Below are positions 1 through 64,000 of a DNA stretch of 64,000 nucleotides, piece after piece. Numbering within the stretch: the first letter of the stretch is position 1; the number at the start of each line of letters is the position of its first letter. The translations under genes were made by a program, and so were the position numbers. The notes beneath the pieces were generated by a model, which was not told the DNA's origin, did no database searches, and saw only the letters and a program-made list of their open reading frames with translations. The stretch comes from Raja brachyura. Lineage: Eukaryota. The DNA is taken from positions 50,964,001 through 51,028,000 of the forward strand of contig OY740795.1 in NCBI GenBank assembly GCA_963514005.1, read 5' to 3'.

Positions 1-1444
1 TTGCATTCTAATGGGATGTAAACGTGGTTTGTGCTGTTTATTGACAATCATAGAAGTTATGTTTATTTCCATGATAACATAAAAAGACTTTTCAAACCAA
101 CAATTTTGTAATTAGAATTGCTTTTGGAATAATAATGACTTCTATATTTCCCTTCCATTATGTATGTCTATTCCTGCTATTTTTGATATTTTGAAAACTA
201 GTTTTCCTTAAACTGTACATATGTTTAATGTGAATCAAGCATGGGTCTAGTGTTGCAATGCTTAATGTCAACTGGGAATATCATTCAAACTAATCCACTT
301 ACTTGTAATGGTTAATAATTAGAGGGAGTTAGACAGGGAGTTACTCCAGCAATTGTGTGTCTGTCTTCAGACAGGTAGATGATTGTCTCCAGCATCTGTT
401 ATGTTTTTGCAAAAAAAGATCGCATGAATAACCAGAGGAACCTGAGGACTGTTTCTTCTCATTTTACCACAAGACTAAATTATGTTGATGATATTTCCTC
501 AGAATAATAATTATCCATATGTCCCACCTTGGAGATATTTGGATTCTGCTGAAATATACTGCTCAGAATATTGTCTTTCTTCCCTAATCCCTGAACAATC
601 AAACAAACATGCTTCAGGCATTTTGATCAGCACTCTCACTGCCTGAGTGCAGACACTGGAAAATCTCCACCAGCACAACATAATGTCCCCAAGTCACTTT
701 ATTTCCATTTTTGGCAACGCTATAGTATCAGCCATGGCTCATTGGGGTACCATTTTCCCATCTGACTGAAGAAAGGTGTTGATGGATGTCCCACTCCAGC
801 AACAAGCGCAGGATATGAGCTGACACTCCGGTGCTGCACTGTGGGTTTGCATCCATCTTTTGGATGAGCTGTTAATTATGGGCAATTGAAGTCTGTAAAT
901 TGGCTGCTGTAGTTTTACATTCCAACAGTAAATCCGATTCAGAAATGCATAATTTCTTAATGTATTTTGGTACACACTGAGTGCGAATGGCAGTCAATAA
1001 ATGATAGAATTAGTTTGATTATTCATACATTTAAACACATTTTCTGCTTGTTAAAGGGGAATTGTAAATCATAAGCTGGGAACAGGAGGTTTATTGAAGA
1101 ACACAGTTTACTAATGTGCTTTCCCAGCAAGTGTCAGAAATGTTGAGACAGAAGGAACAGCAGTCACGGGTTTGCACACAAAAAAATCACAATGTGCTGG
1201 AGTAACTCAGAAGGTCAGACAGCATCTCTCGAGAACATGGATAGGTAAAGGTTTAGGTTGGGAGCTTTTTTTAGACTGAAGAAGGTTCATGCCCAAAACA
1301 TCATCTAATGTATCCATGTCCTCCAGAGTTGGTGCCTGACCCACCAAGTTGCTCCTGCACTTAATGTACTATCAATGGTCTGATTTAACATGGCAATGTG
1401 TATATGCAGGTGAACGAACATGGCAAACTACCACCCTATTCATA

Positions 1445-1665
1445 CAGAATGCGGTTGATAGGGCTCTTAAAGAGGCCGACACACTGGATGCATTCAAAAG
1501 AGAGTTAGATAGTGCTCTTGGGGCCAGTGGAGTCAGGGGATATGGGGAGAAGGCAGGAACGAGGTACTGATTGGGGATGATTAGCCATGATCACATTGAA
1601 TGGCGGCGCTGGCTCGAAGGGCCAAATGGCCTATACCTGCAATTATTGTCTATTGTCTATTGATT
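1445..1665 (+). mobile_element. CR1-type LINE 3' end fragment
   Basis: Translates FKRELDSALGASGVRGYGEKAG, followed by the shared CR1 3'UTR and an (ATTGTCT)n tail. Confidence 0.85.
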
Positions 1666-2224
1666 ACTAACCCACAAAACAGTTCAGGCCACACAAATAG
1701 TGGGTGGAATTTCCTTTCAGTTTTGACAATCGAATGAGTGTTACAGCATCACCCACCAAGTTCTCCTGTCCTTGTAAACGATGACTTTGAAAAGCAGATG
1801 CTGGTTTACACCAAAAATAGACACAAAACGCTGGAGTAACCCAGCGGGACAGGCAGCATCTTTGGAGAGAAGGAGTGGGTAAAATTTTGGGTCGAGGCCT
1901 TTCTTCACCCATTCCTTCTCTCCAGAGATGCTGGCTGTCCCGTTGAGTTACTCCAGCACTTTGTGTCTGTCTTCAGTAGAATGGGTAACTGAGATAGACA
2001 AAGGAAGAAAAGCGATTTTCCCTTCAAAGCAAAAGAAGCCATGGAAGTAAAACTTGGAATTCACAAGGCGATCACAAATTCTTAAAAAGAACAGCAAGTG
2101 CCATGATCATTGAGTTCACCCCAAAACCCCTTGCCAGGGGGTGGCTAGGAGGAGCGTGATGGGATCAGCAGCTCAAAGCTCATGATAAGTATTTGCCTCT
2201 CCACCCTCTGCACAGTCCCCAGCT

Positions 2225-2800
2225 ACCTCACTATGCTGAGATTGGACTACCGCGCCTAGCGGATATCAGGACTGGGTTCCTGGTGCCAATCCAATGCTGA
2301 GCCTGAGTCACTGTGGCCGATGCAGTTCGGAGTCATTGTGTTGGAAAGAACTGCAGATGCTGGTTCAAATCGGTAGACACAAAATGCTGAGTAACTCAGC
2401 GGGACAGGCAGCATCTCTGGAGAGAAGGTATGGGTGACGTTTGGGGTCAAGACCCTTCTTCAGACTTAGGACTCATCCAATATTTGGACAGGTTGCCAGG
2501 CTGGGATTGCTGGACCCCAGTCAAAGTTCACACTGGCTCTCCAGCTCGCACCCAATGTTGGGTCTATGTCCTCGGGGCCCTATCTATCACTGATACTGGG
2601 ACTCCAAAGCCCACCCAATGTTGAATATGTGCCTAGGGCACACCCAATATTGAGAATGGGTCCCTAGGTCCTACACAACATTGAGACTGGGTTTCCAGGG
2701 CCCATCTGATGCCAGGTCTGGGTTTCCTGGGCCCACACAATGTTGGGATTGAGTCCCTTGGGCCCTCACAATGCCAATTTTCTTGAGGTCCAGTCAAATC
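2225..2800. repeat. Degenerate ~30-bp minisatellite, interrupted by a Penelope fragment at ~2340-2465
   Basis: Units such as cacccaatgttgggtctatgtcctcggggcc, cacccaatattgagaatgggtccctaggtcc and cacacaatgttgggattgagtcccttgggcc recur at 29-32 bp spacing. Confidence 0.7.
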
Positions 2801-2804
2801 CAGG

Positions 2805-3303
2805 AAGGCAGTGCAGCGTCGGTTCACCAGGTTAATTCCCGGGATGGCGGGACTGAAATATGATGAAAGAATGGATCGACTGGGCTTACAGTATATTCAC
2901 TGGAATTTAGATGAAGGGGATCTTATAGAAACATTTAAAATCTTATGGGATTGGAGAGGCTAGATGCAGGAAAAATGTTCCCCATGTTGGGGGATTCCAG
3001 AACCAGGGAGTCACAATTTAAGACTAAGGGGTAGGCCAATTAGGACGGAGATGAGGAAAAACTTTTTCACCCAGAGAGTTGTGAATCAGTGCAATTCTCT
3101 TTCCTACAGGAAGCAGTGCACACCAATTCACTGAAAGTTTTCAAGAGAGAGTTAGATATAGCTTAGGGATAATGGAATCAGTGGATATGGGGAGAAAGCA
3201 GGAACATTTTGGATGATCAGCCGTGATCATATTGAATGGTGGTGCTGGCTCAAAGGGCCGAATGGCCTACTCCTGCACCTATTTTCTATGTTTCTATGTT
3301 TCT
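2805..3303 (+). mobile_element. CR1 LINE 3' fragment (degenerate)
   Basis: Collinear with the 3' half of the CR1 at 23716-24814; ends in (TTCTATGT)n. Confidence 0.9.
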
Positions 3304-3769
3304 AAATCTGGGACGTGTCCTTGGGATACTTCTAATATCTATCTCTATCCTCAGAACTCACTGACAGGCACAGGTCTGTCATTGTACTGCACCAAAATAC
3401 TGGACACAAAATAATCACAGTACATCTCTGTTTAAGAAAGAACTGCATTTGCTGGAAAAATCTAAGGATCTCGCCAGATGCTGCCTCACCCGCTGAGTTT
3501 CTCCAGCACTTTTGTCTACCCACAGTACGTCTCTCGATTACAGGTGGACCAGTGAACTGCTACAGACTGGTGGACTGTCTGTAACAGTGCAACACAGTAG
3601 TACAGTGCAGACCGGCACAAGTCTGTCACTATATGTAGAGAATAGGTGGCCATTCTCCTGTCACTGCATAACATTGGAATGCTGAGACTCCCTGCCTACA
3701 AACAATAATTGAAGCAGGAGGATCCGGTACATGGAGTTGGGAGATGCTGGTCAACGGACACGGATGACA

Positions 3770-4097
3770 TATAACCATATAACAATCACAGCACGGAAAC
3801 AGGCCTTCTCGGCCCTTCCAGCCCGTGCTGACCATTTATTTTCCCGTAGTCCCATCTACCTGCATTCAGGCCATACCCCTCCATTCCCTTCCCGTCCATA
3901 TACCTATCCACTTTACTTTTAAATGTTAAAATCGATCCTGCCTCCACCACTTCTGCAGGAAGATTATTCCACACAGCCACCACTCTCTGAGTAAAGAAGT
4001 TCCCCCTCATGTTACCCCTAAACTTCTGTCCCTTAATTCCCATGTCATGCCCTCTTGTTTGAATCTTTCCTACCCTGAATTGGAAAAGCTTATCCAC
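3770..4097 (-). mobile_element. CR1 LINE 3' fragment (second subfamily)
   Basis: ORF 3786-4097 contains TRGH...NFFTQRVVAVWNNLPAEVVEAGS, the CR1 ORF2 C-terminus. Confidence 0.85.
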
Positions 4098-6160
4098 GTC
4101 TTACGCGACTGCTTTGAGCCAATGGACTGGTCCATATTCAGGGATTCCGCAGCCAACCATAATGATTACACCACTGCTGTGACTGTCTTCATCAGCAAGT
4201 GCGTGGAAGACTGTGTGCCAACAAAGTGAGTCCGAGTGTTCCCCAACCGGAAACCATGGATGAATCGCGAGGTACATTTACGAGACAAGGCCCAGGTCCG
4301 CTGCACAAGTCAAACGATCCTGAAAGGTACAAGAAGACCCGCTATGGTCAAGGATGCCAAGAAACAGTACCAGGTCAGACTTGAATCCCAGTATGATCAC
4401 TCGGACACATGGAGAATGTGGCAAGGTCTGAATACTATAACTTGCTGAAAAACAAGATCAGGCAACATTATTGGTGATAGTGCAACCCTCCCTGATGAAC
4501 TGAATGCTTTCTAAGCTCGCTTTCAGCAGAAGGCCAACAGGGAGGTGACACCTGGCCCTTCAGATTCCAGTGGACCTCTCCCCAGGGTGATTGTAGCAAA
4601 GGTTAGACCAGCCTTCCTGAGGGAAAACCCACGGTAAGCAACTGTCCCAGACAGAGTACCCGGCCGTGTGCTGAGTAGCTGCGCGGACCAGCTAGTGGGA
4701 GTATTGGCGGATATCTTTAATCTCTCCCTACTCCATTCGGAGGTACCCACCTGCTTCAAGAAGACCACCATCATCCCAGTGCTGAAGAAAAGCAAGAACT
4801 CGTGTCTAATCGACGACCGTCCAGTGGCTTTGACATCCACCATCATGAAATGTTTTGCGAGGCTAGTTATGGAACGCATTAAATCCAGTCTACCCAGCGG
4901 CCTTGACCCACTGCAGTTCACCTTCCGCCACAACTGGTCCATGAATGATGCCATCGCCCCAGCCCTACACTCATTCCTGGAACACCTGGATAACAGAGAC
5001 ATCTACGCCACACTCCTATTCATAGACTACAGCTCTGCCTTTAACACCATCCAAGCTCATCACCAAACTCACGGGACTTGGAGTCAGCACTCATCTCCGA
5101 GGTTTCACCGAACACCTCCGCCCTACACTCATCCCTGGAACACCTGAAGAAGAGAGGCACATATGTCAGAGACTACAGCTCTATATTCATAAACGACGGC
5201 TCTGCCCTGAATACCATTACACCATCCTCATTAGCAAACTCACGGGACTTGGTGTCAGCTCTCATCTCTGCAACTGGATCCTTGACTTCCTGACCAACAG
5301 ACCCCAATCAGTGAGGATAGAAGACAAATCATCCTCCACGATAATCCACTAGTGCACCGCAAGGATGCGTTCTCAGCCCCCTTGTTTACTTCTTGTACAC
5401 CCATCACTGTGCAGCCATGTACAAATCTAATGCAATCTACAAATGCACAGATGGCACCACCATTGTGGGCGGGATATCAAACTATGAGATGGAGTACAGG
5501 AAGGAGATCGAGAACCTCGTGTCCTGGTGTCGAGACGACAGCCTTTCGCCCAATGTCAGCAAGACAATGGAGACAGTGGTCGACTTCAGGAAGTGAAGCG
5601 ACCACAAAAACACCCCATTTTGCATTGATGGTGCCACAGTAGAGATGGTCGAAAACTTCAAATTTCTAGGATTCAATATCACCAGCAACTTCTCCTAGAC
5701 CACCCATATTGAAGCAAGGACCAAGAAAGCACATCAATGCCTCTACTTCTTTGAAGGCTTAAGAAGTTTGACATGTCCCCAACAACTCTCACCAACCTCT
5801 ACACCATAGAAAGCATTTTATCAGGATGCATCGCAGCTTGGTTTGGGAACAGCTCCATACAAGACTGCAAGAAATTGCAGTGAATTGTGGATGCAGCCCA
5901 GACCATCACACAAACCAACCTCCCTTGCATTTACTCAATTTATACCTCGCGCTGCCGCGGCAACGCCAACGGCATAATCAAGGATGAGTTGAACCCTGGT
6001 CACTCCCTCTTCTCCCCTCTCCCATCAGGTAAAAGGTATAGAAGTGTGAAAACGCACACCTCCAGATTCAGGGAGAACTTCTTCCCTGCATGCAACAAAA
6101 GCTTTTCACTGTACCTTGTAACACATGACAATAAACTAAACTGAACCAAACTGAACTTTT
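4098..6160 (+). mobile_element. Rex1/Babar-type LINE, disrupted ORF2 (RT) plus 3' tail
   Basis: Motifs [58 protein letters not shown]. Several stops and frameshifts. Tail ...catgacaataaactaaactgaac. Confidence 0.9.
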
Positions 6161-7269
6161 GAAATGTAACACTGAAGTACAATACTGTTATTGGAATGGG
6201 TTTATTATTGGTACACGTACCAAAATATAGTGAAAAACTTTGTTTGTGTGCCATGCAGTCAATTCAAAGTATAATCAAGCCACGCCCCCGTCATCAGTCT
6301 GAAGAAAGGTCTCGACCTAAAACGCGCCTATTTCTTCTCTCCATAGATGCTGCCTCACCCGCTGTTTCTCCAGCATTTTATGTTTACCACGTACAAAAGT
6401 ACAACAGGTTATGCAAAGAGGAAAATGCCAGAGTGCAGAATATGGGGTCACAGCAATTAAAGCATTACAGTTGCAGAGGAGAAGGCCAAGGGCAGCAACG
6501 AGGTAGGTTGGAAGATCGGGACTACACCCCAGCTGATGGGAGGACTGTTCAGGAGTCTGATACTAGTGGGGAAGAAGATGTTTTTGTAACTTCTACCCAA
6601 TGGGAAATGGGAGAAGAGCGAATGGGTGATAAAGGAGCCGGAGTTAACGGTGGGGAGGCTGATTTATGTGAAGGTCTAACCTACATCCACAAATCTCTGC
6701 AATTTTTTGTAGGGTGGGGCAGAATTGTTACCAAAGCAGGATCTTGTCTGTCGTGCATCTGTAGAACGTTCTCGGAAGATGAGAGGGCGTAACACCCTTC
6801 CATCAACTCCTTTAGATGCATTGAGTATGCACTGGAAAGTACTGCCAAATGCACCACCTCACACTGGATTCATGAGATAACAAGGTGTTATCTGCAATCA
6901 AGAACATCACAGGCATAATTGACCAAACATTTGTTCAACTTAATCAAGTTACTGTGAAATTGACATTTTTTTCTTTTTTACATCGTCTTATTTTGGACAT
7001 TCAGATACAAATATTAAAAGTGCCACTGTCCCTCCTCTGGTTCTACATATCACTCATCATCATTCTTTTTTGTCAGATTCCACCATCTGCACCCTTTTGT
7101 CTTCTCTACTTATCACCTCCAGCCTTGGTTACCATCTCTGCCTCTCTCTGTCCCATGTGATGCATCTACCAATCTACCCTTCCTTATCTGGATTCACCTA
7201 TCATCTATCACTTGACAGATATCCCCCTCAACCACTCCCCTCACATCTTTCTACCAGCTATTTCCTCTA

Positions 7270-8040
7270 TTTATCAGGCTGAAGAAGGGTCCAACTCAAA
7301 ACGTTGTCTGTAGGAAGGAACTGCAGATGCTGGTTTAAATCGAAGATAGACACAAAAAGCTGGAGTAACTCAGTGGGTCAGACAGCATCTCTGGAGAAAA
7401 GGAAAAGGTGACATTTCGGATTGAGACCCTTCTTCAGACTGAGAGTCAGGGGAGAGGGAAACGTGAGATATAGGTGGTGATGTAGAGAAATAGAACAAAT
7501 GACTGAAAGATATGGACAAAAAGTGAGGATGAAGAAAACAGGTCATTGTTAGCTGTGTAGCTAGGTGAAGACGAGTGCAGACAATCTGTTGCCAAACACT
7601 TTAATTCCCCATCCCATTCCCACACTGACTTTTCTACCAATGAGACTGAATAAGACTTTGACGATGGCAACACTTGAGTGGGGGAGGGACGGACAGAGAG
7701 GGGATGCAAGGATTGCTGGAAGTTAGAGAAATCGAGAATCATACCACTGGGCTTTAAGCTGCCCAAGCGAAAAATATGAGATGCTGTTCCTCCAATTTTC
7801 ATTTGGCAATGGACTATGGAGGAGGCCTAGGACAGAAAGGTCAGTGTGGGAATGGGAAGGGGAATTAATATGTTTGCCAACCGGGAGTCTCATTGTCAGT
7901 ACTCGTTCTCACCTTGTACACAGCTAACAACAATGGCCCGTTTCTTTTATCATTGTTACTTTTTTGTATAACTTTCATTCATTGTTCTATATCTCTCTAC
8001 ATCACCGTCTATGTCTCTCGTTTCCATTTCCCGACTCCCA
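7270..8040 (-). mobile_element. Rearranged Penelope-like element remnant (GIY-YIG C-terminus plus terminal repeat)
   Basis: Minus strand HIFRLGSLKPSGMILDFSNF and a plus-strand VAKHFNSPSHSHTDFS piece are Penelope-type endonuclease motifs. They are contiguous with the short terminal repeat found throughout the window. Confidence 0.8.
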
Positions 8041-8344
8041 TCCTCAAGAAAATGTCTGTCCATTTTCCTGCCTGACCTGCTGAGTTCCTCCAGCAATGTG
8101 TTTTCTGTAAATGTTGACAGTGCAGGAAATACTCAGCAAGTCAGGTAACATTGGGTTGTGAGTAATGGAATTTGAATTTTAGAATGAAACCCTTTTGTCA
8201 CAACCCAAAAGGTCATCAACTTGAAATGTTAACTGTGATTTTTTTCTCTCCTCAGATGCTGAGTATTTCCAGCATGTTCTATTTCTATTTCACACTTCCA
8301 GTTCATCCAGTGTTTTTCTTTTTAATCAATATAATTTATTTTTT

Positions 8345-8670
8345 TAGGTTTAGAAATACAGCATGGAAACGGGTCCTTTGGCCCACCAGGTCCACCATCG
8401 ATCAACCTGTTAGGGTTAACAGGTTAACTGACAACTGTTATCAGACTTTCTCATCCACTCCCTACACGTCAGGCCAATATACAGAGGCCAATTAACCTAC
8501 AAACCCATACATCCTTGGCTTGTGGGAGGTAACTGGAGCGCCTGGAATCCCACACAGTCACAGGAACAACATGCATACTCCGCACAGACAGCACCCAAGG
8601 TGAGGATGGAAACCAGGTCACTGGCACTACGAGGCAGCATCTCTACCAGCTGTGCCTCTGCACCACCCAA
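8345..8670 (-). mobile_element. tRNA-derived V-SINE (HE1-like)
   Basis: Reverse complement has the head ggtggtgcagaggcacagctggtagagatgctgcc and V-domain-like ...tgtgcggagtatgcatgttg...; matches the other copies. Confidence 0.8.
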
Positions 8671-9311
8671 GTACTATTGGTAGAATTTCATATACAACAG
8701 TGTTCTGAAAAATCCACAAACTGCTCATAAAAGTTAGTTCATTGTTGTTGGAAAAGTCTGCTGACTGCTCCCCATATATTCCTCTCTTCTGTAAGCCATG
8801 GCATTAGATGGTTGCTTGTCTCTGATGGCTGGAACATCTGCTGTTGATTGTGTCCATGTGTTGTTGTGCATGTGAGCGATGCTTTAGCAGAACTATACTT
8901 TCCAACCTTTTCTGGATCTACACACCACAGCTGTTCCGTGACTTCTGTGCATATTAATAGATTTTAATAAAGATGGTGTCTCAGGTAATACATTCAAAAT
9001 AATTTCAATTTTTCTCTCTTTCTGGAATAAATCATAGAATAATTAAAACGAGTTAGCAATTACTATGCATTGCACTGATGTTTCTAGCTGGCCACGACGT
9101 GAATGTTTATGATGTGAATTTATATCAGTTGCACACATCATACAAAATGATGAAGTCAGACAGTTACTAGTACAACATGCATGAGACTGAATCATGCTCT
9201 GATCAGTCACTCAGGCTGTGAACACAGAACTGAGTCTCCATTTACTTTAGTCAATATTGTGACCCCATTAAACTTTTTGTGGCAGTCTATGAGGTGCTAG
9301 AATTTGTACTG

Positions 9312-9325
9312 GTTGCCAAGGCAAC
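9312..9325. promoter_or_regulatory. Palindromic RFX X-box-like motif
   Basis: GTTGCC-AA-GGCAAC, a perfect inverted 6-mer pair fitting the X-box consensus. Function is untested. Confidence 0.35.
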
Positions 9326-9355
9326 ATACCCCTATCGTTCCTGATCCGGCTTCTA

Positions 9356-9585
9356 AGATAGACAGAAAAAGCTGGAGTAACTCAGCGGGACAGGCAGCAT
9401 CTCTGTAGAGAAGGAATGGGTGACGTTTTGGGTAGAGGCTCTTCCTCGGACTAAAGAAGGGTCTTGACCCAAAACGTCACCCATGCCCTCCTTCTCTCCA
9501 GAGATGCTGCCTGTCCCGCTGAGTTCCTCCAGCTTTTTGTGTTTATCTTCAGTTTAAACCAGCATCTGCAGACCCTGCCTGCACA
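9356..9585. mobile_element. Penelope terminal-repeat pair in inverted (hairpin) arrangement
   Basis: gctggagtaactcagcgggacaggcagcatctct... is followed by its reverse complement ...agagatgctgcctgtcccgctgagttcctccagc. Confidence 0.85.
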
Positions 9586-10590
9586 TTTCTAATGGATCTT
9601 GGTGCTTTCAGCTCCAGGAATAACCGCGGTGCCGTAGGAAACCTTTCTGTTGATTCCTCCCCCTCTCCAAAGATACCATTGTTTCACATATTCCGAATCC
9701 AGTAACTTTCCATTCTCCGACCCGATTCAAGAATTCTCACACAAGCTCACTCCTTTGTTCCAGCTGCAATGTTTTCAGTATTTAATTTCCCTCTTGAATT
9801 ACAGCCAGTTCTCACTTAAACCTTGAAGCATGACAACACACATTCTCTTTCCACTGGCTGCCCACAGATTGGGAATTACATGTTACAAAATACTGAGGGG
9901 GAAGCACTGTTAAGTAACATATGTCTGCATGCTTCTATGTATTAGAGACAAAACGGGGATGCACCGAGGGAACTACGATTTTCTGAGTTGCACACTGTTG
10001 TTTAAAGGGGAACTTGCAGTAAATTGAATGCATCAGGTTGAGTGGTGCTACATCAATTCTCCTGGCTTCATATGTGTAACTGCAGCTGCATCCTCTTGCT
10101 CTGCACCTCCATTCTGATCTGGCCTTGAGTACAGGTTGGGATAACAAAGTTTTGCAGCACGCAGCAGATAATGAGGATCCTGGAAGGCTTTTCGCTAAGG
10201 TGCTGCTGGTGAGCTCAGCCATCTGAGGTACTGCTCCAAAATGCCCACTGGCATGAACAATAATGATCCTGCTAATTCCGTGGGTCTTTTCATAGATGCT
10301 GGTGTTCTGTGCCTGTAGCCTTTGCCAGGCCTCATTAGTCAGCAGTGCCCCACTTTATTTCAGACCCACTATAGGTGTTGGGCTGCATTAAACTGTCTGC
10401 AGAAAAACTGCGCGCACACACACACACACACACGCACCATTTTGAAGGCAGCATCAACAACCTCTTATTGTAAAAGGGAATATTACTCATAAATATTTTA
10501 AGGATATTTTCATTCAATTTAGGGAGTTATTTTACCATATGCTCCGTGCCTTAAACAGCTGGAACTGAATCGGTAAAAGTTCAGGAAAGT

Positions 10591-10618
10591 CTGAAGAAGG
10601 GTCTCGACCCGAAACGTC
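10591..10618 (+). ncRNA. Minimal hammerhead-ribozyme-like core in a Penelope terminal repeat
   Basis: CTGAAGA-A-GGGTC-TC-GACCC-GAAAC-GTC gives the CUGANGA box, stem II, the GAAA box, a palindromic ACGT stem III and a GUC site. Stem I is only ~2 bp. Confidence 0.55.
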
Positions 10619-10721
10619 ACCCATTCCTTAAAGCCAGAGATGCTGCCTGCCCCGCTGAGTTACTCCAGCATTTTGTGTCTATCTTCGGTTTAAACTAGCA
10701 TCTGCTGTTCCTTCCTACACA

Positions 10722-11290
10722 TATTGAGTATAGAGGTTGGGAGGTCATGTTGCAGTTGTATAAGCCGTCGGCGAGGCCACTTTTAGAGTATAGTGCTCAT
10801 TTCTGGGCACCGTGTTCTAGGAAAGATATTGTCAAGCAGGAAAGCGTACAGAGATAGTGTGCGAGGATGTTGCCAGGTCTGAGCTATCTGGAGAGGTTGA
10901 GTAGCCTGGGACTCTATTTCTTGGATCACAGAAGGATAAGGGGTGATGTTATGGAGGTGCATAATATGTTGTGAGGAATAAATCGGGGAGATGCCATGAG
11001 TAGATGAATCGAGGACCAGAGGACATAGGTTTAAGGTGAAGGGGGAAAGATTTACTCGGAATCTGAGTTCTTTTTCACACAATGGGTGGAACAAGCTACC
11101 AGAGGAAGTAGTTGAGGCTGGGACTATCCCAACGCTTAAGAAACAGTTAGACAGGTACATGGATAGGACAGGTTTGAAGGGATATGGACCAAATGCAGGA
11201 AGGTTGGACTAGTGTAGCTGGGACATGTTGGCTGGTGTGCGCAAGTTGGGCCAAAGGGCCTGTTTCCACACTGCATCTCTCTAAGTTTCT
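10722..11290 (+). mobile_element. CR1 (HER1-like) LINE 3' fragment
   Basis: Degenerate ORF2 C-terminus. The 3' end gggccaaagggcctgtttccacactg is shared with the V-SINE tails. Confidence 0.85.
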
Positions 11291-11836
11291 CTCTGCATCT
11301 ACTTGTTTCAGTTACAGTTCTTAAAGAATGCACGCAATCCATGATAGAAACAGTGATGTGAATTAACCAGCAAATTCCTCATCATATTCACCATGTAAGA
11401 CTCTGCCCCATGTTATTTAACCATGACCTAAACGATTGAAAAAGCTGTGAACTGAAATCCAGATATTGTAAATTATTTACATCTTCTAGCCAAGGAATAA
11501 TTCTTTCTGGAATACAGTGTCATATTTCTTTTATATTGACATCCTTCCTCTTTGTGCTTAGGAGAGGGAGGATTTGTGATGGGGAAAGAAGAGAAGGAGG
11601 AGAAAGTAAAGGTCCGGGTCAATGAGCCAAGAGAGTGAAGATGTTTGGAATTTAAAACAATATCACATACCAAAACAATGCCCTTTTAGTTGGATAGACA
11701 CAAAATGTTGGAGTAACTCAGTGGGTCTGACAACATCTGTGGAGAAAATGGATAGGTGACATTCTGGGTTGGGACTCTTCCTCTTTTGTTGGTCTTTGTG
11801 CATTAAAAATGTGTTGTGCGAATGTTCTGATGCTTA

Positions 11837-12404
11837 AGGGCCTGTCCCACCAGCATCCGACTCCATGCGGTGAACGCGATCAAACTAGAAGCGGGGGCCG
11901 CGCGGAGGTCGGGTGATCCCCTGTACAGGGCCGTTCCCACCAGCATGCGCCTGCATGCAGCAAGCGCAACCAAACCGGCAGCAGGGGCCGCGCGGAGGTC
12001 GGGTGAGTGGCGCAACGCGGCGCAAAGGGCGGCGAACTTGGAGCGAAGTCCAAGGTAAGTTTGCCAGGACAGAGAGGGGCACACAGAGAGGGGCACAGAG
12101 GCACACACTCACACAGAGCCACAGAGCCACACACATAGAGGGCCACGGAGGCACTTACAAATAGGTTCACGGAGGCACGATGTCCGGGCGGTGTGTAAAT
12201 GTCGAGGCGACTGCAAGCCGGCAAGCCGTTGCCGTGCGGAATTTTTGGACATAGTTGGTTTTTCGGAGCCCCGCGCGGTGTTGGGACGATTTCCGCACGG
12301 CTCCGGCGATCGAAGTGGGACCGGCCCCGCGACGCCGTACGGCTCAAGCGACCATGTTAGGTCGCGGTAATCGCATAGAGTTGCATGCTGGTGGGACAGG
12401 CCCT
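11837..12404. mobile_element. PIF/Harbinger-type MITE family A, copy 1
   Basis: TIRs AGGGCCTGTCCCACCAGCAT ... ATGCTGGTGGGACAGGCCCT; flanks TTA/TTT; an inverted copy lies at 53850-54427. Confidence 0.85.
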
Positions 12405-13311
12405 TTTTGTACATGGTATCGATCTTCTCACCTCTCAAAAGGATGCGTTATTTAATTTGGTGCTGCCAGTTCACAATTGCTTTCACTGAAGCATTGGTCT
12501 GGACAGAATTACCTGGGATTCCTGCTAATATTTCAACAGTTTCAATGTATTCGCTACGGCACAAATGAGGCCATAAAGCCCATTGTGTCCATGCTAGCTT
12601 TCAGCAGAGAAAGTCAATCTGTTCCACCCCCACCCCACAGCCCCTCCCTTCCTTATTTCCGCGTAGCCTTGAAACATATTCAGTCCCACGCCCCCATCAG
12701 TACCTCCTTTTACTGATCTATACCAAAACATAATCCGTAGTAGCAAATATATCAACCGACACCTCTTTGGAATATGAGATGAAACCGGAGCACCCAGAGG
12801 AAGCCAAACACAGTTACAGGGACATGTCCTTGCAGTCTGTATCTGACCTTGATCCCGGGAGCTGTGAAACAGGAACACTAACCCTTTTAATTCCTTTCAT
12901 TGTATAATGTAAATGAAGGTGAAATGTTGTACTAGTGATGATTAATAGTGAAGCATTCAATAAACTGCACTAATAACAATGCCAGTCATTTTATATGATA
13001 TCACTGCTTGGCGCTGGATCCAAATGGTAGTGTTGACATAAATCTACTATATAATTCACACCATTATAAACTAGAAATATGATCCAACATCCAAGTGTTG
13101 CATTATTTACCTTGATGCATTTTGCTTACATCTACAACCCTGACATACTGGGCTCACTAAAAATATGGGAAACCACCTCTCAAGAAAAAAATCAACATAT
13201 GCTCAAAAGTAAAGCGAATTATTTAATGTTTGAAATGTGATGAATTTAAATGCTGAAGTCTTTTAATTAATGTAAAGTTTAAGCTATGAAAGTCTGAATA
13301 TTTTTTCCATT

Positions 13312-13450
13312 TGTGGTGGATGTTCCACTGTGGTGGATGTTGATGTCAAAATGTATTTTGTTGCTCTTTATTGGTATGACTGTATGGCAAATCAAATTCC
13401 TCGTATATGTTGCAAAACATACCTGGCTAATAAATTACTATTATGATTAT
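13312..13450 (+). mobile_element. 3' end of GC-rich non-autonomous retroelement (copy D) with Rex1/Babar-like tail
   Basis: Core ctgtggtggatgttgatgtc...tttattggtatgactgtatggc. Tail caaattcctcgtat...catacctggctaataaa resembles 53502-53540. Confidence 0.6.
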
Positions 13451-13552
13451 TTACACAGTGTAAAAGATAAAACTCTGTTACACTGTAAATTGTACGATAA
13501 CAATGAAGATATAAACCACAGTTGGAAATAATCTAGAAACAAGGAGCTGCAG

Positions 13553-14410
13553 ATCATAAGGTTATGTGATAGGAGCAGAATTAGGCCATTTGGCCCATCA
13601 AGCCTACTCCGCCATTCAATCATGGCTGATCTATCTCTCCTAACCCCATTCTCCTGCCTTCTCCCCATAACCTCTGACACTTGTACTTATCAGGAATCTA
13701 TCTATCTCTGCCTTAAAAATATTGACTTGGCCTCCACAGCCTTCTGTAGCAAAGAATTCCACAGATTTACCACCCTCTCACTAAAGAAATTTATCCTTCC
13801 TAAAATAACGTCCTTTCATTCTGAAGCGATGACCTCTAGTCCTAGACTCTTCCACTAGTGGAAACATCCTCCGGGAGTCTCCGCAGTCTCCGGGGAGGAA
13901 GTGGCCGCTCCAGACATTTCCAAGCCGCTGAGGAGTGTTCACCCGACGCCGGAGTTGCATCTTCCCGGCAAGAGGGCCTGAAAACATCAGACTGGCTGCG
14001 GAGGCCACAAATAGGCCCCGACCTCGGGTGGTCACAGAGGAAGAGGACTGTGATCACCCGAGTGGAAAATTTTGATTCTGTTGTGGGGGGACGTTCATGT
14101 TGAATTCTATAATGTGTTGTGTCATTTTTCTCTTTTTTAATTTTTCTATGGATGTACGGAAACTTCATTATTGTTTTCTATGTAAAGCACTTTGGTTTCA
14201 ACGTGAGTTGATTTAAACGTGCTATATAAATAAAATGTACTCACTTACTTACTTACATCCTCTCACGTCCACTCTATCCAAGCCTTTCACTTTTCTGTAT
14301 GTTTCAATGAGGTCCCCCCTCATTCTTCTAAACTCCAGTGAGTACAGGCCCAGTGCCAACAAACACTCATCATAGGTTAAGCTACTCATTCCTGGGATCA
14401 TTCTTATAAA
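13553..14410 (-). mobile_element. CR1 LINE 3' fragment split by an insertion at 13872-14254
   Basis: LGLYSLEFRRMRGDLIETY and MFPLVEESRTRGH lie on either side of the insert. Confidence 0.85.
13872..14254 (+). mobile_element. GC-rich non-autonomous retroelement (copy A, 5'-truncated) with L2-like tail
   Basis: 8-bp TSD ACATCCTC (13864-13871 and 14255-14262). Ends tgtaaagcactttgg...gtgctatataaataaa...(TTAC)n. Body is homologous to 47361-48145. Confidence 0.8.
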
Positions 14411-15169
14411 CAGATGTAAGCGGATGCTTGTAGGCAGATGCAGGTTGACAAAAAAAGACACAGTACTGGAGTAACTCAACAGGTCAGGCAGCAACTCTGG
14501 AGAACATGGAGAGGTGATATTTCGGGTCGGGACCCTTCTTCTGCCCATGTTTTCCGGGGATGCTGACTGACCAGCTAAATTACTCCAGCCTTTGTGGGGG
14601 TTTTTGGAAATAATCCAGTTGTGTATAATATGAAGTCGTTTTTAAAATGATATGGACAGGAAAATTTAGCCCATTTATGAAAGACAATGATGCTATGTAA
14701 TTATGGGTCTGCATACAGTGTACAAGCATGATACCAATGAAAGGCATCACATCTTAGAGCAAAGCATCTCCAATCCAAAATATGTACATGGGAAATTTCT
14801 GGATTTGACCAAGAATCGCTGGTAATTAATGGATGATACCAAGGCTCAGAAACATCAGAGCAAATTCCAGGTCACAATAGGTGGAAGAGTCCACCACCCA
14901 GAACATCCAGAGACATGAGAGCAGCTGATCTCCTCTGCCTCATTCAGACTTTACACATGACCTGAAATGTCCTAAGTGTCACTGAGGTTCCCATTATGCC
15001 TAAGAATGCAAAACAGCAAGCTGCTGTAATTAAAATGTGACATTCAAATATACATTCCAAAGATAAGAATCAAATCAGAACAAATAATACTTAAAACACT
15101 TGAAAAATAATAAAATTCAATCATTATTTCAGAATGCATATCAACAAACAGGCAAGTACATGGTCAATC

Positions 15170-15452
15170 AGTGTGGGAAGGAACTGCAGGTGCTGGTTTA
15201 CACCAAAGATAGATACAAAATGCTGGAATAACTCAGTGCGACAGGCAGCATCGCTGGAGAAAAGGAAAAGGTGACGTTTCGGGTCGAGACCCTTCTTCAG
15301 ACTGAGAGTCGGGGGGAGAGGGAAACTAGAGATAAGAAAAGGTTCAAAGAACAAAAGAATGAAAAGTATGAAAAGAACAAATCAAAGCCAGCCAGATGAC
15401 CAAGGCAAGGTTGAGCCCACAATGGTCCATTGTTGGCTGTGGGGAAGGTGAT
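15170..15452 (-). mobile_element. Penelope terminal repeat with an intact hammerhead-like core (15273-15300), sense to the TdT pre-mRNA
   Basis: The plus strand gacgtttcgggtcgagacccttcttcag is the exact reverse complement of the core at 10591-10618. Confidence 0.8.
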
Positions 15453-15610
15453 AGCACATGCACATGAGAAACACAGGCCTTTCAAATGAATCTCAGCTTC
15501 CTTGTTCCATCTTCATCCATGACTTTCAACAGCTGGAAGTAGCATTCTTAACCACAGTACATATTAAAATAATATGTTGGAACATGATAGAGTTTCTCCA
15601 TTTTACCCAC

Positions 15611-15743
15611 CTTCTGAATCCTCCTGTTAACGTCACCTTGGCATCAGGGGTACATTGAACGACAATATCTTTGATTATTTGAATCACTGCTTCAGCTTCT
15701 GCTTTTCTTACAGCTTGTAGGATATCTTCATAGTACAAGAACC
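15611..15743 (-). CDS. DNTT: TdT coding exon (exon 7 equivalent; palm, GGFRR nucleotidyltransferase motif)
   Basis: ctcctcag|GGTTC...TTCAGAAG|gtgggt. 133 nt encoding (G)FLYYEDILQAVRKAEAEAVIQIIKDIVVQCTPDAKVTLTGGFR(R). The phase-1 start matches the end of the previous exon. Confidence 0.97.
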
Positions 15744-15872
15744 CTGAGGAGTAGATAGCTTTGTTACACAAAGTTATGCCACAGTTAAGGCAGAAAGCTG
15801 AAAGTACAAATCTTTATGTTTTGCATCCAAAATAGCTTATCATTCCATCCCAGCTGCCAGAGTACCACACTC

Positions 15873-16160
15873 TAGTTTAGTTCAGAAATACAGCACGGAA
15901 ACAGGCTCTTCGGCCCACCGAGTCCATGCTGACCGGCGATTCCATCACATTAATGCTATCCTACACACACTAGGGACAATATACAATTTTTACCAAGCCA
16001 ATTGACCTACAAACCTGCACGTCTTTGGAGTGTGGGAGAAAACTAGAGTTCTCGAGGAAAACGCATGCAGGTCACTGGGTGAACGTACAAACTATGGACA
16101 AGCCAGGTCTCCGGCAATGTGAGGGGGCAACTCTCCCGCTGCACCACTGTGCCCCCCGCA
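15873..16160 (-). mobile_element. V-SINE (HE1-like)
   Basis: (TTTAG)n tail, ggaaacaggctcttcggcccac, V-domain ttggagtgtgggagaaaac and tRNA-like head, all in reverse. Confidence 0.85.
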
Positions 16161-17569
16161 CTAAACATAAATAGCACAAATAACAAGGTTTAAGAAGGAA
16201 CTGCAGATGCTGGAAAAATCGAAGGTAGATTAAAATGCTGGAGAAACTCAGTGGGTGAGGCAGCATCTACGGAGCTAAGGAATAGGTGACGTTTCAGGTC
16301 GAGTAGATGCTACTGAATAATAAGGTTCGTAGGTTCACTATGGGTACCGATTTATGAATCAGACAGAGACTCAAGAATTCTTGCTTACTTCAACAAATTC
16401 AGAAATGTCAAGTAAATTCATCATAGTACATTAGTCTGAGTGATACCAGGTCAGTGTTGACAGTGTTGGTCCATGCTTCAGATAATGGAGTCAGGCCAAA
16501 GGACAATACTATATCATGCAAAGCTCAGTGAGTTCACACTGAAGTCATTAACTTTAAATGAGAGGGCATTATCTGCAGAGTCTCTATAGCATATATCAAC
16601 TTAGAGCAACAATGCTAGTGCCTCCTGCAGTCAAAGGTGCTCTAAATCCTGAAGCCACACAATGAGGTAATTAAGGTTTGATCGGTTTGGTCAGGCAGTC
16701 AGGCTGATCCCCCCCCTCCCACCAGATATTCTGGCATTGCACGAGGTTTGTTGCTGAAGATCCAGGCAAGGATATGATTGAAGCTGGGAGGGCAGTAGGG
16801 CGACAGGTATCAGAGCAGCAGGAATTACAGATGCCTCACAGCTCCTGCCACCAGGCTTCAATCCTGATCCTGGTGCTGCTTGTGTGGAGTTTGCATGCTC
16901 TCCCTGCGACCGAGTGGGTTTCCACCAAGTGCTCCAGTGTCCTCCCACTACCCAGAGATGTCCCGTGTAGGAAGGAACCGCAGATGTTGGTTTAAACCAA
17001 AAATAGACACAAAAAGCTGGAGTAACTCAGCGGGACAGGCAGCATCTCAAGAGAGAAGGAATGGGTGATGTTTCGGGTCGAGACCCATCTTGAATCAAAG
17101 CTGTTCCGGTGGGTAGACTAACTGGTTACTGTAACTTACCCCTGAGTGGAGGTGGGTGGCAAGTGAATCAGGATGGAGTTAATTGGCATGGGAGAGAGAG
17201 AATAGGTATTGGAAAATAAGCAGGGACTGGGTTTGATGGGGTTGGTCGGAGAGTCGACAATGACTTGATGTGGCAAATTGCTTCCTTCTATTTTGCGAGA
17301 AACAATATGAGAATGTGTGCAGTTTCAGTTCAGTTTATTGCCGTGTGTATCGAGGTACAGCTGTTAACCATTTGAGTCTGATTGAAGTGTCTTTTAAAAG
17401 TTGTGAAATCTATATTCCTGCGGATTCCCTTAACGCCATATCATTATGCACAAATTCACGGGACACATCAGCGGGGACCGCAACAGGCCAACTTTCTCCA
17501 CACACTTCAAAAGACCTGTAGGAGCCCCATCCAAACACCACACAGCAGTGAATATAGTGGCAGGATTTA

Positions 17570-17843
17570 GGGTATAAGGTCGTAAGGTCATAAGTGATAG
17601 GAGTAGAATTAGATCAATCGGCCCATCAAGTCTACTCCTCCATTTAATCATGACTGATCTATCTCTCCTTCCTAACCCCATTCTCCTGCCTTCTCCCCAT
17701 AATCTATGACATCTGAACTAATCAAAAATCTATCTATCTCTGCCTTAATAATATCCACTGACTTGGCATCTACAGCCTTCTATGGCAAAGAATTCCATAG
17801 ATTCACCACCCTCTGACTAAAGAAATGTCTCCTCATCTCCTTT
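17570..17843 (-). mobile_element. CR1 LINE 3' fragment
   Basis: Reverse complement of the CR1 3' end; homologous to 13553-13800. Confidence 0.8.
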
Positions 17844-18964
17844 AGGTTGGGGCTTGGATCCCTGGATGGATCTCAAGGTGGTCATGGTGTTGCAACAGTC
17901 TCCAGAGAATTACACCATTGCCAACCACACGTACTTCTGCTGGCCATACACCAGGTAGCGCAGAGGTTTCATGTTGTGGTTACCGCAGGACAAAGCCAAG
18001 ATCAGTTAAATATTTCCAAAGTATATGGAACTGTGCCACATCTCTTCACTTCCTGCTTTGATATCGATGGTCTGGGACTTTCCCCAAGAGCTTACAACTG
18101 CACAATGTGGGGATGTTAAAATCCCTACGATGCGCTGGAATGTAAATCTCAAAAAGCAAAATGCTGCAGGGACTAGAAATCGGACTTGAAAAAGAAAAGC
18201 TGTAAATACTAAGAAGTTTTGGCAGTATCAGCGGGAAGAGAAACATTTAATGGGCCTTTGAGAGGTAATGACCTTTGAGAGATCATAAACGTTCATGTAA
18301 CCTTTGATACAGGTTAATGATCTTTCATCAGAACTGAGTGAAATTGGAAACCAAACATGGAAAGGAAGGAGAGAATGGAGCAGAGAAAGGAATGAGGGAA
18401 AGGGAATGGAAAGAACAAAGGGAATTGGTGTGAAAGGTTGGAGAACACGAGACAGCGAAGATGGTACCCGCTCGAGAGAGGGAGGTGAAGGCTTGTTCAT
18501 TGTGGCTGGGCTGTCTGGAGGACATGTAAAGCCAAGGAGATGAATTAGAATAGGGAAGAGACCAGGAGAAAGAATGCCAGAGCTGTGAGATACAAACTAT
18601 GGCAGTTGCTGGAATTCTGAAGTAGAGGAAAATGCACAAAATACTCAGTTTGAAGACTTTTTTGTCAGAATGGGAAAGGCTGGAATATAACTATCACCTC
18701 ATTTGTCTAGGAAAAATGCCAGTTTTAGTAACATGTACAAGGAGCAGACTTAAATATTTCCTCCAGCCTCCTGAAGCTACAAAGAACAGTAAATACCATT
18801 TCAGGAAGGGGCTAGAAGTCTGATTTCTAAGTTTGGATGGCAACTCTATAACTTCCACATTGTCAGCCATTATTATAGCTGTCCAGCAGTTGGTTTTCTT
18901 TCTCTCAGCCCAGATTCAAATCTTGAATTGCAATAAATAAAGATGTTGGAGCTACATCTACAGT

Positions 18965-19097
18965 GTGTAGGAAGGAACTGTAGATGCCAGTTTACACCGA
19001 AGATACATACAAAATGCCGGAGTAATTCAGCGTGACAGGCAGCAGCTCTGGAGAGGAGGAACGGGTGACGTTTCGGGTCGAGACCCTTCTTCAGACT
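18965..19097 (-). mobile_element. Penelope terminal repeat with an intact hammerhead-like core (19067-19094)
   Basis: Contains the same 28-nt core as 15273-15300. Confidence 0.8.
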
Positions 19098-19647
19098 CTA
19101 CAGTGTGTTCTGGGCTGCCCGTGTTTAAGGTCTAGGGGCCACACCCAGAAAGGGTGTCTTTGGTGAGATAAGGGGCATGAGAGTGGTGGGCATGGATGAG
19201 TGCTGTGGTGATGAGGGAGATCAGGGTCAACATTTCCTCACTCAATGGCAGTATGATTTATTTAAATAGGTGAAATTGGGTCAACTTCTTCAAAGTGGGC
19301 TACATTATTTCAGTGCGCAATAAATATTCTCCTTCAACTATTTTGTTTAACATGAAATTTAAATGAAGGGGGTTAGTCCCTGGTTGACCCAGGACCTGTC
19401 ACCACTGATTTCTAGTCAGTTTGATAGTCAAGGAGCATCGCCTCCAGTTTCTGGAATTTTGTGGCCCAAATCAGTCAAATAACAAATATTATATTCCACT
19501 GCATTATAATATGAATGTTTATTTCTATTGCTATCTCCTTTTCTTCAGTTGTTTAAAAAAAACTTATAATTTCCTACAGCAAGCTTGACCTGGGCTAATA
19601 CCTGCAAATTTCTATTGTTGATCTTTGCCAATGACCAAAGTCACTAA

Positions 19648-19970
19648 AAGCCCTGTCCCACTGTACGAGTTCATTCAAGAGTTCTCCCCGAGTTTGCCCT
19701 GATTCGAACTCGGAGATTTACGGTAATGGCCTCTAACGGTCAGGACTCAGGGCTCTCGTGGACATTTTTCAACATGTTAAAAAATCTTCACGAGTCTTCC
19801 CGAGCTTACCGCGTTTCCCGAGTACCTGCCGTTAGCGTTACGAGCTGCTAAGAGACGTTCCTGAGCTCCGACGTACCCGCTACGTACATTCTACGTGCTT
19901 CCACGAGTTTGATTTATTTTTTTTAACTCGGGAGAGCTCTTGAATGAACTCGTACAGTGGGACAGGGCTT
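19648..19970. mobile_element. PIF/Harbinger-type MITE family B, copy 1
   Basis: Long TIRs aagccctgtcccactgtacgagttcattcaagag ... ctcttgaatgaactcgtacagtgggacagggctt; second copy at 48458-48765. Confidence 0.85.
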
Positions 19971-21524
19971 TTTGTCTCTTTTAGGTGTCTGCTATTGTTT
20001 AGTTTAGAAGAATCATTTTAGTCGAACAATGACCATCGGTGAGAAGATAACAAATCATATGGCGCTGACTGATGTCTGGAGGTGACATCTTTGAAGTTAC
20101 TGGCAATAGCTATTTTTTCTTTTATTATTAATATTACGCCTTGTTATAATAATATTATATCAGAATATCCAATTAAATATTTATGATAATTGATTTGCTT
20201 TTGATTTGGTCAAAGAATGACAAATTGAGTATATTGTTAATTAATGAGCTAAGGAATAGTTACGTGATATTTTCCTGTTTTTATCAGATCTTTCTATGAA
20301 TAAAGTCCACTAAACTATCAGAATACTGTGCTTTCGTTTGGTGAAATTGAAGGCTCGATATATCAAATTAAATCCAATATCAGAAAAGGAACATGAATAG
20401 CTATTACATCATATTAAGTCCCTTGGTCATGGAACATGTTATAGTCTGATATCATTCCATTTTTAATAGTCCTATATCATTCCATTTTAAAGTTTCTTCA
20501 CAACTGTTATCAGCAACTGAACTGTCCTCTCACCAGCTGGTGCAGTCTTGACTTCCCATCTACCTCATTGAAAACCTTTGAACTATCTTTGATTGGACGT
20601 TATCTTGCACCTTTTATCCTTTCCCTGTGCACTGTGGATGGCCTGATTGTAATCATATGCAGTCTTTTCTGTGACTGAATCACATGCAATAAAAACTATG
20701 CACTGTACCGACGGCGCATGTGATAATACAAAGTAAACTAAGTCAAAGCTTAGACTTTAAGCCTCATTAGTGTGAGCTCATTACAAGTTAAAAAAGATCT
20801 CAACCCTGAGCAAGTCGTCATTGTTTGAGGCCAACGCAGAATAATGGTGCCAACAGCAGGATTCCAAACACCAAGAGCAAGCCCACTCCCACAGTAACAT
20901 TGCTACTTATGCACCAGCACATTATTGATCTCACTAAGTCTATTAATCCCAACGTCAACATGGAAGATGTTCTAGAGCAGAAAAGCAGCGCGCCCGTAAA
21001 GAATTCTGATGCCTCCTTGCCAATATCCCAGCTTAATGTCAACTTCCGCAAGCCAGTCCTGGTAAAATAAGGCACATGAGATACAGACGCAAAACATATT
21101 TACCTTTCATTCCCCCTGCACCTGATTGTGCTAGCTCTTGCCCTCCCCCTCCCATACCCCATTATATTGGCTACCTCCCCTCTACTGTTTCAGTGGAGAT
21201 GAAGCATCTCAACCTGCAATGTCAACCACCTTTGATTTCCCTCCAGAAACGCTGTCAGATCCATTGGGTTCCTCGAGCAGTTCTTCTGTTTTTGCCAATG
21301 TGAAAGGCCATTGAGATAGATGAGAAGAAAATAGGCCAATGTTTGAGACTCCACTAACATTACTAGGGCAGGGTGGCAGATGAAGGAAATGGATGTGCAG
21401 GGAAAGCAGTGATGTGGACCGAGTGCAGGCAGAGGATATTCACCTGGTGCCATGTTTGGCACAGACATTGCGGGTCGAAGGTCCTGTTTCTACGCTATAC
21501 TGTTCAATATTCAATGAAAATTTG

Positions 21525-22103
21525 AATATAGGAGAATAGGTCCTTCTGCAGTTGTACAGGGCCCTGGTGTGACCACATCTGAAGTATTGTGTGCAATTTT
21601 AGTCTCCTAATTTGAGGAAGGACATCCTGGCTATTTGAAGCAGTGCAGCGTGGGTTCACAAGGTTAATTCCTGGGATGGCGGGACTGTTCATATGAGGAA
21701 AGATTGTAAAGACTGGGCTTGTATTCACTGGAATTTAGAAGGATGAGAGGGGATCTTATAAAAATGTATAAAATTATAAAAGGACTGGAAAAGCTAGATG
21801 CAGGAGAAATGTTCCCAATGTTGGGGGAATCCAGAACCAGTCTAAGAATAAATGGGAAGCCATTTATAACTGAGATGTGAAAAAGAGTTGTGAATTTGTG
21901 GAATTCTCTGCCAAAGAAGGCAGTAGAGGCCAATTCACTGAATGAATTTAAAAGAGAGTTAGATAGAGCTCTGGGGGCTAGCAGAATCAAGGGATATGGG
22001 GAGAAGGCAGGCACAGGTTACTGATTGTGGATGATCAGGCATAATCACAATGAATCGATGGGCCAAATGGTCTCCTCCTGCACCTATTTTCTATGTTTCT
22101 ATG
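21525..22103 (+). mobile_element. CR1 LINE 3' fragment
   Basis: Collinear with 24180-24800; ends ttctatgtttctat. Confidence 0.9.
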
Positions 22104-22385
22104 AAAACAAAGGCAAACTGATAGCATCAGTTTATGACATTCTTGTATCAAGATTAGGAAGGAAATTCAAAACCAACCTGCCACGCTTCTCAACACACAG
22201 ATGCATCCTGCAGCAAATTTGAGCTTACCTTTGCCTTGGTGTCAACATATTAATCACAATCCGTATAGAAGCAGGGAAGAAGCAAAGAGAGAATTGAAAT
22301 AAACATAATCATTGATGAGTTTGGTTTTGCCCATTGAGTTAATACTGTGCACAATATATGTACAATTCACCGTTCCAAATATTAC

Positions 22386-22509
22386 CTGCCTTCTGCATTT
22401 TTGTAAACGTGATATCCTTTCTTGCTTTTATTTCCTCCAAAGTCCGAAAGCCTAGTCCATACCACTTGTCAGCTGTCTTCACACCAACACCAAAGACACT
22501 GGTGAATAG
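22386..22509 (-). CDS. DNTT: TdT coding exon (exon 6 equivalent; fingers HhH motif)
   Basis: ttactgcag|CTA...AAGGCAG|gtaat. 124 nt encoding LFTSVFGVGVKTADKWYGLGFRTLEEIKARKDITFTKMQKA plus 1 nt of the next codon. Confidence 0.97.
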
Positions 22510-23123
22510 CTGCAGTAACATAATTTGCATTGACTGGAGGTAATTGCTCTGTTAAGGTTCATAGCTGCATCATATACATTCTTAGAAATGCTTCAAAATA
22601 TCAAAAATAATGAAGTCTTAAGAATAAATATGCAAACTTTCTCAGGCAGGCTAATACTAACTGAAAATAAATGGTTATTAACATGTTAACTCTGAGTCAC
22701 ACAAAATTAAATTAGAGGAGTTCTATAGTTTTATATATCATGAGCTCAGCTTCAATATATTAGACATAAGAAGTATTAATTTTGCTGCAAATGTTTACCC
22801 TCCGTTGCTACTTTACCCATTACATAACATTATTCAGAAGATAGACTGAAAAAGCTGGAGTAACTCTGTGGGACAGGCAGCATCTCTGGATAGAAGGAAT
22901 GGGTGACGTTTTGGGATGAGACCCTTCTTCAGACTGAGAGTCAGGGGAGAGGGAGACACGGAGATAAGGTCGGGTAAGGTGTGAAAACGTGACATCAAAA
23001 GAGATACAGCTCCACAAAATGCAGAATATATCATTGTTAGCTATGAGAAGGTGACAACAAAGCAAACAGAGATAAAATGTAAGCGGGGGGGGTGGGGAGG
23101 GGGTACAGTCAGACTGTTTGGAG

Positions 23124-23527
23124 CAAAGATCCTATAGCGAGCAAGATAGACCACTCGACGAAAAAGACGTAGTACAGTCATGGGCAAATTCATGGGTAAT
23201 TGTCGGCCCCATTTCCGTAACCGGCTTCCATCTCTGCACCAAAGATCCCATAGCGGAGCAAAGATACTAGTGCGGAGACGGAAACTGGTTACAGAAACAT
23301 CCTTGTAAAAATAAAAGTTATTTGGTAAAAATCTTCTCCACATTTTCAGAATTATAATTTATTAACACAAACTCTTCCCCCGCATCGTTGATTACACTGC
23401 GAGTTGGGTCGGGTCGGGTTACTGAAATGGATGAAAAAAAGGCCCACGTTCCACTCCGTTGCGTATTACATGTCAGCCCATTGCATTTAGAAGGAGTGGT
23501 CTATCTTGCTCCGCTATAGAATCTTTG
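23124..23527. mobile_element. hAT-type MITE inserted at the end of a Penelope fragment (22840-23123)
   Basis: TIRs caaagatcctatagcgagcaagatagaccactc / gagtggtctatcttgctccgctatagaatctttg, with a perfect 8-bp TSD GTTTGGAG (23116-23123 and 23528-23535). Confidence 0.9.
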
Positions 23528-23715
23528 GTTTGGAGAACATTATTTATTACACTTTCAATCCTTAACACACAACCCATTCATTACGCACATTCCTCCAGTG
23601 CCTACCAACACCTATTAGACATTCCAGTTGCCCACCTAACATGATATTCCTTTCCACTGATATCTACAATGGGTTGGTGCCCTGCAACATGTTCATATTT
23701 CCCAGTACATTCTCT

Positions 23716-24814
23716 ATATGCAAAGAGTAGGAGTTAACGGGTCGTTTTCACAATGGCAGGCAGTGACTAGTGGGGTACCGCAAGGCTCAGTGCTGGGACC
23801 CCAGCTATTTACAATATACATAAATGATCTGGATGAGGGAATTGAAGGCAATATCTCCAAGTTTGCGGATGACACTAAGCTGGGGGGCAGTGTTAGCTGT
23901 GAGGAGGATGCTAGGAGAATGCAAGGTGACTTGGATAGGCTGGGTGAGTGGGCAAATGTTTGGCAGATGCAGTATAATGTGGATAAATGTGAGGTTATCC
24001 ACTTTGGTGGCAAAAATAGGAAAACCGACTACCATCTAAATGGTGGCCGATTAGGAAAAGGGGAGATGCAACGCGACCTGGGTGTCATGGTACACCAGTC
24101 ATTGAAAGTAGGCATGCAGGTACAACAGGCAGTGAAGAAAGCCAATGGTATGTTAGCTTTCATAGCAAAAGGATTTGAGTATAGGAGCAGGGAGGTTCTA
24201 CTTCAGTTGTATAGGGTCTTGGTGAGGCCACACCTGGAGTATTGCGTACAGTTCTGGTCTCCAAATCTGAGGAAGGACATTATTGCCATAGAGGGAGTGC
24301 AGCGAAGGTTCACCAGACTGATTCCTGGGATGTCAGGACTGTCTTATGAACAAAGACTGCATAGACTCGGTTTATACTCTCTAGAATTTAGGAGATTGAG
24401 AGGGGATCTTATAGAAACTTACAAAATTCTTAAGGGGTTGGACAGGCTAGATGCAGGAATATTGTTCCTGATGTTGGGGACGTCCAGGACAAGGGGTCAC
24501 AGCTTAAGGATAAGGGGGAAATCCTTTAGGACCGAGATGAGAAGGAATTTTTTCACACAGAGAGTGGTGGGTCTCTGGAATTCTCTGCCACAGAGGGTAG
24601 TTGAGGCCAGTTCATTGGCTATATTTAAGAGGGAGTTAGATGTGGCCCTTGTGGCTAAGGGGATCAGAGGGTATGGAGAGAAGGCAGGTACGGGATACTG
24701 AGTTGGATGATCAGCCATGATCATATTGAATGGCGGTGCAGGCTCGAAGGGCCGAATGGCCTATTCCTGCACCTAATTTCTATGTTTCTATGTTTCTATG
24801 TTTCTATGTTTCTA
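23716..24814 (+). mobile_element. Young 5'-truncated CR1 LINE with an open RT C-terminal frame (327 aa)
   Basis: [31 protein letters not shown] with no stops over 23718-24701; (TTTCTATG)n tail. Confidence 0.95.
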
Positions 24815-24868
24815 TAATCACTGTAAACAATTTGAAACTTGTGCTGTCGCCCATTGTCTAGTATTTAC

Positions 24869-24940
24869 CTTTCTTGCTTTATACTTCTCATCGCACAACA
24901 AACTTTCAACCTTGGAGCAAACTCTTTCTTCCAGAATTTC
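24869..24940 (-). CDS. DNTT: TdT coding exon (exon 5 equivalent)
   Basis: gttcatacag|GAA...AGAAAG|gtaaat. 72 nt encoding EILEERVCSKVESLLCDEKYKARK (human [24 protein letters not shown], also 24 aa). Phase 0/0 joins the exons on either side in frame. Confidence 0.93.
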
Positions 24941-25214
24941 CTGTATGAACACATTAAATCAATGTTAATCAATAGCAAGCCATATAATTATGCTGGCAGT
25001 TTCGACCCTTTGCAACACCATTTTTATTTTCTGCTGCATTGGAAAGATTGCCCTCGAGTTGTGTTTCCCTGGAGAAAAGCCCAATGTGACATGAGAAAGG
25101 GGAGCAGGGGGGCAGAGGGGGCAATGAAAAAGATGGCACGTGATCGGATCCGGGTATTCGCCAATCTCTACCTCCTCCTGTGCTGTGCTCAAATGTGATG
25201 GGTGATAGTTAGTA

Positions 25215-25420
25215 CACTGTAAATGGCTCATTTGTAATTATGTTCCACTGTTAATGGCTCATTTGTAATTATGTTCCACTGTTAATGGCTCATTTGTAAT
25301 TATGTTACACTGTAAATGGCTTGTTTGTAATCTTCTATTGTCTTTCTGCAGACTGGTTTGCACGCAACAAAAGCTGTTCACTGTACCTCGGTACACGTGA
25401 CAATAAACTAAACTGAACTG
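25215..25420 (+). repeat. Rex1/Babar-type 3' tail fragment containing a 31-bp tandem triplication
   Basis: cactgttaatggctcatttgtaattatgttc starts at 25215, 25246, 25277 and partially at 25308; ends gtgacaataaactaaactgaac. Confidence 0.85.
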
Positions 25421-25944
25421 AGCTGAGTTAATTTCCCTACTGTTTCTCAATCTCATCATCGTCTCTTACATCCTCTCATGCCTAACGATTCTTTGGGAAA
25501 GGATGACTGGACATTAATCCCCAAGATTCAGGAGCAAAGGGAGGAAGACGTTGGAGCCCATTGAGTGGTGGACAAGGCTCAGTAGCGACAGCCCACGTGT
25601 TGAGTCACACAGAACTAGGATGAGCCACCACCAATTTCATTTTCTCAAATTGTAAAGACAAATGGATGCACTCAAGCACCACAGTATTCTTCACAAAATG
25701 GATCAGAAGTGTGATCCAGTGCGTATGGCAAGCCAGATGATCTTACAAGAAAAAGGGGGTAAAACCAAGAATTGAGGAGTGGGTACCAAGTGCGAGCAGA
25801 GAGTTAACTAAATAGTGGAGTGTGAGGGAGTAAAGTGGCACAGATCATAGAGGCTTATTGTATATCACAGAAACAGGCTCTTCAGCCCACCATGCCCATG
25901 CTGACTATCTAATATCCATCTATAGTAGTCCCATTCATCAGGAC

Positions 25945-26412
25945 AGATTCCTGGGATGTCACCAGACTGATTCCTGGGATGTCAGGACTGTCTTATGAAG
26001 AAAGACTGGATAGACTCGGTTTATACTCTCTAGAATTTAGGAGATTGAGAGGGGATCTTATAGAAACTTACAAAATTTTTAAGGGGTTGGACAGGCTAGA
26101 TGCAGGAAGATTGTTCCCGATGTTGGGGAGGTCCAGGACAAGGGGTCACAGCTTAAGGATAAGGGGGGAATCCTTTAGGACCGAGATGAGAAGGACTTTT
26201 TTTCACACAGAGAGTGGTGGGTCTCTGGAACTCTCTGCCACAGAGGGTAGTTGAGGCCAGTTCATTGGCTATATTTAAGAGGGAGTTAGATGTGGCCCTT
26301 GTGGCTAAACGGTTCAGAGGGTATGGAGAGAAGGCAGGTACGGGATACTGAGTTGCGGTGCAGGCTCGAAGGGCCGAATGGCCTACTCCTGCACCTAATT
26401 TCTATGTTTCTA
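25945..26412 (+). mobile_element. CR1 LINE 3' fragment
   Basis: Near-identical to 24320-24790. Confidence 0.9.
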
Positions 26413-27074
26413 TGATCCATGGCTTCATATGTCATGGCATTTCAAGTGTTCACTTAGCTACTTTTCAAATGCTGTGTACCTGTTTCCTCAAGCAATGTAT
26501 ATTCAGTCTGAGGTGTGGAGGATTTGACGTAATTGATGTTAGGAGAAATGTGGGGCAGGAATTTGACAGTAGTTTGTTTTGGTTAAAGGTTAAAGAGGTT
26601 AGAATGTCAGAAGGATGAGAATGAAAGTTATACATTAAAAAGTTATAGAATATGATGATATCCACACTGAGCAAGAATGAAAGGATAAGCAAGGACAACA
26701 TATTATTGTGTATAATGGAACTGCGGATGCTGGTTTACACCAAAGATAGACACAAAATGTTGGAATAACTCAACAGGACAGACAGCATCTCTGGAGAGAA
26801 GGAATAGGTGACGTTTCGTGTTGAGACCCTTCTTCAAACAGACAACAATTAATGTCAGCCCCGTCGACATGATCAAACTAAATAATTGAGAAAATATTGA
26901 TATCAGTATTCATGCTCAGCATTTCAGAATTAAATATTAACAAATGGAGAGAAGACAAATGAAGATACAGTCCTCTTAAGATTACGTGGTTGACGAAGAG
27001 GTTTGTAATATTCAATCTCTGTTCTAGCAGGGTCAACAACAATGACTTGTAGTGCTTTTTACAATGTTTCGTAC

Positions 27075-27245
27075 CTCAATTATAACTCGTGTTTGGTCTC
27101 CAATACAGGGCAGACCCTCCAGGTCATTCATTCCAGTTATTGGATAAGGAAGTGATTTTAACATTGATGTTGCCCGTGAATATGCCACAAAGGAGCCAGC
27201 GTTTTCATCGAACTCGCAGTTTTCTGCCAAAAGCTCGAATGTATC
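27075..27245 (-). CDS. DNTT: TdT coding exon (exon 4 equivalent; 8-kDa domain)
   Basis: ttctgcag|GAT...ATTGAG|gtacga. 171 nt encoding DTFELLAENCEFDENAGSFVAYSRATSMLKSLPYPITGMNDLEGLPCIGDQTRVIIE (human: DAFDILAENCEFRENE...LKSLPF...GIPCLG...IIE). Confidence 0.97.
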
Positions 27246-27395
27246 CTGCAGAACAAATAGCAATACAGGACGATGAGCATTGCCATGTTGCAACATATTA
27301 AATCTCAGACACTATATGCAGTTTACTATAACCAATATGATGCTGAATTTGTGTGTTGATCCAATAAAACATGTTGAATTAATTTTTCCTTCCAC

Positions 27396-27916
27396 AGTGG
27401 CGCAACGGTAGAGTTGCTGCCTTGTGCCCCTGTCACACTTAGGAAACCTGAACGGAAACCTCTGGAGACTTTGCGCCCCACCGAAGGTTTCCGTGCGGTT
27501 CCCGGAGGTTCCCGGAGGTTTTTGTCAGTCTCCCTAATGGTTGAAAGTGGTTTCCGCTTCTTCTATGTTCCAGCGATTATTTCAAAAAATTCAAAACCGG
27601 CCACGACTAAAAATAGGTTGCCATTTTAAAAGGTTGCGGGTAGTGGAAGGTAAGACCTCCCTGGTGGAATAAAATTGGGTGAAAAAAAGGTCTGACCTTC
27701 CACTACCTGCAACCACCTTCATCTAGCATCGCAACCGGCTTCGACTAAAAAATTACTGATTTTTAAAGGTTTCTAGGCTAATTGGCTTGGTATGAATGTA
27801 AAATTGGCCCTAGTGGGTGTAGGTTAGTGTTAATGTGCGGGGATCGATGGTCTGTGCAGACACAGTGGGCTGAAGGGTCTGTTTTCATGCTGTATCTCTA
27901 AACTAAACTAAACTAA
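27396..27916 (+). mobile_element. V-SINE interrupted by a partial Harbinger-type MITE (~27426-27766)
   Basis: SINE head gtggcgcaacggtagagttgctgcc, then a TIR-like gcccctgtcacactt. The SINE resumes at ~27767 and ends (AAACT)n. Confidence 0.75.
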
Positions 27917-29724
27917 AATGCGTGCAAGTGTCAGCTTTGGATTTCAGATCAGCCGAAGAATGTAAAGAGTTTGAATGCATTTTAAGAATCCATCCACAAG
28001 TAATAATGACGTGAAATATCATAGTGATATTTTGCTAATACATTCATAATTTTATGAAATAGACCACATAGTTAGAACAAGATCAAGTTCTATAACAGGT
28101 TGGAACCAGATGAATTTTATCACTCCATCCACCACAAATAACATCTTTTAGTCTCACTTCTCAAATCTTGGGAGCTTAACTTTCCAGACAAATAGATTTT
28201 CAGTAATCAACATTTCAATAATCCTTCACATCTGTCAGCTGCAGTTATAATTTATGTGAACATTTGAAATCACCTTTAAAATAACTTGAAGGTTATACAC
28301 TGAACCAATTTGTGACATTTTCCAAATCCAGTTTTCCAATGGAAATTCTCAATCTTATTCTAACATGTATTATCATCACCGGCAGTTCTAATTTGTATAT
28401 ATTGTGACTTTAAGTTAGTAAAATGTCTTGAGGCACTTTGCAGCAGCTGGATCTAATGAAGTAAGTAACATAAGAAAATATTTTGACGGGTAATTGTAGA
28501 AGTTAACTTTAAATTAGGAAAACCAAAGAAGAGGGATTGCAAGGGTTAGTCTCAGTACAAAGTTGCAGGAATTAATAGGGAGAATGTGCTGGGCCTGATC
28601 ATCTTTAGCTGCTTGGTCTTTCCTCTGTCAAAAGGGTTGCTTGTTGGTGAGTGCAGCTATGTTCCTGACTCCTGAGGAATGTAAGTCCATTCCTGCATCC
28701 AGCAATGAGCAGTGTTTGGACAAGGACTGATAAGTGGCAAGCAACACTAGTGACAATGCCCGTATTCCATAAGCGAATTAAAGAAAAAAGCTTCAAGTAA
28801 AATTCTGTGCGAATAATACAAAGATGATCTCCCACTGCTTCAAGAATGAATGCTGTTGGGTGGGGAATTCCAGGATTTAGATCTCATAATGATAAAGAAA
28901 TGGTGAACAAAAATGAAAACAGGTTGATTTGAAAGGAACCTGCAGTTAGCCTTGCTCCATGGCATTCTCGTTCTTCTTGATGTTGAAGGTCACTATTTAT
29001 TAGGCATGGTCGGAATGACAGCAGATACACAAGCGTGAAGGTACGTACCACCAGATTGAGGTGCAGGAAGGAACTGAAGATGCTGGTTTACACCGAAGAT
29101 AGACACAAAATGCTGGAGTAACTCTGAGGGACAGGCAGCATGTCTAGATAGAAGGAATGTGCTGCCAGTCCCATTGGGTTACTCTAGCATTTTGTGTCTA
29201 TTTTTGATATAAACCAGCATCTGCAGATCCTTCCTGCACATGACAGCTTTGCACGATGCTGATCAACGTGACCCTGGGTTCAGTATCCTTCTTCTTGTGT
29301 GTGACTCATCTGGTACAGAGAGAGATTTTACCAGCATTAACGGCCAACTGCTGCCACGGGATGACACGATGCCACAGGATTTCTCACTGAAATTAAATGT
29401 TTTGAAGGTCCATGGCATTCACAGTCAACAATAGTCTTAATTGTAAAGGCATTTATCATCCCAGCCTACAGTGGACAATGGAGGCTACACGAGAGAGTTA
29501 AGTGGCTAAATGTGTAGTAAGGAACTGCAGATGCTGGTTTAAACAAAAGATAGACACAAACATCTGGAGTAACTCAGTGAGACAGGCAGCATCTCAAGAG
29601 AGAAGGAATGGGTGACCCTTCGAGAAGAAGGTTCTCAACTCAATATGTCACCCATTCCTTCTCAGCAGAGATGCTGCCTGTCCCGCTGAGTTACTCCAGC
29701 TTTTCATGCCTATCTTAGTGACAA

Positions 29725-30243
29725 AGGGCCTGTCCCACTTGGGCGACCTAATCCGCGAGTTCTGGCGTGTTTGCCCTCGACTCATACTCGCAGCATGGTC
29801 GACACGAGGTCGTAGGAGGTCTTTGTAACTCTCCTTCATGCTCGAGTGTGGTCCCTGCGTACTCGAGGCCACGGCTAGGTCGTGGCGTTTTTTTCAACGT
29901 TAAAAAATGCCCGCGAGTAAATAAAGGATGCCATGGAAAAAAATCAATACTTCTTTTACTCGTAGGTTTGGTCGCAGTAGGTTGTAGTAGGTCGGCATGT
30001 TAGTCGTAGGTAATCGAGGGTAGTCGAAGGTAGTCGTAGATAGTCTTCATCATAGTCGAAGGGAGGTCGAAGGAGATCGAAGGAGGTCGTCTTCACTCTC
30101 CACTATTCGGTGTCCAGTTTTCCTGAAGTTAGTCGAAGCTGGTCTTCAACATAGTAGAAGGAGATCGAAGGATGTCTTCAACATGCCATTTTTTCAAACT
30201 CTTCTAAACTTGCCAATTATGTCGCCCAAGTGGGACAGCCCCT
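29725..30243. mobile_element. PIF/Harbinger-type MITE family C
   Basis: TIRs agggcctgtcccacttgggcgac / gtcgcccaagtgggacagcccct; flanks CAA/TAA; internal GTCG(A/T)AG repeats. Confidence 0.85.
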
Positions 30244-30971
30244 TAAGTGACCATTCTCTTTCCCAAATCCTATCATAATGAGCAAAATACCAGGTTTTGG
30301 ATAGTTTACTGTTAAGTTTTGGATTAGACACGGTAAAAATGTAATTTATACCTCTTACATTTCCAAGCGAAATTAAATGATAGCAAAGCCTTTGTCATTA
30401 ATTTCAAACTGCAAACATTTTGCAACATAAACCAGAACTCATTACTCTGTTAGCTACAAAAAATGGCTCTGTATCCTTGTTTTTCTAGCACTCGTGTGCC
30501 AATTCAGTACCAATATGGTGACTGATTAGTATGGCATGAATCTCACAGCTGCTGCAATGCTAAGGGCATTAGCGTCCGCACCGCTAAAAGCTGCCAAATA
30601 TATGTCGAGTAAACAGATCATGCCAAGGAGCTCAAGCTCAATGTTAACAAAATAAAGATTTGCATTTTTATTGCACCTTTCTAAACATTACAAAGCTTCT
30701 TCGACTTTTAAAATGTAGTCAGCGCAAGACTCACAACAACAGTAAGTCTTCCTGCAGCAAACAGTAATGTAATAATGACCATGCAATGTTGACTGAGAGT
30801 AAATATTGCCAGGTTACCGGAAATAATTTCCCCAGTCTTTATCAGAGACAGCAATGAGACTTGTTATATACCGATCCCACCCTAGCTCCAGTTGATGGAG
30901 GCAGTATCATCAGCCTTCTATCAGCCTGACAGCATAGATTTGGATGCTAAAGTTGAAGCCTCACTGAACCT

Positions 30972-31290
30972 TTAGTTTATTTTAGTTTAGTTTAGAGATA
31001 CAGAGTGGAAACAGGCCCTTCGGCCCATCTAGTCCGTACCGACCAGCTATTCCCACACATTAACACTACCCTGCACACACGAGGGACAATTTTACATTTT
31101 CCTAAGCCAATTAACCTCCGATCCTGTACATCTTTGGAGTGCGGGAGGAAGCCAGAAATCCAGAAGAAAACCCATGCAGGTCACGGGGAGAATGTACAAA
31201 CTCCGTACAGATAGCACCCGTGGTCAGGATCGAACCCGGGACCCTGGCACTGTAAGGCAGCAACTCTACCGCCGCACTAACCTGCCGCCC
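30972..31290 (-). mobile_element. V-SINE (HE1-like), near full length
   Basis: tRNA-like head with B-box-like gggttcgatcc, V-domain and (CTAAA)n tail. Further copies at 31583-31815, 50718-50885 and 56366-56630. Confidence 0.9.
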
Positions 31291-33293
31291 TGACAAGCCT
31301 CTCTGACAAGAGTGCATAGGGGTCAAAGAATCGCACAGCACAAAACGGAGACAATGCGCAAACTCACGTGGACAGCACTGGAGGTCAGGGTTGAAGCCAC
31401 GTCACTGGCGCTGTGAGGCAGCAGTTCTACCCGCTGCTCCACCGTGTTCACCCACTGATCAACATTTCCTTTCACCTCGTAGCAGACCATCTATTCCCCA
31501 CATTTGCCCACAACCAATGCTCCCACCACTCACCCCACCACTCAGCGAGGTCAACATTTGTAACAAGATGGAACAAATAACAAGTTTAGAGATACAGCGC
31601 GGAAACAGGCCCTTCAGTCCAACAAGTCCGCACTGATCAGTGATCCCCGCACATTAACACTATCCTACGCACACTAAGGACAACTTACACTTATACCAAG
31701 TCAATTAACCTACATTCCTGTATGTTTTTGGAGTATGGGAGGAAACCGAAGATCTCGGAGAAAGCCCACGCGGGTCACGGGGAGAGCGTACAAACTCCGT
31801 ACAGACAGCACCCAGACAGTACAAAATACCACATTGTCAGTGTCCTTTCAAGTCGCAGTGGCTATGAATATTTACTATGTTCGATTACAGCCAGGGTGGA
31901 GCTGAAGATTATAACAACAGCCTGCCAATTAGCCTTTGCCTGCAGACTACCCTGTTCAGAGTAGTCTTGTCCTCCAGGGAGCTGATACATGAGCTATGTT
32001 ACTGCATGCCCTGGCAGTTGGTCACTTCTACCCAGTAACTCATCATGTTGAGAGATCACATCTAAGCAACCATCATTGAGCACTTCAATTGCCAAGGCAT
32101 GGATGGCTACAGACTGTATGCTGACTAATGGTACCTGCAGGTCAGCATGGACATGATGGTCAATAGGCCGATCACTGTGCTGTGTGAATGTGAATCTCCA
32201 CTACATAGAGTATCTGTATCTGAGCGGGTGTGTTTGAACAATAGACTGGGAAATGAAGACACAAGCAACTGCAGATGCTAGAATCTAGAAGGGGTAAAAA
32301 ACAAGCTGCTGGAGGAAGTCAGCAAGTCAGGCAGCTTCTAACCAGGTTGAGAAATTAGAATTGTTCCTCTTTCGTAGCCAGGCTCCAGACAGGTGGAGGT
32401 TGACTAGTCTTTGCAACAAGGGCACAAAGGTTTGATTATTGTGAAGACAGATCAAAAGTGACTGGTGTGCACTTATACCACCAACAGGGTTAGATGTTGG
32501 CATATCACTGTCCTCAGTGATAACCATGTATTCAGTGGTGTCCATCCCACTAATAGCCTGCACAGCTTTGTCCTGAAAACTGAGCTTATTGGACAGTGTT
32601 TTTTTCTCTGCTGGCAGAATGATGTTGCTGGCACGATATCTGTGACACTACTTGCTCCAAGGGAAGGGAAGAGTGTAAATGAATTTGTTACAGTGTGATA
32701 TGTGCAAAATGTTATCCGTGGCTGGAAAAACAAGGAGTGTGCGTAAACTGTGAGATATGGATATGATTGTTTGAGTAATGGTAAGTATGCGACTTTGTGG
32801 CAGGCTCTCGGATTTTAAATAGGATCCTGATTGATACAGATCATTGTGAAATGGCTAATGGAGATCTATATCATAGAGCAGAGTGTGAGCACTCTGCCGC
32901 ATTTGTCAGGGATTTTCTAATGTATTCACTGACCTTGAGCACACATGTCAGGCTATTACATTGTATTCCCAACTCTGCATTCTAGCCCTGAGTGCTTTGC
33001 TCCTTTGACTACACTCTTTAATCACTTGCTTCAACTGTATCAGTATGAACCTGGCATTGGAAAATCAGCCTTCCCCCTCCAATCCCTGCTCTGCCATGGC
33101 TTGCTGCTACCTTGGTGAAGCTTTATACAGGAGCGTGCTGGTCACGACGAACATTTTTCATTCAGAAGGTGCAGACACAGCTGAACTCAATACAAGGTTT
33201 ATTCAGCCACTGCGGGCAACTCCTGATACAACCCATGAACTGGTGTTAATTTGTTAACCAGACTGGACAGTGCATTGACGGCACACACATATG

Positions 33294-34537
33294 GCGGCAC
33301 GGTGGAGCAGCGGTAGAGTTGCTGCCTTACAGCACTTGCAGAGCCGGAGGCCCGGGTTCAATCCCGACTGCGGGTGCTGTCTGTATGGAGTTTGTACGTT
33401 CTCCCCCCGTGACCTGCGTGGGTTTTCTCCAAGATCTTGTTAGGGGGTATAGTTAGGTGTGAGGAGGATGCTTGGAGGCTGCAGGGCGATTTGGATAGGC
33501 TGAGTGAATGGGCAGATGCATGACAGATGCAGTAGAATGTGGATAAATGTGAGATTATCCACTTTGGTGGCAAAAACATGAGGGTAGACTATTATCTGAA
33601 TGGTGGCCGATTAGGAAAAGGGGAGATGCACCGAGACCTGGGTGTCATGGTACACCAGTCATTGAAAGTAGGCATGCAGGTGCAGCAGGCAGTGAAGACA
33701 GCAAATGGTATGTTAGCATTCATAGCGAAAGGATTTGAGTATAGGAGCAGGGAGGTTCTACTGCAGTTGTACAGGGTTTTGGTGAGGCCACACCTGGAGT
33801 ATTGCGTACAGTTTTGGTCTCCAAATCTGAGGAAAGACATCCTTGCCATAGAGGGGGTACAGAGAAGATTCACCAGACTGATTCCAGGGATGTCAGGACT
33901 TTCATATGAGGAAAGATTGGATAGACTCGGCTTGTACTCGCTGGAATTTAGAAGATTGAGGGGGGATCTTATAGAAACTTACAAAATTCTTAAGGGGTTG
34001 GACAAGCTAGATGCTAGAAGATTGTTCCCGATGTTGGGGGAGTCCAGAACAAGGGGTCACATTCTAAGGATAAGGGGGAATTCCTTTAGGACCGAGATGA
34101 GGAAAACATTCTTTACACAGAGAGTGGTGAGTCTCTGGAATTCTCTGCCACAGAAGGTAGTTGAGGCCAGTTCAATGGCTATATTTAAGAGGGCATTAGA
34201 TGTGGCACTTGTGGCTAAAGGGATCATGGGGTATGGAGAGAAGGCAGGTACGGGATACTGAGTTGGATGATCAGCCATGATCACATTGAATGGCGGTGCA
34301 GGCTTGAAGGGCCGAATGGCCTACTCCTGCACCTATTTTTCTATGCTTCTATGTTTTTTCTATCTTCTGTTTCCTCCCACACTCCAAAGACGTGTAGGTT
34401 TGTAAGTTATTTGGTAAATGTATAAATTGTCCCTAGTGTGTGAAGGATATTGTTAATGTGCGGGCATCACTGGTCGGCACAGACCTGGTGGGCCGAAGGG
34501 CCTGTTTCCGTGCTGTATTTCTAAACTAAACAAAACA
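33294..34537 (+). mobile_element. V-SINE split by a CR1 insertion
   Basis: Head ggcggcacggtggagcagcggtagagttgctgcc runs to ...ccaagatctt (33438) and resumes at atcttctgtttcctcccacactcc (34362); ATCTT is duplicated. Confidence 0.85.
33439..34361 (+). mobile_element. 5'-truncated CR1 LINE nested in the SINE
   Basis: 240-aa ORF 33539-34261, near-identical to the 23718-24701 product. Confidence 0.95.
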
Positions 34538-34877
34538 AAGTAATGTCTGTCCCACCTTATGCCATTCTTGAATAGGTTAAACTGGTCAAAACACATGACC
34601 ACAATTACAATAGTCACAATACATTCTCTCCTTAAACTGTCTCACTTAAATTTCACCTGGTGCTTGTCAGTCCTTAGTGATACTTAGTCCTTGGTTACCT
34701 TGTACTAAACGTTATTCCCTTATCATGTATCTGTACACTGTAAATGGTTCGATTGTAATCATGTGCTGTCTTTCTGCTGACTTGTTAGCACGCAACAAAA
34801 GCTTTTCACTGGTACCTTGATACACGTGACATTAAACTAAACTGAACTAGTCTAAAGTTTGGGTACCCTAGTGAAGC

Positions 34878-35950
34878 ATAGACAATAGACAATAGGTACA
34901 GGAGTAGGCCTTCAAGCCAGCACTGCCATTCAATGTGTTCATGGCTAATCATCCACAATCAATACGCCGTTCCTGACTTCTCCCCATATCCCTTAACTCC
35001 GCTATCTTCAAGAGCCCAATCTAGCTCTCTCTTGAAAGTATCCAGAGAACCAGCCTCCACCGCTCTCTGAGGCAGAGAATCCCACCGACTCACAACTCTG
35101 TGTGAAAAAGTGTTTCCTCATCTCCGTTCTAAATGGCTTACCCTTAATTCTTAAACTGTGGCCCCTGGTTCTGGACTCCCCCAGCATTGGGAACATGTTT
35201 ACTGCCTCTAGCGAGTCCAAACCCTTAATAATCTTATATGTTTCAATAAGATCCCCTCTCATCCTTCTAAATTCCAGAGTGTACAAGCCCAGCTGCTCTA
35301 TTCTCTCAGCATATGAGAGTCATATGATAGCCATCCCGGGAATTAACCTTGTGAACCTACGCTGCACTCCCTCAATAGCAAGAATGTCCTTCCTCAAATT
35401 GGAAGATCAAAACTGTACACAATACTCCAGGTGTGGTCTCACTAGGGCCCTGTACAACTGCAGAAGGACCTCTTTGCTCCTATACTCAACTCCTCTTGTT
35501 ATGAAGGCCAACATGCCATACGCTTTCTTCACTGCCTGCTGTACCTGCATGCTTACTTTCATTGACTGATGAACAAGGACCCCCAGATCCCGTTGTACTT
35601 CCCTTTTATCAACTTGACACCATTTGGATAATAATCTTCCTTCCTGTTTTTGGTCCCAAAGTGGATAACCTCACATTTATCCACATTAAACTACATCTGC
35701 CATGAATCTGCCCACTCACCCAACCTGTCCAAGTCACGCTGCATTCTCATAGCATCCTCCTCACAGTTCACACTGCCACCCAGCTTTGTGTCATCTGCAA
35801 ATTTGCTAATGTTACTTGTAATCCCTTCATCTAAATCATTAATATATATTTCAAATAGCTGCGGTCCCAGCACCGAGCCTTGCGGTACCTCACTAGTCAC
35901 TGCCCGCCATTCTGAAAGGGACCCGTTAATCCCTACTCTTTGTTTCCTGC
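34878..35950 (-). mobile_element. 5'-truncated CR1 LINE
   Basis: Minus-strand [12 protein letters not shown]...FADDTKLGG and LEFRRMRGDLIETYK; (ATTGTCT)n tail. Confidence 0.9.
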
Positions 35951-36341
35951 CCTGTCAATATCTGATGAATGGTGTAGCTAGTTCTGGCTACATGCAGTAA
36001 ATTATAAGAAAACAGGAAGCAAACACTTGGCAATGCTCTCACATTGCAATGATCGTCCATGGATCACATCATGAATTTCTGGCTGGTTTACGCCACATTC
36101 CCATTCAGTCGCCAGTGTCTCTTAAATCTTAATTTGAACCAAGCTTATAAATTTAAAATGTTTATAATGTTTCTGCTATAGTAAAATTTGGATCAAATAT
36201 ATATTTATTTCTAATTTAGGCAGCATCACTATTTTATATCAATAAGTGCCATGCGCAAGTCTGGTTACTTGCGATGGTTTTGCGTATCTCGAGCTATTTG
36301 GGCAATATGTTAAATTTATCATGTTTAAAAATGTAGTTTTA

Positions 36342-36643
36342 AGTTTAGTTTAGAGATACAGGAGCAGAAACAGGCCCTTCGGCCCACCGATCGCACACTG
36401 ACCAGCGATCCCCGCACATTAACACTATCCAACACACACTAGGGACAATTGATAATCTTCACCAAAGCCAATTACAAGCCTATACGTCTTTGGAGTGTGG
36501 GAGGAAAGTGGAGCACCTGGAGAAAACCCACGCATGTCATGGGGAGAACGTACAAACTCCGTAAAGACAGCACCCATAGTCAGGATTGAACCCGGGTCCC
36601 TGGCCCTGTAAGGCAGCAACTCTACCACTGCGCCACCGTGCCT
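36342..36643 (-). mobile_element. V-SINE (HE1-like), full length
   Basis: Reverse complement starts ggaggcacggtggcgcagtggtagagttgctgccttac and ends (CTAAA)n. Confidence 0.9.
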
Positions 36644-37864
36644 CCCGAGCCACTAATGCAGTTGCTCTGGAAATATATTCTAAAACTGATTCCATGTGAA
36701 AAGAAATAAGTTTTTTTTGAAGTCAAAGATAATAATAGGAGTAGCTTGGTCCAAATAGTCCTGATGGACATCCTATTTTTTGGATCATTTTATACAGAGA
36801 TGGATTTAAGAATGATGCTCTCATGTCAATCACAGTATGACACAATCACAGACACGGTGCCCAGATTATGTTAAAATGAATAACTGCAGTACTTTCCTTC
36901 CACAGAATTGAAAATGTTTTTCATCCTGTACTTATGAAAGCTTTCATCGTTTATTTATTTTCAGAGGATAAAACAAAGCAGGAATTGATTGAAACCAAAG
37001 TGCATGTGATTTTATATAACATCACTGATAGAATAGGTCACAGGCAAATCATGGCTGTGATTAGACCATTAGGGAGGATAGATCTCCCAAACTGTTATAA
37101 GCATAATGACTAACATTTTGCCATTCTGCTTATTTCAATAATATTTTTTCCTCTGCTATTAACACCTGACATGATGAGCGACATTAAAGTAAAGAATAGC
37201 AAGAAACGTCTGATCTAACAGCAGGTGCAGACTATTAAGCAGACATTTATTTTTCAATCCTGCCTCATTGCTATAAAAAAAACACAGCTGGGTTCTTGGA
37301 TTTTTGAGGTCACAACTCCAGCTGTGTCCAAAATGAAATCGCTCGTTCAAAAATATTTTCAAAAAGTAAATTCTCAGAGGTAGATGTTGTCTGGTGGATG
37401 GATTTTACAGTACCTATTCAATCCTCATTGTCAGTGGTGCTTTTACATCACCAAGCTTGCAGAGTGCCCATTAAAATCAGTGTGAAACACTCACACAAGC
37501 ACCTGAGTGTTATTAGGCATTTGTAATAGTCTCTATAAATGCTTCTTTATATAATGCTATGTTTGGATGCTTCAGCCACACATGGCCTTAATTTCCTTTG
37601 TTTATTCTCAGCCTTAACCTACATAAATAATCCAGACTAACAATTAGATAAATGTCCTTCTCTTTTCTGATGATAGATCATTTCTTAGGAATCTTCGTCA
37701 GTTAAGGTGTAATGTTTTCAGTCACAGGCTTCCTCATGGTGTCTCATGCCATCCAATGGCATGCAGTCAAGGATCTGAGACACAAGAGAGTACAGATGCT
37801 GGAACCAAGAACAAAAAATAAACTGTGGGAGGAACTCAGTGGATCGAACAACACCCGTGGAGAA

Positions 37865-38732
37865 AAGGGACTTGGATAGGTTGGGTGAGTGGGCAAATGC
37901 ATGGCAGATGCTGTATAATGTGGATAAATGTGAGGTTATCCACTTTGTTGGCAAAAAAAGGAAAGTAGACTATTATCTGAATGGTGGCCGACTAGGAAAA
38001 GGGGAGATGCAACGAGACCTGGGTGTCATGGTACACCAGTCATTGAAAGTAGGCATGCAGGTGCAGCAGGCAGTGAGGAAAGCGAATGGTATGTTAGCAT
38101 TCATAGCAAAAGGATTTTGGTATAGGAGCAGGGAGGCTCTACTGCAGTTGTGCAGGGTCTTGGTGAGACCACAGCTGGAGTATTGCGTACAGTTTTGGGC
38201 TCCTAATCTGAGGAAAGACATTCTTGCCATAGAGGGAGTACAGAGAAGGTGCACTAGACTGATTCCTGGGATGGCAGGACTTTCATATGAAGAAAGACTA
38301 GATAGACTCGGCTTATACTCGCTAGAATTTAGAAGATTGACAGGGGATCTTATAGAAACGTACAAAATTCTTAAGGGGTTGGACAGGCTGGATGCAGGAA
38401 GATTATTCCCGATGTTGGGGAAGTCCAGAACAAGGGGTCACGGTCTAAGGATAAGGAGGAAGTCTTTTAGGACCGAGATGAGAAAAACATATTTCACACA
38501 GAGAGTGGTGACTCTCTGGAATTCTCTGCCACAGAAGGTAGTTGAGGCCAGTTCATTGGCTATATTTAAGAGGGAGTTAGATGTAGCCCTTGTGGCTAAG
38601 GAGATCAGGGGGTATGGAGAGAAGGCAGGTATGGGATACTGAGTTGGATGATCAGCCATGATCATATTGAATGGTGGTGCAGGCTTGAAGGGCCGAATGG
38701 CCTACTCCTGCACCTAGTTTCTATGTTTCTAT
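37865..38732 (+). mobile_element. 5'-truncated CR1 LINE, tail-to-tail with minus-strand CR1 fragments (38733-39190)
   Basis: The 267-aa ORF 37839-38642 is the CR1 ORF2 C-terminus. Confidence 0.92.
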
Positions 38733-39519
38733 AAGTGATAGTAGCTGAATTAGGCCATTCAGCCCATCAAGTTAACTCCACCATTCAATCATGGCTGATC
38801 TATCTCTCCCTCTCAACCCCATTCTCCAGCCTTCTCCCCAGAACCTCTAATACCTGTGCTAATCAAGAATCTATCCATCTCGGCCTTAAAAATATCCACT
38901 GACGTGGCCTCCACAACCTTCTGTTGCAATGAATTCCACAGATTCACCACCCTCTGACTAAAGAAATTCCACCCCATCTCCTTCCTAAAGGTCCTTTTAT
39001 TCTGAGGCTATATACTCTGGTCCTAGACTCTCCCACTAGTGGAAACATCCTCTCCATATTCACTCTATCCAAACATGGAAACATAGAAACAAAGAATATT
39101 GGTGCCGAGTAGGCCACCAATGCCATCATTGAGCCAGTGCCATCATTCAATGTGATCATGGCTGATCATCCACAATCAGTACCTTACACTTGGATTGTCG
39201 ATGTTTCAGGTCAAGGCCCTGCATCAGGCCTAAGTGTGGAAAGGGAAAATAACCAGTATCAAGAAGACCTAATGCAGGGTGTCCACCTGAAACATCAATC
39301 ATTCCTTTCCCCCTCCCCGCAGATGCTATCCAATTTGTTGTTGCTCCAACAGATTGTTTTATAAATCAATATTACAATGTCAACTCAAAAACTACCCCAG
39401 ATCCGTAATGAGTGTTCTGACAGAGGGAGGCACTAACTGGCTCGTAGAAGTCAAATAAGATTCATACAAATAAACTGAGAACTCCCACGAGTCAGGAAGA
39501 ACTAAAACAAACCCAATGA

Positions 39520-41183
39520 GTCCAGAGTAGGATTTTGATAAGGTGCTGCATACGAGATAGCAGGACAAGATAGGTATTACAGCCAAGGTCCTAGCATGGA
39601 TAGAAGATTGGCTGACTAGCAGAAGGCAAAAAAAGTGAGAACAAAGAGAAGCTTTTCTGTTGGCCCCCCGTGACGTGATGTTCTGCAGGGGTCGGTGTTG
39701 GGTCCTCTACTTTTCACGTTATATGTTAATAATCAGGATAATGGAATTGATGGCTTTGTGGCCAAGTTTGCAGATCATACAGGTGGAGGAGATAATTGTG
39801 TTGAGGAAGCAGGGACTCTGCAGAAGGACTTGGACAGGTTAGGAGAGTGGGCATAGAAGTGGCAGATGGAATACAGTACAGCAAAGTGTATGGTCATGCA
39901 TTTTGGTAGAAAGAATAAAGGCGTAGTCTATTTTCTAAATGCGGAGAGGATTAAGAAATTGGAGGTGCAAAGGGACTTGGGAGCGCTGGTGCAGGATTCC
40001 CTAAAATTTGCAGGCTGAGTTCTTGGTAAAGAAGGCAAACGCAATGTTAGCATTCGTTTTGAGAGGAATAGGATAGAAAAATAAGAATGTAATGCTGAGG
40101 CTTTCTGAGGCACTGGCCAGACTGCACATGGAGTACAGTGAACAGTTTAGGACCCCATATCTGAGGAGGATATGCTGTTGTTGCAGAGGGTCCAGAGGAG
40201 GTTTACGTTAGGTTCTTGTTTGCAAGGAGAAGGCAGAAGAATGGGGTTGAGATGCAAAAATAGATAAGAAAGGATAGAACGGCAGAGCATTCTATCCTTT
40301 CTGGCATAATTCTGGTCCTCTGTCTCCATGATCATAAGGTCATAAGGTCATAAGTGATAGGAGCAGAATTAGGCCACTTGGCCCATCAAATGTGCTCCGC
40401 CATTCAATCATGGCTGATCTATCTCTCCCTCCTAACCCCATTCTCCTGCCCTCTCCACATAACCTCTGACACCCGCACTAATCAAGAATCGATCTCTCCG
40501 TCTTAAAAATATCCACTGACTCGGCCTCCACAGCCTCCTGTGGCAAAGAATTCCACAGATTTAACACTCTCTGACTAAATAAATTCCTCCTCATCCCCTT
40601 CCTAAATGAATGTAGTTTAATTCTGAGACAATGACCTCTAGTCCTAGACTCTCCCACTAGTGGAAACATCCTCTCCGCATCCGCTTAATTCATGCCTTTC
40701 ATTATTCTGTATATTTCAATGAGGTCCCCCTCATTCTTCTGTACTCCAGCGAGTACAGGCCCAGTGCCTTCAAACGATCATCATATGTTAACCTACTCAT
40801 TCCTGGGATCATTCTTGTAAACCACCTCCCCAGGGCCAGAACATCCTTCCTCCGATATGGTGCCAAAATTGCTCACAATATTTTAAATGCAGCCTGACCA
40901 GCACCTTATAGAGCCTCAGCATTACATCCCTGTTTTTGCATACAAGCCCTCTTGATATAAATGGTAGCATTGAGTTTGCTTTCTTTACTGCCGATTCGAC
41001 TTGCCGATTAACTTTTTGGGAATCCTGCACCAGCATTCCCAAGTCCCTTTGCACCTCCGATTTCTGGATTCTATCCCCATTTAGTCAATAGTCTACACCT
41101 TTACTGCTACTATCAAAATGCACGACTCCACACTTTGCTACACTATATTCCATCTGCCACTTCTCTGCCCACTCTCCCAACCT
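39520..41183. mobile_element. Cluster of older CR1 fragments (+ 39520-40210, - 40332-41183)
   Basis: Degenerate RT motifs (tggccaagtttgcagat; QRDLGMLVQDSQKV; MFPLVGESRTRGH). Confidence 0.8.
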
Positions 41184-41523
41184 GAACCCTTATTGTCTTA
41201 TGGTCATATGAAAAAGGAAACACAAAGAACAAACGCTTGATCTATTTTTAATTAATGGTAATTATTGACCAAGACACCAAGGACAACCCCCTCTTGCTGT
41301 TCTTCAAAATAATGCCTGGGATCTTTTATAAATACCTGTGGACAAACATGGGTAGATTGGACAGATAAGTATCTTCACCAGTTCGGATAAGTCACCAGAT
41401 AAGTATCTTCACCAGCACATGTTCGGAGGACTACAAGGATCTGATATGATTATATCAGAATGATATAAAGATGCACATAATGCTGCACCTTTATATCATT
41501 GTACAATTTCATTTTCCTTATTT

Positions 41524-41904
41524 TTTAATTTTTTTTTATTTATTAGAGGTAAATACACCAATGTACACATATATTCTGTTACAATCATTGTACCCCATAA
41601 TTTTATGGCTTTTAAAGAAAAAGAATAGAGAGAAAGAGAGTGAAATGTGAAAAGAGTTGTGATAGTGAAAGAGCGTGCCAAAGGGGAGAAGAAACCCTTG
41701 GTCAAAGAATTAGAAAAGGGGGTTAAAAGATAGACCCTAAAAAAAGAAAAAGAAAAAAAGACAGTTATTATGTTATATATATCACGCAAAAGGAATCCAC
41801 CAACGCGATAGTTTTCCATCGCCCCCCTACCAAGGCCCGAGGTACTCCTGCACCCTATCTTTGTAGTAATTCGATAATGCAGACCACGTCTGATAGAAGC
41901 GTTC
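41524..41904 (-). mobile_element. Polyadenylated 5'-truncated retroposed fragment (L1-clade-like 3'UTR)
   Basis: 15-bp TSD TCATTTTCCTTATTT at 41509-41523 and 41905-41919. The minus strand ends AATAAA plus an A-rich tail. Confidence 0.8.
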
Positions 41905-42380
41905 TCATTTTCCTTATTTATGGCAATGTGAAAAGCTGACACAAAGGTTGTAAGTATTCACACTTGATTTCAATGTCTAAGGTAAGAAATTAGATATTCA
42001 CCATATTCCACTGTAACCTAAATGTAACTGGAACATCCTACCAACTACTAGAGAGCTGTCCTGAGCTACTATCTACCTCGTTGAAGACTTTAGACTATCT
42101 TTGATCTACTGGGCTTTATCTTGCACTAAGCGTTATTCACATGATTCGCTTTATCATGTATCTATACACTGTGAATGGCTCGATTGTAATCATGTATTGT
42201 CTTTCCACAGACTGGTTAGCACGCAACAAAAGCTTTATACTGTACCTCGGTACAGGCGACTGTAAACTGAACTCAAACTCAAATAGAAACCCCAGAGAAA
42301 CAGTTTATATAATTGTTTAACATCAAAGTGGATGGTTATTCTCGCCACAGGTGAAAGTTGTCATTGAAACCTCCTTATAA

Positions 42381-43569
42381 AGGGCCTGTCCCACTTTCCC
42401 GAGTTATTCACGAATTCTCCCGAGTTTTCAAACTCGCAGATTGATTGATTAAGGTTTATTTAATAGGGACAGATACAAAAGCATAGATACACTTGAAACA
42501 GTCATCTGATGTATGCATCATCGTGTTTTTAGCCAAGGCTAATTTGCAACACTTGTCCCTAGTAGGGCTTTTGTCAGCAGCATACAATAATAAAGAACAC
42601 ACAAATACACAATAAAAATGTAACATAAGCATCCACCGCAGCATTCGTCACTGTGGTGGAAGGCACAACATTTGCCAGTCCTCCTCCACTTTCCCCGTGG
42701 TCGGGACCTGAACCCTCCGCAGCCGTCGCTGCAGGTGTCCAGACAAGGTAAAGTCCAGGGTCGGCTCTCCGCACCGGAGACCGCGGCTTCAGGCTGGTAT
42801 AGGCCGGCGGTTGAAGATTTAAAGTTCCCGCCGCTGCCAGAAGCACCGCAGACAGCAGGGCCGGCGGTCGAAGCTCCCCTCCGGGGGTGATGGTAAGTCC
42901 ATGCCGGACCCGCGGTAGAAGTAGGCCGCGGGCCGGCGGTGGTGGCTCCTTCTTCCCCCAGGTCCCCCACGAGGAATCCCGGGCTGCGGACGCCGCTCCC
43001 CGCTGGAGCTCTGCAGACCGCGGCTTCAGGCTGCCGACTGCCGTGGGCCAGCGAAATGAAGGGCTCCCCTCCGGCGAGCTCCCCGCCGAGTGTCCACGCT
43101 GCGCCCGCCGCTGAAGTCCCGGGCGCATCTCCGGGAAAGGCCGCGCCGATCCTTGTTGTTAGGCCACGGGGGAGGCGTGGAAGAGGCAGCCAAAACGGGT
43201 TCCCCCTTACCCCCCCCACACCAACCCCCACACAAGACACACCAAGAAACATTTAAACGGTGCACTGAAACATACTAAAAACAAAAAAAAGTGTAAAAAA
43301 GACAGACAGCTGCTAACAGGGCTGCCGGCTTGCAGCGCCCCCACCGACCCAGTAGGTACTCGGGGCATCAGGCAAGTCGGGACGTTTTTCAGCATGTTGA
43401 AAAATGTCCACGAGTAAAAAAATAGTCCCGAGTACCTTTGGCTGGCATAACGGGCCACTACGATATACCCACGAACTCCTACGGCCTCCTACGGACTCGT
43501 TACGAACATTCTGCGAGTTTGAAAACTCGGGCGAATTAGTGAACAACTCGGGAAAGTGGGACAGACCCT
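42381..43569. mobile_element. PIF/Harbinger-type MITE family D, interrupted by a GC-rich retroelement
   Basis: TIRs agggcctgtcccactttcccgagtt / aactcgggaaagtgggacagaccct with a perfect TAA TSD (42378-42380 and 43570-43572). Confidence 0.88.
42439..43345 (-). mobile_element. GC-rich non-autonomous retroelement (copy C, apparently full length) with a (CAAT)n tail
   Basis: Head ggcgctgcaagccggcagcc, T-tract, G-tract, CpG-rich body, core cccgaccacggg...gaggaggactg...gcggtggatgcttatgtt, tail ...taaataaaccttaatcaatcaatc. Confidence 0.75.
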
Positions 43570-44505
43570 TAAGTCTCCTTCCAAACTTCATTCTAACCAA
43601 ATAAATGTAGCCTTTCTCTCTCATCGGTTTGTCCAGTTTCCTCTTCAAACATCTGTGTGCTTCCTGCCTCAACTATTTCCTTTGGTGATGAGTTCCACAT
43701 TTTAACCACACTATTGCCACAATAGTTTCTGCTGAACTCTTGGCCACTTTGACGTTCCATTTTAGAGCACGGCATAAGGGAACCCGAGAGCAAAATGGAT
43801 CAGGCTTGGCATGGCCATTTAATAGTTGAACTTTCTTCCGACTCTTTACCGAATGCATTGCGAATCCAACCCACACCTTGCAAATGCGTTGAAGGTTCCA
43901 GGACCAAGGAATCACTTTCAGTTGCAGGAAATGATAACTGTATCAGTAGCTGCGGATTCCAACGACTGGTTTTCTTCTGCACTTTTCTTTTAGTTCCTTC
44001 CTTTTAAAACGCAAGGAATGGGGAAGGAAGTGGTTCACAGGATGGGCCCCCGTGAAGTGAGTAGGGAGGGGTGGAGGTTTACATAAGTGGGCCATTGTAC
44101 AGTTATGTGCAAGGTGCGATTTATAATTGTAAACAGTCTTAATCAATCTTTTGGTCAAAGCGAAGAATAGCAAAATACAGCCAAATAGCAAAACAAATTT
44201 GATGTGTAGGAAATGAACTGTAAATGCTGGTTTACACCAAAGACAGACACAAAATGCTGGAGTAACTTAACAGAACAGGCAGAATCTCTGGTGAGAAGGA
44301 ATGGGTGACATTTCGAGTCAAGACTATTCCTCCCGTCTGAAGAAAGGTCTCGACCCGAAATCTCACCCATTCCTTCTCCCCAGAGATGCCCTGTCCCCTG
44401 TCCCGCTGAGTTACTCCAGCATTTGGTCTATCTTCAAAATAAATTTGATAATCTATTTTATTTGGTGCATTCTGGAACATTACAGCCACATTTAATGAAG
44501 CCTAT

Positions 44506-45060
44506 CTTCTTCTTCTTGCGTATGGCGTGCACAGCCTAAAGTTGTAAATCAAGTGTAGACATCCAGGCCAGGACAGCATCAGTTACTGGGTGGATGGCTT
44601 TGATGCCACCAGGGAAAAGCCTCAGTGAGCAGTCATTCACGATGTGTGGGATGGTCTTGCCTGGATGTCCACAGTCACAAGCAGGGCCGTCTGTCACTGA
44701 TGCAGGCGATGGGCTGTTCTTGCATGGAGGGTGCGGATTCTGTTCAGGGTCAGCTATTGCTTGTGATGGAGGTCAAATCCCAGTGGTTTCACTGTGGGGT
44801 CTGTGATGACCTCTCCGTTGTTGGTGTTGGCATCTTTCCACGCTCTGCGCCACTCAGTCTTGGAGTCAAAGTCTTCCAGGAATTTGCTTGAAGACCAGAA
44901 GGGTTTGCAGGACTTCAGGCGTATGTTGGGCAGATAGTTCAAGTCAGCATGGATGGGAAGGTCAGGGTTAGCCTCGATGGTGCACCATCTCGGTTAAACA
45001 TCTTCTTCCTTCTGCGTATGCTGGGAGGGGCGATATGAGAGAGGACAGGGAGCCACTGCA
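44506..45060 (-). mobile_element. 3' fragment of an Ingi/Vingi-like (or RTE-X-like) LINE
   Basis: Minus strand RLKSCKPFWSS...PLGFDL, then a CCHC-type CDCGHPGKTIPHIVNDC; ends ...catacgc(AAG)n. Clade assignment is from memory. Confidence 0.65.
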
Positions 45061-47360
45061 AAGGTGTTGGCTTACGATTGATTGAAATTAATCATGGAAA
45101 ACCATGTCCCAAGGCTTTACTATGAAGGGATTTCCAAGTTGGGAAACGGGTCAGGAATTTGCATCTTATTTTGGAAGTTTTTCATCCCAAAACCAGGATG
45201 TCGGAGTGCCTGGAGTCTTCTGTTGAGGAGGGAAGATTACCCTAGAAGAGGCTGCAGCTGAGAATCTGAGGGACACCGTGTACTTTGCAAGAGGATTGTA
45301 GTGGAGACACAGTGAAGTTTGTCAGGACAAAGGGCGATTGCAGATGGACAGAGGTTAATGGCAAATGAGCCCTTATTGGTGAATGAGCGAAGAGTCCAGG
45401 AAGTGTATTTGGGATGGTGTTTAAAGGGCAATGGCATTTCAGTGATCACAGGGTTCAATGATGACAGCTGAGCAGTGAGGGAGGGGTCTGTGATCACAAA
45501 GGAAATTGTTTACAGGGCAGTGTCAGTGACCCAGTGATCACGGAGGGTGTCAGAGAACGGAGACATGTCCGCGATATCAGGGTTGAGAACTCTGAGGAAT
45601 GTCAGCGATGATTGCAGTGGGGGTACAACTGAATTAATGATACCTGTCATCATAAAGGAACAGTGATCATAGGGATGGGGTCAATAATTACAAGAGGGCT
45701 TTGATTCCGGGGCCTGGGTTTGTCTGTCACACACTCCATCTACTGTCCCATGGATACCTTTTCCATCAATCAGTCCTTTAGCTCTCAGTTGCACTACTGG
45801 AAAATGAGAAACACCATGTAGCCTTAATAAAACATTTTAATAAACAACCATCTTCCAGCGTGCCTATTAATTGTCCAAGTCCTGGCCCACATCCCTTAAT
45901 TAACCAGGATCAAGAGTTTGTTTCCTCTGCAACCTAAAAGCAATACCAACGGTTTCTGGAGTAACACTGTGTGGAAACAGGCCCTTTAGCCTAACTTGCC
46001 CACAACATGTCCCACCTACACTAGTCCCACCCGCCTGCGCTTGGCCCAAATCCCACCAAATCTGCCCTATCCATGTACCTGTCCATCCGTTTCACAAACA
46101 TTGGGATAGTCCCAGCCTCAACTACCTCCTCTGGCAGTTTGTTTCCCCCTCCATAGATGCTGCTTGACCCAAGTATTCCCAGTGTTTTCTGTCTTTATTT
46201 TATGTTATGCTGCTTGAAGAATATTTTGTAAAGATGAACACTAATTTATAAATTACATTTATCCTATGCAGTTCTTGTTTAGTTTTCTATACCTGGGATT
46301 TGGGGGCATCCATGTAAATAATTCCACTTCAAAGCAGCTGGCCTCCAGTTAAGCAAAGACAGCTGATTTTTGATTCAATATATACTGCATGTTTTTAACT
46401 GGAGAACATTATAGCAAACCCCTTTGGCTCTTGCAAATGGCGCTAAGGTATATTGAAATGTAATTTGCTTGATGATTACTCAGAATAAAGGGAGAACCAC
46501 AGAGAAAGTAGTATGATATCATCACCATGTCTGATCTTGACACACAATGAGTGTTAAAAAAATTGCACCTTGCACTTGGTAAGGTAATATATTCACGACA
46601 TTAATTGCTTACGCTGCTGATGGTTAATTCAATTATATATACAGAACATTTTCAAAAAATACAATGACAGAAAGTTTTGCATTGAATGTAAAATAAGGCA
46701 CGGCTTCCTGCATTTTGATGATCATTAATCGGGAGATCATTAATTTGAAGGTTACTAATGTGATGTATTGACTCTTTGGAAGTTGTATGTATTGACTCTT
46801 GAGATCTAACTATTCCTTTGGTTTATGTTTCATTCGCAAGAAGATTGACTGTTTCTTATGCTGCCTGATCTGTTGTGCATATCCAGATCTTTTTGTCAAC
46901 TTTATTTCAGATTTCCGTCATCTGCAGTATTGTTGTTTTTGGAAGTGGAATACTTTTTACAGTCCATGTGATCCAACTATTCCATAGCTGCATGTTGCTC
47001 CAACATGACAATCATTCAAGGGTTGTCTGAAGAAGGGTCTCGACCTGAAACATCACCTACTCCTTTTCTCTAGACATGCTGTCTGACCTGCTGAGTTACT
47101 CCAGCTTTTTGTGTCTTTCTTCAGTTTAAACTAGCATCTGCTGTTCCTTCCTGCACATAACTCCAAAGAGTTATATCACATCCCAGCTCAATAAATCTTC
47201 ATTAGTGTCACTAATAATGACAGCATTATTCTTCCTTTCCCAGTATTCAAGAGGGAGTTAGATTTAGCTCTTAGGGTTAACGGAATCAAGGGATATGGGG
47301 AGAAAGCAGTAACAGGGTACTGATTTTGGCTGATCAGCCATGACCATATTGAATGCTCGA

Positions 47361-48145
47361 AAGTTCAAATTACATTTATTGTCACATGCACCAGATTTGA
47401 GTTACCATACAGCTATACGAATAAAAAGAACACAACACACGATAGAATTTAACATGAACATCCACCACGCAGCGGAATCAACGTTTCCCACTGTGAGGGA
47501 AGGCGATAAAGTTCAGTCATCCTCCTCATTGTTCACCCGTGGTCGGGCCCTCTCACCGGGATGATCGGAACTCCGACGTCGGAATGGATGAACGCTCTCC
47601 AGTATAGAGTTTCCGAATCGGCCACTTCTTACCGGAGACCGCGGCTTCCAAAATCCACAGGCCAAGCTGGGCGGAGATACAAGACTGGCGACCCCCGGCA
47701 AAAGGCCCCAGGACTCTACGATGTTCGAGCCAGCACCGCCTGTGGTTAGAAGCTCCACAAACCACAGCTTCACGATGTTAAAGCAGCAGGCCCAACAGTC
47801 CGGAGCCTCGACACGGCGATCCCCGGTAAGGCATCGTCCCGCTCCGCGATGGAATTCAGTGCTGCGCCGCTGCTGAAGCTCTGGCTGGTCTGCGGCAGGA
47901 ATGGCCCCGCCAATCCAGATGGTAGGCCGCGAGGGGGGGGGGAGGGGGAAAGATGCGACTCGGAAAAAAGACGCATCATCGACCAGGAAGAGACTGAAAA
48001 CGGTTACCCCCTCCCCCCCCCCCCCCCCAACTCCCCCACATACAAAGACTAAGAAACCTCCAAAAACATACTTTTAAACAGACTCTAAATAACAAAAAGG
48101 GTGAAATGACAAACAGAATGCTGCCAAGGCTGCCGTGCACGACAC
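47361..48145 (-). mobile_element. GC-rich non-autonomous retroelement (copy B, apparently full length) inserted in a CR1 3' end
   Basis: Head gtcgtgcacggcagccttggcagc, T-tract, G-tract, body and core homologous to copies A and C; tail ggtgcatgtgacaataaatgtaatttgaac. Confidence 0.78.
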
Positions 48146-48457
48146 CACTCAATGACAACAGGCTGAATGGCCTACTCCTGCACCTAATTTCTAGGTTTCT
48201 GTGTTTCTATGGGCAGCCTGGGATACAGAGTAATCATCTTGGGGAGAATCAGTGCAATTCGTGCGAGACAAAAATGGGGGGTCTCAGCATTTAAGAAATT
48301 GGTGTGTGTGGGAGAAGGGTGGGGGTGGGGGGGTGGGGGTGGGGTGTTCAGAAGAACAATTTTGCAGGACTGCAATAGGTCTTGGAGACAGTGAGAATTA
48401 AATTATTTAGCCTTCAAAAACATATGGCAGGGAGAAATGACAGAGGTCAATGTTATT

Positions 48458-48765
48458 GCCCTGTCCCACTGTACGAGTTCATCCAAGAGTTCTCCTGAGT
48501 TTGCCCTGATTTGAACTGGGAGATTTACGGTAATGGCCGCTCATAGGTCCTCGGGGCTCTCGTGGACATTTTTCAACACGTTGAAAAATCTTCACGAATC
48601 TTCTAGAGCTTACCTCTACCTTTCCCGAGTATCTGCCATTAGCGTTACGGGCCGCTAAGAGTCGTCCCGAGCTCCGACGTACCCACTACGTACATTCTAC
48701 GTGCTTCCACGCATTTGACTTTTTTTAAAACTCGGGAGAGCTCTTGAATGAGCTCGTACAGTGGG
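48458..48765. mobile_element. PIF/Harbinger-type MITE family B, copy 2 (ends eroded)
   Basis: Collinear with 19650-19965. Confidence 0.85.
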
Positions 48766-50149
48766 CCATTAGTATACTGAGCAACAAAGATTTAACAATC
48801 TCACACGGTGCAGTCAGGGCCAATTACTCATTCGAGCGATACAGTGTGGAAACAGGCCCTCCGACCCAACTTGCCCACACGGGCTAGCATGTGCCAGCTA
48901 CACTAGTCCCACCTGCCAGCATTTGGTCCATATCCCTCCAAACATGTCTTGTCCATGTACCTGTCTAACTATATCTTAAATGTTGGATAGTCCCTGCCTC
49001 AATTACCTCCTCTGGCAGCTTGTTCCATATACCCACCACCCTTTGTGTGAAAATGTTACCCCTCAGATTCCTATAAAAAATCTTTTCCCCTTGCATCCAC
49101 AAACTGCACCACTGTCCTCTCTCAGTGTTTAATTCACTCAGCGCAACCACATTAATCAATGAAGATTCGCATCTACTAATCTTGCTTTCAACTTAGCATC
49201 AAGCTGCATGCATTCATCAATATTGGAGCCTTGCGCTCACATCTCAACACCAGAGACAACAAGAACCATTGCAGGGAAAGATGCAACGTTTTTGTTTCAA
49301 TTGCCACGGAGGGCACCGTCCAGATCATTGCTGAAATGCCCATTGCTCAGTCACTGGCAGGGTTGAAGACATCGATGACGAGTCTCTCAGCGTGCTTCAA
49401 TCTTCCTCTTTCATACAACTTGCTTCAAGCTTTAGGCCACCTAAAAAAAACCTCAGCAGCAGCCTGAACGCTCACTGAATATAACAGAACATTTTCACAG
49501 ATGGAATAGTACTCAAAATGTGTAGAATCACAGCAGGGACCAGAAGAATCAACCAGTCAATGAATAATTGATGATGTCTCCAGACAGTACTGGTAGGGGT
49601 TCTTTATGCCTTTGAAAGAACGTTCAACTCTGTGAGATTAAAAGACCAGGAAGCTCCAAATGATATCAAGCTTGCATCTAATCAGCTCCAAGGGCTGATT
49701 AATGTCATAATCGGACGTCCCTACATTTCACAGACCTCTTAACAAACATGGCCTTCACCACTCTTTCAATTAAATATTGGTTGTATTCACGGATTGTCTT
49801 TTCTTTTGACTGGATAGCATGCAAACACAAGCTTTTCATTGTATTTTGGTGCAAGTGACAATAATAAACTAAACCAAAAAAACTAAACTGGTAGAATATT
49901 TTATTTTTGGACACAAGTGTCCACCTTTAGTCAGAGGGTGGTGAATCTGTGGAATCTATTGCCACAGTGGGCTGTGGAGGCCAAGTCAATGGGTATTTTT
50001 AAGGCAGAGATAGATAGATTCTTGATTTGTGCAGGTGTTATGGGGAGAAGGCAGGAGAATGGGGTTCGGAGAGATAGAACAGCCATGATTGAATGGCAAA
50101 GTAGACTTGATGGTCTGAATGTCCTAATAATGCTCCTATCACTTATGAA

Positions 50150-51360
50150 GTTATGAACTCTCATAGCAAGGACATCCAAAACAGATGCTCTGGACCAGAG
50201 ATGGTGGAAGCAGAGATGGACACCAACATGAACTCTTGCCTCAACCTGGCATAACACTCGACCAGTATTATCGCAGCAGAGGATCTCTCCTTGGTGAATG
50301 AGGAGTGTTGAAGTGCATAAGGGAACAGTGCCAAACACATGTAGACACAGTACACTGGAATATGAGGTACCAACCTGGTGCAATTCCAATGCACGATAAC
50401 ACAATTGCTAAAAATCAAAGCAGGATGTAACAGACAGACCTAAGAGGTATCACAATCAATGGATGTCTGCATTCCTGCCACATCAAGTGTGAAAGGTAGC
50501 AGCAATTAATACGCTAACAGGAGGGGTGGCTCCCTGAATATCCCCATCATTGGCAATACTGAATCTCAGCATGTGAGTGCTGGAGGCAAAGCTGAAGCCT
50601 TCAGTCTGATGTGTCGAAATGTTGATCCATCTCAGCTTCCTTCTGAGATCCCCACAGTTGCTGAAGCTTATTTCTGCACTGCAGAACCAGTTGGGCGCAA
50701 GCCTGGTCCTTATTGACCGTCTTTGGAGTGTGGAAGGAAACCGAAGATCTCGGAGAAAACCCACGCTGTCACGGGGAGAATGTACAAACTCCGTACAGAC
50801 TGCACCCGGAGTCGAGATCAAACCCGGGTCTCCGGCACTGCAAGCGCTGTAAGGCAGCAACTCTACCGCTGTGCCACCGTGCCGCTCATGTGGCAGGTAA
50901 CATCAGTACCACAAGGGTAACTGAGAATGACAAGATCTGAGCAGAGAGAGTCTAATCATCATTGCTCGATGATGATTAATTGCTCATTAATTGCATCATT
51001 GCTCGACATTGCTTAATATTACTATCACCGAATACCGCACCACTAACATCCTGGTGCTCGCCTCAAACAGAAACTCAACTGGACCAGCCACAAACACAAG
51101 TCAAAGGCGGGGTAATCTGGAGCAAAAGACTCACCACTCCTCACCCTTAAGCCTTTCCACCATGACTTCAACTCCAGCAATGCTCATGAGGATCAACACT
51201 CGTTTTTGCTCAGGGTTCCAGAATCTGCTGTCTGTCGTGTCACAATTCAGGACAAAGCAGTCTGCTCTGACCAAGAATACAATCGACAACATTCCAACCC
51301 ATCCCTCTGGCACATCGTGCCAAGAGTTTGTATCGCCCACAAAATGCACCAGTCACTAAA
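50150..51360 (+). mobile_element. Old, highly degenerate CR1/L2-group LINE remnants interrupted by a SINE
   Basis: Residual motifs NITITEYRTTNIL, (Q)KLNWTSH, LSTM, QDKA and aatatccccatc...gcaaagctgaagccttc. Confidence 0.5.
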
Positions 51361-51789
51361 ATAGGCCATTCTTGGTTTAGTTTTTTGACATGCGTTCTGA
51401 GATACCGTGAATAAGTATCTCATGTGCGCTATCCAGTCGCATCATAGCATGCATGAGTACAATCAGCCATACACAAGTACAACCGTGCAATGAGACAAAT
51501 ACCAGAGAGTAAAATGTAGCGTTATAGTGTTATAGCTTTAAGAGAAAGTGCAATTTAAATATGCGGAAAGATGGGAGTTCAGTACAACGGCCCTTGATTA
51601 TGTGAGATCGGTTCAGTGGCTTGATGGCAGTGGGAAGAAGCTGTTCCCGAACCTAGTAATAGACACAAAATGCTGGAGTAATTCAGCGGGACAGGAAGCA
51701 TCTCCAGAGAGAAGGAATGCGTTACATTTCCGGTTGAGACCCTTCTTCAGACTCTCTCATGTGTGAACCAGCGTCTGCAGGAAAAAAAA

Positions 51790-53552
51790 CAATATCAAAA
51801 GCAAACCTTATGAAATCGCTCCCTAACTTCCACCAACATGTCTCCTACTGCACCAGAGGACCAAACACCCTCGACCACTGCTACACCACCATCAAGGATG
51901 TCAATCACTCTATCCCTCGCCCTCACTTCGGTAAATCCGACCATACCGCGGTGCTGCTTCTCCCTGCCCACAGGCAGCAATTGAAGAGCGCACACCCAGA
52001 GGTGAGGATTGACAGAGCTGGTCAGGGGGGGCAGAGGAACAACTACAGGACTGTTTGGAGTCTGTAGACTGGGCAATGTTTAGGGACTCGGCAACGGACC
52101 TGAACGAATACGCCGCAGTTGTTACAGACTTCATAATGAAATGCAGCCCTACAAAAAAACCTTCCGAGTGTTTCCCAATCTCAAGCCTTCGATGAACTTT
52201 GAGATCCGCACTCTTCTGAAGACCAGACACCAGGCATTCATGTCTGATGACACAGGGGTCTACAAGAAGACCAGATACGGCCTTAGTAAGGCCATCAAAA
52301 AGGCCAAAAGGGACTTCTGCTCCAAGCTGGAGGATGACAGATGTTCGGCAGTTGTGGCGGGGCCTGAATGCAATCACCTCCTACAAGGCAAAATCAGGAG
52401 GCAGCTCGAATGTCGGGGAAACATCACTCCCTGATGAGCTCAATGCATTTACGCACACCTTGATAGGGAGAACACTGATGTGCTTTCTCGAGCCCCCATT
52501 CGCTGTGATGGTATTTCAGTCTCAGTCACAGAGGCCGACGTCAGAAAATCCTTCAGAGGGGTGAACCCTCGAAAAGCGCCTGTACCTGATGGTATACCCG
52601 GTCGTGGTTTAAAAACCTGTGCGGACCAACTGGCTGGAGTTTTTACAGACATTTTCAACCTCTCACTTCTGAGGTCTGAGGTTCTCACCTGCTTTAAAAG
52701 GGCATCAATTATACCAGTGCCCAAGAAGAGCAAGGTGACGTGCCTCAATGACTATCGACCAGTGGCACTAACGCCTGTGGTGATGAAGTGCTTTAAGAGG
52801 TTGATGATGGCGCAAATCAACTCCTACCTCGACAAAAACCTGGACCCACTGCAGTTTGCTTACCGCCACAACAGATCAACGGTGGATGCGATCTTGCTGG
52901 CCCTCCACTCCGCTCTGGACCACTTGGACAACAAAAACTCATATGTCAGGCGGTTATTCATTGATTACAGCTCGGCATTTAATACAATCATCTCCTCCAA
53001 GCTGGTTACCAAACTCGCAGAACTGGCTCTCTGCGCATCCCTCTGCAATTGGATCCTCGACTTCCTCATTCACAGACCACAGTCTGTTCGTATTGGTGGA
53101 AATGTGTCAGCCTCGATAACAATGAGCACGGGAGCACCCCAGGGCTGCATGGTCAGCCCCCTGCTGTACTCACTCTATACTCATGACTGCGTAGTTAGTC
53201 ATAGCGCGAACTCCATCATCAAGTTCGCTGACGACACCACTGTTGTGGGACGTATCACTGATGGGGACGAGTCAGAGTATAGAAGAGAGATCAACCAACT
53301 GACCAAATGGTGCCAGCACAATAACCTGGCCCTTAACACCAGCAAAACCAAGGAACTGATTGTGGACTTTGGAAGGGGTAGGTATTTTATTTCATTCACA
53401 TGTTTAAACTATAATGTTTGACTATTAATGATTAATGCTTTATGCGTCATTCTTAATTATTACTGTATGTCATGTTGTTACTTGCGAGTGGAGCACCAAC
53501 GCAAATTCCTTGTATGTGAACATACTTGGCCAATAAACTTATTCATTCATTA
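51790..53552 (+). mobile_element. Rex1/Babar-type LINE, 5'-truncated and internally deleted (EN end plus RT)
   Basis: TRGPNTLDHCY...GKSDH (endonuclease C-terminus); 313-aa ORF with [25 protein letters not shown]. Jumps to the 3' tail after VDFGRG. Confidence 0.92.
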
Positions 53553-53849
53553 ATTTGTGATAAGGGAAAAACGTTGAGTGCAAGGTAAAGCCAGCATAGT
53601 CCGATCAAGGTTATTCCGAGGGTCACCAATGAGGAAGGTAGTAGTTCACGACTGCTCTCTGGATGATTCAGTTGCCTGATAACAGCTGAGAAGAAACTGT
53701 CCCTGAATCTGGAGGTGTGCGTTTTCACACTTTTGTGAAAAGGAGTGTGGTACATATTTGGAAAGCCTCGGCTTTGACTGCTATAGTCTTTTTGAGGTGT
53801 GTGGAACAGTAATCAGTCATTGCCTATTCACAGTGGAATCTGCAACTTA

Positions 53850-54427
53850 AGGGCCTGTCCCACCAGCATGCAACTCCATGCGATGAGCGCGACCTATCGT
53901 GGTCGCCTGAGCCGTCCGGCGTCGCGGGGCCGGTTCCACTTCGATCGCCGGAGCTGTGCGGAATTATGCGGAGTTCGTCCCGACATCGCGCGGGGCTCCG
54001 AAAAACTGACCATGTTCAAAAATTCCGCGCGGCAACGGCTTGTCGGCTCGCAGTCGCTTCGACGCATGACACACCGCCCCGACATCGTGCCTCCGTGAAC
54101 CTATCTGTAGGTGCCTCCGTGACCCTCTGTGCGTGTGGCTCCGTGGCCCTCTGTGTGTGTGCCTCTGTGCCCCTCTCTGTGTGTCCCTCTCTGTACTGGT
54201 GAACTTACCTTTCAGACTTGCTCCAAGTTTACCTCACTTTGCGCCGCGTTGCGCCACTCACCCGACGTCCGCGCGGCCCTCGCTGCCGGTTTGGTCGCGC
54301 TTGCCGTATGCAGGCGCATGCTGGTGGGAACGGCCCTGTACAGGGGATCACCCGACCTCCACGCGGCCCCCGCTTCTAGTTTGGTCGCGCTCATCGCATG
54401 GAGTCGGATGCTGGTAGGACAGGCCCT
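53850..54427. mobile_element. PIF/Harbinger-type MITE family A, copy 2 (inverted relative to copy 1)
   Basis: Same TIRs with a perfect TTA TSD (53847-53849 and 54428-54430); 113 bp from the exon 3 donor. Confidence 0.9.
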
Positions 54428-54540
54428 TTATTTACCACCAGTCCTCCAATAAGGTAACAAAGAACTTATTTTTTTGTACACAACTTGCTAATAGATGCCA
54501 ATGTCAGAAATTAGTCAAAAACATCTTTGATGAGGTTTAC

Positions 54541-54657
54541 CGTAAAAATCTTGTTTTTGTTGTCGAGAGTTGATTTCCTCTGACACGCATACTGAGAAAC
54601 GTGTGTGCCTGATGATGCTGATGGTTCATCTGACTGAAGCGGTTGTGTCTTCTGCAC
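54541..54657 (-). CDS. DNTT: TdT coding exon (human exon 3 equivalent; linker after the BRCT domain)
   Basis: Reverse strand reads ttctgtccctcag|GTG...TTTACG|gtaaac. 117 nt encoding VQKTQPLQSDEPSASSGTHVSQYACQRKSTLDNKNKIFT, matching the TdT motif SQYACQRRTTLNN.N.IFT. Not present in the ORF track. Confidence 0.95.
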
Positions 54658-55471
54658 CTGAGGGACAGAAATGGAACTGAATCAAATTTGGTGTTAGTTC
54701 AAATAAAGGTGTCTAGTTTCTTATAGGAACCACTGAATGATTAACGTATGATACTGGCAACAAGTAATTGCAGACTTCACAGCAGTCATCAGCTGGGTTA
54801 ATGAATTCATTCACTAAGCTAATGAATACTGTGAAGTCTGCATGTTGCTCACAATATTATTCAAGAGTTAAAGATCCACAGTAATGCAGAAAATAATATG
54901 ATTCCAACACTCGTCTCATGATTTTGTCTCTCAACGGTAATGTGAAAGAATCAAGGAATCGTTGTGGGATAATAGATAAAACACAGCTGAAAAATAGAAT
55001 TTTCACTTGCACTTTAGAAAAAAAGAGTCTTCCATCTCCTTCTAGCTTCTTCTTGTAACAGATATCACACAGTATAACACAAGGCAGATTACTCCAAAGA
55101 CCAAGGTGGCTTTTGTCAAGTAATAATATGTGGAATCATGACGTTTTACCATCAGGGTTGGCCCTGAAATGAAGGCGCTTTGGTAAGTATTCTGGAATCC
55201 AGCTGTATCTGTCTCTACATTGAAGTGTAATTCTAGGAGTTCTGGAACTTTGTTGAGGGACTTTGAGCACCATGGTCTAATGAGATAAGGAGCACTGGGA
55301 ATGTGCCATTTGTGACGACTAAACCAAAAACATTGGAGACCAGAAATAGTCCAAAGTAAAGAATCACAGCATGAAGTTAGATAGAAAGCACTGTGGAAGC
55401 ATTTGGGCATTGTCGGGACTTTGTAAAACTGGTTGGATGGTGACAAACAGCTGAAGAAAAATTGAGCAACC

Positions 55472-55945
55472 ATTGTGCTCAGTTCTGGGCACCATGTTAT
55501 AGGAAAGATGTTGATAAGCTGGAAATGGTACAGAAAAGATTTACAAGGATGTTGCCAGGACTAGGGAGTCTGAGGGAGAGGTTGTAGGCTGGGACTCTGT
55601 TCCTTGGAGCGCAGGAGGATGAGGGGTGATCTTATAGAGATGTATAAAATCATGAGAGGAATTGATCGGGCAGAGTCTTTTGCCCAGAGTAGGTGAATCG
55701 AGGACCAGAGGACATAGGTTTAAGGTGAAGGGGAAAATGGATATAATAGGAATCTGAGGGGTGACTTTTTCAAAATGGTGGTGGGTGGATGGAACAAGCT
55801 GCCAGAGGAGATAGTTGAGGCAGGGACTATCCCAACATTTAAGAAACCGTTAGACGAGGTACATAGATAAAACAGGTTTGGAGGTATATAGACCAAATGT
55901 AGGCAGGTGGGATTAATGCAGCTGGGACATGGTGGCCGATGTGGG
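55472..55945 (+). mobile_element. CR1 (HER1-like) LINE 3' fragment
   Basis: Collinear with 10790-11250. Confidence 0.85.
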
Positions 55946-57410
55946 AAAATATTCTGAAGAAGTCAGAGGTATCCTTGCCTATTGCTGCCCAAGCATTACA
56001 ACAGGAGGCTGTTGTTCTGCTAATAGGCCGGCCTGTGCCTAATATAACTCGAACTTTAGAAATAGATTAGGATAAAATAAAATACAGGAGGTTTCATTGT
56101 AATGTTAAATGCTTTAAATCATAGTCTCTAAAGCACCTGAGCATGACCCAAGAATACAAAATGAGCTCTGTTAGTGTAATTGTTCTTCTTAGCAAATCTT
56201 TTCCCATTGTCAGGAAGCATCTCACTGCTGCATATCATACTAAACTGTAGCAATTTATATTGAGAATGATCTAAAATCATAAAAGCAAAAAAAATCTTAG
56301 CAAATAAAGTTCAACAAATATTATTTTCATGTCATTTTTCATTTTGACATTGTTTAGATTATTTTTGTTTAGCTTAGTTTAGAGATACAGCGCGGAAACA
56401 GCCCCTTCGGCCCATCGAGTCCACACCAACCAGCGATCTCCGCACTTTAACATTATCCTACACATGCTTTTTACATTTACCAAGCCAATTTACCTACATA
56501 CCTGTACGTCTCTGTATATCGAAGATCTCGAAGAAAACTCACGCAGGTCACGGGGAGAATGCACAAACTCCATACAGAGAGCACCCGTAGTCGCGATCAA
56601 ACCCGGGTCTCTGGTGCTACGCCACCTTGCTACCATGAGTTCCACCGTGCATGAGGCTATCCGGCCCATTAAGTCAATGACAGCTCTCCAACCAATCTCA
56701 TTAATTCCCTTCTCTGAAATATTTCTCACCGGCCGATTGTCCCTTGATTAGCCCATTAACTCTCCCCTGAACCTTCTCTCATCCATCTGTACTGGGGATA
56801 ATTTATCGTACAAAATCACCACACCAGCATGCCTTTGAGGATGCGGGAAGCAATTTAATTTATATTTTCTAATTCAAAGCAAGGATGGTTCCAAGATTCT
56901 GTTCAATAATTTTTAACCAGTTCATCATGAAATTTTACCTGAGAAATTAGTACCATTCAATCTGTCATTAGGCTCCCAATTTATACAATGAACCAGTGAA
57001 AAATTAGGGAAGAATCTTAGCTGACGGGCTTTCTATTTTTAAACCGTCTTCACAATGAATTATAAAAAGATATCATACCATCGGTGCAACATCTTGGATG
57101 CCAATCAAAATCAGCATGAACTATCATGGTACTAACTGAATTAAATAGCAATCAACACCTCCATCAGGTTTACATTGCCAATTAATCCTTGACAAGGTAT
57201 AAACAAAGAGGTGGTTCGCCTGCCAAACAAAGCACTTGGCCTGCATCCTGCAGACACCACATAACTTTGACATCGTTTTCCAAACAAAATAATTCCAATC
57301 TGATACAGTTAAAATTTAGAAATATTTTCCAGTGTAACTTGCATTATTGGAAGAAAAAAAGTTACGAAGTTCATACCCAACAACCCTTGAAAACAGTTGC
57401 AAGGATCCTG

Positions 57411-57622
57411 GGTTGTTTAAGAAGGAACTGCAGATGCTGGAAAATCGAAGGTACACAAAAGTGCTGGAGAAACTCAGCGGGTGCAGCAGCATCTATGGAG
57501 CGAAGGAGATAGGCAACGTTTCGGGCTGAAACCCTTCTTCAGTCTGAAGAAGGGTTACGGCCCGAAACATTGCCTATTTCCTTCGCTCCATAGATGCTGC
57601 TGCACCCGCTGAGTTTCTCCAG
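57411..57622. mobile_element. Penelope-derived inverted terminal-repeat insertion (159-bp near-perfect palindrome 57464-57622)
   Basis: Arms are reverse complements centred on 57543; AGGATCCTG is repeated at 57402-57410 and 57621-57629. Confidence 0.88.
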
Positions 57623-58024
57623 GATCCTGCATTGTCATGATCCATTGCCCATAGAGAGCAGTTCAGAGATTATATCGACTGTGGTGCTGGGCTGATATAG
57701 TGATGTCTGTATCATGCCAATCCTTCAACAGATAGACACAAGAAGTTGGAGTAACTCAGCGGGACAGCCAGCATCTCTGGAGAGAAGGAATGGGTGATGT
57801 TTTGGGTCGACGCCCTTCCTCAGACATCACATTATTCCTTATGTGTGATATCAATAGGCCACTATCATTATTTACCGCACTCTTCAGTCTGAAGAAGTGT
57901 CCCGCCTCGAAATGTCATCTATCCATGTTCTCCAGAGATGCTGCCTGACCCTCTGAGATACTCCAGCACAATGTGTCTCTTTTTTGTAAACCAAAATCTT
58001 GCAGTTCTTCATTTCCACACTTTT

Positions 58025-58665
58025 ACAGCTTGGTTAAAGTGATTAAAGGTCCATTGTGATAGCTGGAGGTTTTTAGTAATTTTGGGATGAAATACAGTGC
58101 GCGAACTTGCGGTACTAGTGTCTGTTTTGCCACAGGTAGTGTGGCACGGGTCTGTCTTGACATCAGGCACTGGGCGGGTGAACACAGTACAGGGTCACAG
58201 GAGATGTAGCACAGGTTGAGCAAGTCTAGGAAAATGTATGATCCTGCTCTGTGGGATCGTTCCATCACTTGTTCGGCATTCCTGACAGACATTCAGCCAA
58301 CCCGTTTGACTGTGGGTATTGGGGCTACTGGTGATAAGGCAAAAGTCCCAGCGTTTAGCAAAGTCTTTGAAGTACTGGCTGGTAAACTGACTGCCGTTGT
58401 CGGAAACTAGTTGATAAGTAGCCCCGTGGACAGAGAAGTGGAGGACCAGCTTCTGGACTACCGCTGTGGAGGTGGAGCTATGGAGTAAATCAATTTCAAA
58501 CCATCCGGAGTACGAGTCAACTAAGACCAGGTATTGTTTGCCATGCCAACCAAAAATGTCAGTTGCCACAGTGGACCATGGGAGGTCCAGAAAGGGGTGT
58601 GAGAGAAGTGGCTGCATTGCTTGGTGTGGTGCCAAACTGTTGCACACCACACAGGACTGCAGAAG
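58025..58665 (-). mobile_element. Gypsy LTR retrotransposon integrase remnant
   Basis: PWSTVATDIF...YLVLVDSYSGWFEI...LVSDNGSQFTS...FAKRWDF...SSP (rve core), frameshifted. Confidence 0.92.
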
Positions 58666-59614
58666 TGCCCGGCAGATCCAATGCAGGATATATCAATAAA
58701 TGTGGGAACTGTGGAGGTTTGCATGTTGGCATTCGTGAACAATGCCCTGCTTTTGGAAAGGTTTGTAATTACTGTAGATGCAGAAATCACTTTATGCGCT
58801 GCTGTCGCTCACGTGGGAACAGAGTTGAGACAAAGCAATCTGTGCACCAGCTACAGCCAGAACCTTCCCACATAACTCCAATAGCAATCCCTCTGCCTAA
58901 CAAGGATGTGCTGCCTGCTATTGATGGACTAAGTATCAACATACATTCTTTGTCGGAGTTGTCTTGTAAACATCGCAATCCGATGGTCACCCTCCTCATT
59001 AACGGAGCAAACGTTATTGCTATACTTGATACAGGAGCTTGTTGCAATGTCCTATCCTTATCTGAGCTCCGCGGGATTCAGAATGCTGAAGTCATCAAAC
59101 AAACTACTGCTACGTTACTCCCCTTTGGGGGAGGTGTGATGCACCCTGTTGGAAGATTCAAGATACAGTGCCATCTATATACAATCTGATCTTCTTTATT
59201 GTCCGAGAGAAAGTGACTTCTCTGCTAGGCATTGATGCCTGCAATGACATAGGCTTGGTCACCTTTGGTACAGCAGTTCATCAACTGTTTTCTGCACATG
59301 GCTCCACTCAACAGTTTCTCTCACAATGCGGAGATCTCTTGGATGACAAGCTTGGCAAGCTTCCCATCAATGCACAATCACAACTGACCCAGAGGACATG
59401 CCAGTTGTCCGTCCTGCCCACCAGGTTCCCCATGCCATGCGGGATTGCGTACAAAAATAATTCAACAGGATGGAGCCTCTAGGAGTGATTGCTCCTGTTG
59501 TTGATCCATCGGACTGGGTCTCAACCATGGTGGTAGCAACCAAAAAGAACAAGGAAGAAATACGGATTTGTATCAATCCTAAAGATTTGAACACTGCCAT
59601 TAAACGACCACACT
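58666..59614 (+). mobile_element. Gypsy gag zinc knuckles, protease and RT N-terminus (inverted block)
   Basis: CGNCGGLH...CPAFGKVCNYCRCRNHFMRCC, ILDTGACCNVL, WVSTMVVATKK..IRICINPKDLNTAIKRPHY. Confidence 0.9.
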
Positions 59615-59762
59615 ATCTCACTTCTGACACCATGTTGAGTAATGAGACCCATATGCAGGAGTAACAACTTATAGCCTTTATTGTAACACAAGCGGAAGAA
59701 ACATTATAAGCTATCATCTCCGTAATCAGCATCATGTCTGACCATGAGATGATGGTGTAGCA
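59615..59762 (-). mobile_element. Gypsy primer-binding site (59615-59632) and adjoining 5' LTR
   Basis: Minus strand ...CAACA|TGGTGTCAGAAGTGAGAT is 17/18 complementary to the tRNA-Leu(CAA) 3' end. AATAAA is present in the putative LTR; its outer edge is uncertain. Confidence 0.75.
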
Positions 59763-60205
59763 TTATCAATAATCCAGGGTCTGGATGAAGATCCGGACTG
59801 GACTATGTATGGAACATGCAGCATGCATAATATGTGTGGTGATAGAATAGTAAAGGGAGGCTAATATGGTTAATCGACAAGTAACTCAGCGGGACAGGCA
59901 GCATCTCTGGAGACAAGGAATGGGTGATTTCAAGACCCTTCTTCAGATATCACATTTTGTCATCTTTACAGCCACTGGCAACGCAATACATGTCCCGCCA
60001 TAAACTTCAAAATGCAGTAGAGGATACATTTCATTGTAACCGTGATGCAGATATCTGGAATCTTAGTCCATTTGGTGTTCAAGAAGGAGTTGGCTCTTTG
60101 ACCACTGTAGGCAGGCATATAATCCAGCTGAAATCTCTTCTTGCCTTGTCTGCTTTCAATGGTCTCTATTCAATCACACAGTTATGCTCAATTTCAAAAG
60201 GAAGA

Positions 60206-60717
60206 TTTAGTTTAGTTTAGTTTAATTTAGTATTGTTTGGAGATACAGCAAGGAAACAGGCTCTTCGGCACATCCACCATCAATCACCCGCTAACACTAG
60301 TTCTTGTTATCCCGCTTTCTCATTCACTCCCTGGGGTCAAGGAAAAAGCGTTCACGTCGCGACCCTGTTTCCACCAATCTTTCCACCACTACGCACAAGA
60401 AGCACAAGAAGCGCAAGGCTCAATTGTATGCAGATGCCGAGAAGTGTGTTCAGCTCTGGCTGAACAATTTCTAAACTAGTGATGTGGACTCGGTAAGATG
60501 AACCACTCCCTACACACTAAGGGCAATTTACAGCAACCGATTAACCTACAAACCCGCACCTTTTTGGGATGTGGGAGGAAACTGGAGCAGCTGGAGGATA
60601 CCTTGGCAGTCATAGGGAGAACGTGCAAACTCCACACAGACAGCACCCGAGGTCGGGATCAAACCTGGATCCCTGGCACTGTGAGGCAGCAACTCTACTG
60701 CTGTCCCACTGCCACCC
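60206..60717 (-). mobile_element. V-SINE interrupted by an unclassified 171-bp insert (60333-60503)
   Basis: SINE tail and head lie on either side; CACTCCCT is duplicated at 60325-60332 and 60504-60511. Confidence 0.8.
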
Positions 60718-62199
60718 TAAGAGCTAATCAGTGCAGTTATGTGTGGGGGCAACTGACAGGCAGGCTGTGTAGAAAGTTGGCAAGTAGCCAAAAAAAAAGC
60801 CACCTCAGCACTTATTTACAGATTTCAAACTTGAAGTAACTGCGGATAGCCCCAAAAGTCTATTGAATTCTAATGACACTTTAAATAGTCCCTGTGAGTG
60901 GGTATTTGGGGGGGGAAAATCTGTCCTTAATGCTGCTCATCTATGTTCAACCGAATACGTTTCAAAGACTGTACATCCAATTAAAAGATGTCAAATCAGT
61001 ACAACAAATTGGTACCTGCCACGCTTCATGTCTAATAAGAATCAATTCGCCATCGTTTCACAACCCTAAAGGCAGTCGAAAATGTGGGCACTACCATGCT
61101 ATAGTTTGCCCCATTACCTTTGTAAGTATTGCATTAGTAAATAAATGTAGATGGGAGGTTACTAGAAACCCAGCCAACCACTTAAGCACAGAATATGAGT
61201 TTTGCACACAAAACATTACACAGAAAGAAATCCCTTTTCAAAGAACATATTAGAACACATTTTTTGAGACAAGCCACAATTCATTAGGAAAGAGAGATTT
61301 AATGTCAGAATTTGGAATTAAGAATAGAACACGTCCTCAATGGTTCTCAATTACCCTGTCTGAACTTTCAGTGAATGTGATGTTGAAAAAATATAAAATA
61401 GCAGGTACTGAATTCTGCTGCTCGTTGGTAATTATTTCAAATAAAATGAATTATCATTGAGCAGCAAGCACGGATTTTACCACAAAAAAAATGTGAATTT
61501 GTAATTTGGAGATTTGTCACTAAATGAATATGTGCACCTTTACCAACTGTTAATGTATTTCTAAACAGGATTATATGCTTATATTAGGATTTGTTTATTT
61601 ATGATTCAGCCAGGAACATTTTCATCAATTTTGGCTTGCTTGATTTGAGAACTCTGCACATAATGTTGTCTGCTGTGTATTTCATTTCTTCCATTATGTT
61701 TAAACTCTGGGACTGGGATTTGTGGCACCAGATGGTTTGTGCAGTGAGGCAGACTAGAGTTGATAGCAGTTGTCTATATTTTTGGCATGAAGGCAGGCAG
61801 CCACTTGCATGAAGACGTCAACGTACTCATTTTAGAGCATGCTGGTTTCAGAAGAAAAAAAAGTCATCAGCTACTCCTCAAAAATTCAGACTGCACACCT
61901 GATTTTCCAAACAGCAGGAAATAAATTCCACAATAGATATTAAATAAATTAAAAACTGCAAAAAAAAAATGGTATTGTCAATTTGGTCAGCATATTCAGT
62001 CCTTTGCAGAATGCGATGTTTTTAAGGCAAATTCCAGCAAGACAAGGGTGTGATCTTTCCCCGTGGCTGGAATGAGAGTTTTTGGCACTTTACCCCTGCT
62101 TCAGCAGGTAGCAGTAGAGGAATCAACAGGTATGGTCCGGGCCTACCCACCTGCTGTGCTGTTCCATAGCTGCACCATTATTAGAGGCAAGTTAAATGA

Positions 62200-63960
62200 A
62201 CACCAAGCCATCAATCGTCCGTCCTGCACTGTTCAACTCTAGGAGCAATTTGTTAATCTTGGTCTACCACAGATGTTAGACTCACTGGTCTGTAGTTCCC
62301 AGGCTTTTCCTTACAGCCTTCTTTAATAGAGACATAACATTAGCCACCCTCCAGTCTCCCAGCTCCTCGTTCGTGTCTAATGATGATCCATATATCTCAG
62401 CCAGAGCACCTGCAATTTCTTATCCAGCTTCCCACAGTGTCCTTGGATATTCATGATCAGGCCCAAGATATTTATGTTGCTTCATACGCTTTAGGACATT
62501 CGTCATTCTCTCGACTGAAATATGAACACTCCCCAAGACATTTCCACTAACTGTCCCTAATTCCCCAGTCTTCATGTCTCTTGGCATATTTGCTCTTCAA
62601 ATTCCTTCTGACTATTTGGGGGGGGGGGGGGGGGGGGGAGTAGTACACCGTCCCCTTTTTATTTCTCAGCTCCACCCACATAAAGGACCCATCAATAATC
62701 TAATCTCCATGGTAAAAGCAGAGGAGAAATACTTATTGAGGACCTTCCACACAGAGATGATCGCTTTTGTTTTCTCTCTTCAGTTACCCTCTTTCCTTTA
62801 ATATTCATTCAATCTCTTTGGATTTCCCTTAATAATCAGAGGGCGGTGGGGGGCGGTTCTCTGGATACTTTCAAGAGAGAGCTTGATAGGGCCCTTAAAG
62901 ATAGGGGATATGGGGAGAAGGCAGGAACAGGGCACTGATTGTGGATGATCAGCCACATTCACATTGAATAGCGGTGCTGGCTTGAGGGGCCGAATGGCCT
63001 ATTCCTGCACCTATTGTCTATTGTCTAATATCTGTCAGAGCTATCTCATGCTCCTCGTTTGTCCTCCTGATTTCCATCTTAAGCATGCAGTTTCCAAAAC
63101 TCCTCCAGGGATATATTCTTGAACCCAGCTACCTATCGCTGTCGCATGCCCCCATGTTTTTCCTGACCAGAGCCTCAATGACTCTCGTCTTCCAAACTGC
63201 CTTACTCCCACCTGCCATGCTCTTCACTCTAACATGAGCATGCCTGCCCTGAACTCTGGTCATCGCACTTCTAAAAGCATCGCACTACCTGGGCATTCCT
63301 TTGCCTACAAATTACATACTGCAAACAACTTGAGCAAATTCATGTCAAACACCTTCAAAGTCACAATTCAGAACTTGCAGGCCCACCCTGTCTTAATCCA
63401 TAACTATTTTAAAGCTGATAGAACAGTGGACACTAGTCCCAAAAGAGTCACGCTCATAGACACTTCAATAACTTGCCCTTCCCAATTTCCGAAAAGTAGA
63501 TCCAGCTTTGCCCCCTCCCTTGTAGAGGCATCTACATATTGCCTGAGGGAACTTCTCTGAACACATTTGACAAATTCCACCCTGTCTAGGCCCTTGACTC
63601 CATAACAGTCCCAGTCTATATTGGAAACATTAAAAGCTCCACCCATTACAATCTTATTTGTCTTGCAGCTGCCTGCAATCTCTTGGCACATTTGCTCTTC
63701 AAATTCCTGATGAGTATTTGGGGGGTCATGAGAGTGAAGAGTGTTTTATTGTCATGTGTCCCAGATACAACAATTACATTCTTACTTGCGGCAGCACAAC
63801 AGAATATGCAAACATAGTATGATATGACAAAGGACCCATCAATAATGTAATCGCAGACTACTGCCGTGACATCCTCCTCTGTCAATAAAGCAACATCTCC
63901 TCGTCTTTTACCCCCACCTCTGTCTCTTTTGTTGCACCTGTACCCTGGAACATTCGCTGC
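62200..63960 (-). mobile_element. Old CR1 ORF2 remnant (APE endonuclease region) with nested younger fragments
   Basis: KIVMGGAFNVSNIDWD...FVKCVQRSSLRQYVDASTREGAKLDLLFGN. A plus-strand CR1 tail sits at ~62838-63027 and a Rex1-like tail at ~63730-63820. Confidence 0.75.
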
Positions 63961-64000
63961 CTGTCAGACCAAGCATAGGCTAATGGCGATCGTTTCGCCG

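Follow-up and report, generated by a model that had tools for sequence, protein, structure and literature searches.

In Raja brachyura, a stretch of 64,000 nucleotides (GCA_963514005.1, OY740795.1, 50,964,001-51,028,000, forward strand; hereafter the window) holds four GC-rich inserts that resemble one another and end in different LINE-type tails, which raises the question of where such elements come from and what copies them. An initial annotation had read them as modular SINE-type parasites with a head and a core of their own. Where SINEs obtained their conserved bodies is itself still an open question, and the answer that we reach here is a different one: the inserts are very probably the descendants of an internally deleted Rex1/Babar-type LINE whose 3' end was replaced several times, twice by a non-Rex1 tail, and which was likely mobilised by the proteins of the tail donor.

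All four inserts were found within a few bases of the positions first noted, the 5' end of insert C lying 4 bases further out, and every core, head and tail string reported for them is present. Insert D (13312..13450, + strand) belongs to subfamily D and has lost most of its 5' part (consensus 626-767 of 770; 95.5% to the consensus); it retains only the 3' hairpin arm (13328-13339), a Rex1-type tail (about 13393-13434) and a TAT/GAT repeat. Insert A (13872..14254, +) is a 5'-truncated copy of subfamily A (consensus 513-896 of 896; 96.5%), lacks the 5' hairpin arm and ends in a putatively L2-derived tail with (TTAC)n (14180..14254, +; 50/57 to the L2 copy L252). Its 8-bp target site duplication (TSD), already noticed before, can be read directly at 13864..13871 and 14255..14262 (+), the first bases of the 3' copy overlapping the last repeat unit, and the DNA that hosts it is presumably a CR1-like fragment. 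Insert C (42439..43349, - strand), a full-length copy (98.1%) of subfamily C, the youngest, sits within an inverted-repeat element. It comprises a head with a GGCAGCC motif, a T-tract and a G-tract (43070..43349, -, 3' limit approximate), a core hairpin (42630..42664, -) that appears to consist of two fused relics of Rex1 endonuclease codons, and a tail (42439..42573, -) probably taken from a third CR1-group LINE, with a (CAAT)n end as in the donor. Insert B (47362..48148, -) is a near full-length copy of subfamily B (consensus 7-803 of 805; 90.2%), with a head (47870..48148, -) homologous to the 5' UTR of the putative Rex1 parent, a core hairpin (47459..47504, -) and a Rex1-type tail whose stem carries a short deletion.

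A core profile search of the window returned exactly four members, namely these inserts, and the pairwise matches against the window (A/B, E 1e-12; B/C, 3e-10; B/D, 8e-10) are beyond chance. The shared core described earlier is real, but the likeness is not limited to it: head, body and core are all similar, with subfamily consensus scores of 224-748 from head through core against 24-44 for shuffled sequences.

Each insert represents a different multicopy subfamily of one superfamily, and the full-length forms measure 770-955 bp. The multicopy nature of B, A, C and D was borne out by 40/40 scored hits for each, and every tail class forms a family whose copies have flanks of their own. A 16-base core motif has 33,814 exact matches in the genome (control, 7), and unselected sampling, with nine copies in 40 stretches of 10 kb, extrapolates to about 60,000 copies genome-wide. 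Copies show variable 5' truncation and intact 3' ends with microsatellites, 5' ends are fixed in 12-20 of 28-30 copies per family, and the elements were amplified as a unit. Contigs from sequencing runs of other organisms also span the core-tail junction of C; since one run, X18, can only be guessed to be RNA, this shows presence only. Elements of the superfamily are often interrupted by other repeats. In a scan for exact TSDs of at least 7 bases, duplications were detected in 2/30 copies of A, 2/25 of B, 3/30 of C, 0/30 of D and 4/23 of a longer sister subfamily, G (controls, 1-6%), counts that are too low, since the scan missed insert A's own TSD. The expectation of many TSD-flanked copies was thus not borne out, a detected TSD being the exception. 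No intact LINE protein is encoded; only G matches an endonuclease profile, and it is frameshifted. The GC-rich bodies contain ATG frames of 88-215 aa, the strand and place of which vary between subfamilies.

SINEs are well known to exchange tails (PMC5786205; available text of PMC5499810), and a tail in common with a partner LINE, a SINE criterion, was found for A, C, D and G, the match of B not being significant. These observations would suit a conventional Pol III SINE superfamily with a tRNA, 5S or 7SL head. In agreement with the earlier remark that the head has no tRNA A/B box, no Pol III head was detected: an Rfam small-RNA search gave no match in 4/4 loci (two chance hits, E 0.18 and 0.36), a tRNA search found none in 6/6 loci and the A/B box pattern was absent from 5/5 consensuses, in which, moreover, four consecutive T occur within the first 48-70 bases. 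This reading, like those of chance neighbours or of the 3' UTR of a single LINE, is refuted by the unique flanks of multicopy families and by a head and core that trace to the 5' end of a LINE, and we give it practically no credence.

Indeed, the head appears to be the 5' UTR of a Rex1/Babar-type LINE that survives in decayed form in this genome, and the core two relics of the endonuclease codons of this parent, LPSITxGNV and AVVAVY. With head and core derived from a LINE 5' UTR and endonuclease, the elements are best described as an internally deleted LINE and not as a SINE; what stands of the modular parasite first proposed is that it is non-coding, tRNA-less and tail-swapping. The longer subfamily G links the two ends of this history, being colinear with the first 750 bases of the decayed LINE (score 561 against the parent 5' region; shuffled maxima 30-31). 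For the head alone, G and D score 159 and 91 against the parent (shuffled maxima 30-31), and B, A and C match it only weakly when compared directly (scores 42, 34 and 42; shuffled maxima 35, 31 and 40). The heads of these three reach the parent through G and D, that of C by way of B, D and G. In a natural copy of G, 116 residues translate into an endonuclease N-terminus (42% to the medaka protein P0124, E 2.4e-16), and the copies of the parent LINE that we recovered align along P0124, which contains PF03372, PF00078 and PF09004. The same three domains occur in a young Rex1-type family, L306; we take PF09004 to be a marker of Rex1. The available text of PMC13343379 describes Rex1 as being without an ORF1.

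Detection of the relic depended on the method, since a tblastn of L306 against the long variants did not detect it and a profile search did; a Pfam scan of natural G frames gave no match in 2/2. When the L306-type family and the L2 donor were tried as sources of the head, nothing matched beyond a short 5' word; the parent is a different, older Rex1 lineage. The terminal stem-loop of the elements differs from that of the parent, no deleted element with the parent's own stem-loop was present in the sampled DNA (the core was absent upstream in 4/4 such tails), so that the product of the first deletion is missing from the sample, and the approximately 50 bases before the terminal stem of D match the parent 3' UTR at 37/50 with a score of 42, equal to the shuffled maximum. 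Body composition has also shifted, from 53% GC and a CpG o/e of 0.63 in the parent to 59-69% and 0.92-1.37 in the elements; this gain is secondary.

The short subfamilies have suffered a second deletion, in which about 300 bases were lost between the two arms of an inverted repeat and a hairpin of 10-13 bp, the core, was left. We suggest that this hairpin may be under selection. Pairing holds in 94% of 520 cells, against 32-66% in slid controls, the 5' arm being fixed by the search pattern with which the rows were collected. Double-sided changes occur in 2/13 hairpin pairs, a number that 464/500 shuffles reach: an A-U pair of the parent became G-C in the elements, and an A-U became C-G in the A/B clade (11/40 rows), and one of the two may represent a single event. 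It is possible, although we lean the other way, that the hairpin is a mere scar from the second deletion, formed when reverse transcriptase skipped from one side of a long stem's base to the other, and that it has no present function. The parent arms already form a 12-bp inverted repeat that closes a predicted long stem, which fits a scar, as do the paucity of independent double-sided changes, the arm fixed by the search and insert A, which has no 5' arm. Against it stand the two double-sided changes and the persistence of the stem in all subfamilies despite loops of about 5 to 20 bases and rearranged bodies.

The tails had been counted as four kinds of LINE tail. They are indeed swapped, but they represent three LINE lineages, as B and D are both of Rex1 type, A derives from L2 and C from a third CR1-group LINE. 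In subfamily A, about 55 bases come from an autonomous L2 (consensus 63/75 to L218); among 30 loci with its terminal motif, 11 were A copies and 19 were L2-type 3' UTR ends, 12 of them with the end of ORF2. The terminal repeats differ, (TTAC) in A and GACTT in the L2 donor. The consensus tail of C is identical to the LINE copy L257 at 130/136 positions. When this tail served as a DNA query, the 30 loci obtained held nothing but C copies or bare tails; the donor came to light with a 15-base pattern (2/30 loci). The partner LINEs proposed for A and C thus exist in the genome. Both donors have APE and RT, and pairwise identity among the three donor RTs is 27-30%: that of the L2 donor is 28% identical to Rex1 and 23% to CR1-like, and that of the C donor 30% to L2, 27% to Rex1 and 22% to CR1-like. 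The donor of A is putatively assigned to L2 by a C-terminal motif. The C donor, whose six homologues carry no clade name, is by its motifs putatively Crack/Daphne-like. Crack/Daphne elements are reported from the little skate in the accessible part of PMC13343379.

For the Rex1-type tails, scores against Rex1 LINEs exceed the shuffled maxima for D (56 against 42) and G (62 against 39) and equal it for B (37). In a set of 90 unselected core hits, we counted at least six Rex1-style tail classes. None of 11 tested LINE 3' ends proved to be a donor for tail classes E1, E3 and H, and the best match of E2 was weak (37 against 29 shuffled). Within the window, the likeness of the D tail to a tail near 53,500 is real (36/45, E 0.002), but the latter belongs to the 3' UTR of a second Rex1 family (L145/L110/L150; 53387..53554, +) that is joined to the RT fragment upstream. 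A decayed Rex1-type LINE tail at 6100..6155 (+), likened earlier to that of B, is of the type carried by G and more loosely by B, scoring 53 with G and 29 with B (shuffled maxima 39 and 37).

To follow the swaps independently of the tails, we used a tree of 76 rows and 337 tail-free columns, rooted on the parent. A is sister to one Rex1-tailed clade and C to another, both with bootstrap 100, and a single clade of A and C is rejected (p-AU 5e-86). Since A and C nest in different Rex1-tailed clades, they represent two separate captures, and mapping the tail classes on this tree bears out repeated swapping. Median copy-to-copy identity is 93.6% in C and 93.7% in its donor, 89.1% in A and 91.3% in L2, 81.2% in B, and 79.2% in D against 81.3% in the parent, ages that are rough given that the sets are best-hit samples.

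These data bear on whether the foreign tails matter for mobilisation. They could be passengers, the L2 and Crack-like tails supplying only a new 3' end to elements of the same origin, all of which would be copied by Rex1 proteins that recognise tails loosely or bind the Rex1-derived hairpin. Consistent with this idea are the existence of a very young Rex1 family (97.7% between copies) whose ORFs are intact, the many Rex1-style tails without an exact donor in our sample and the retention in all subfamilies of a hairpin derived from Rex1 RNA. We nevertheless think it improbable: what A and C have retained is precisely the donor segment with the terminal stem-loop and AATAAA, to which C adds the donor's (CAAT)n end, both match their donors in age, and eel L2/SINE pairs, in the available text of PMC3747384, show tail-dependent mobilisation.

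How the tails were exchanged is a separate matter. Both swap junctions, in A and in C, fall where the old tail began. That of C shares the 4-base word CAAA with both parents, and AATTT opens the Rex1 tails, so swaps may have arisen by template switching at such short common words. It is in our view less likely that the exchange took place at the DNA level, with a 5'-truncated copy of the L2 or of the Crack-like LINE landing in the T-rich pre-tail of one element and a subfamily arising by read-through of this locus. Very short 5'-truncated Crack-like tails do occur alone (L170, L176, L189, L246), and other repeats often interrupt elements of the superfamily; a random insertion, however, need not fall at the start of the old tail, whereas junctions there, with a common word in C, are what a template switch predicts. 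The alternative competes with this one step only, and its outcome, a new tail and a new helper, would be the same.

The course of events that we favour would have begun with a LINE 5' UTR and the first endonuclease codons being joined to a short 3' end, the remaining ORF being deleted. Pol II may transcribe the elements from the 5' UTR that they inherited from Rex1, and the tail would be recognised in trans and copied by target-primed reverse transcription by the tail donor, so that new tails let the elements outlast their decayed parent. Beyond this, we propose tentatively, with slightly less than even confidence, that this is the first large bipartite non-autonomous family of the Rex1/CR1 group: a Pol II remnant resembling a SINE superfamily that outlives its parent through tails of three lineages, and whose core, a selected RNA hairpin formed from coding sequence, works across LINE machineries.

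Such a family would add a further source of bipartite elements to RTE, Ingi, Vingi and R2 and illustrate how coding sequence can turn into a conserved structural core. It also offers natural matched constructs, with one body and a Rex1, L2 or Crack-like tail, for probing the stringency of LINE 3'-end recognition. On a practical note, automatic annotation is likely to split the roughly 60,000 CpG-rich inserts or to mislabel them as L2, Rex1 or unknown. Among the papers listed in our literature searches, none describes a non-autonomous Rex1 derivative or this tail-swapping superfamily; subscription journals, Repbase Reports, Dfam or the supplements of PMC5786205 and PMC13343379 could hold one.

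Kojima proposed that conserved SINE bodies descend from the 5' portions of LINEs with internal deletions, the trail being lost after tail exchange and LINE extinction (PMC5786205). Here the parent, a long intermediate, short forms and cross-lineage swaps survive in one genome, which makes each step readable. Bipartite elements, in which LINE 5' and 3' parts are joined by internal deletion and which are thought to be transcribed by Pol II, have been reported only from RTE, Ingi, Vingi and R2 (PMC5786205). Like RTE-N/BovA/WALLSI3, RIME, NARTc, the Vingi-1_EE derivatives and the R2 SIDE, the present elements have neither an ORF nor a small-RNA head; unlike them, they would originate from Rex1/Babar, in the CR1 group, keep decayed endonuclease codons in addition to UTR and have swapped tails across LINE lineages. 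The R2/R1 hybrid SIDEs of Drosophila likewise combine the 5' end of one LINE clade with the 3' end of another, whose machinery is presumed to move them, but as far as the available text of PMC3414825 goes they are rare, occur only in rRNA genes and begin with a ribozyme, whereas the superfamily described here is dispersed in tens of thousands of copies, with two cross-lineage captures, several within Rex1 and ancestral-type forms still in the genome. A conserved body with exchangeable LINE tails is shared with the SINE superfamilies CORE, V and Deu and with SacSINE1, CmiSINE and HE1 of cartilaginous fishes, and L2, CR1 and Crack are listed as partners of tail-exchanging SINEs (accessible portions of PMC5499810 and PMC3747384). 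Those SINEs, as presented there, begin with a tRNA or 5S head, and the source of their bodies is unknown, in contrast to a superfamily with no Pol III head and a conserved body apparently traced to LINE coding sequence. The bird SINEs that depend on bipartite RTE elements come close in their GC-rich, tRNA-less 5' region (PMC5786205; available text of PMC7245038), but they are RTE-based and their head is described as being of unknown origin, whereas here the head can be assigned to the 5' UTR of a probable parent.

The four inserts (A, 13872-14254 on the plus strand; B, 47362-48148, minus; C, 42439-43349, minus; D, 13312-13450, plus) were read directly and compared pairwise, and their core strings, the head common to B and C and the four tails are as the initial annotation described them. 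The window, G000:C15:50964001-51028000, appears skate- or ray-like in its repeats. Each is a family member, with 40/40 scored genome matches for each of B, A, C and D. Using the 28-30 best matches per family, from which two tandem duplicates of locus L025 were dropped, we derived full-length units of 805 (B), 896 (A), 955 (C) and 770 bp (D), whose common 5' end was reached by 12, 15, 20 and 12 copies, respectively, the remainder being 5'-truncated; the 3' end and its microsatellite were kept in nearly all copies. The four consensuses could be aligned from head to core with scores of 224-748 vs 24-44 after shuffling, and a 16-base motif present in every one of them had 33,814 exact matches in the 2.70-Gb genome vs 7 for the reversed control. 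A profile detected four superfamily copies in the window and nine in 40 unselected 10-kb stretches, i.e. ~60,000 genome-wide with a wide error. The superfamily is real, large and coherent. Runs of four other organisms also yielded contigs that cover family C, and several of these contigs span its core-tail junction, indicating that it is no assembly artefact. Copies with shared flanks occur in a 6.5-kb tandem array (L025-L027, G000:C19:33.19-33.25 Mb) and in several segmental duplications (C1:2.2-3.4 Mb). At L015 (1781-1953) a superfamily head fragment interrupts the tail of the element itself, and insert C is enclosed by a short element whose ends are inverted repeats (window 42379-43566), a related element lying near 48480-48750.

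The origin of head and core could be traced through two of 90 core-motif matches (L351 and L396) with ~300 extra bases beyond the motif, members of a longer subfamily, G (150/150 scored genome matches). The translation of G corresponds to the N-terminal part of an AP endonuclease (profile E 2.4e-6), and one natural copy encodes 116 residues with 42% identity (E 2.4e-16) to the medaka protein P0124, which carries endonuclease, RT and PF09004 domains. The part of P0124 beyond the G-matching stretch, used as a query, retrieved a decayed Rex1-type LINE family, hereafter the parent, with whose first 750 bases G is colinear (score 561). This colinearity and the endonuclease reading indicate that the core consists of two coding relics, LPSITxGNV and AVVAVY, joined following a second deletion. 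The alternative raised initially, that the core is the 3' UTR of a single LINE, was right about LINE derivation and wrong about the region, which is 5' coding. The GGCAGCC motif, T-tract and G-tract that mark the superfamily head are also present in the parent's 5' UTR; against this region the heads of G and D scored 159 and 91 (shuffled maxima 30-31), and those of B (42), C (42) and A (34) were directly near noise. The GC- and CpG-rich body of the elements is a derived state (GC 53% in the parent, 59-69% in the elements; CpG o/e 0.63 and 0.92-1.37). L482-L486 represent a Rex1 lineage that is sister to the parent (~90% between copies), with a tail of its own and an (ATT)n end.

We read the first 90 of 100 core-motif matches listed, all lying within the opening 6 Mb of contig 1 and including seven segmental duplicates; the second core arm was visible in 84 and the head present in 61 (score >= 60; control maximum 47). 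A crude pattern sort, in which visual inspection showed at least three mislabels, gave E1 23, B-type 21, E2 16, D-type 13, E3 5, H 3, A 3, C 0 and 6 unassigned. All classes but A and C have a Rex1-style ending (AATTT, stem-loop, AATAAA, microsatellite), the form also found behind Rex1 ORFs. The tails of D and G matched two Rex1 families above shuffled scores; among 11 tested LINE ends there was no match for B, E1, E3 or H and a weak one for E2. The terminal motif of A had 1,548 genome matches, and 30 loci comprised 11 A copies and 19 ends of an L2-type 3' UTR, 12 of them with the ORF2 end; the shared tail is ~55 bases. The C tail motif had 120 matches, and two of 30 loci, with different upstream sequence, pointed to an autonomous APE-RT LINE whose last 136 bases agree with C at 130 positions and which likewise ends in (CAAT)n. 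Among the RTs of Rex1, L2 and this third LINE, pairwise identity is 27-30%. In the DNA analysed, no superfamily element carried the terminal stem of the parent itself.

The order of events was assessed in a tree of 76 full-length copies, omitting truncated copies, duplicates and unassigned tails, built from 337 of the 761 columns that cover head and core, with tails excluded and three parent copies as root. The seven A copies were placed as sister to a B-type clade with Rex1 tails, and the six C copies as sister to the H copy, likewise Rex1-tailed; bootstrap support was 100 in both cases. Monophyly was rejected for A+C (p-AU 5e-86), all B (1.6e-5) and all D (9.7e-5); these tests were picked after the tree, the tail labels being fixed before it. 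Copy-to-copy identities in best-hit samples (B 81%, D 79%, parent 81%; A 89% vs L2 91%; C 94% vs its donor 94%) are consistent with this order. Template switching on short words in common, at the start of the old tail, is the likely origin of the tail swaps; the main alternative is DNA-level insertion of a truncated LINE.

In the window, positions 51798-53554 (plus strand) form a chimeric LINE end: a Rex1 fragment with 91% identity to the L306 family breaks off within its RT at ~53382, where the 3' UTR of another Rex1 family (83% to L145) takes over. The L306 type itself (L306-L311, e.g. G000:C14:1027000-1033000) is very young, with 97.7% identity between copies and intact single ORFs of ~1,040 aa whose ATG lies inside the word AAGATGGCG at the extreme 5' end. 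At L291 (minus strand, 47-510) a D-type core passes directly into the 5' part of such a LINE, either an insertion or a head-swap chimera. Only subfamily A starts with AAGATGGCGG (L033, L047, L052), which resembles both the start of the L306 type and a YY1 site; its 5' tip may, like its tail, be newly acquired. The first 1449 bases of L253 (minus strand), which lie upstream of an L2 copy, contain an open frame of 483 codons that includes a P-loop and resembles an NLR/NACHT exon. A very abundant repeat of ~130-200 bp, present at 1151-1980 and 7303-7470 in the window and at many further sites, often occurs as head-to-head pairs that form palindromes.

In the parent, the two core relics form a 12-bp inverted repeat ~330 bases apart, closing a predicted long stem, and the core of all short subfamilies is predicted to fold into a 10-13 bp stem. 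Of 520 cells in 40 rows, drawn from the 80 non-duplicate matches plus the window, 94% paired vs 32-66% in slid controls, and the covariation score exceeded 500/500 shuffles; with the 5' arm held fixed by the search pattern, double-sided change occurred in only 2/13 pairs, no more than in shuffles. A function of the modelled hairpin is possible.

A search for a Pol III head with small-RNA, tRNA and box-pattern searches found none in the sampled loci and consensuses. The 5' UTR inherited from Rex1 would drive Pol II transcription, as PMC5786205 suggests for bipartite LINEs. The donor LINE's protein would then bind the 3' stem-loop and AATAAA in trans, and target-primed reverse transcription would yield 5' truncations, mostly without a TSD. 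By analogy with the eel SINE/LINE work (PMC3747384), and given the age match, we infer that a foreign tail would truly change the helper.

We did not find a description of this superfamily in the journal literature searched. PMC13343379 describes rays as rich in Rex1 and records Crack/Daphne from the little skate; for two spellings, its passages do not mention non-autonomous forms. As sources of bipartite non-autonomous elements, the main text of PMC5786205 names only RTE, Ingi, Vingi and R2, and R2/R1 hybrid SIDEs (PMC3414825) are the precedent for a cross-clade tail. In its workings the superfamily resembles both bipartite non-autonomous LINEs and SINE superfamilies that exchange tails, but its head is not that of a SINE.
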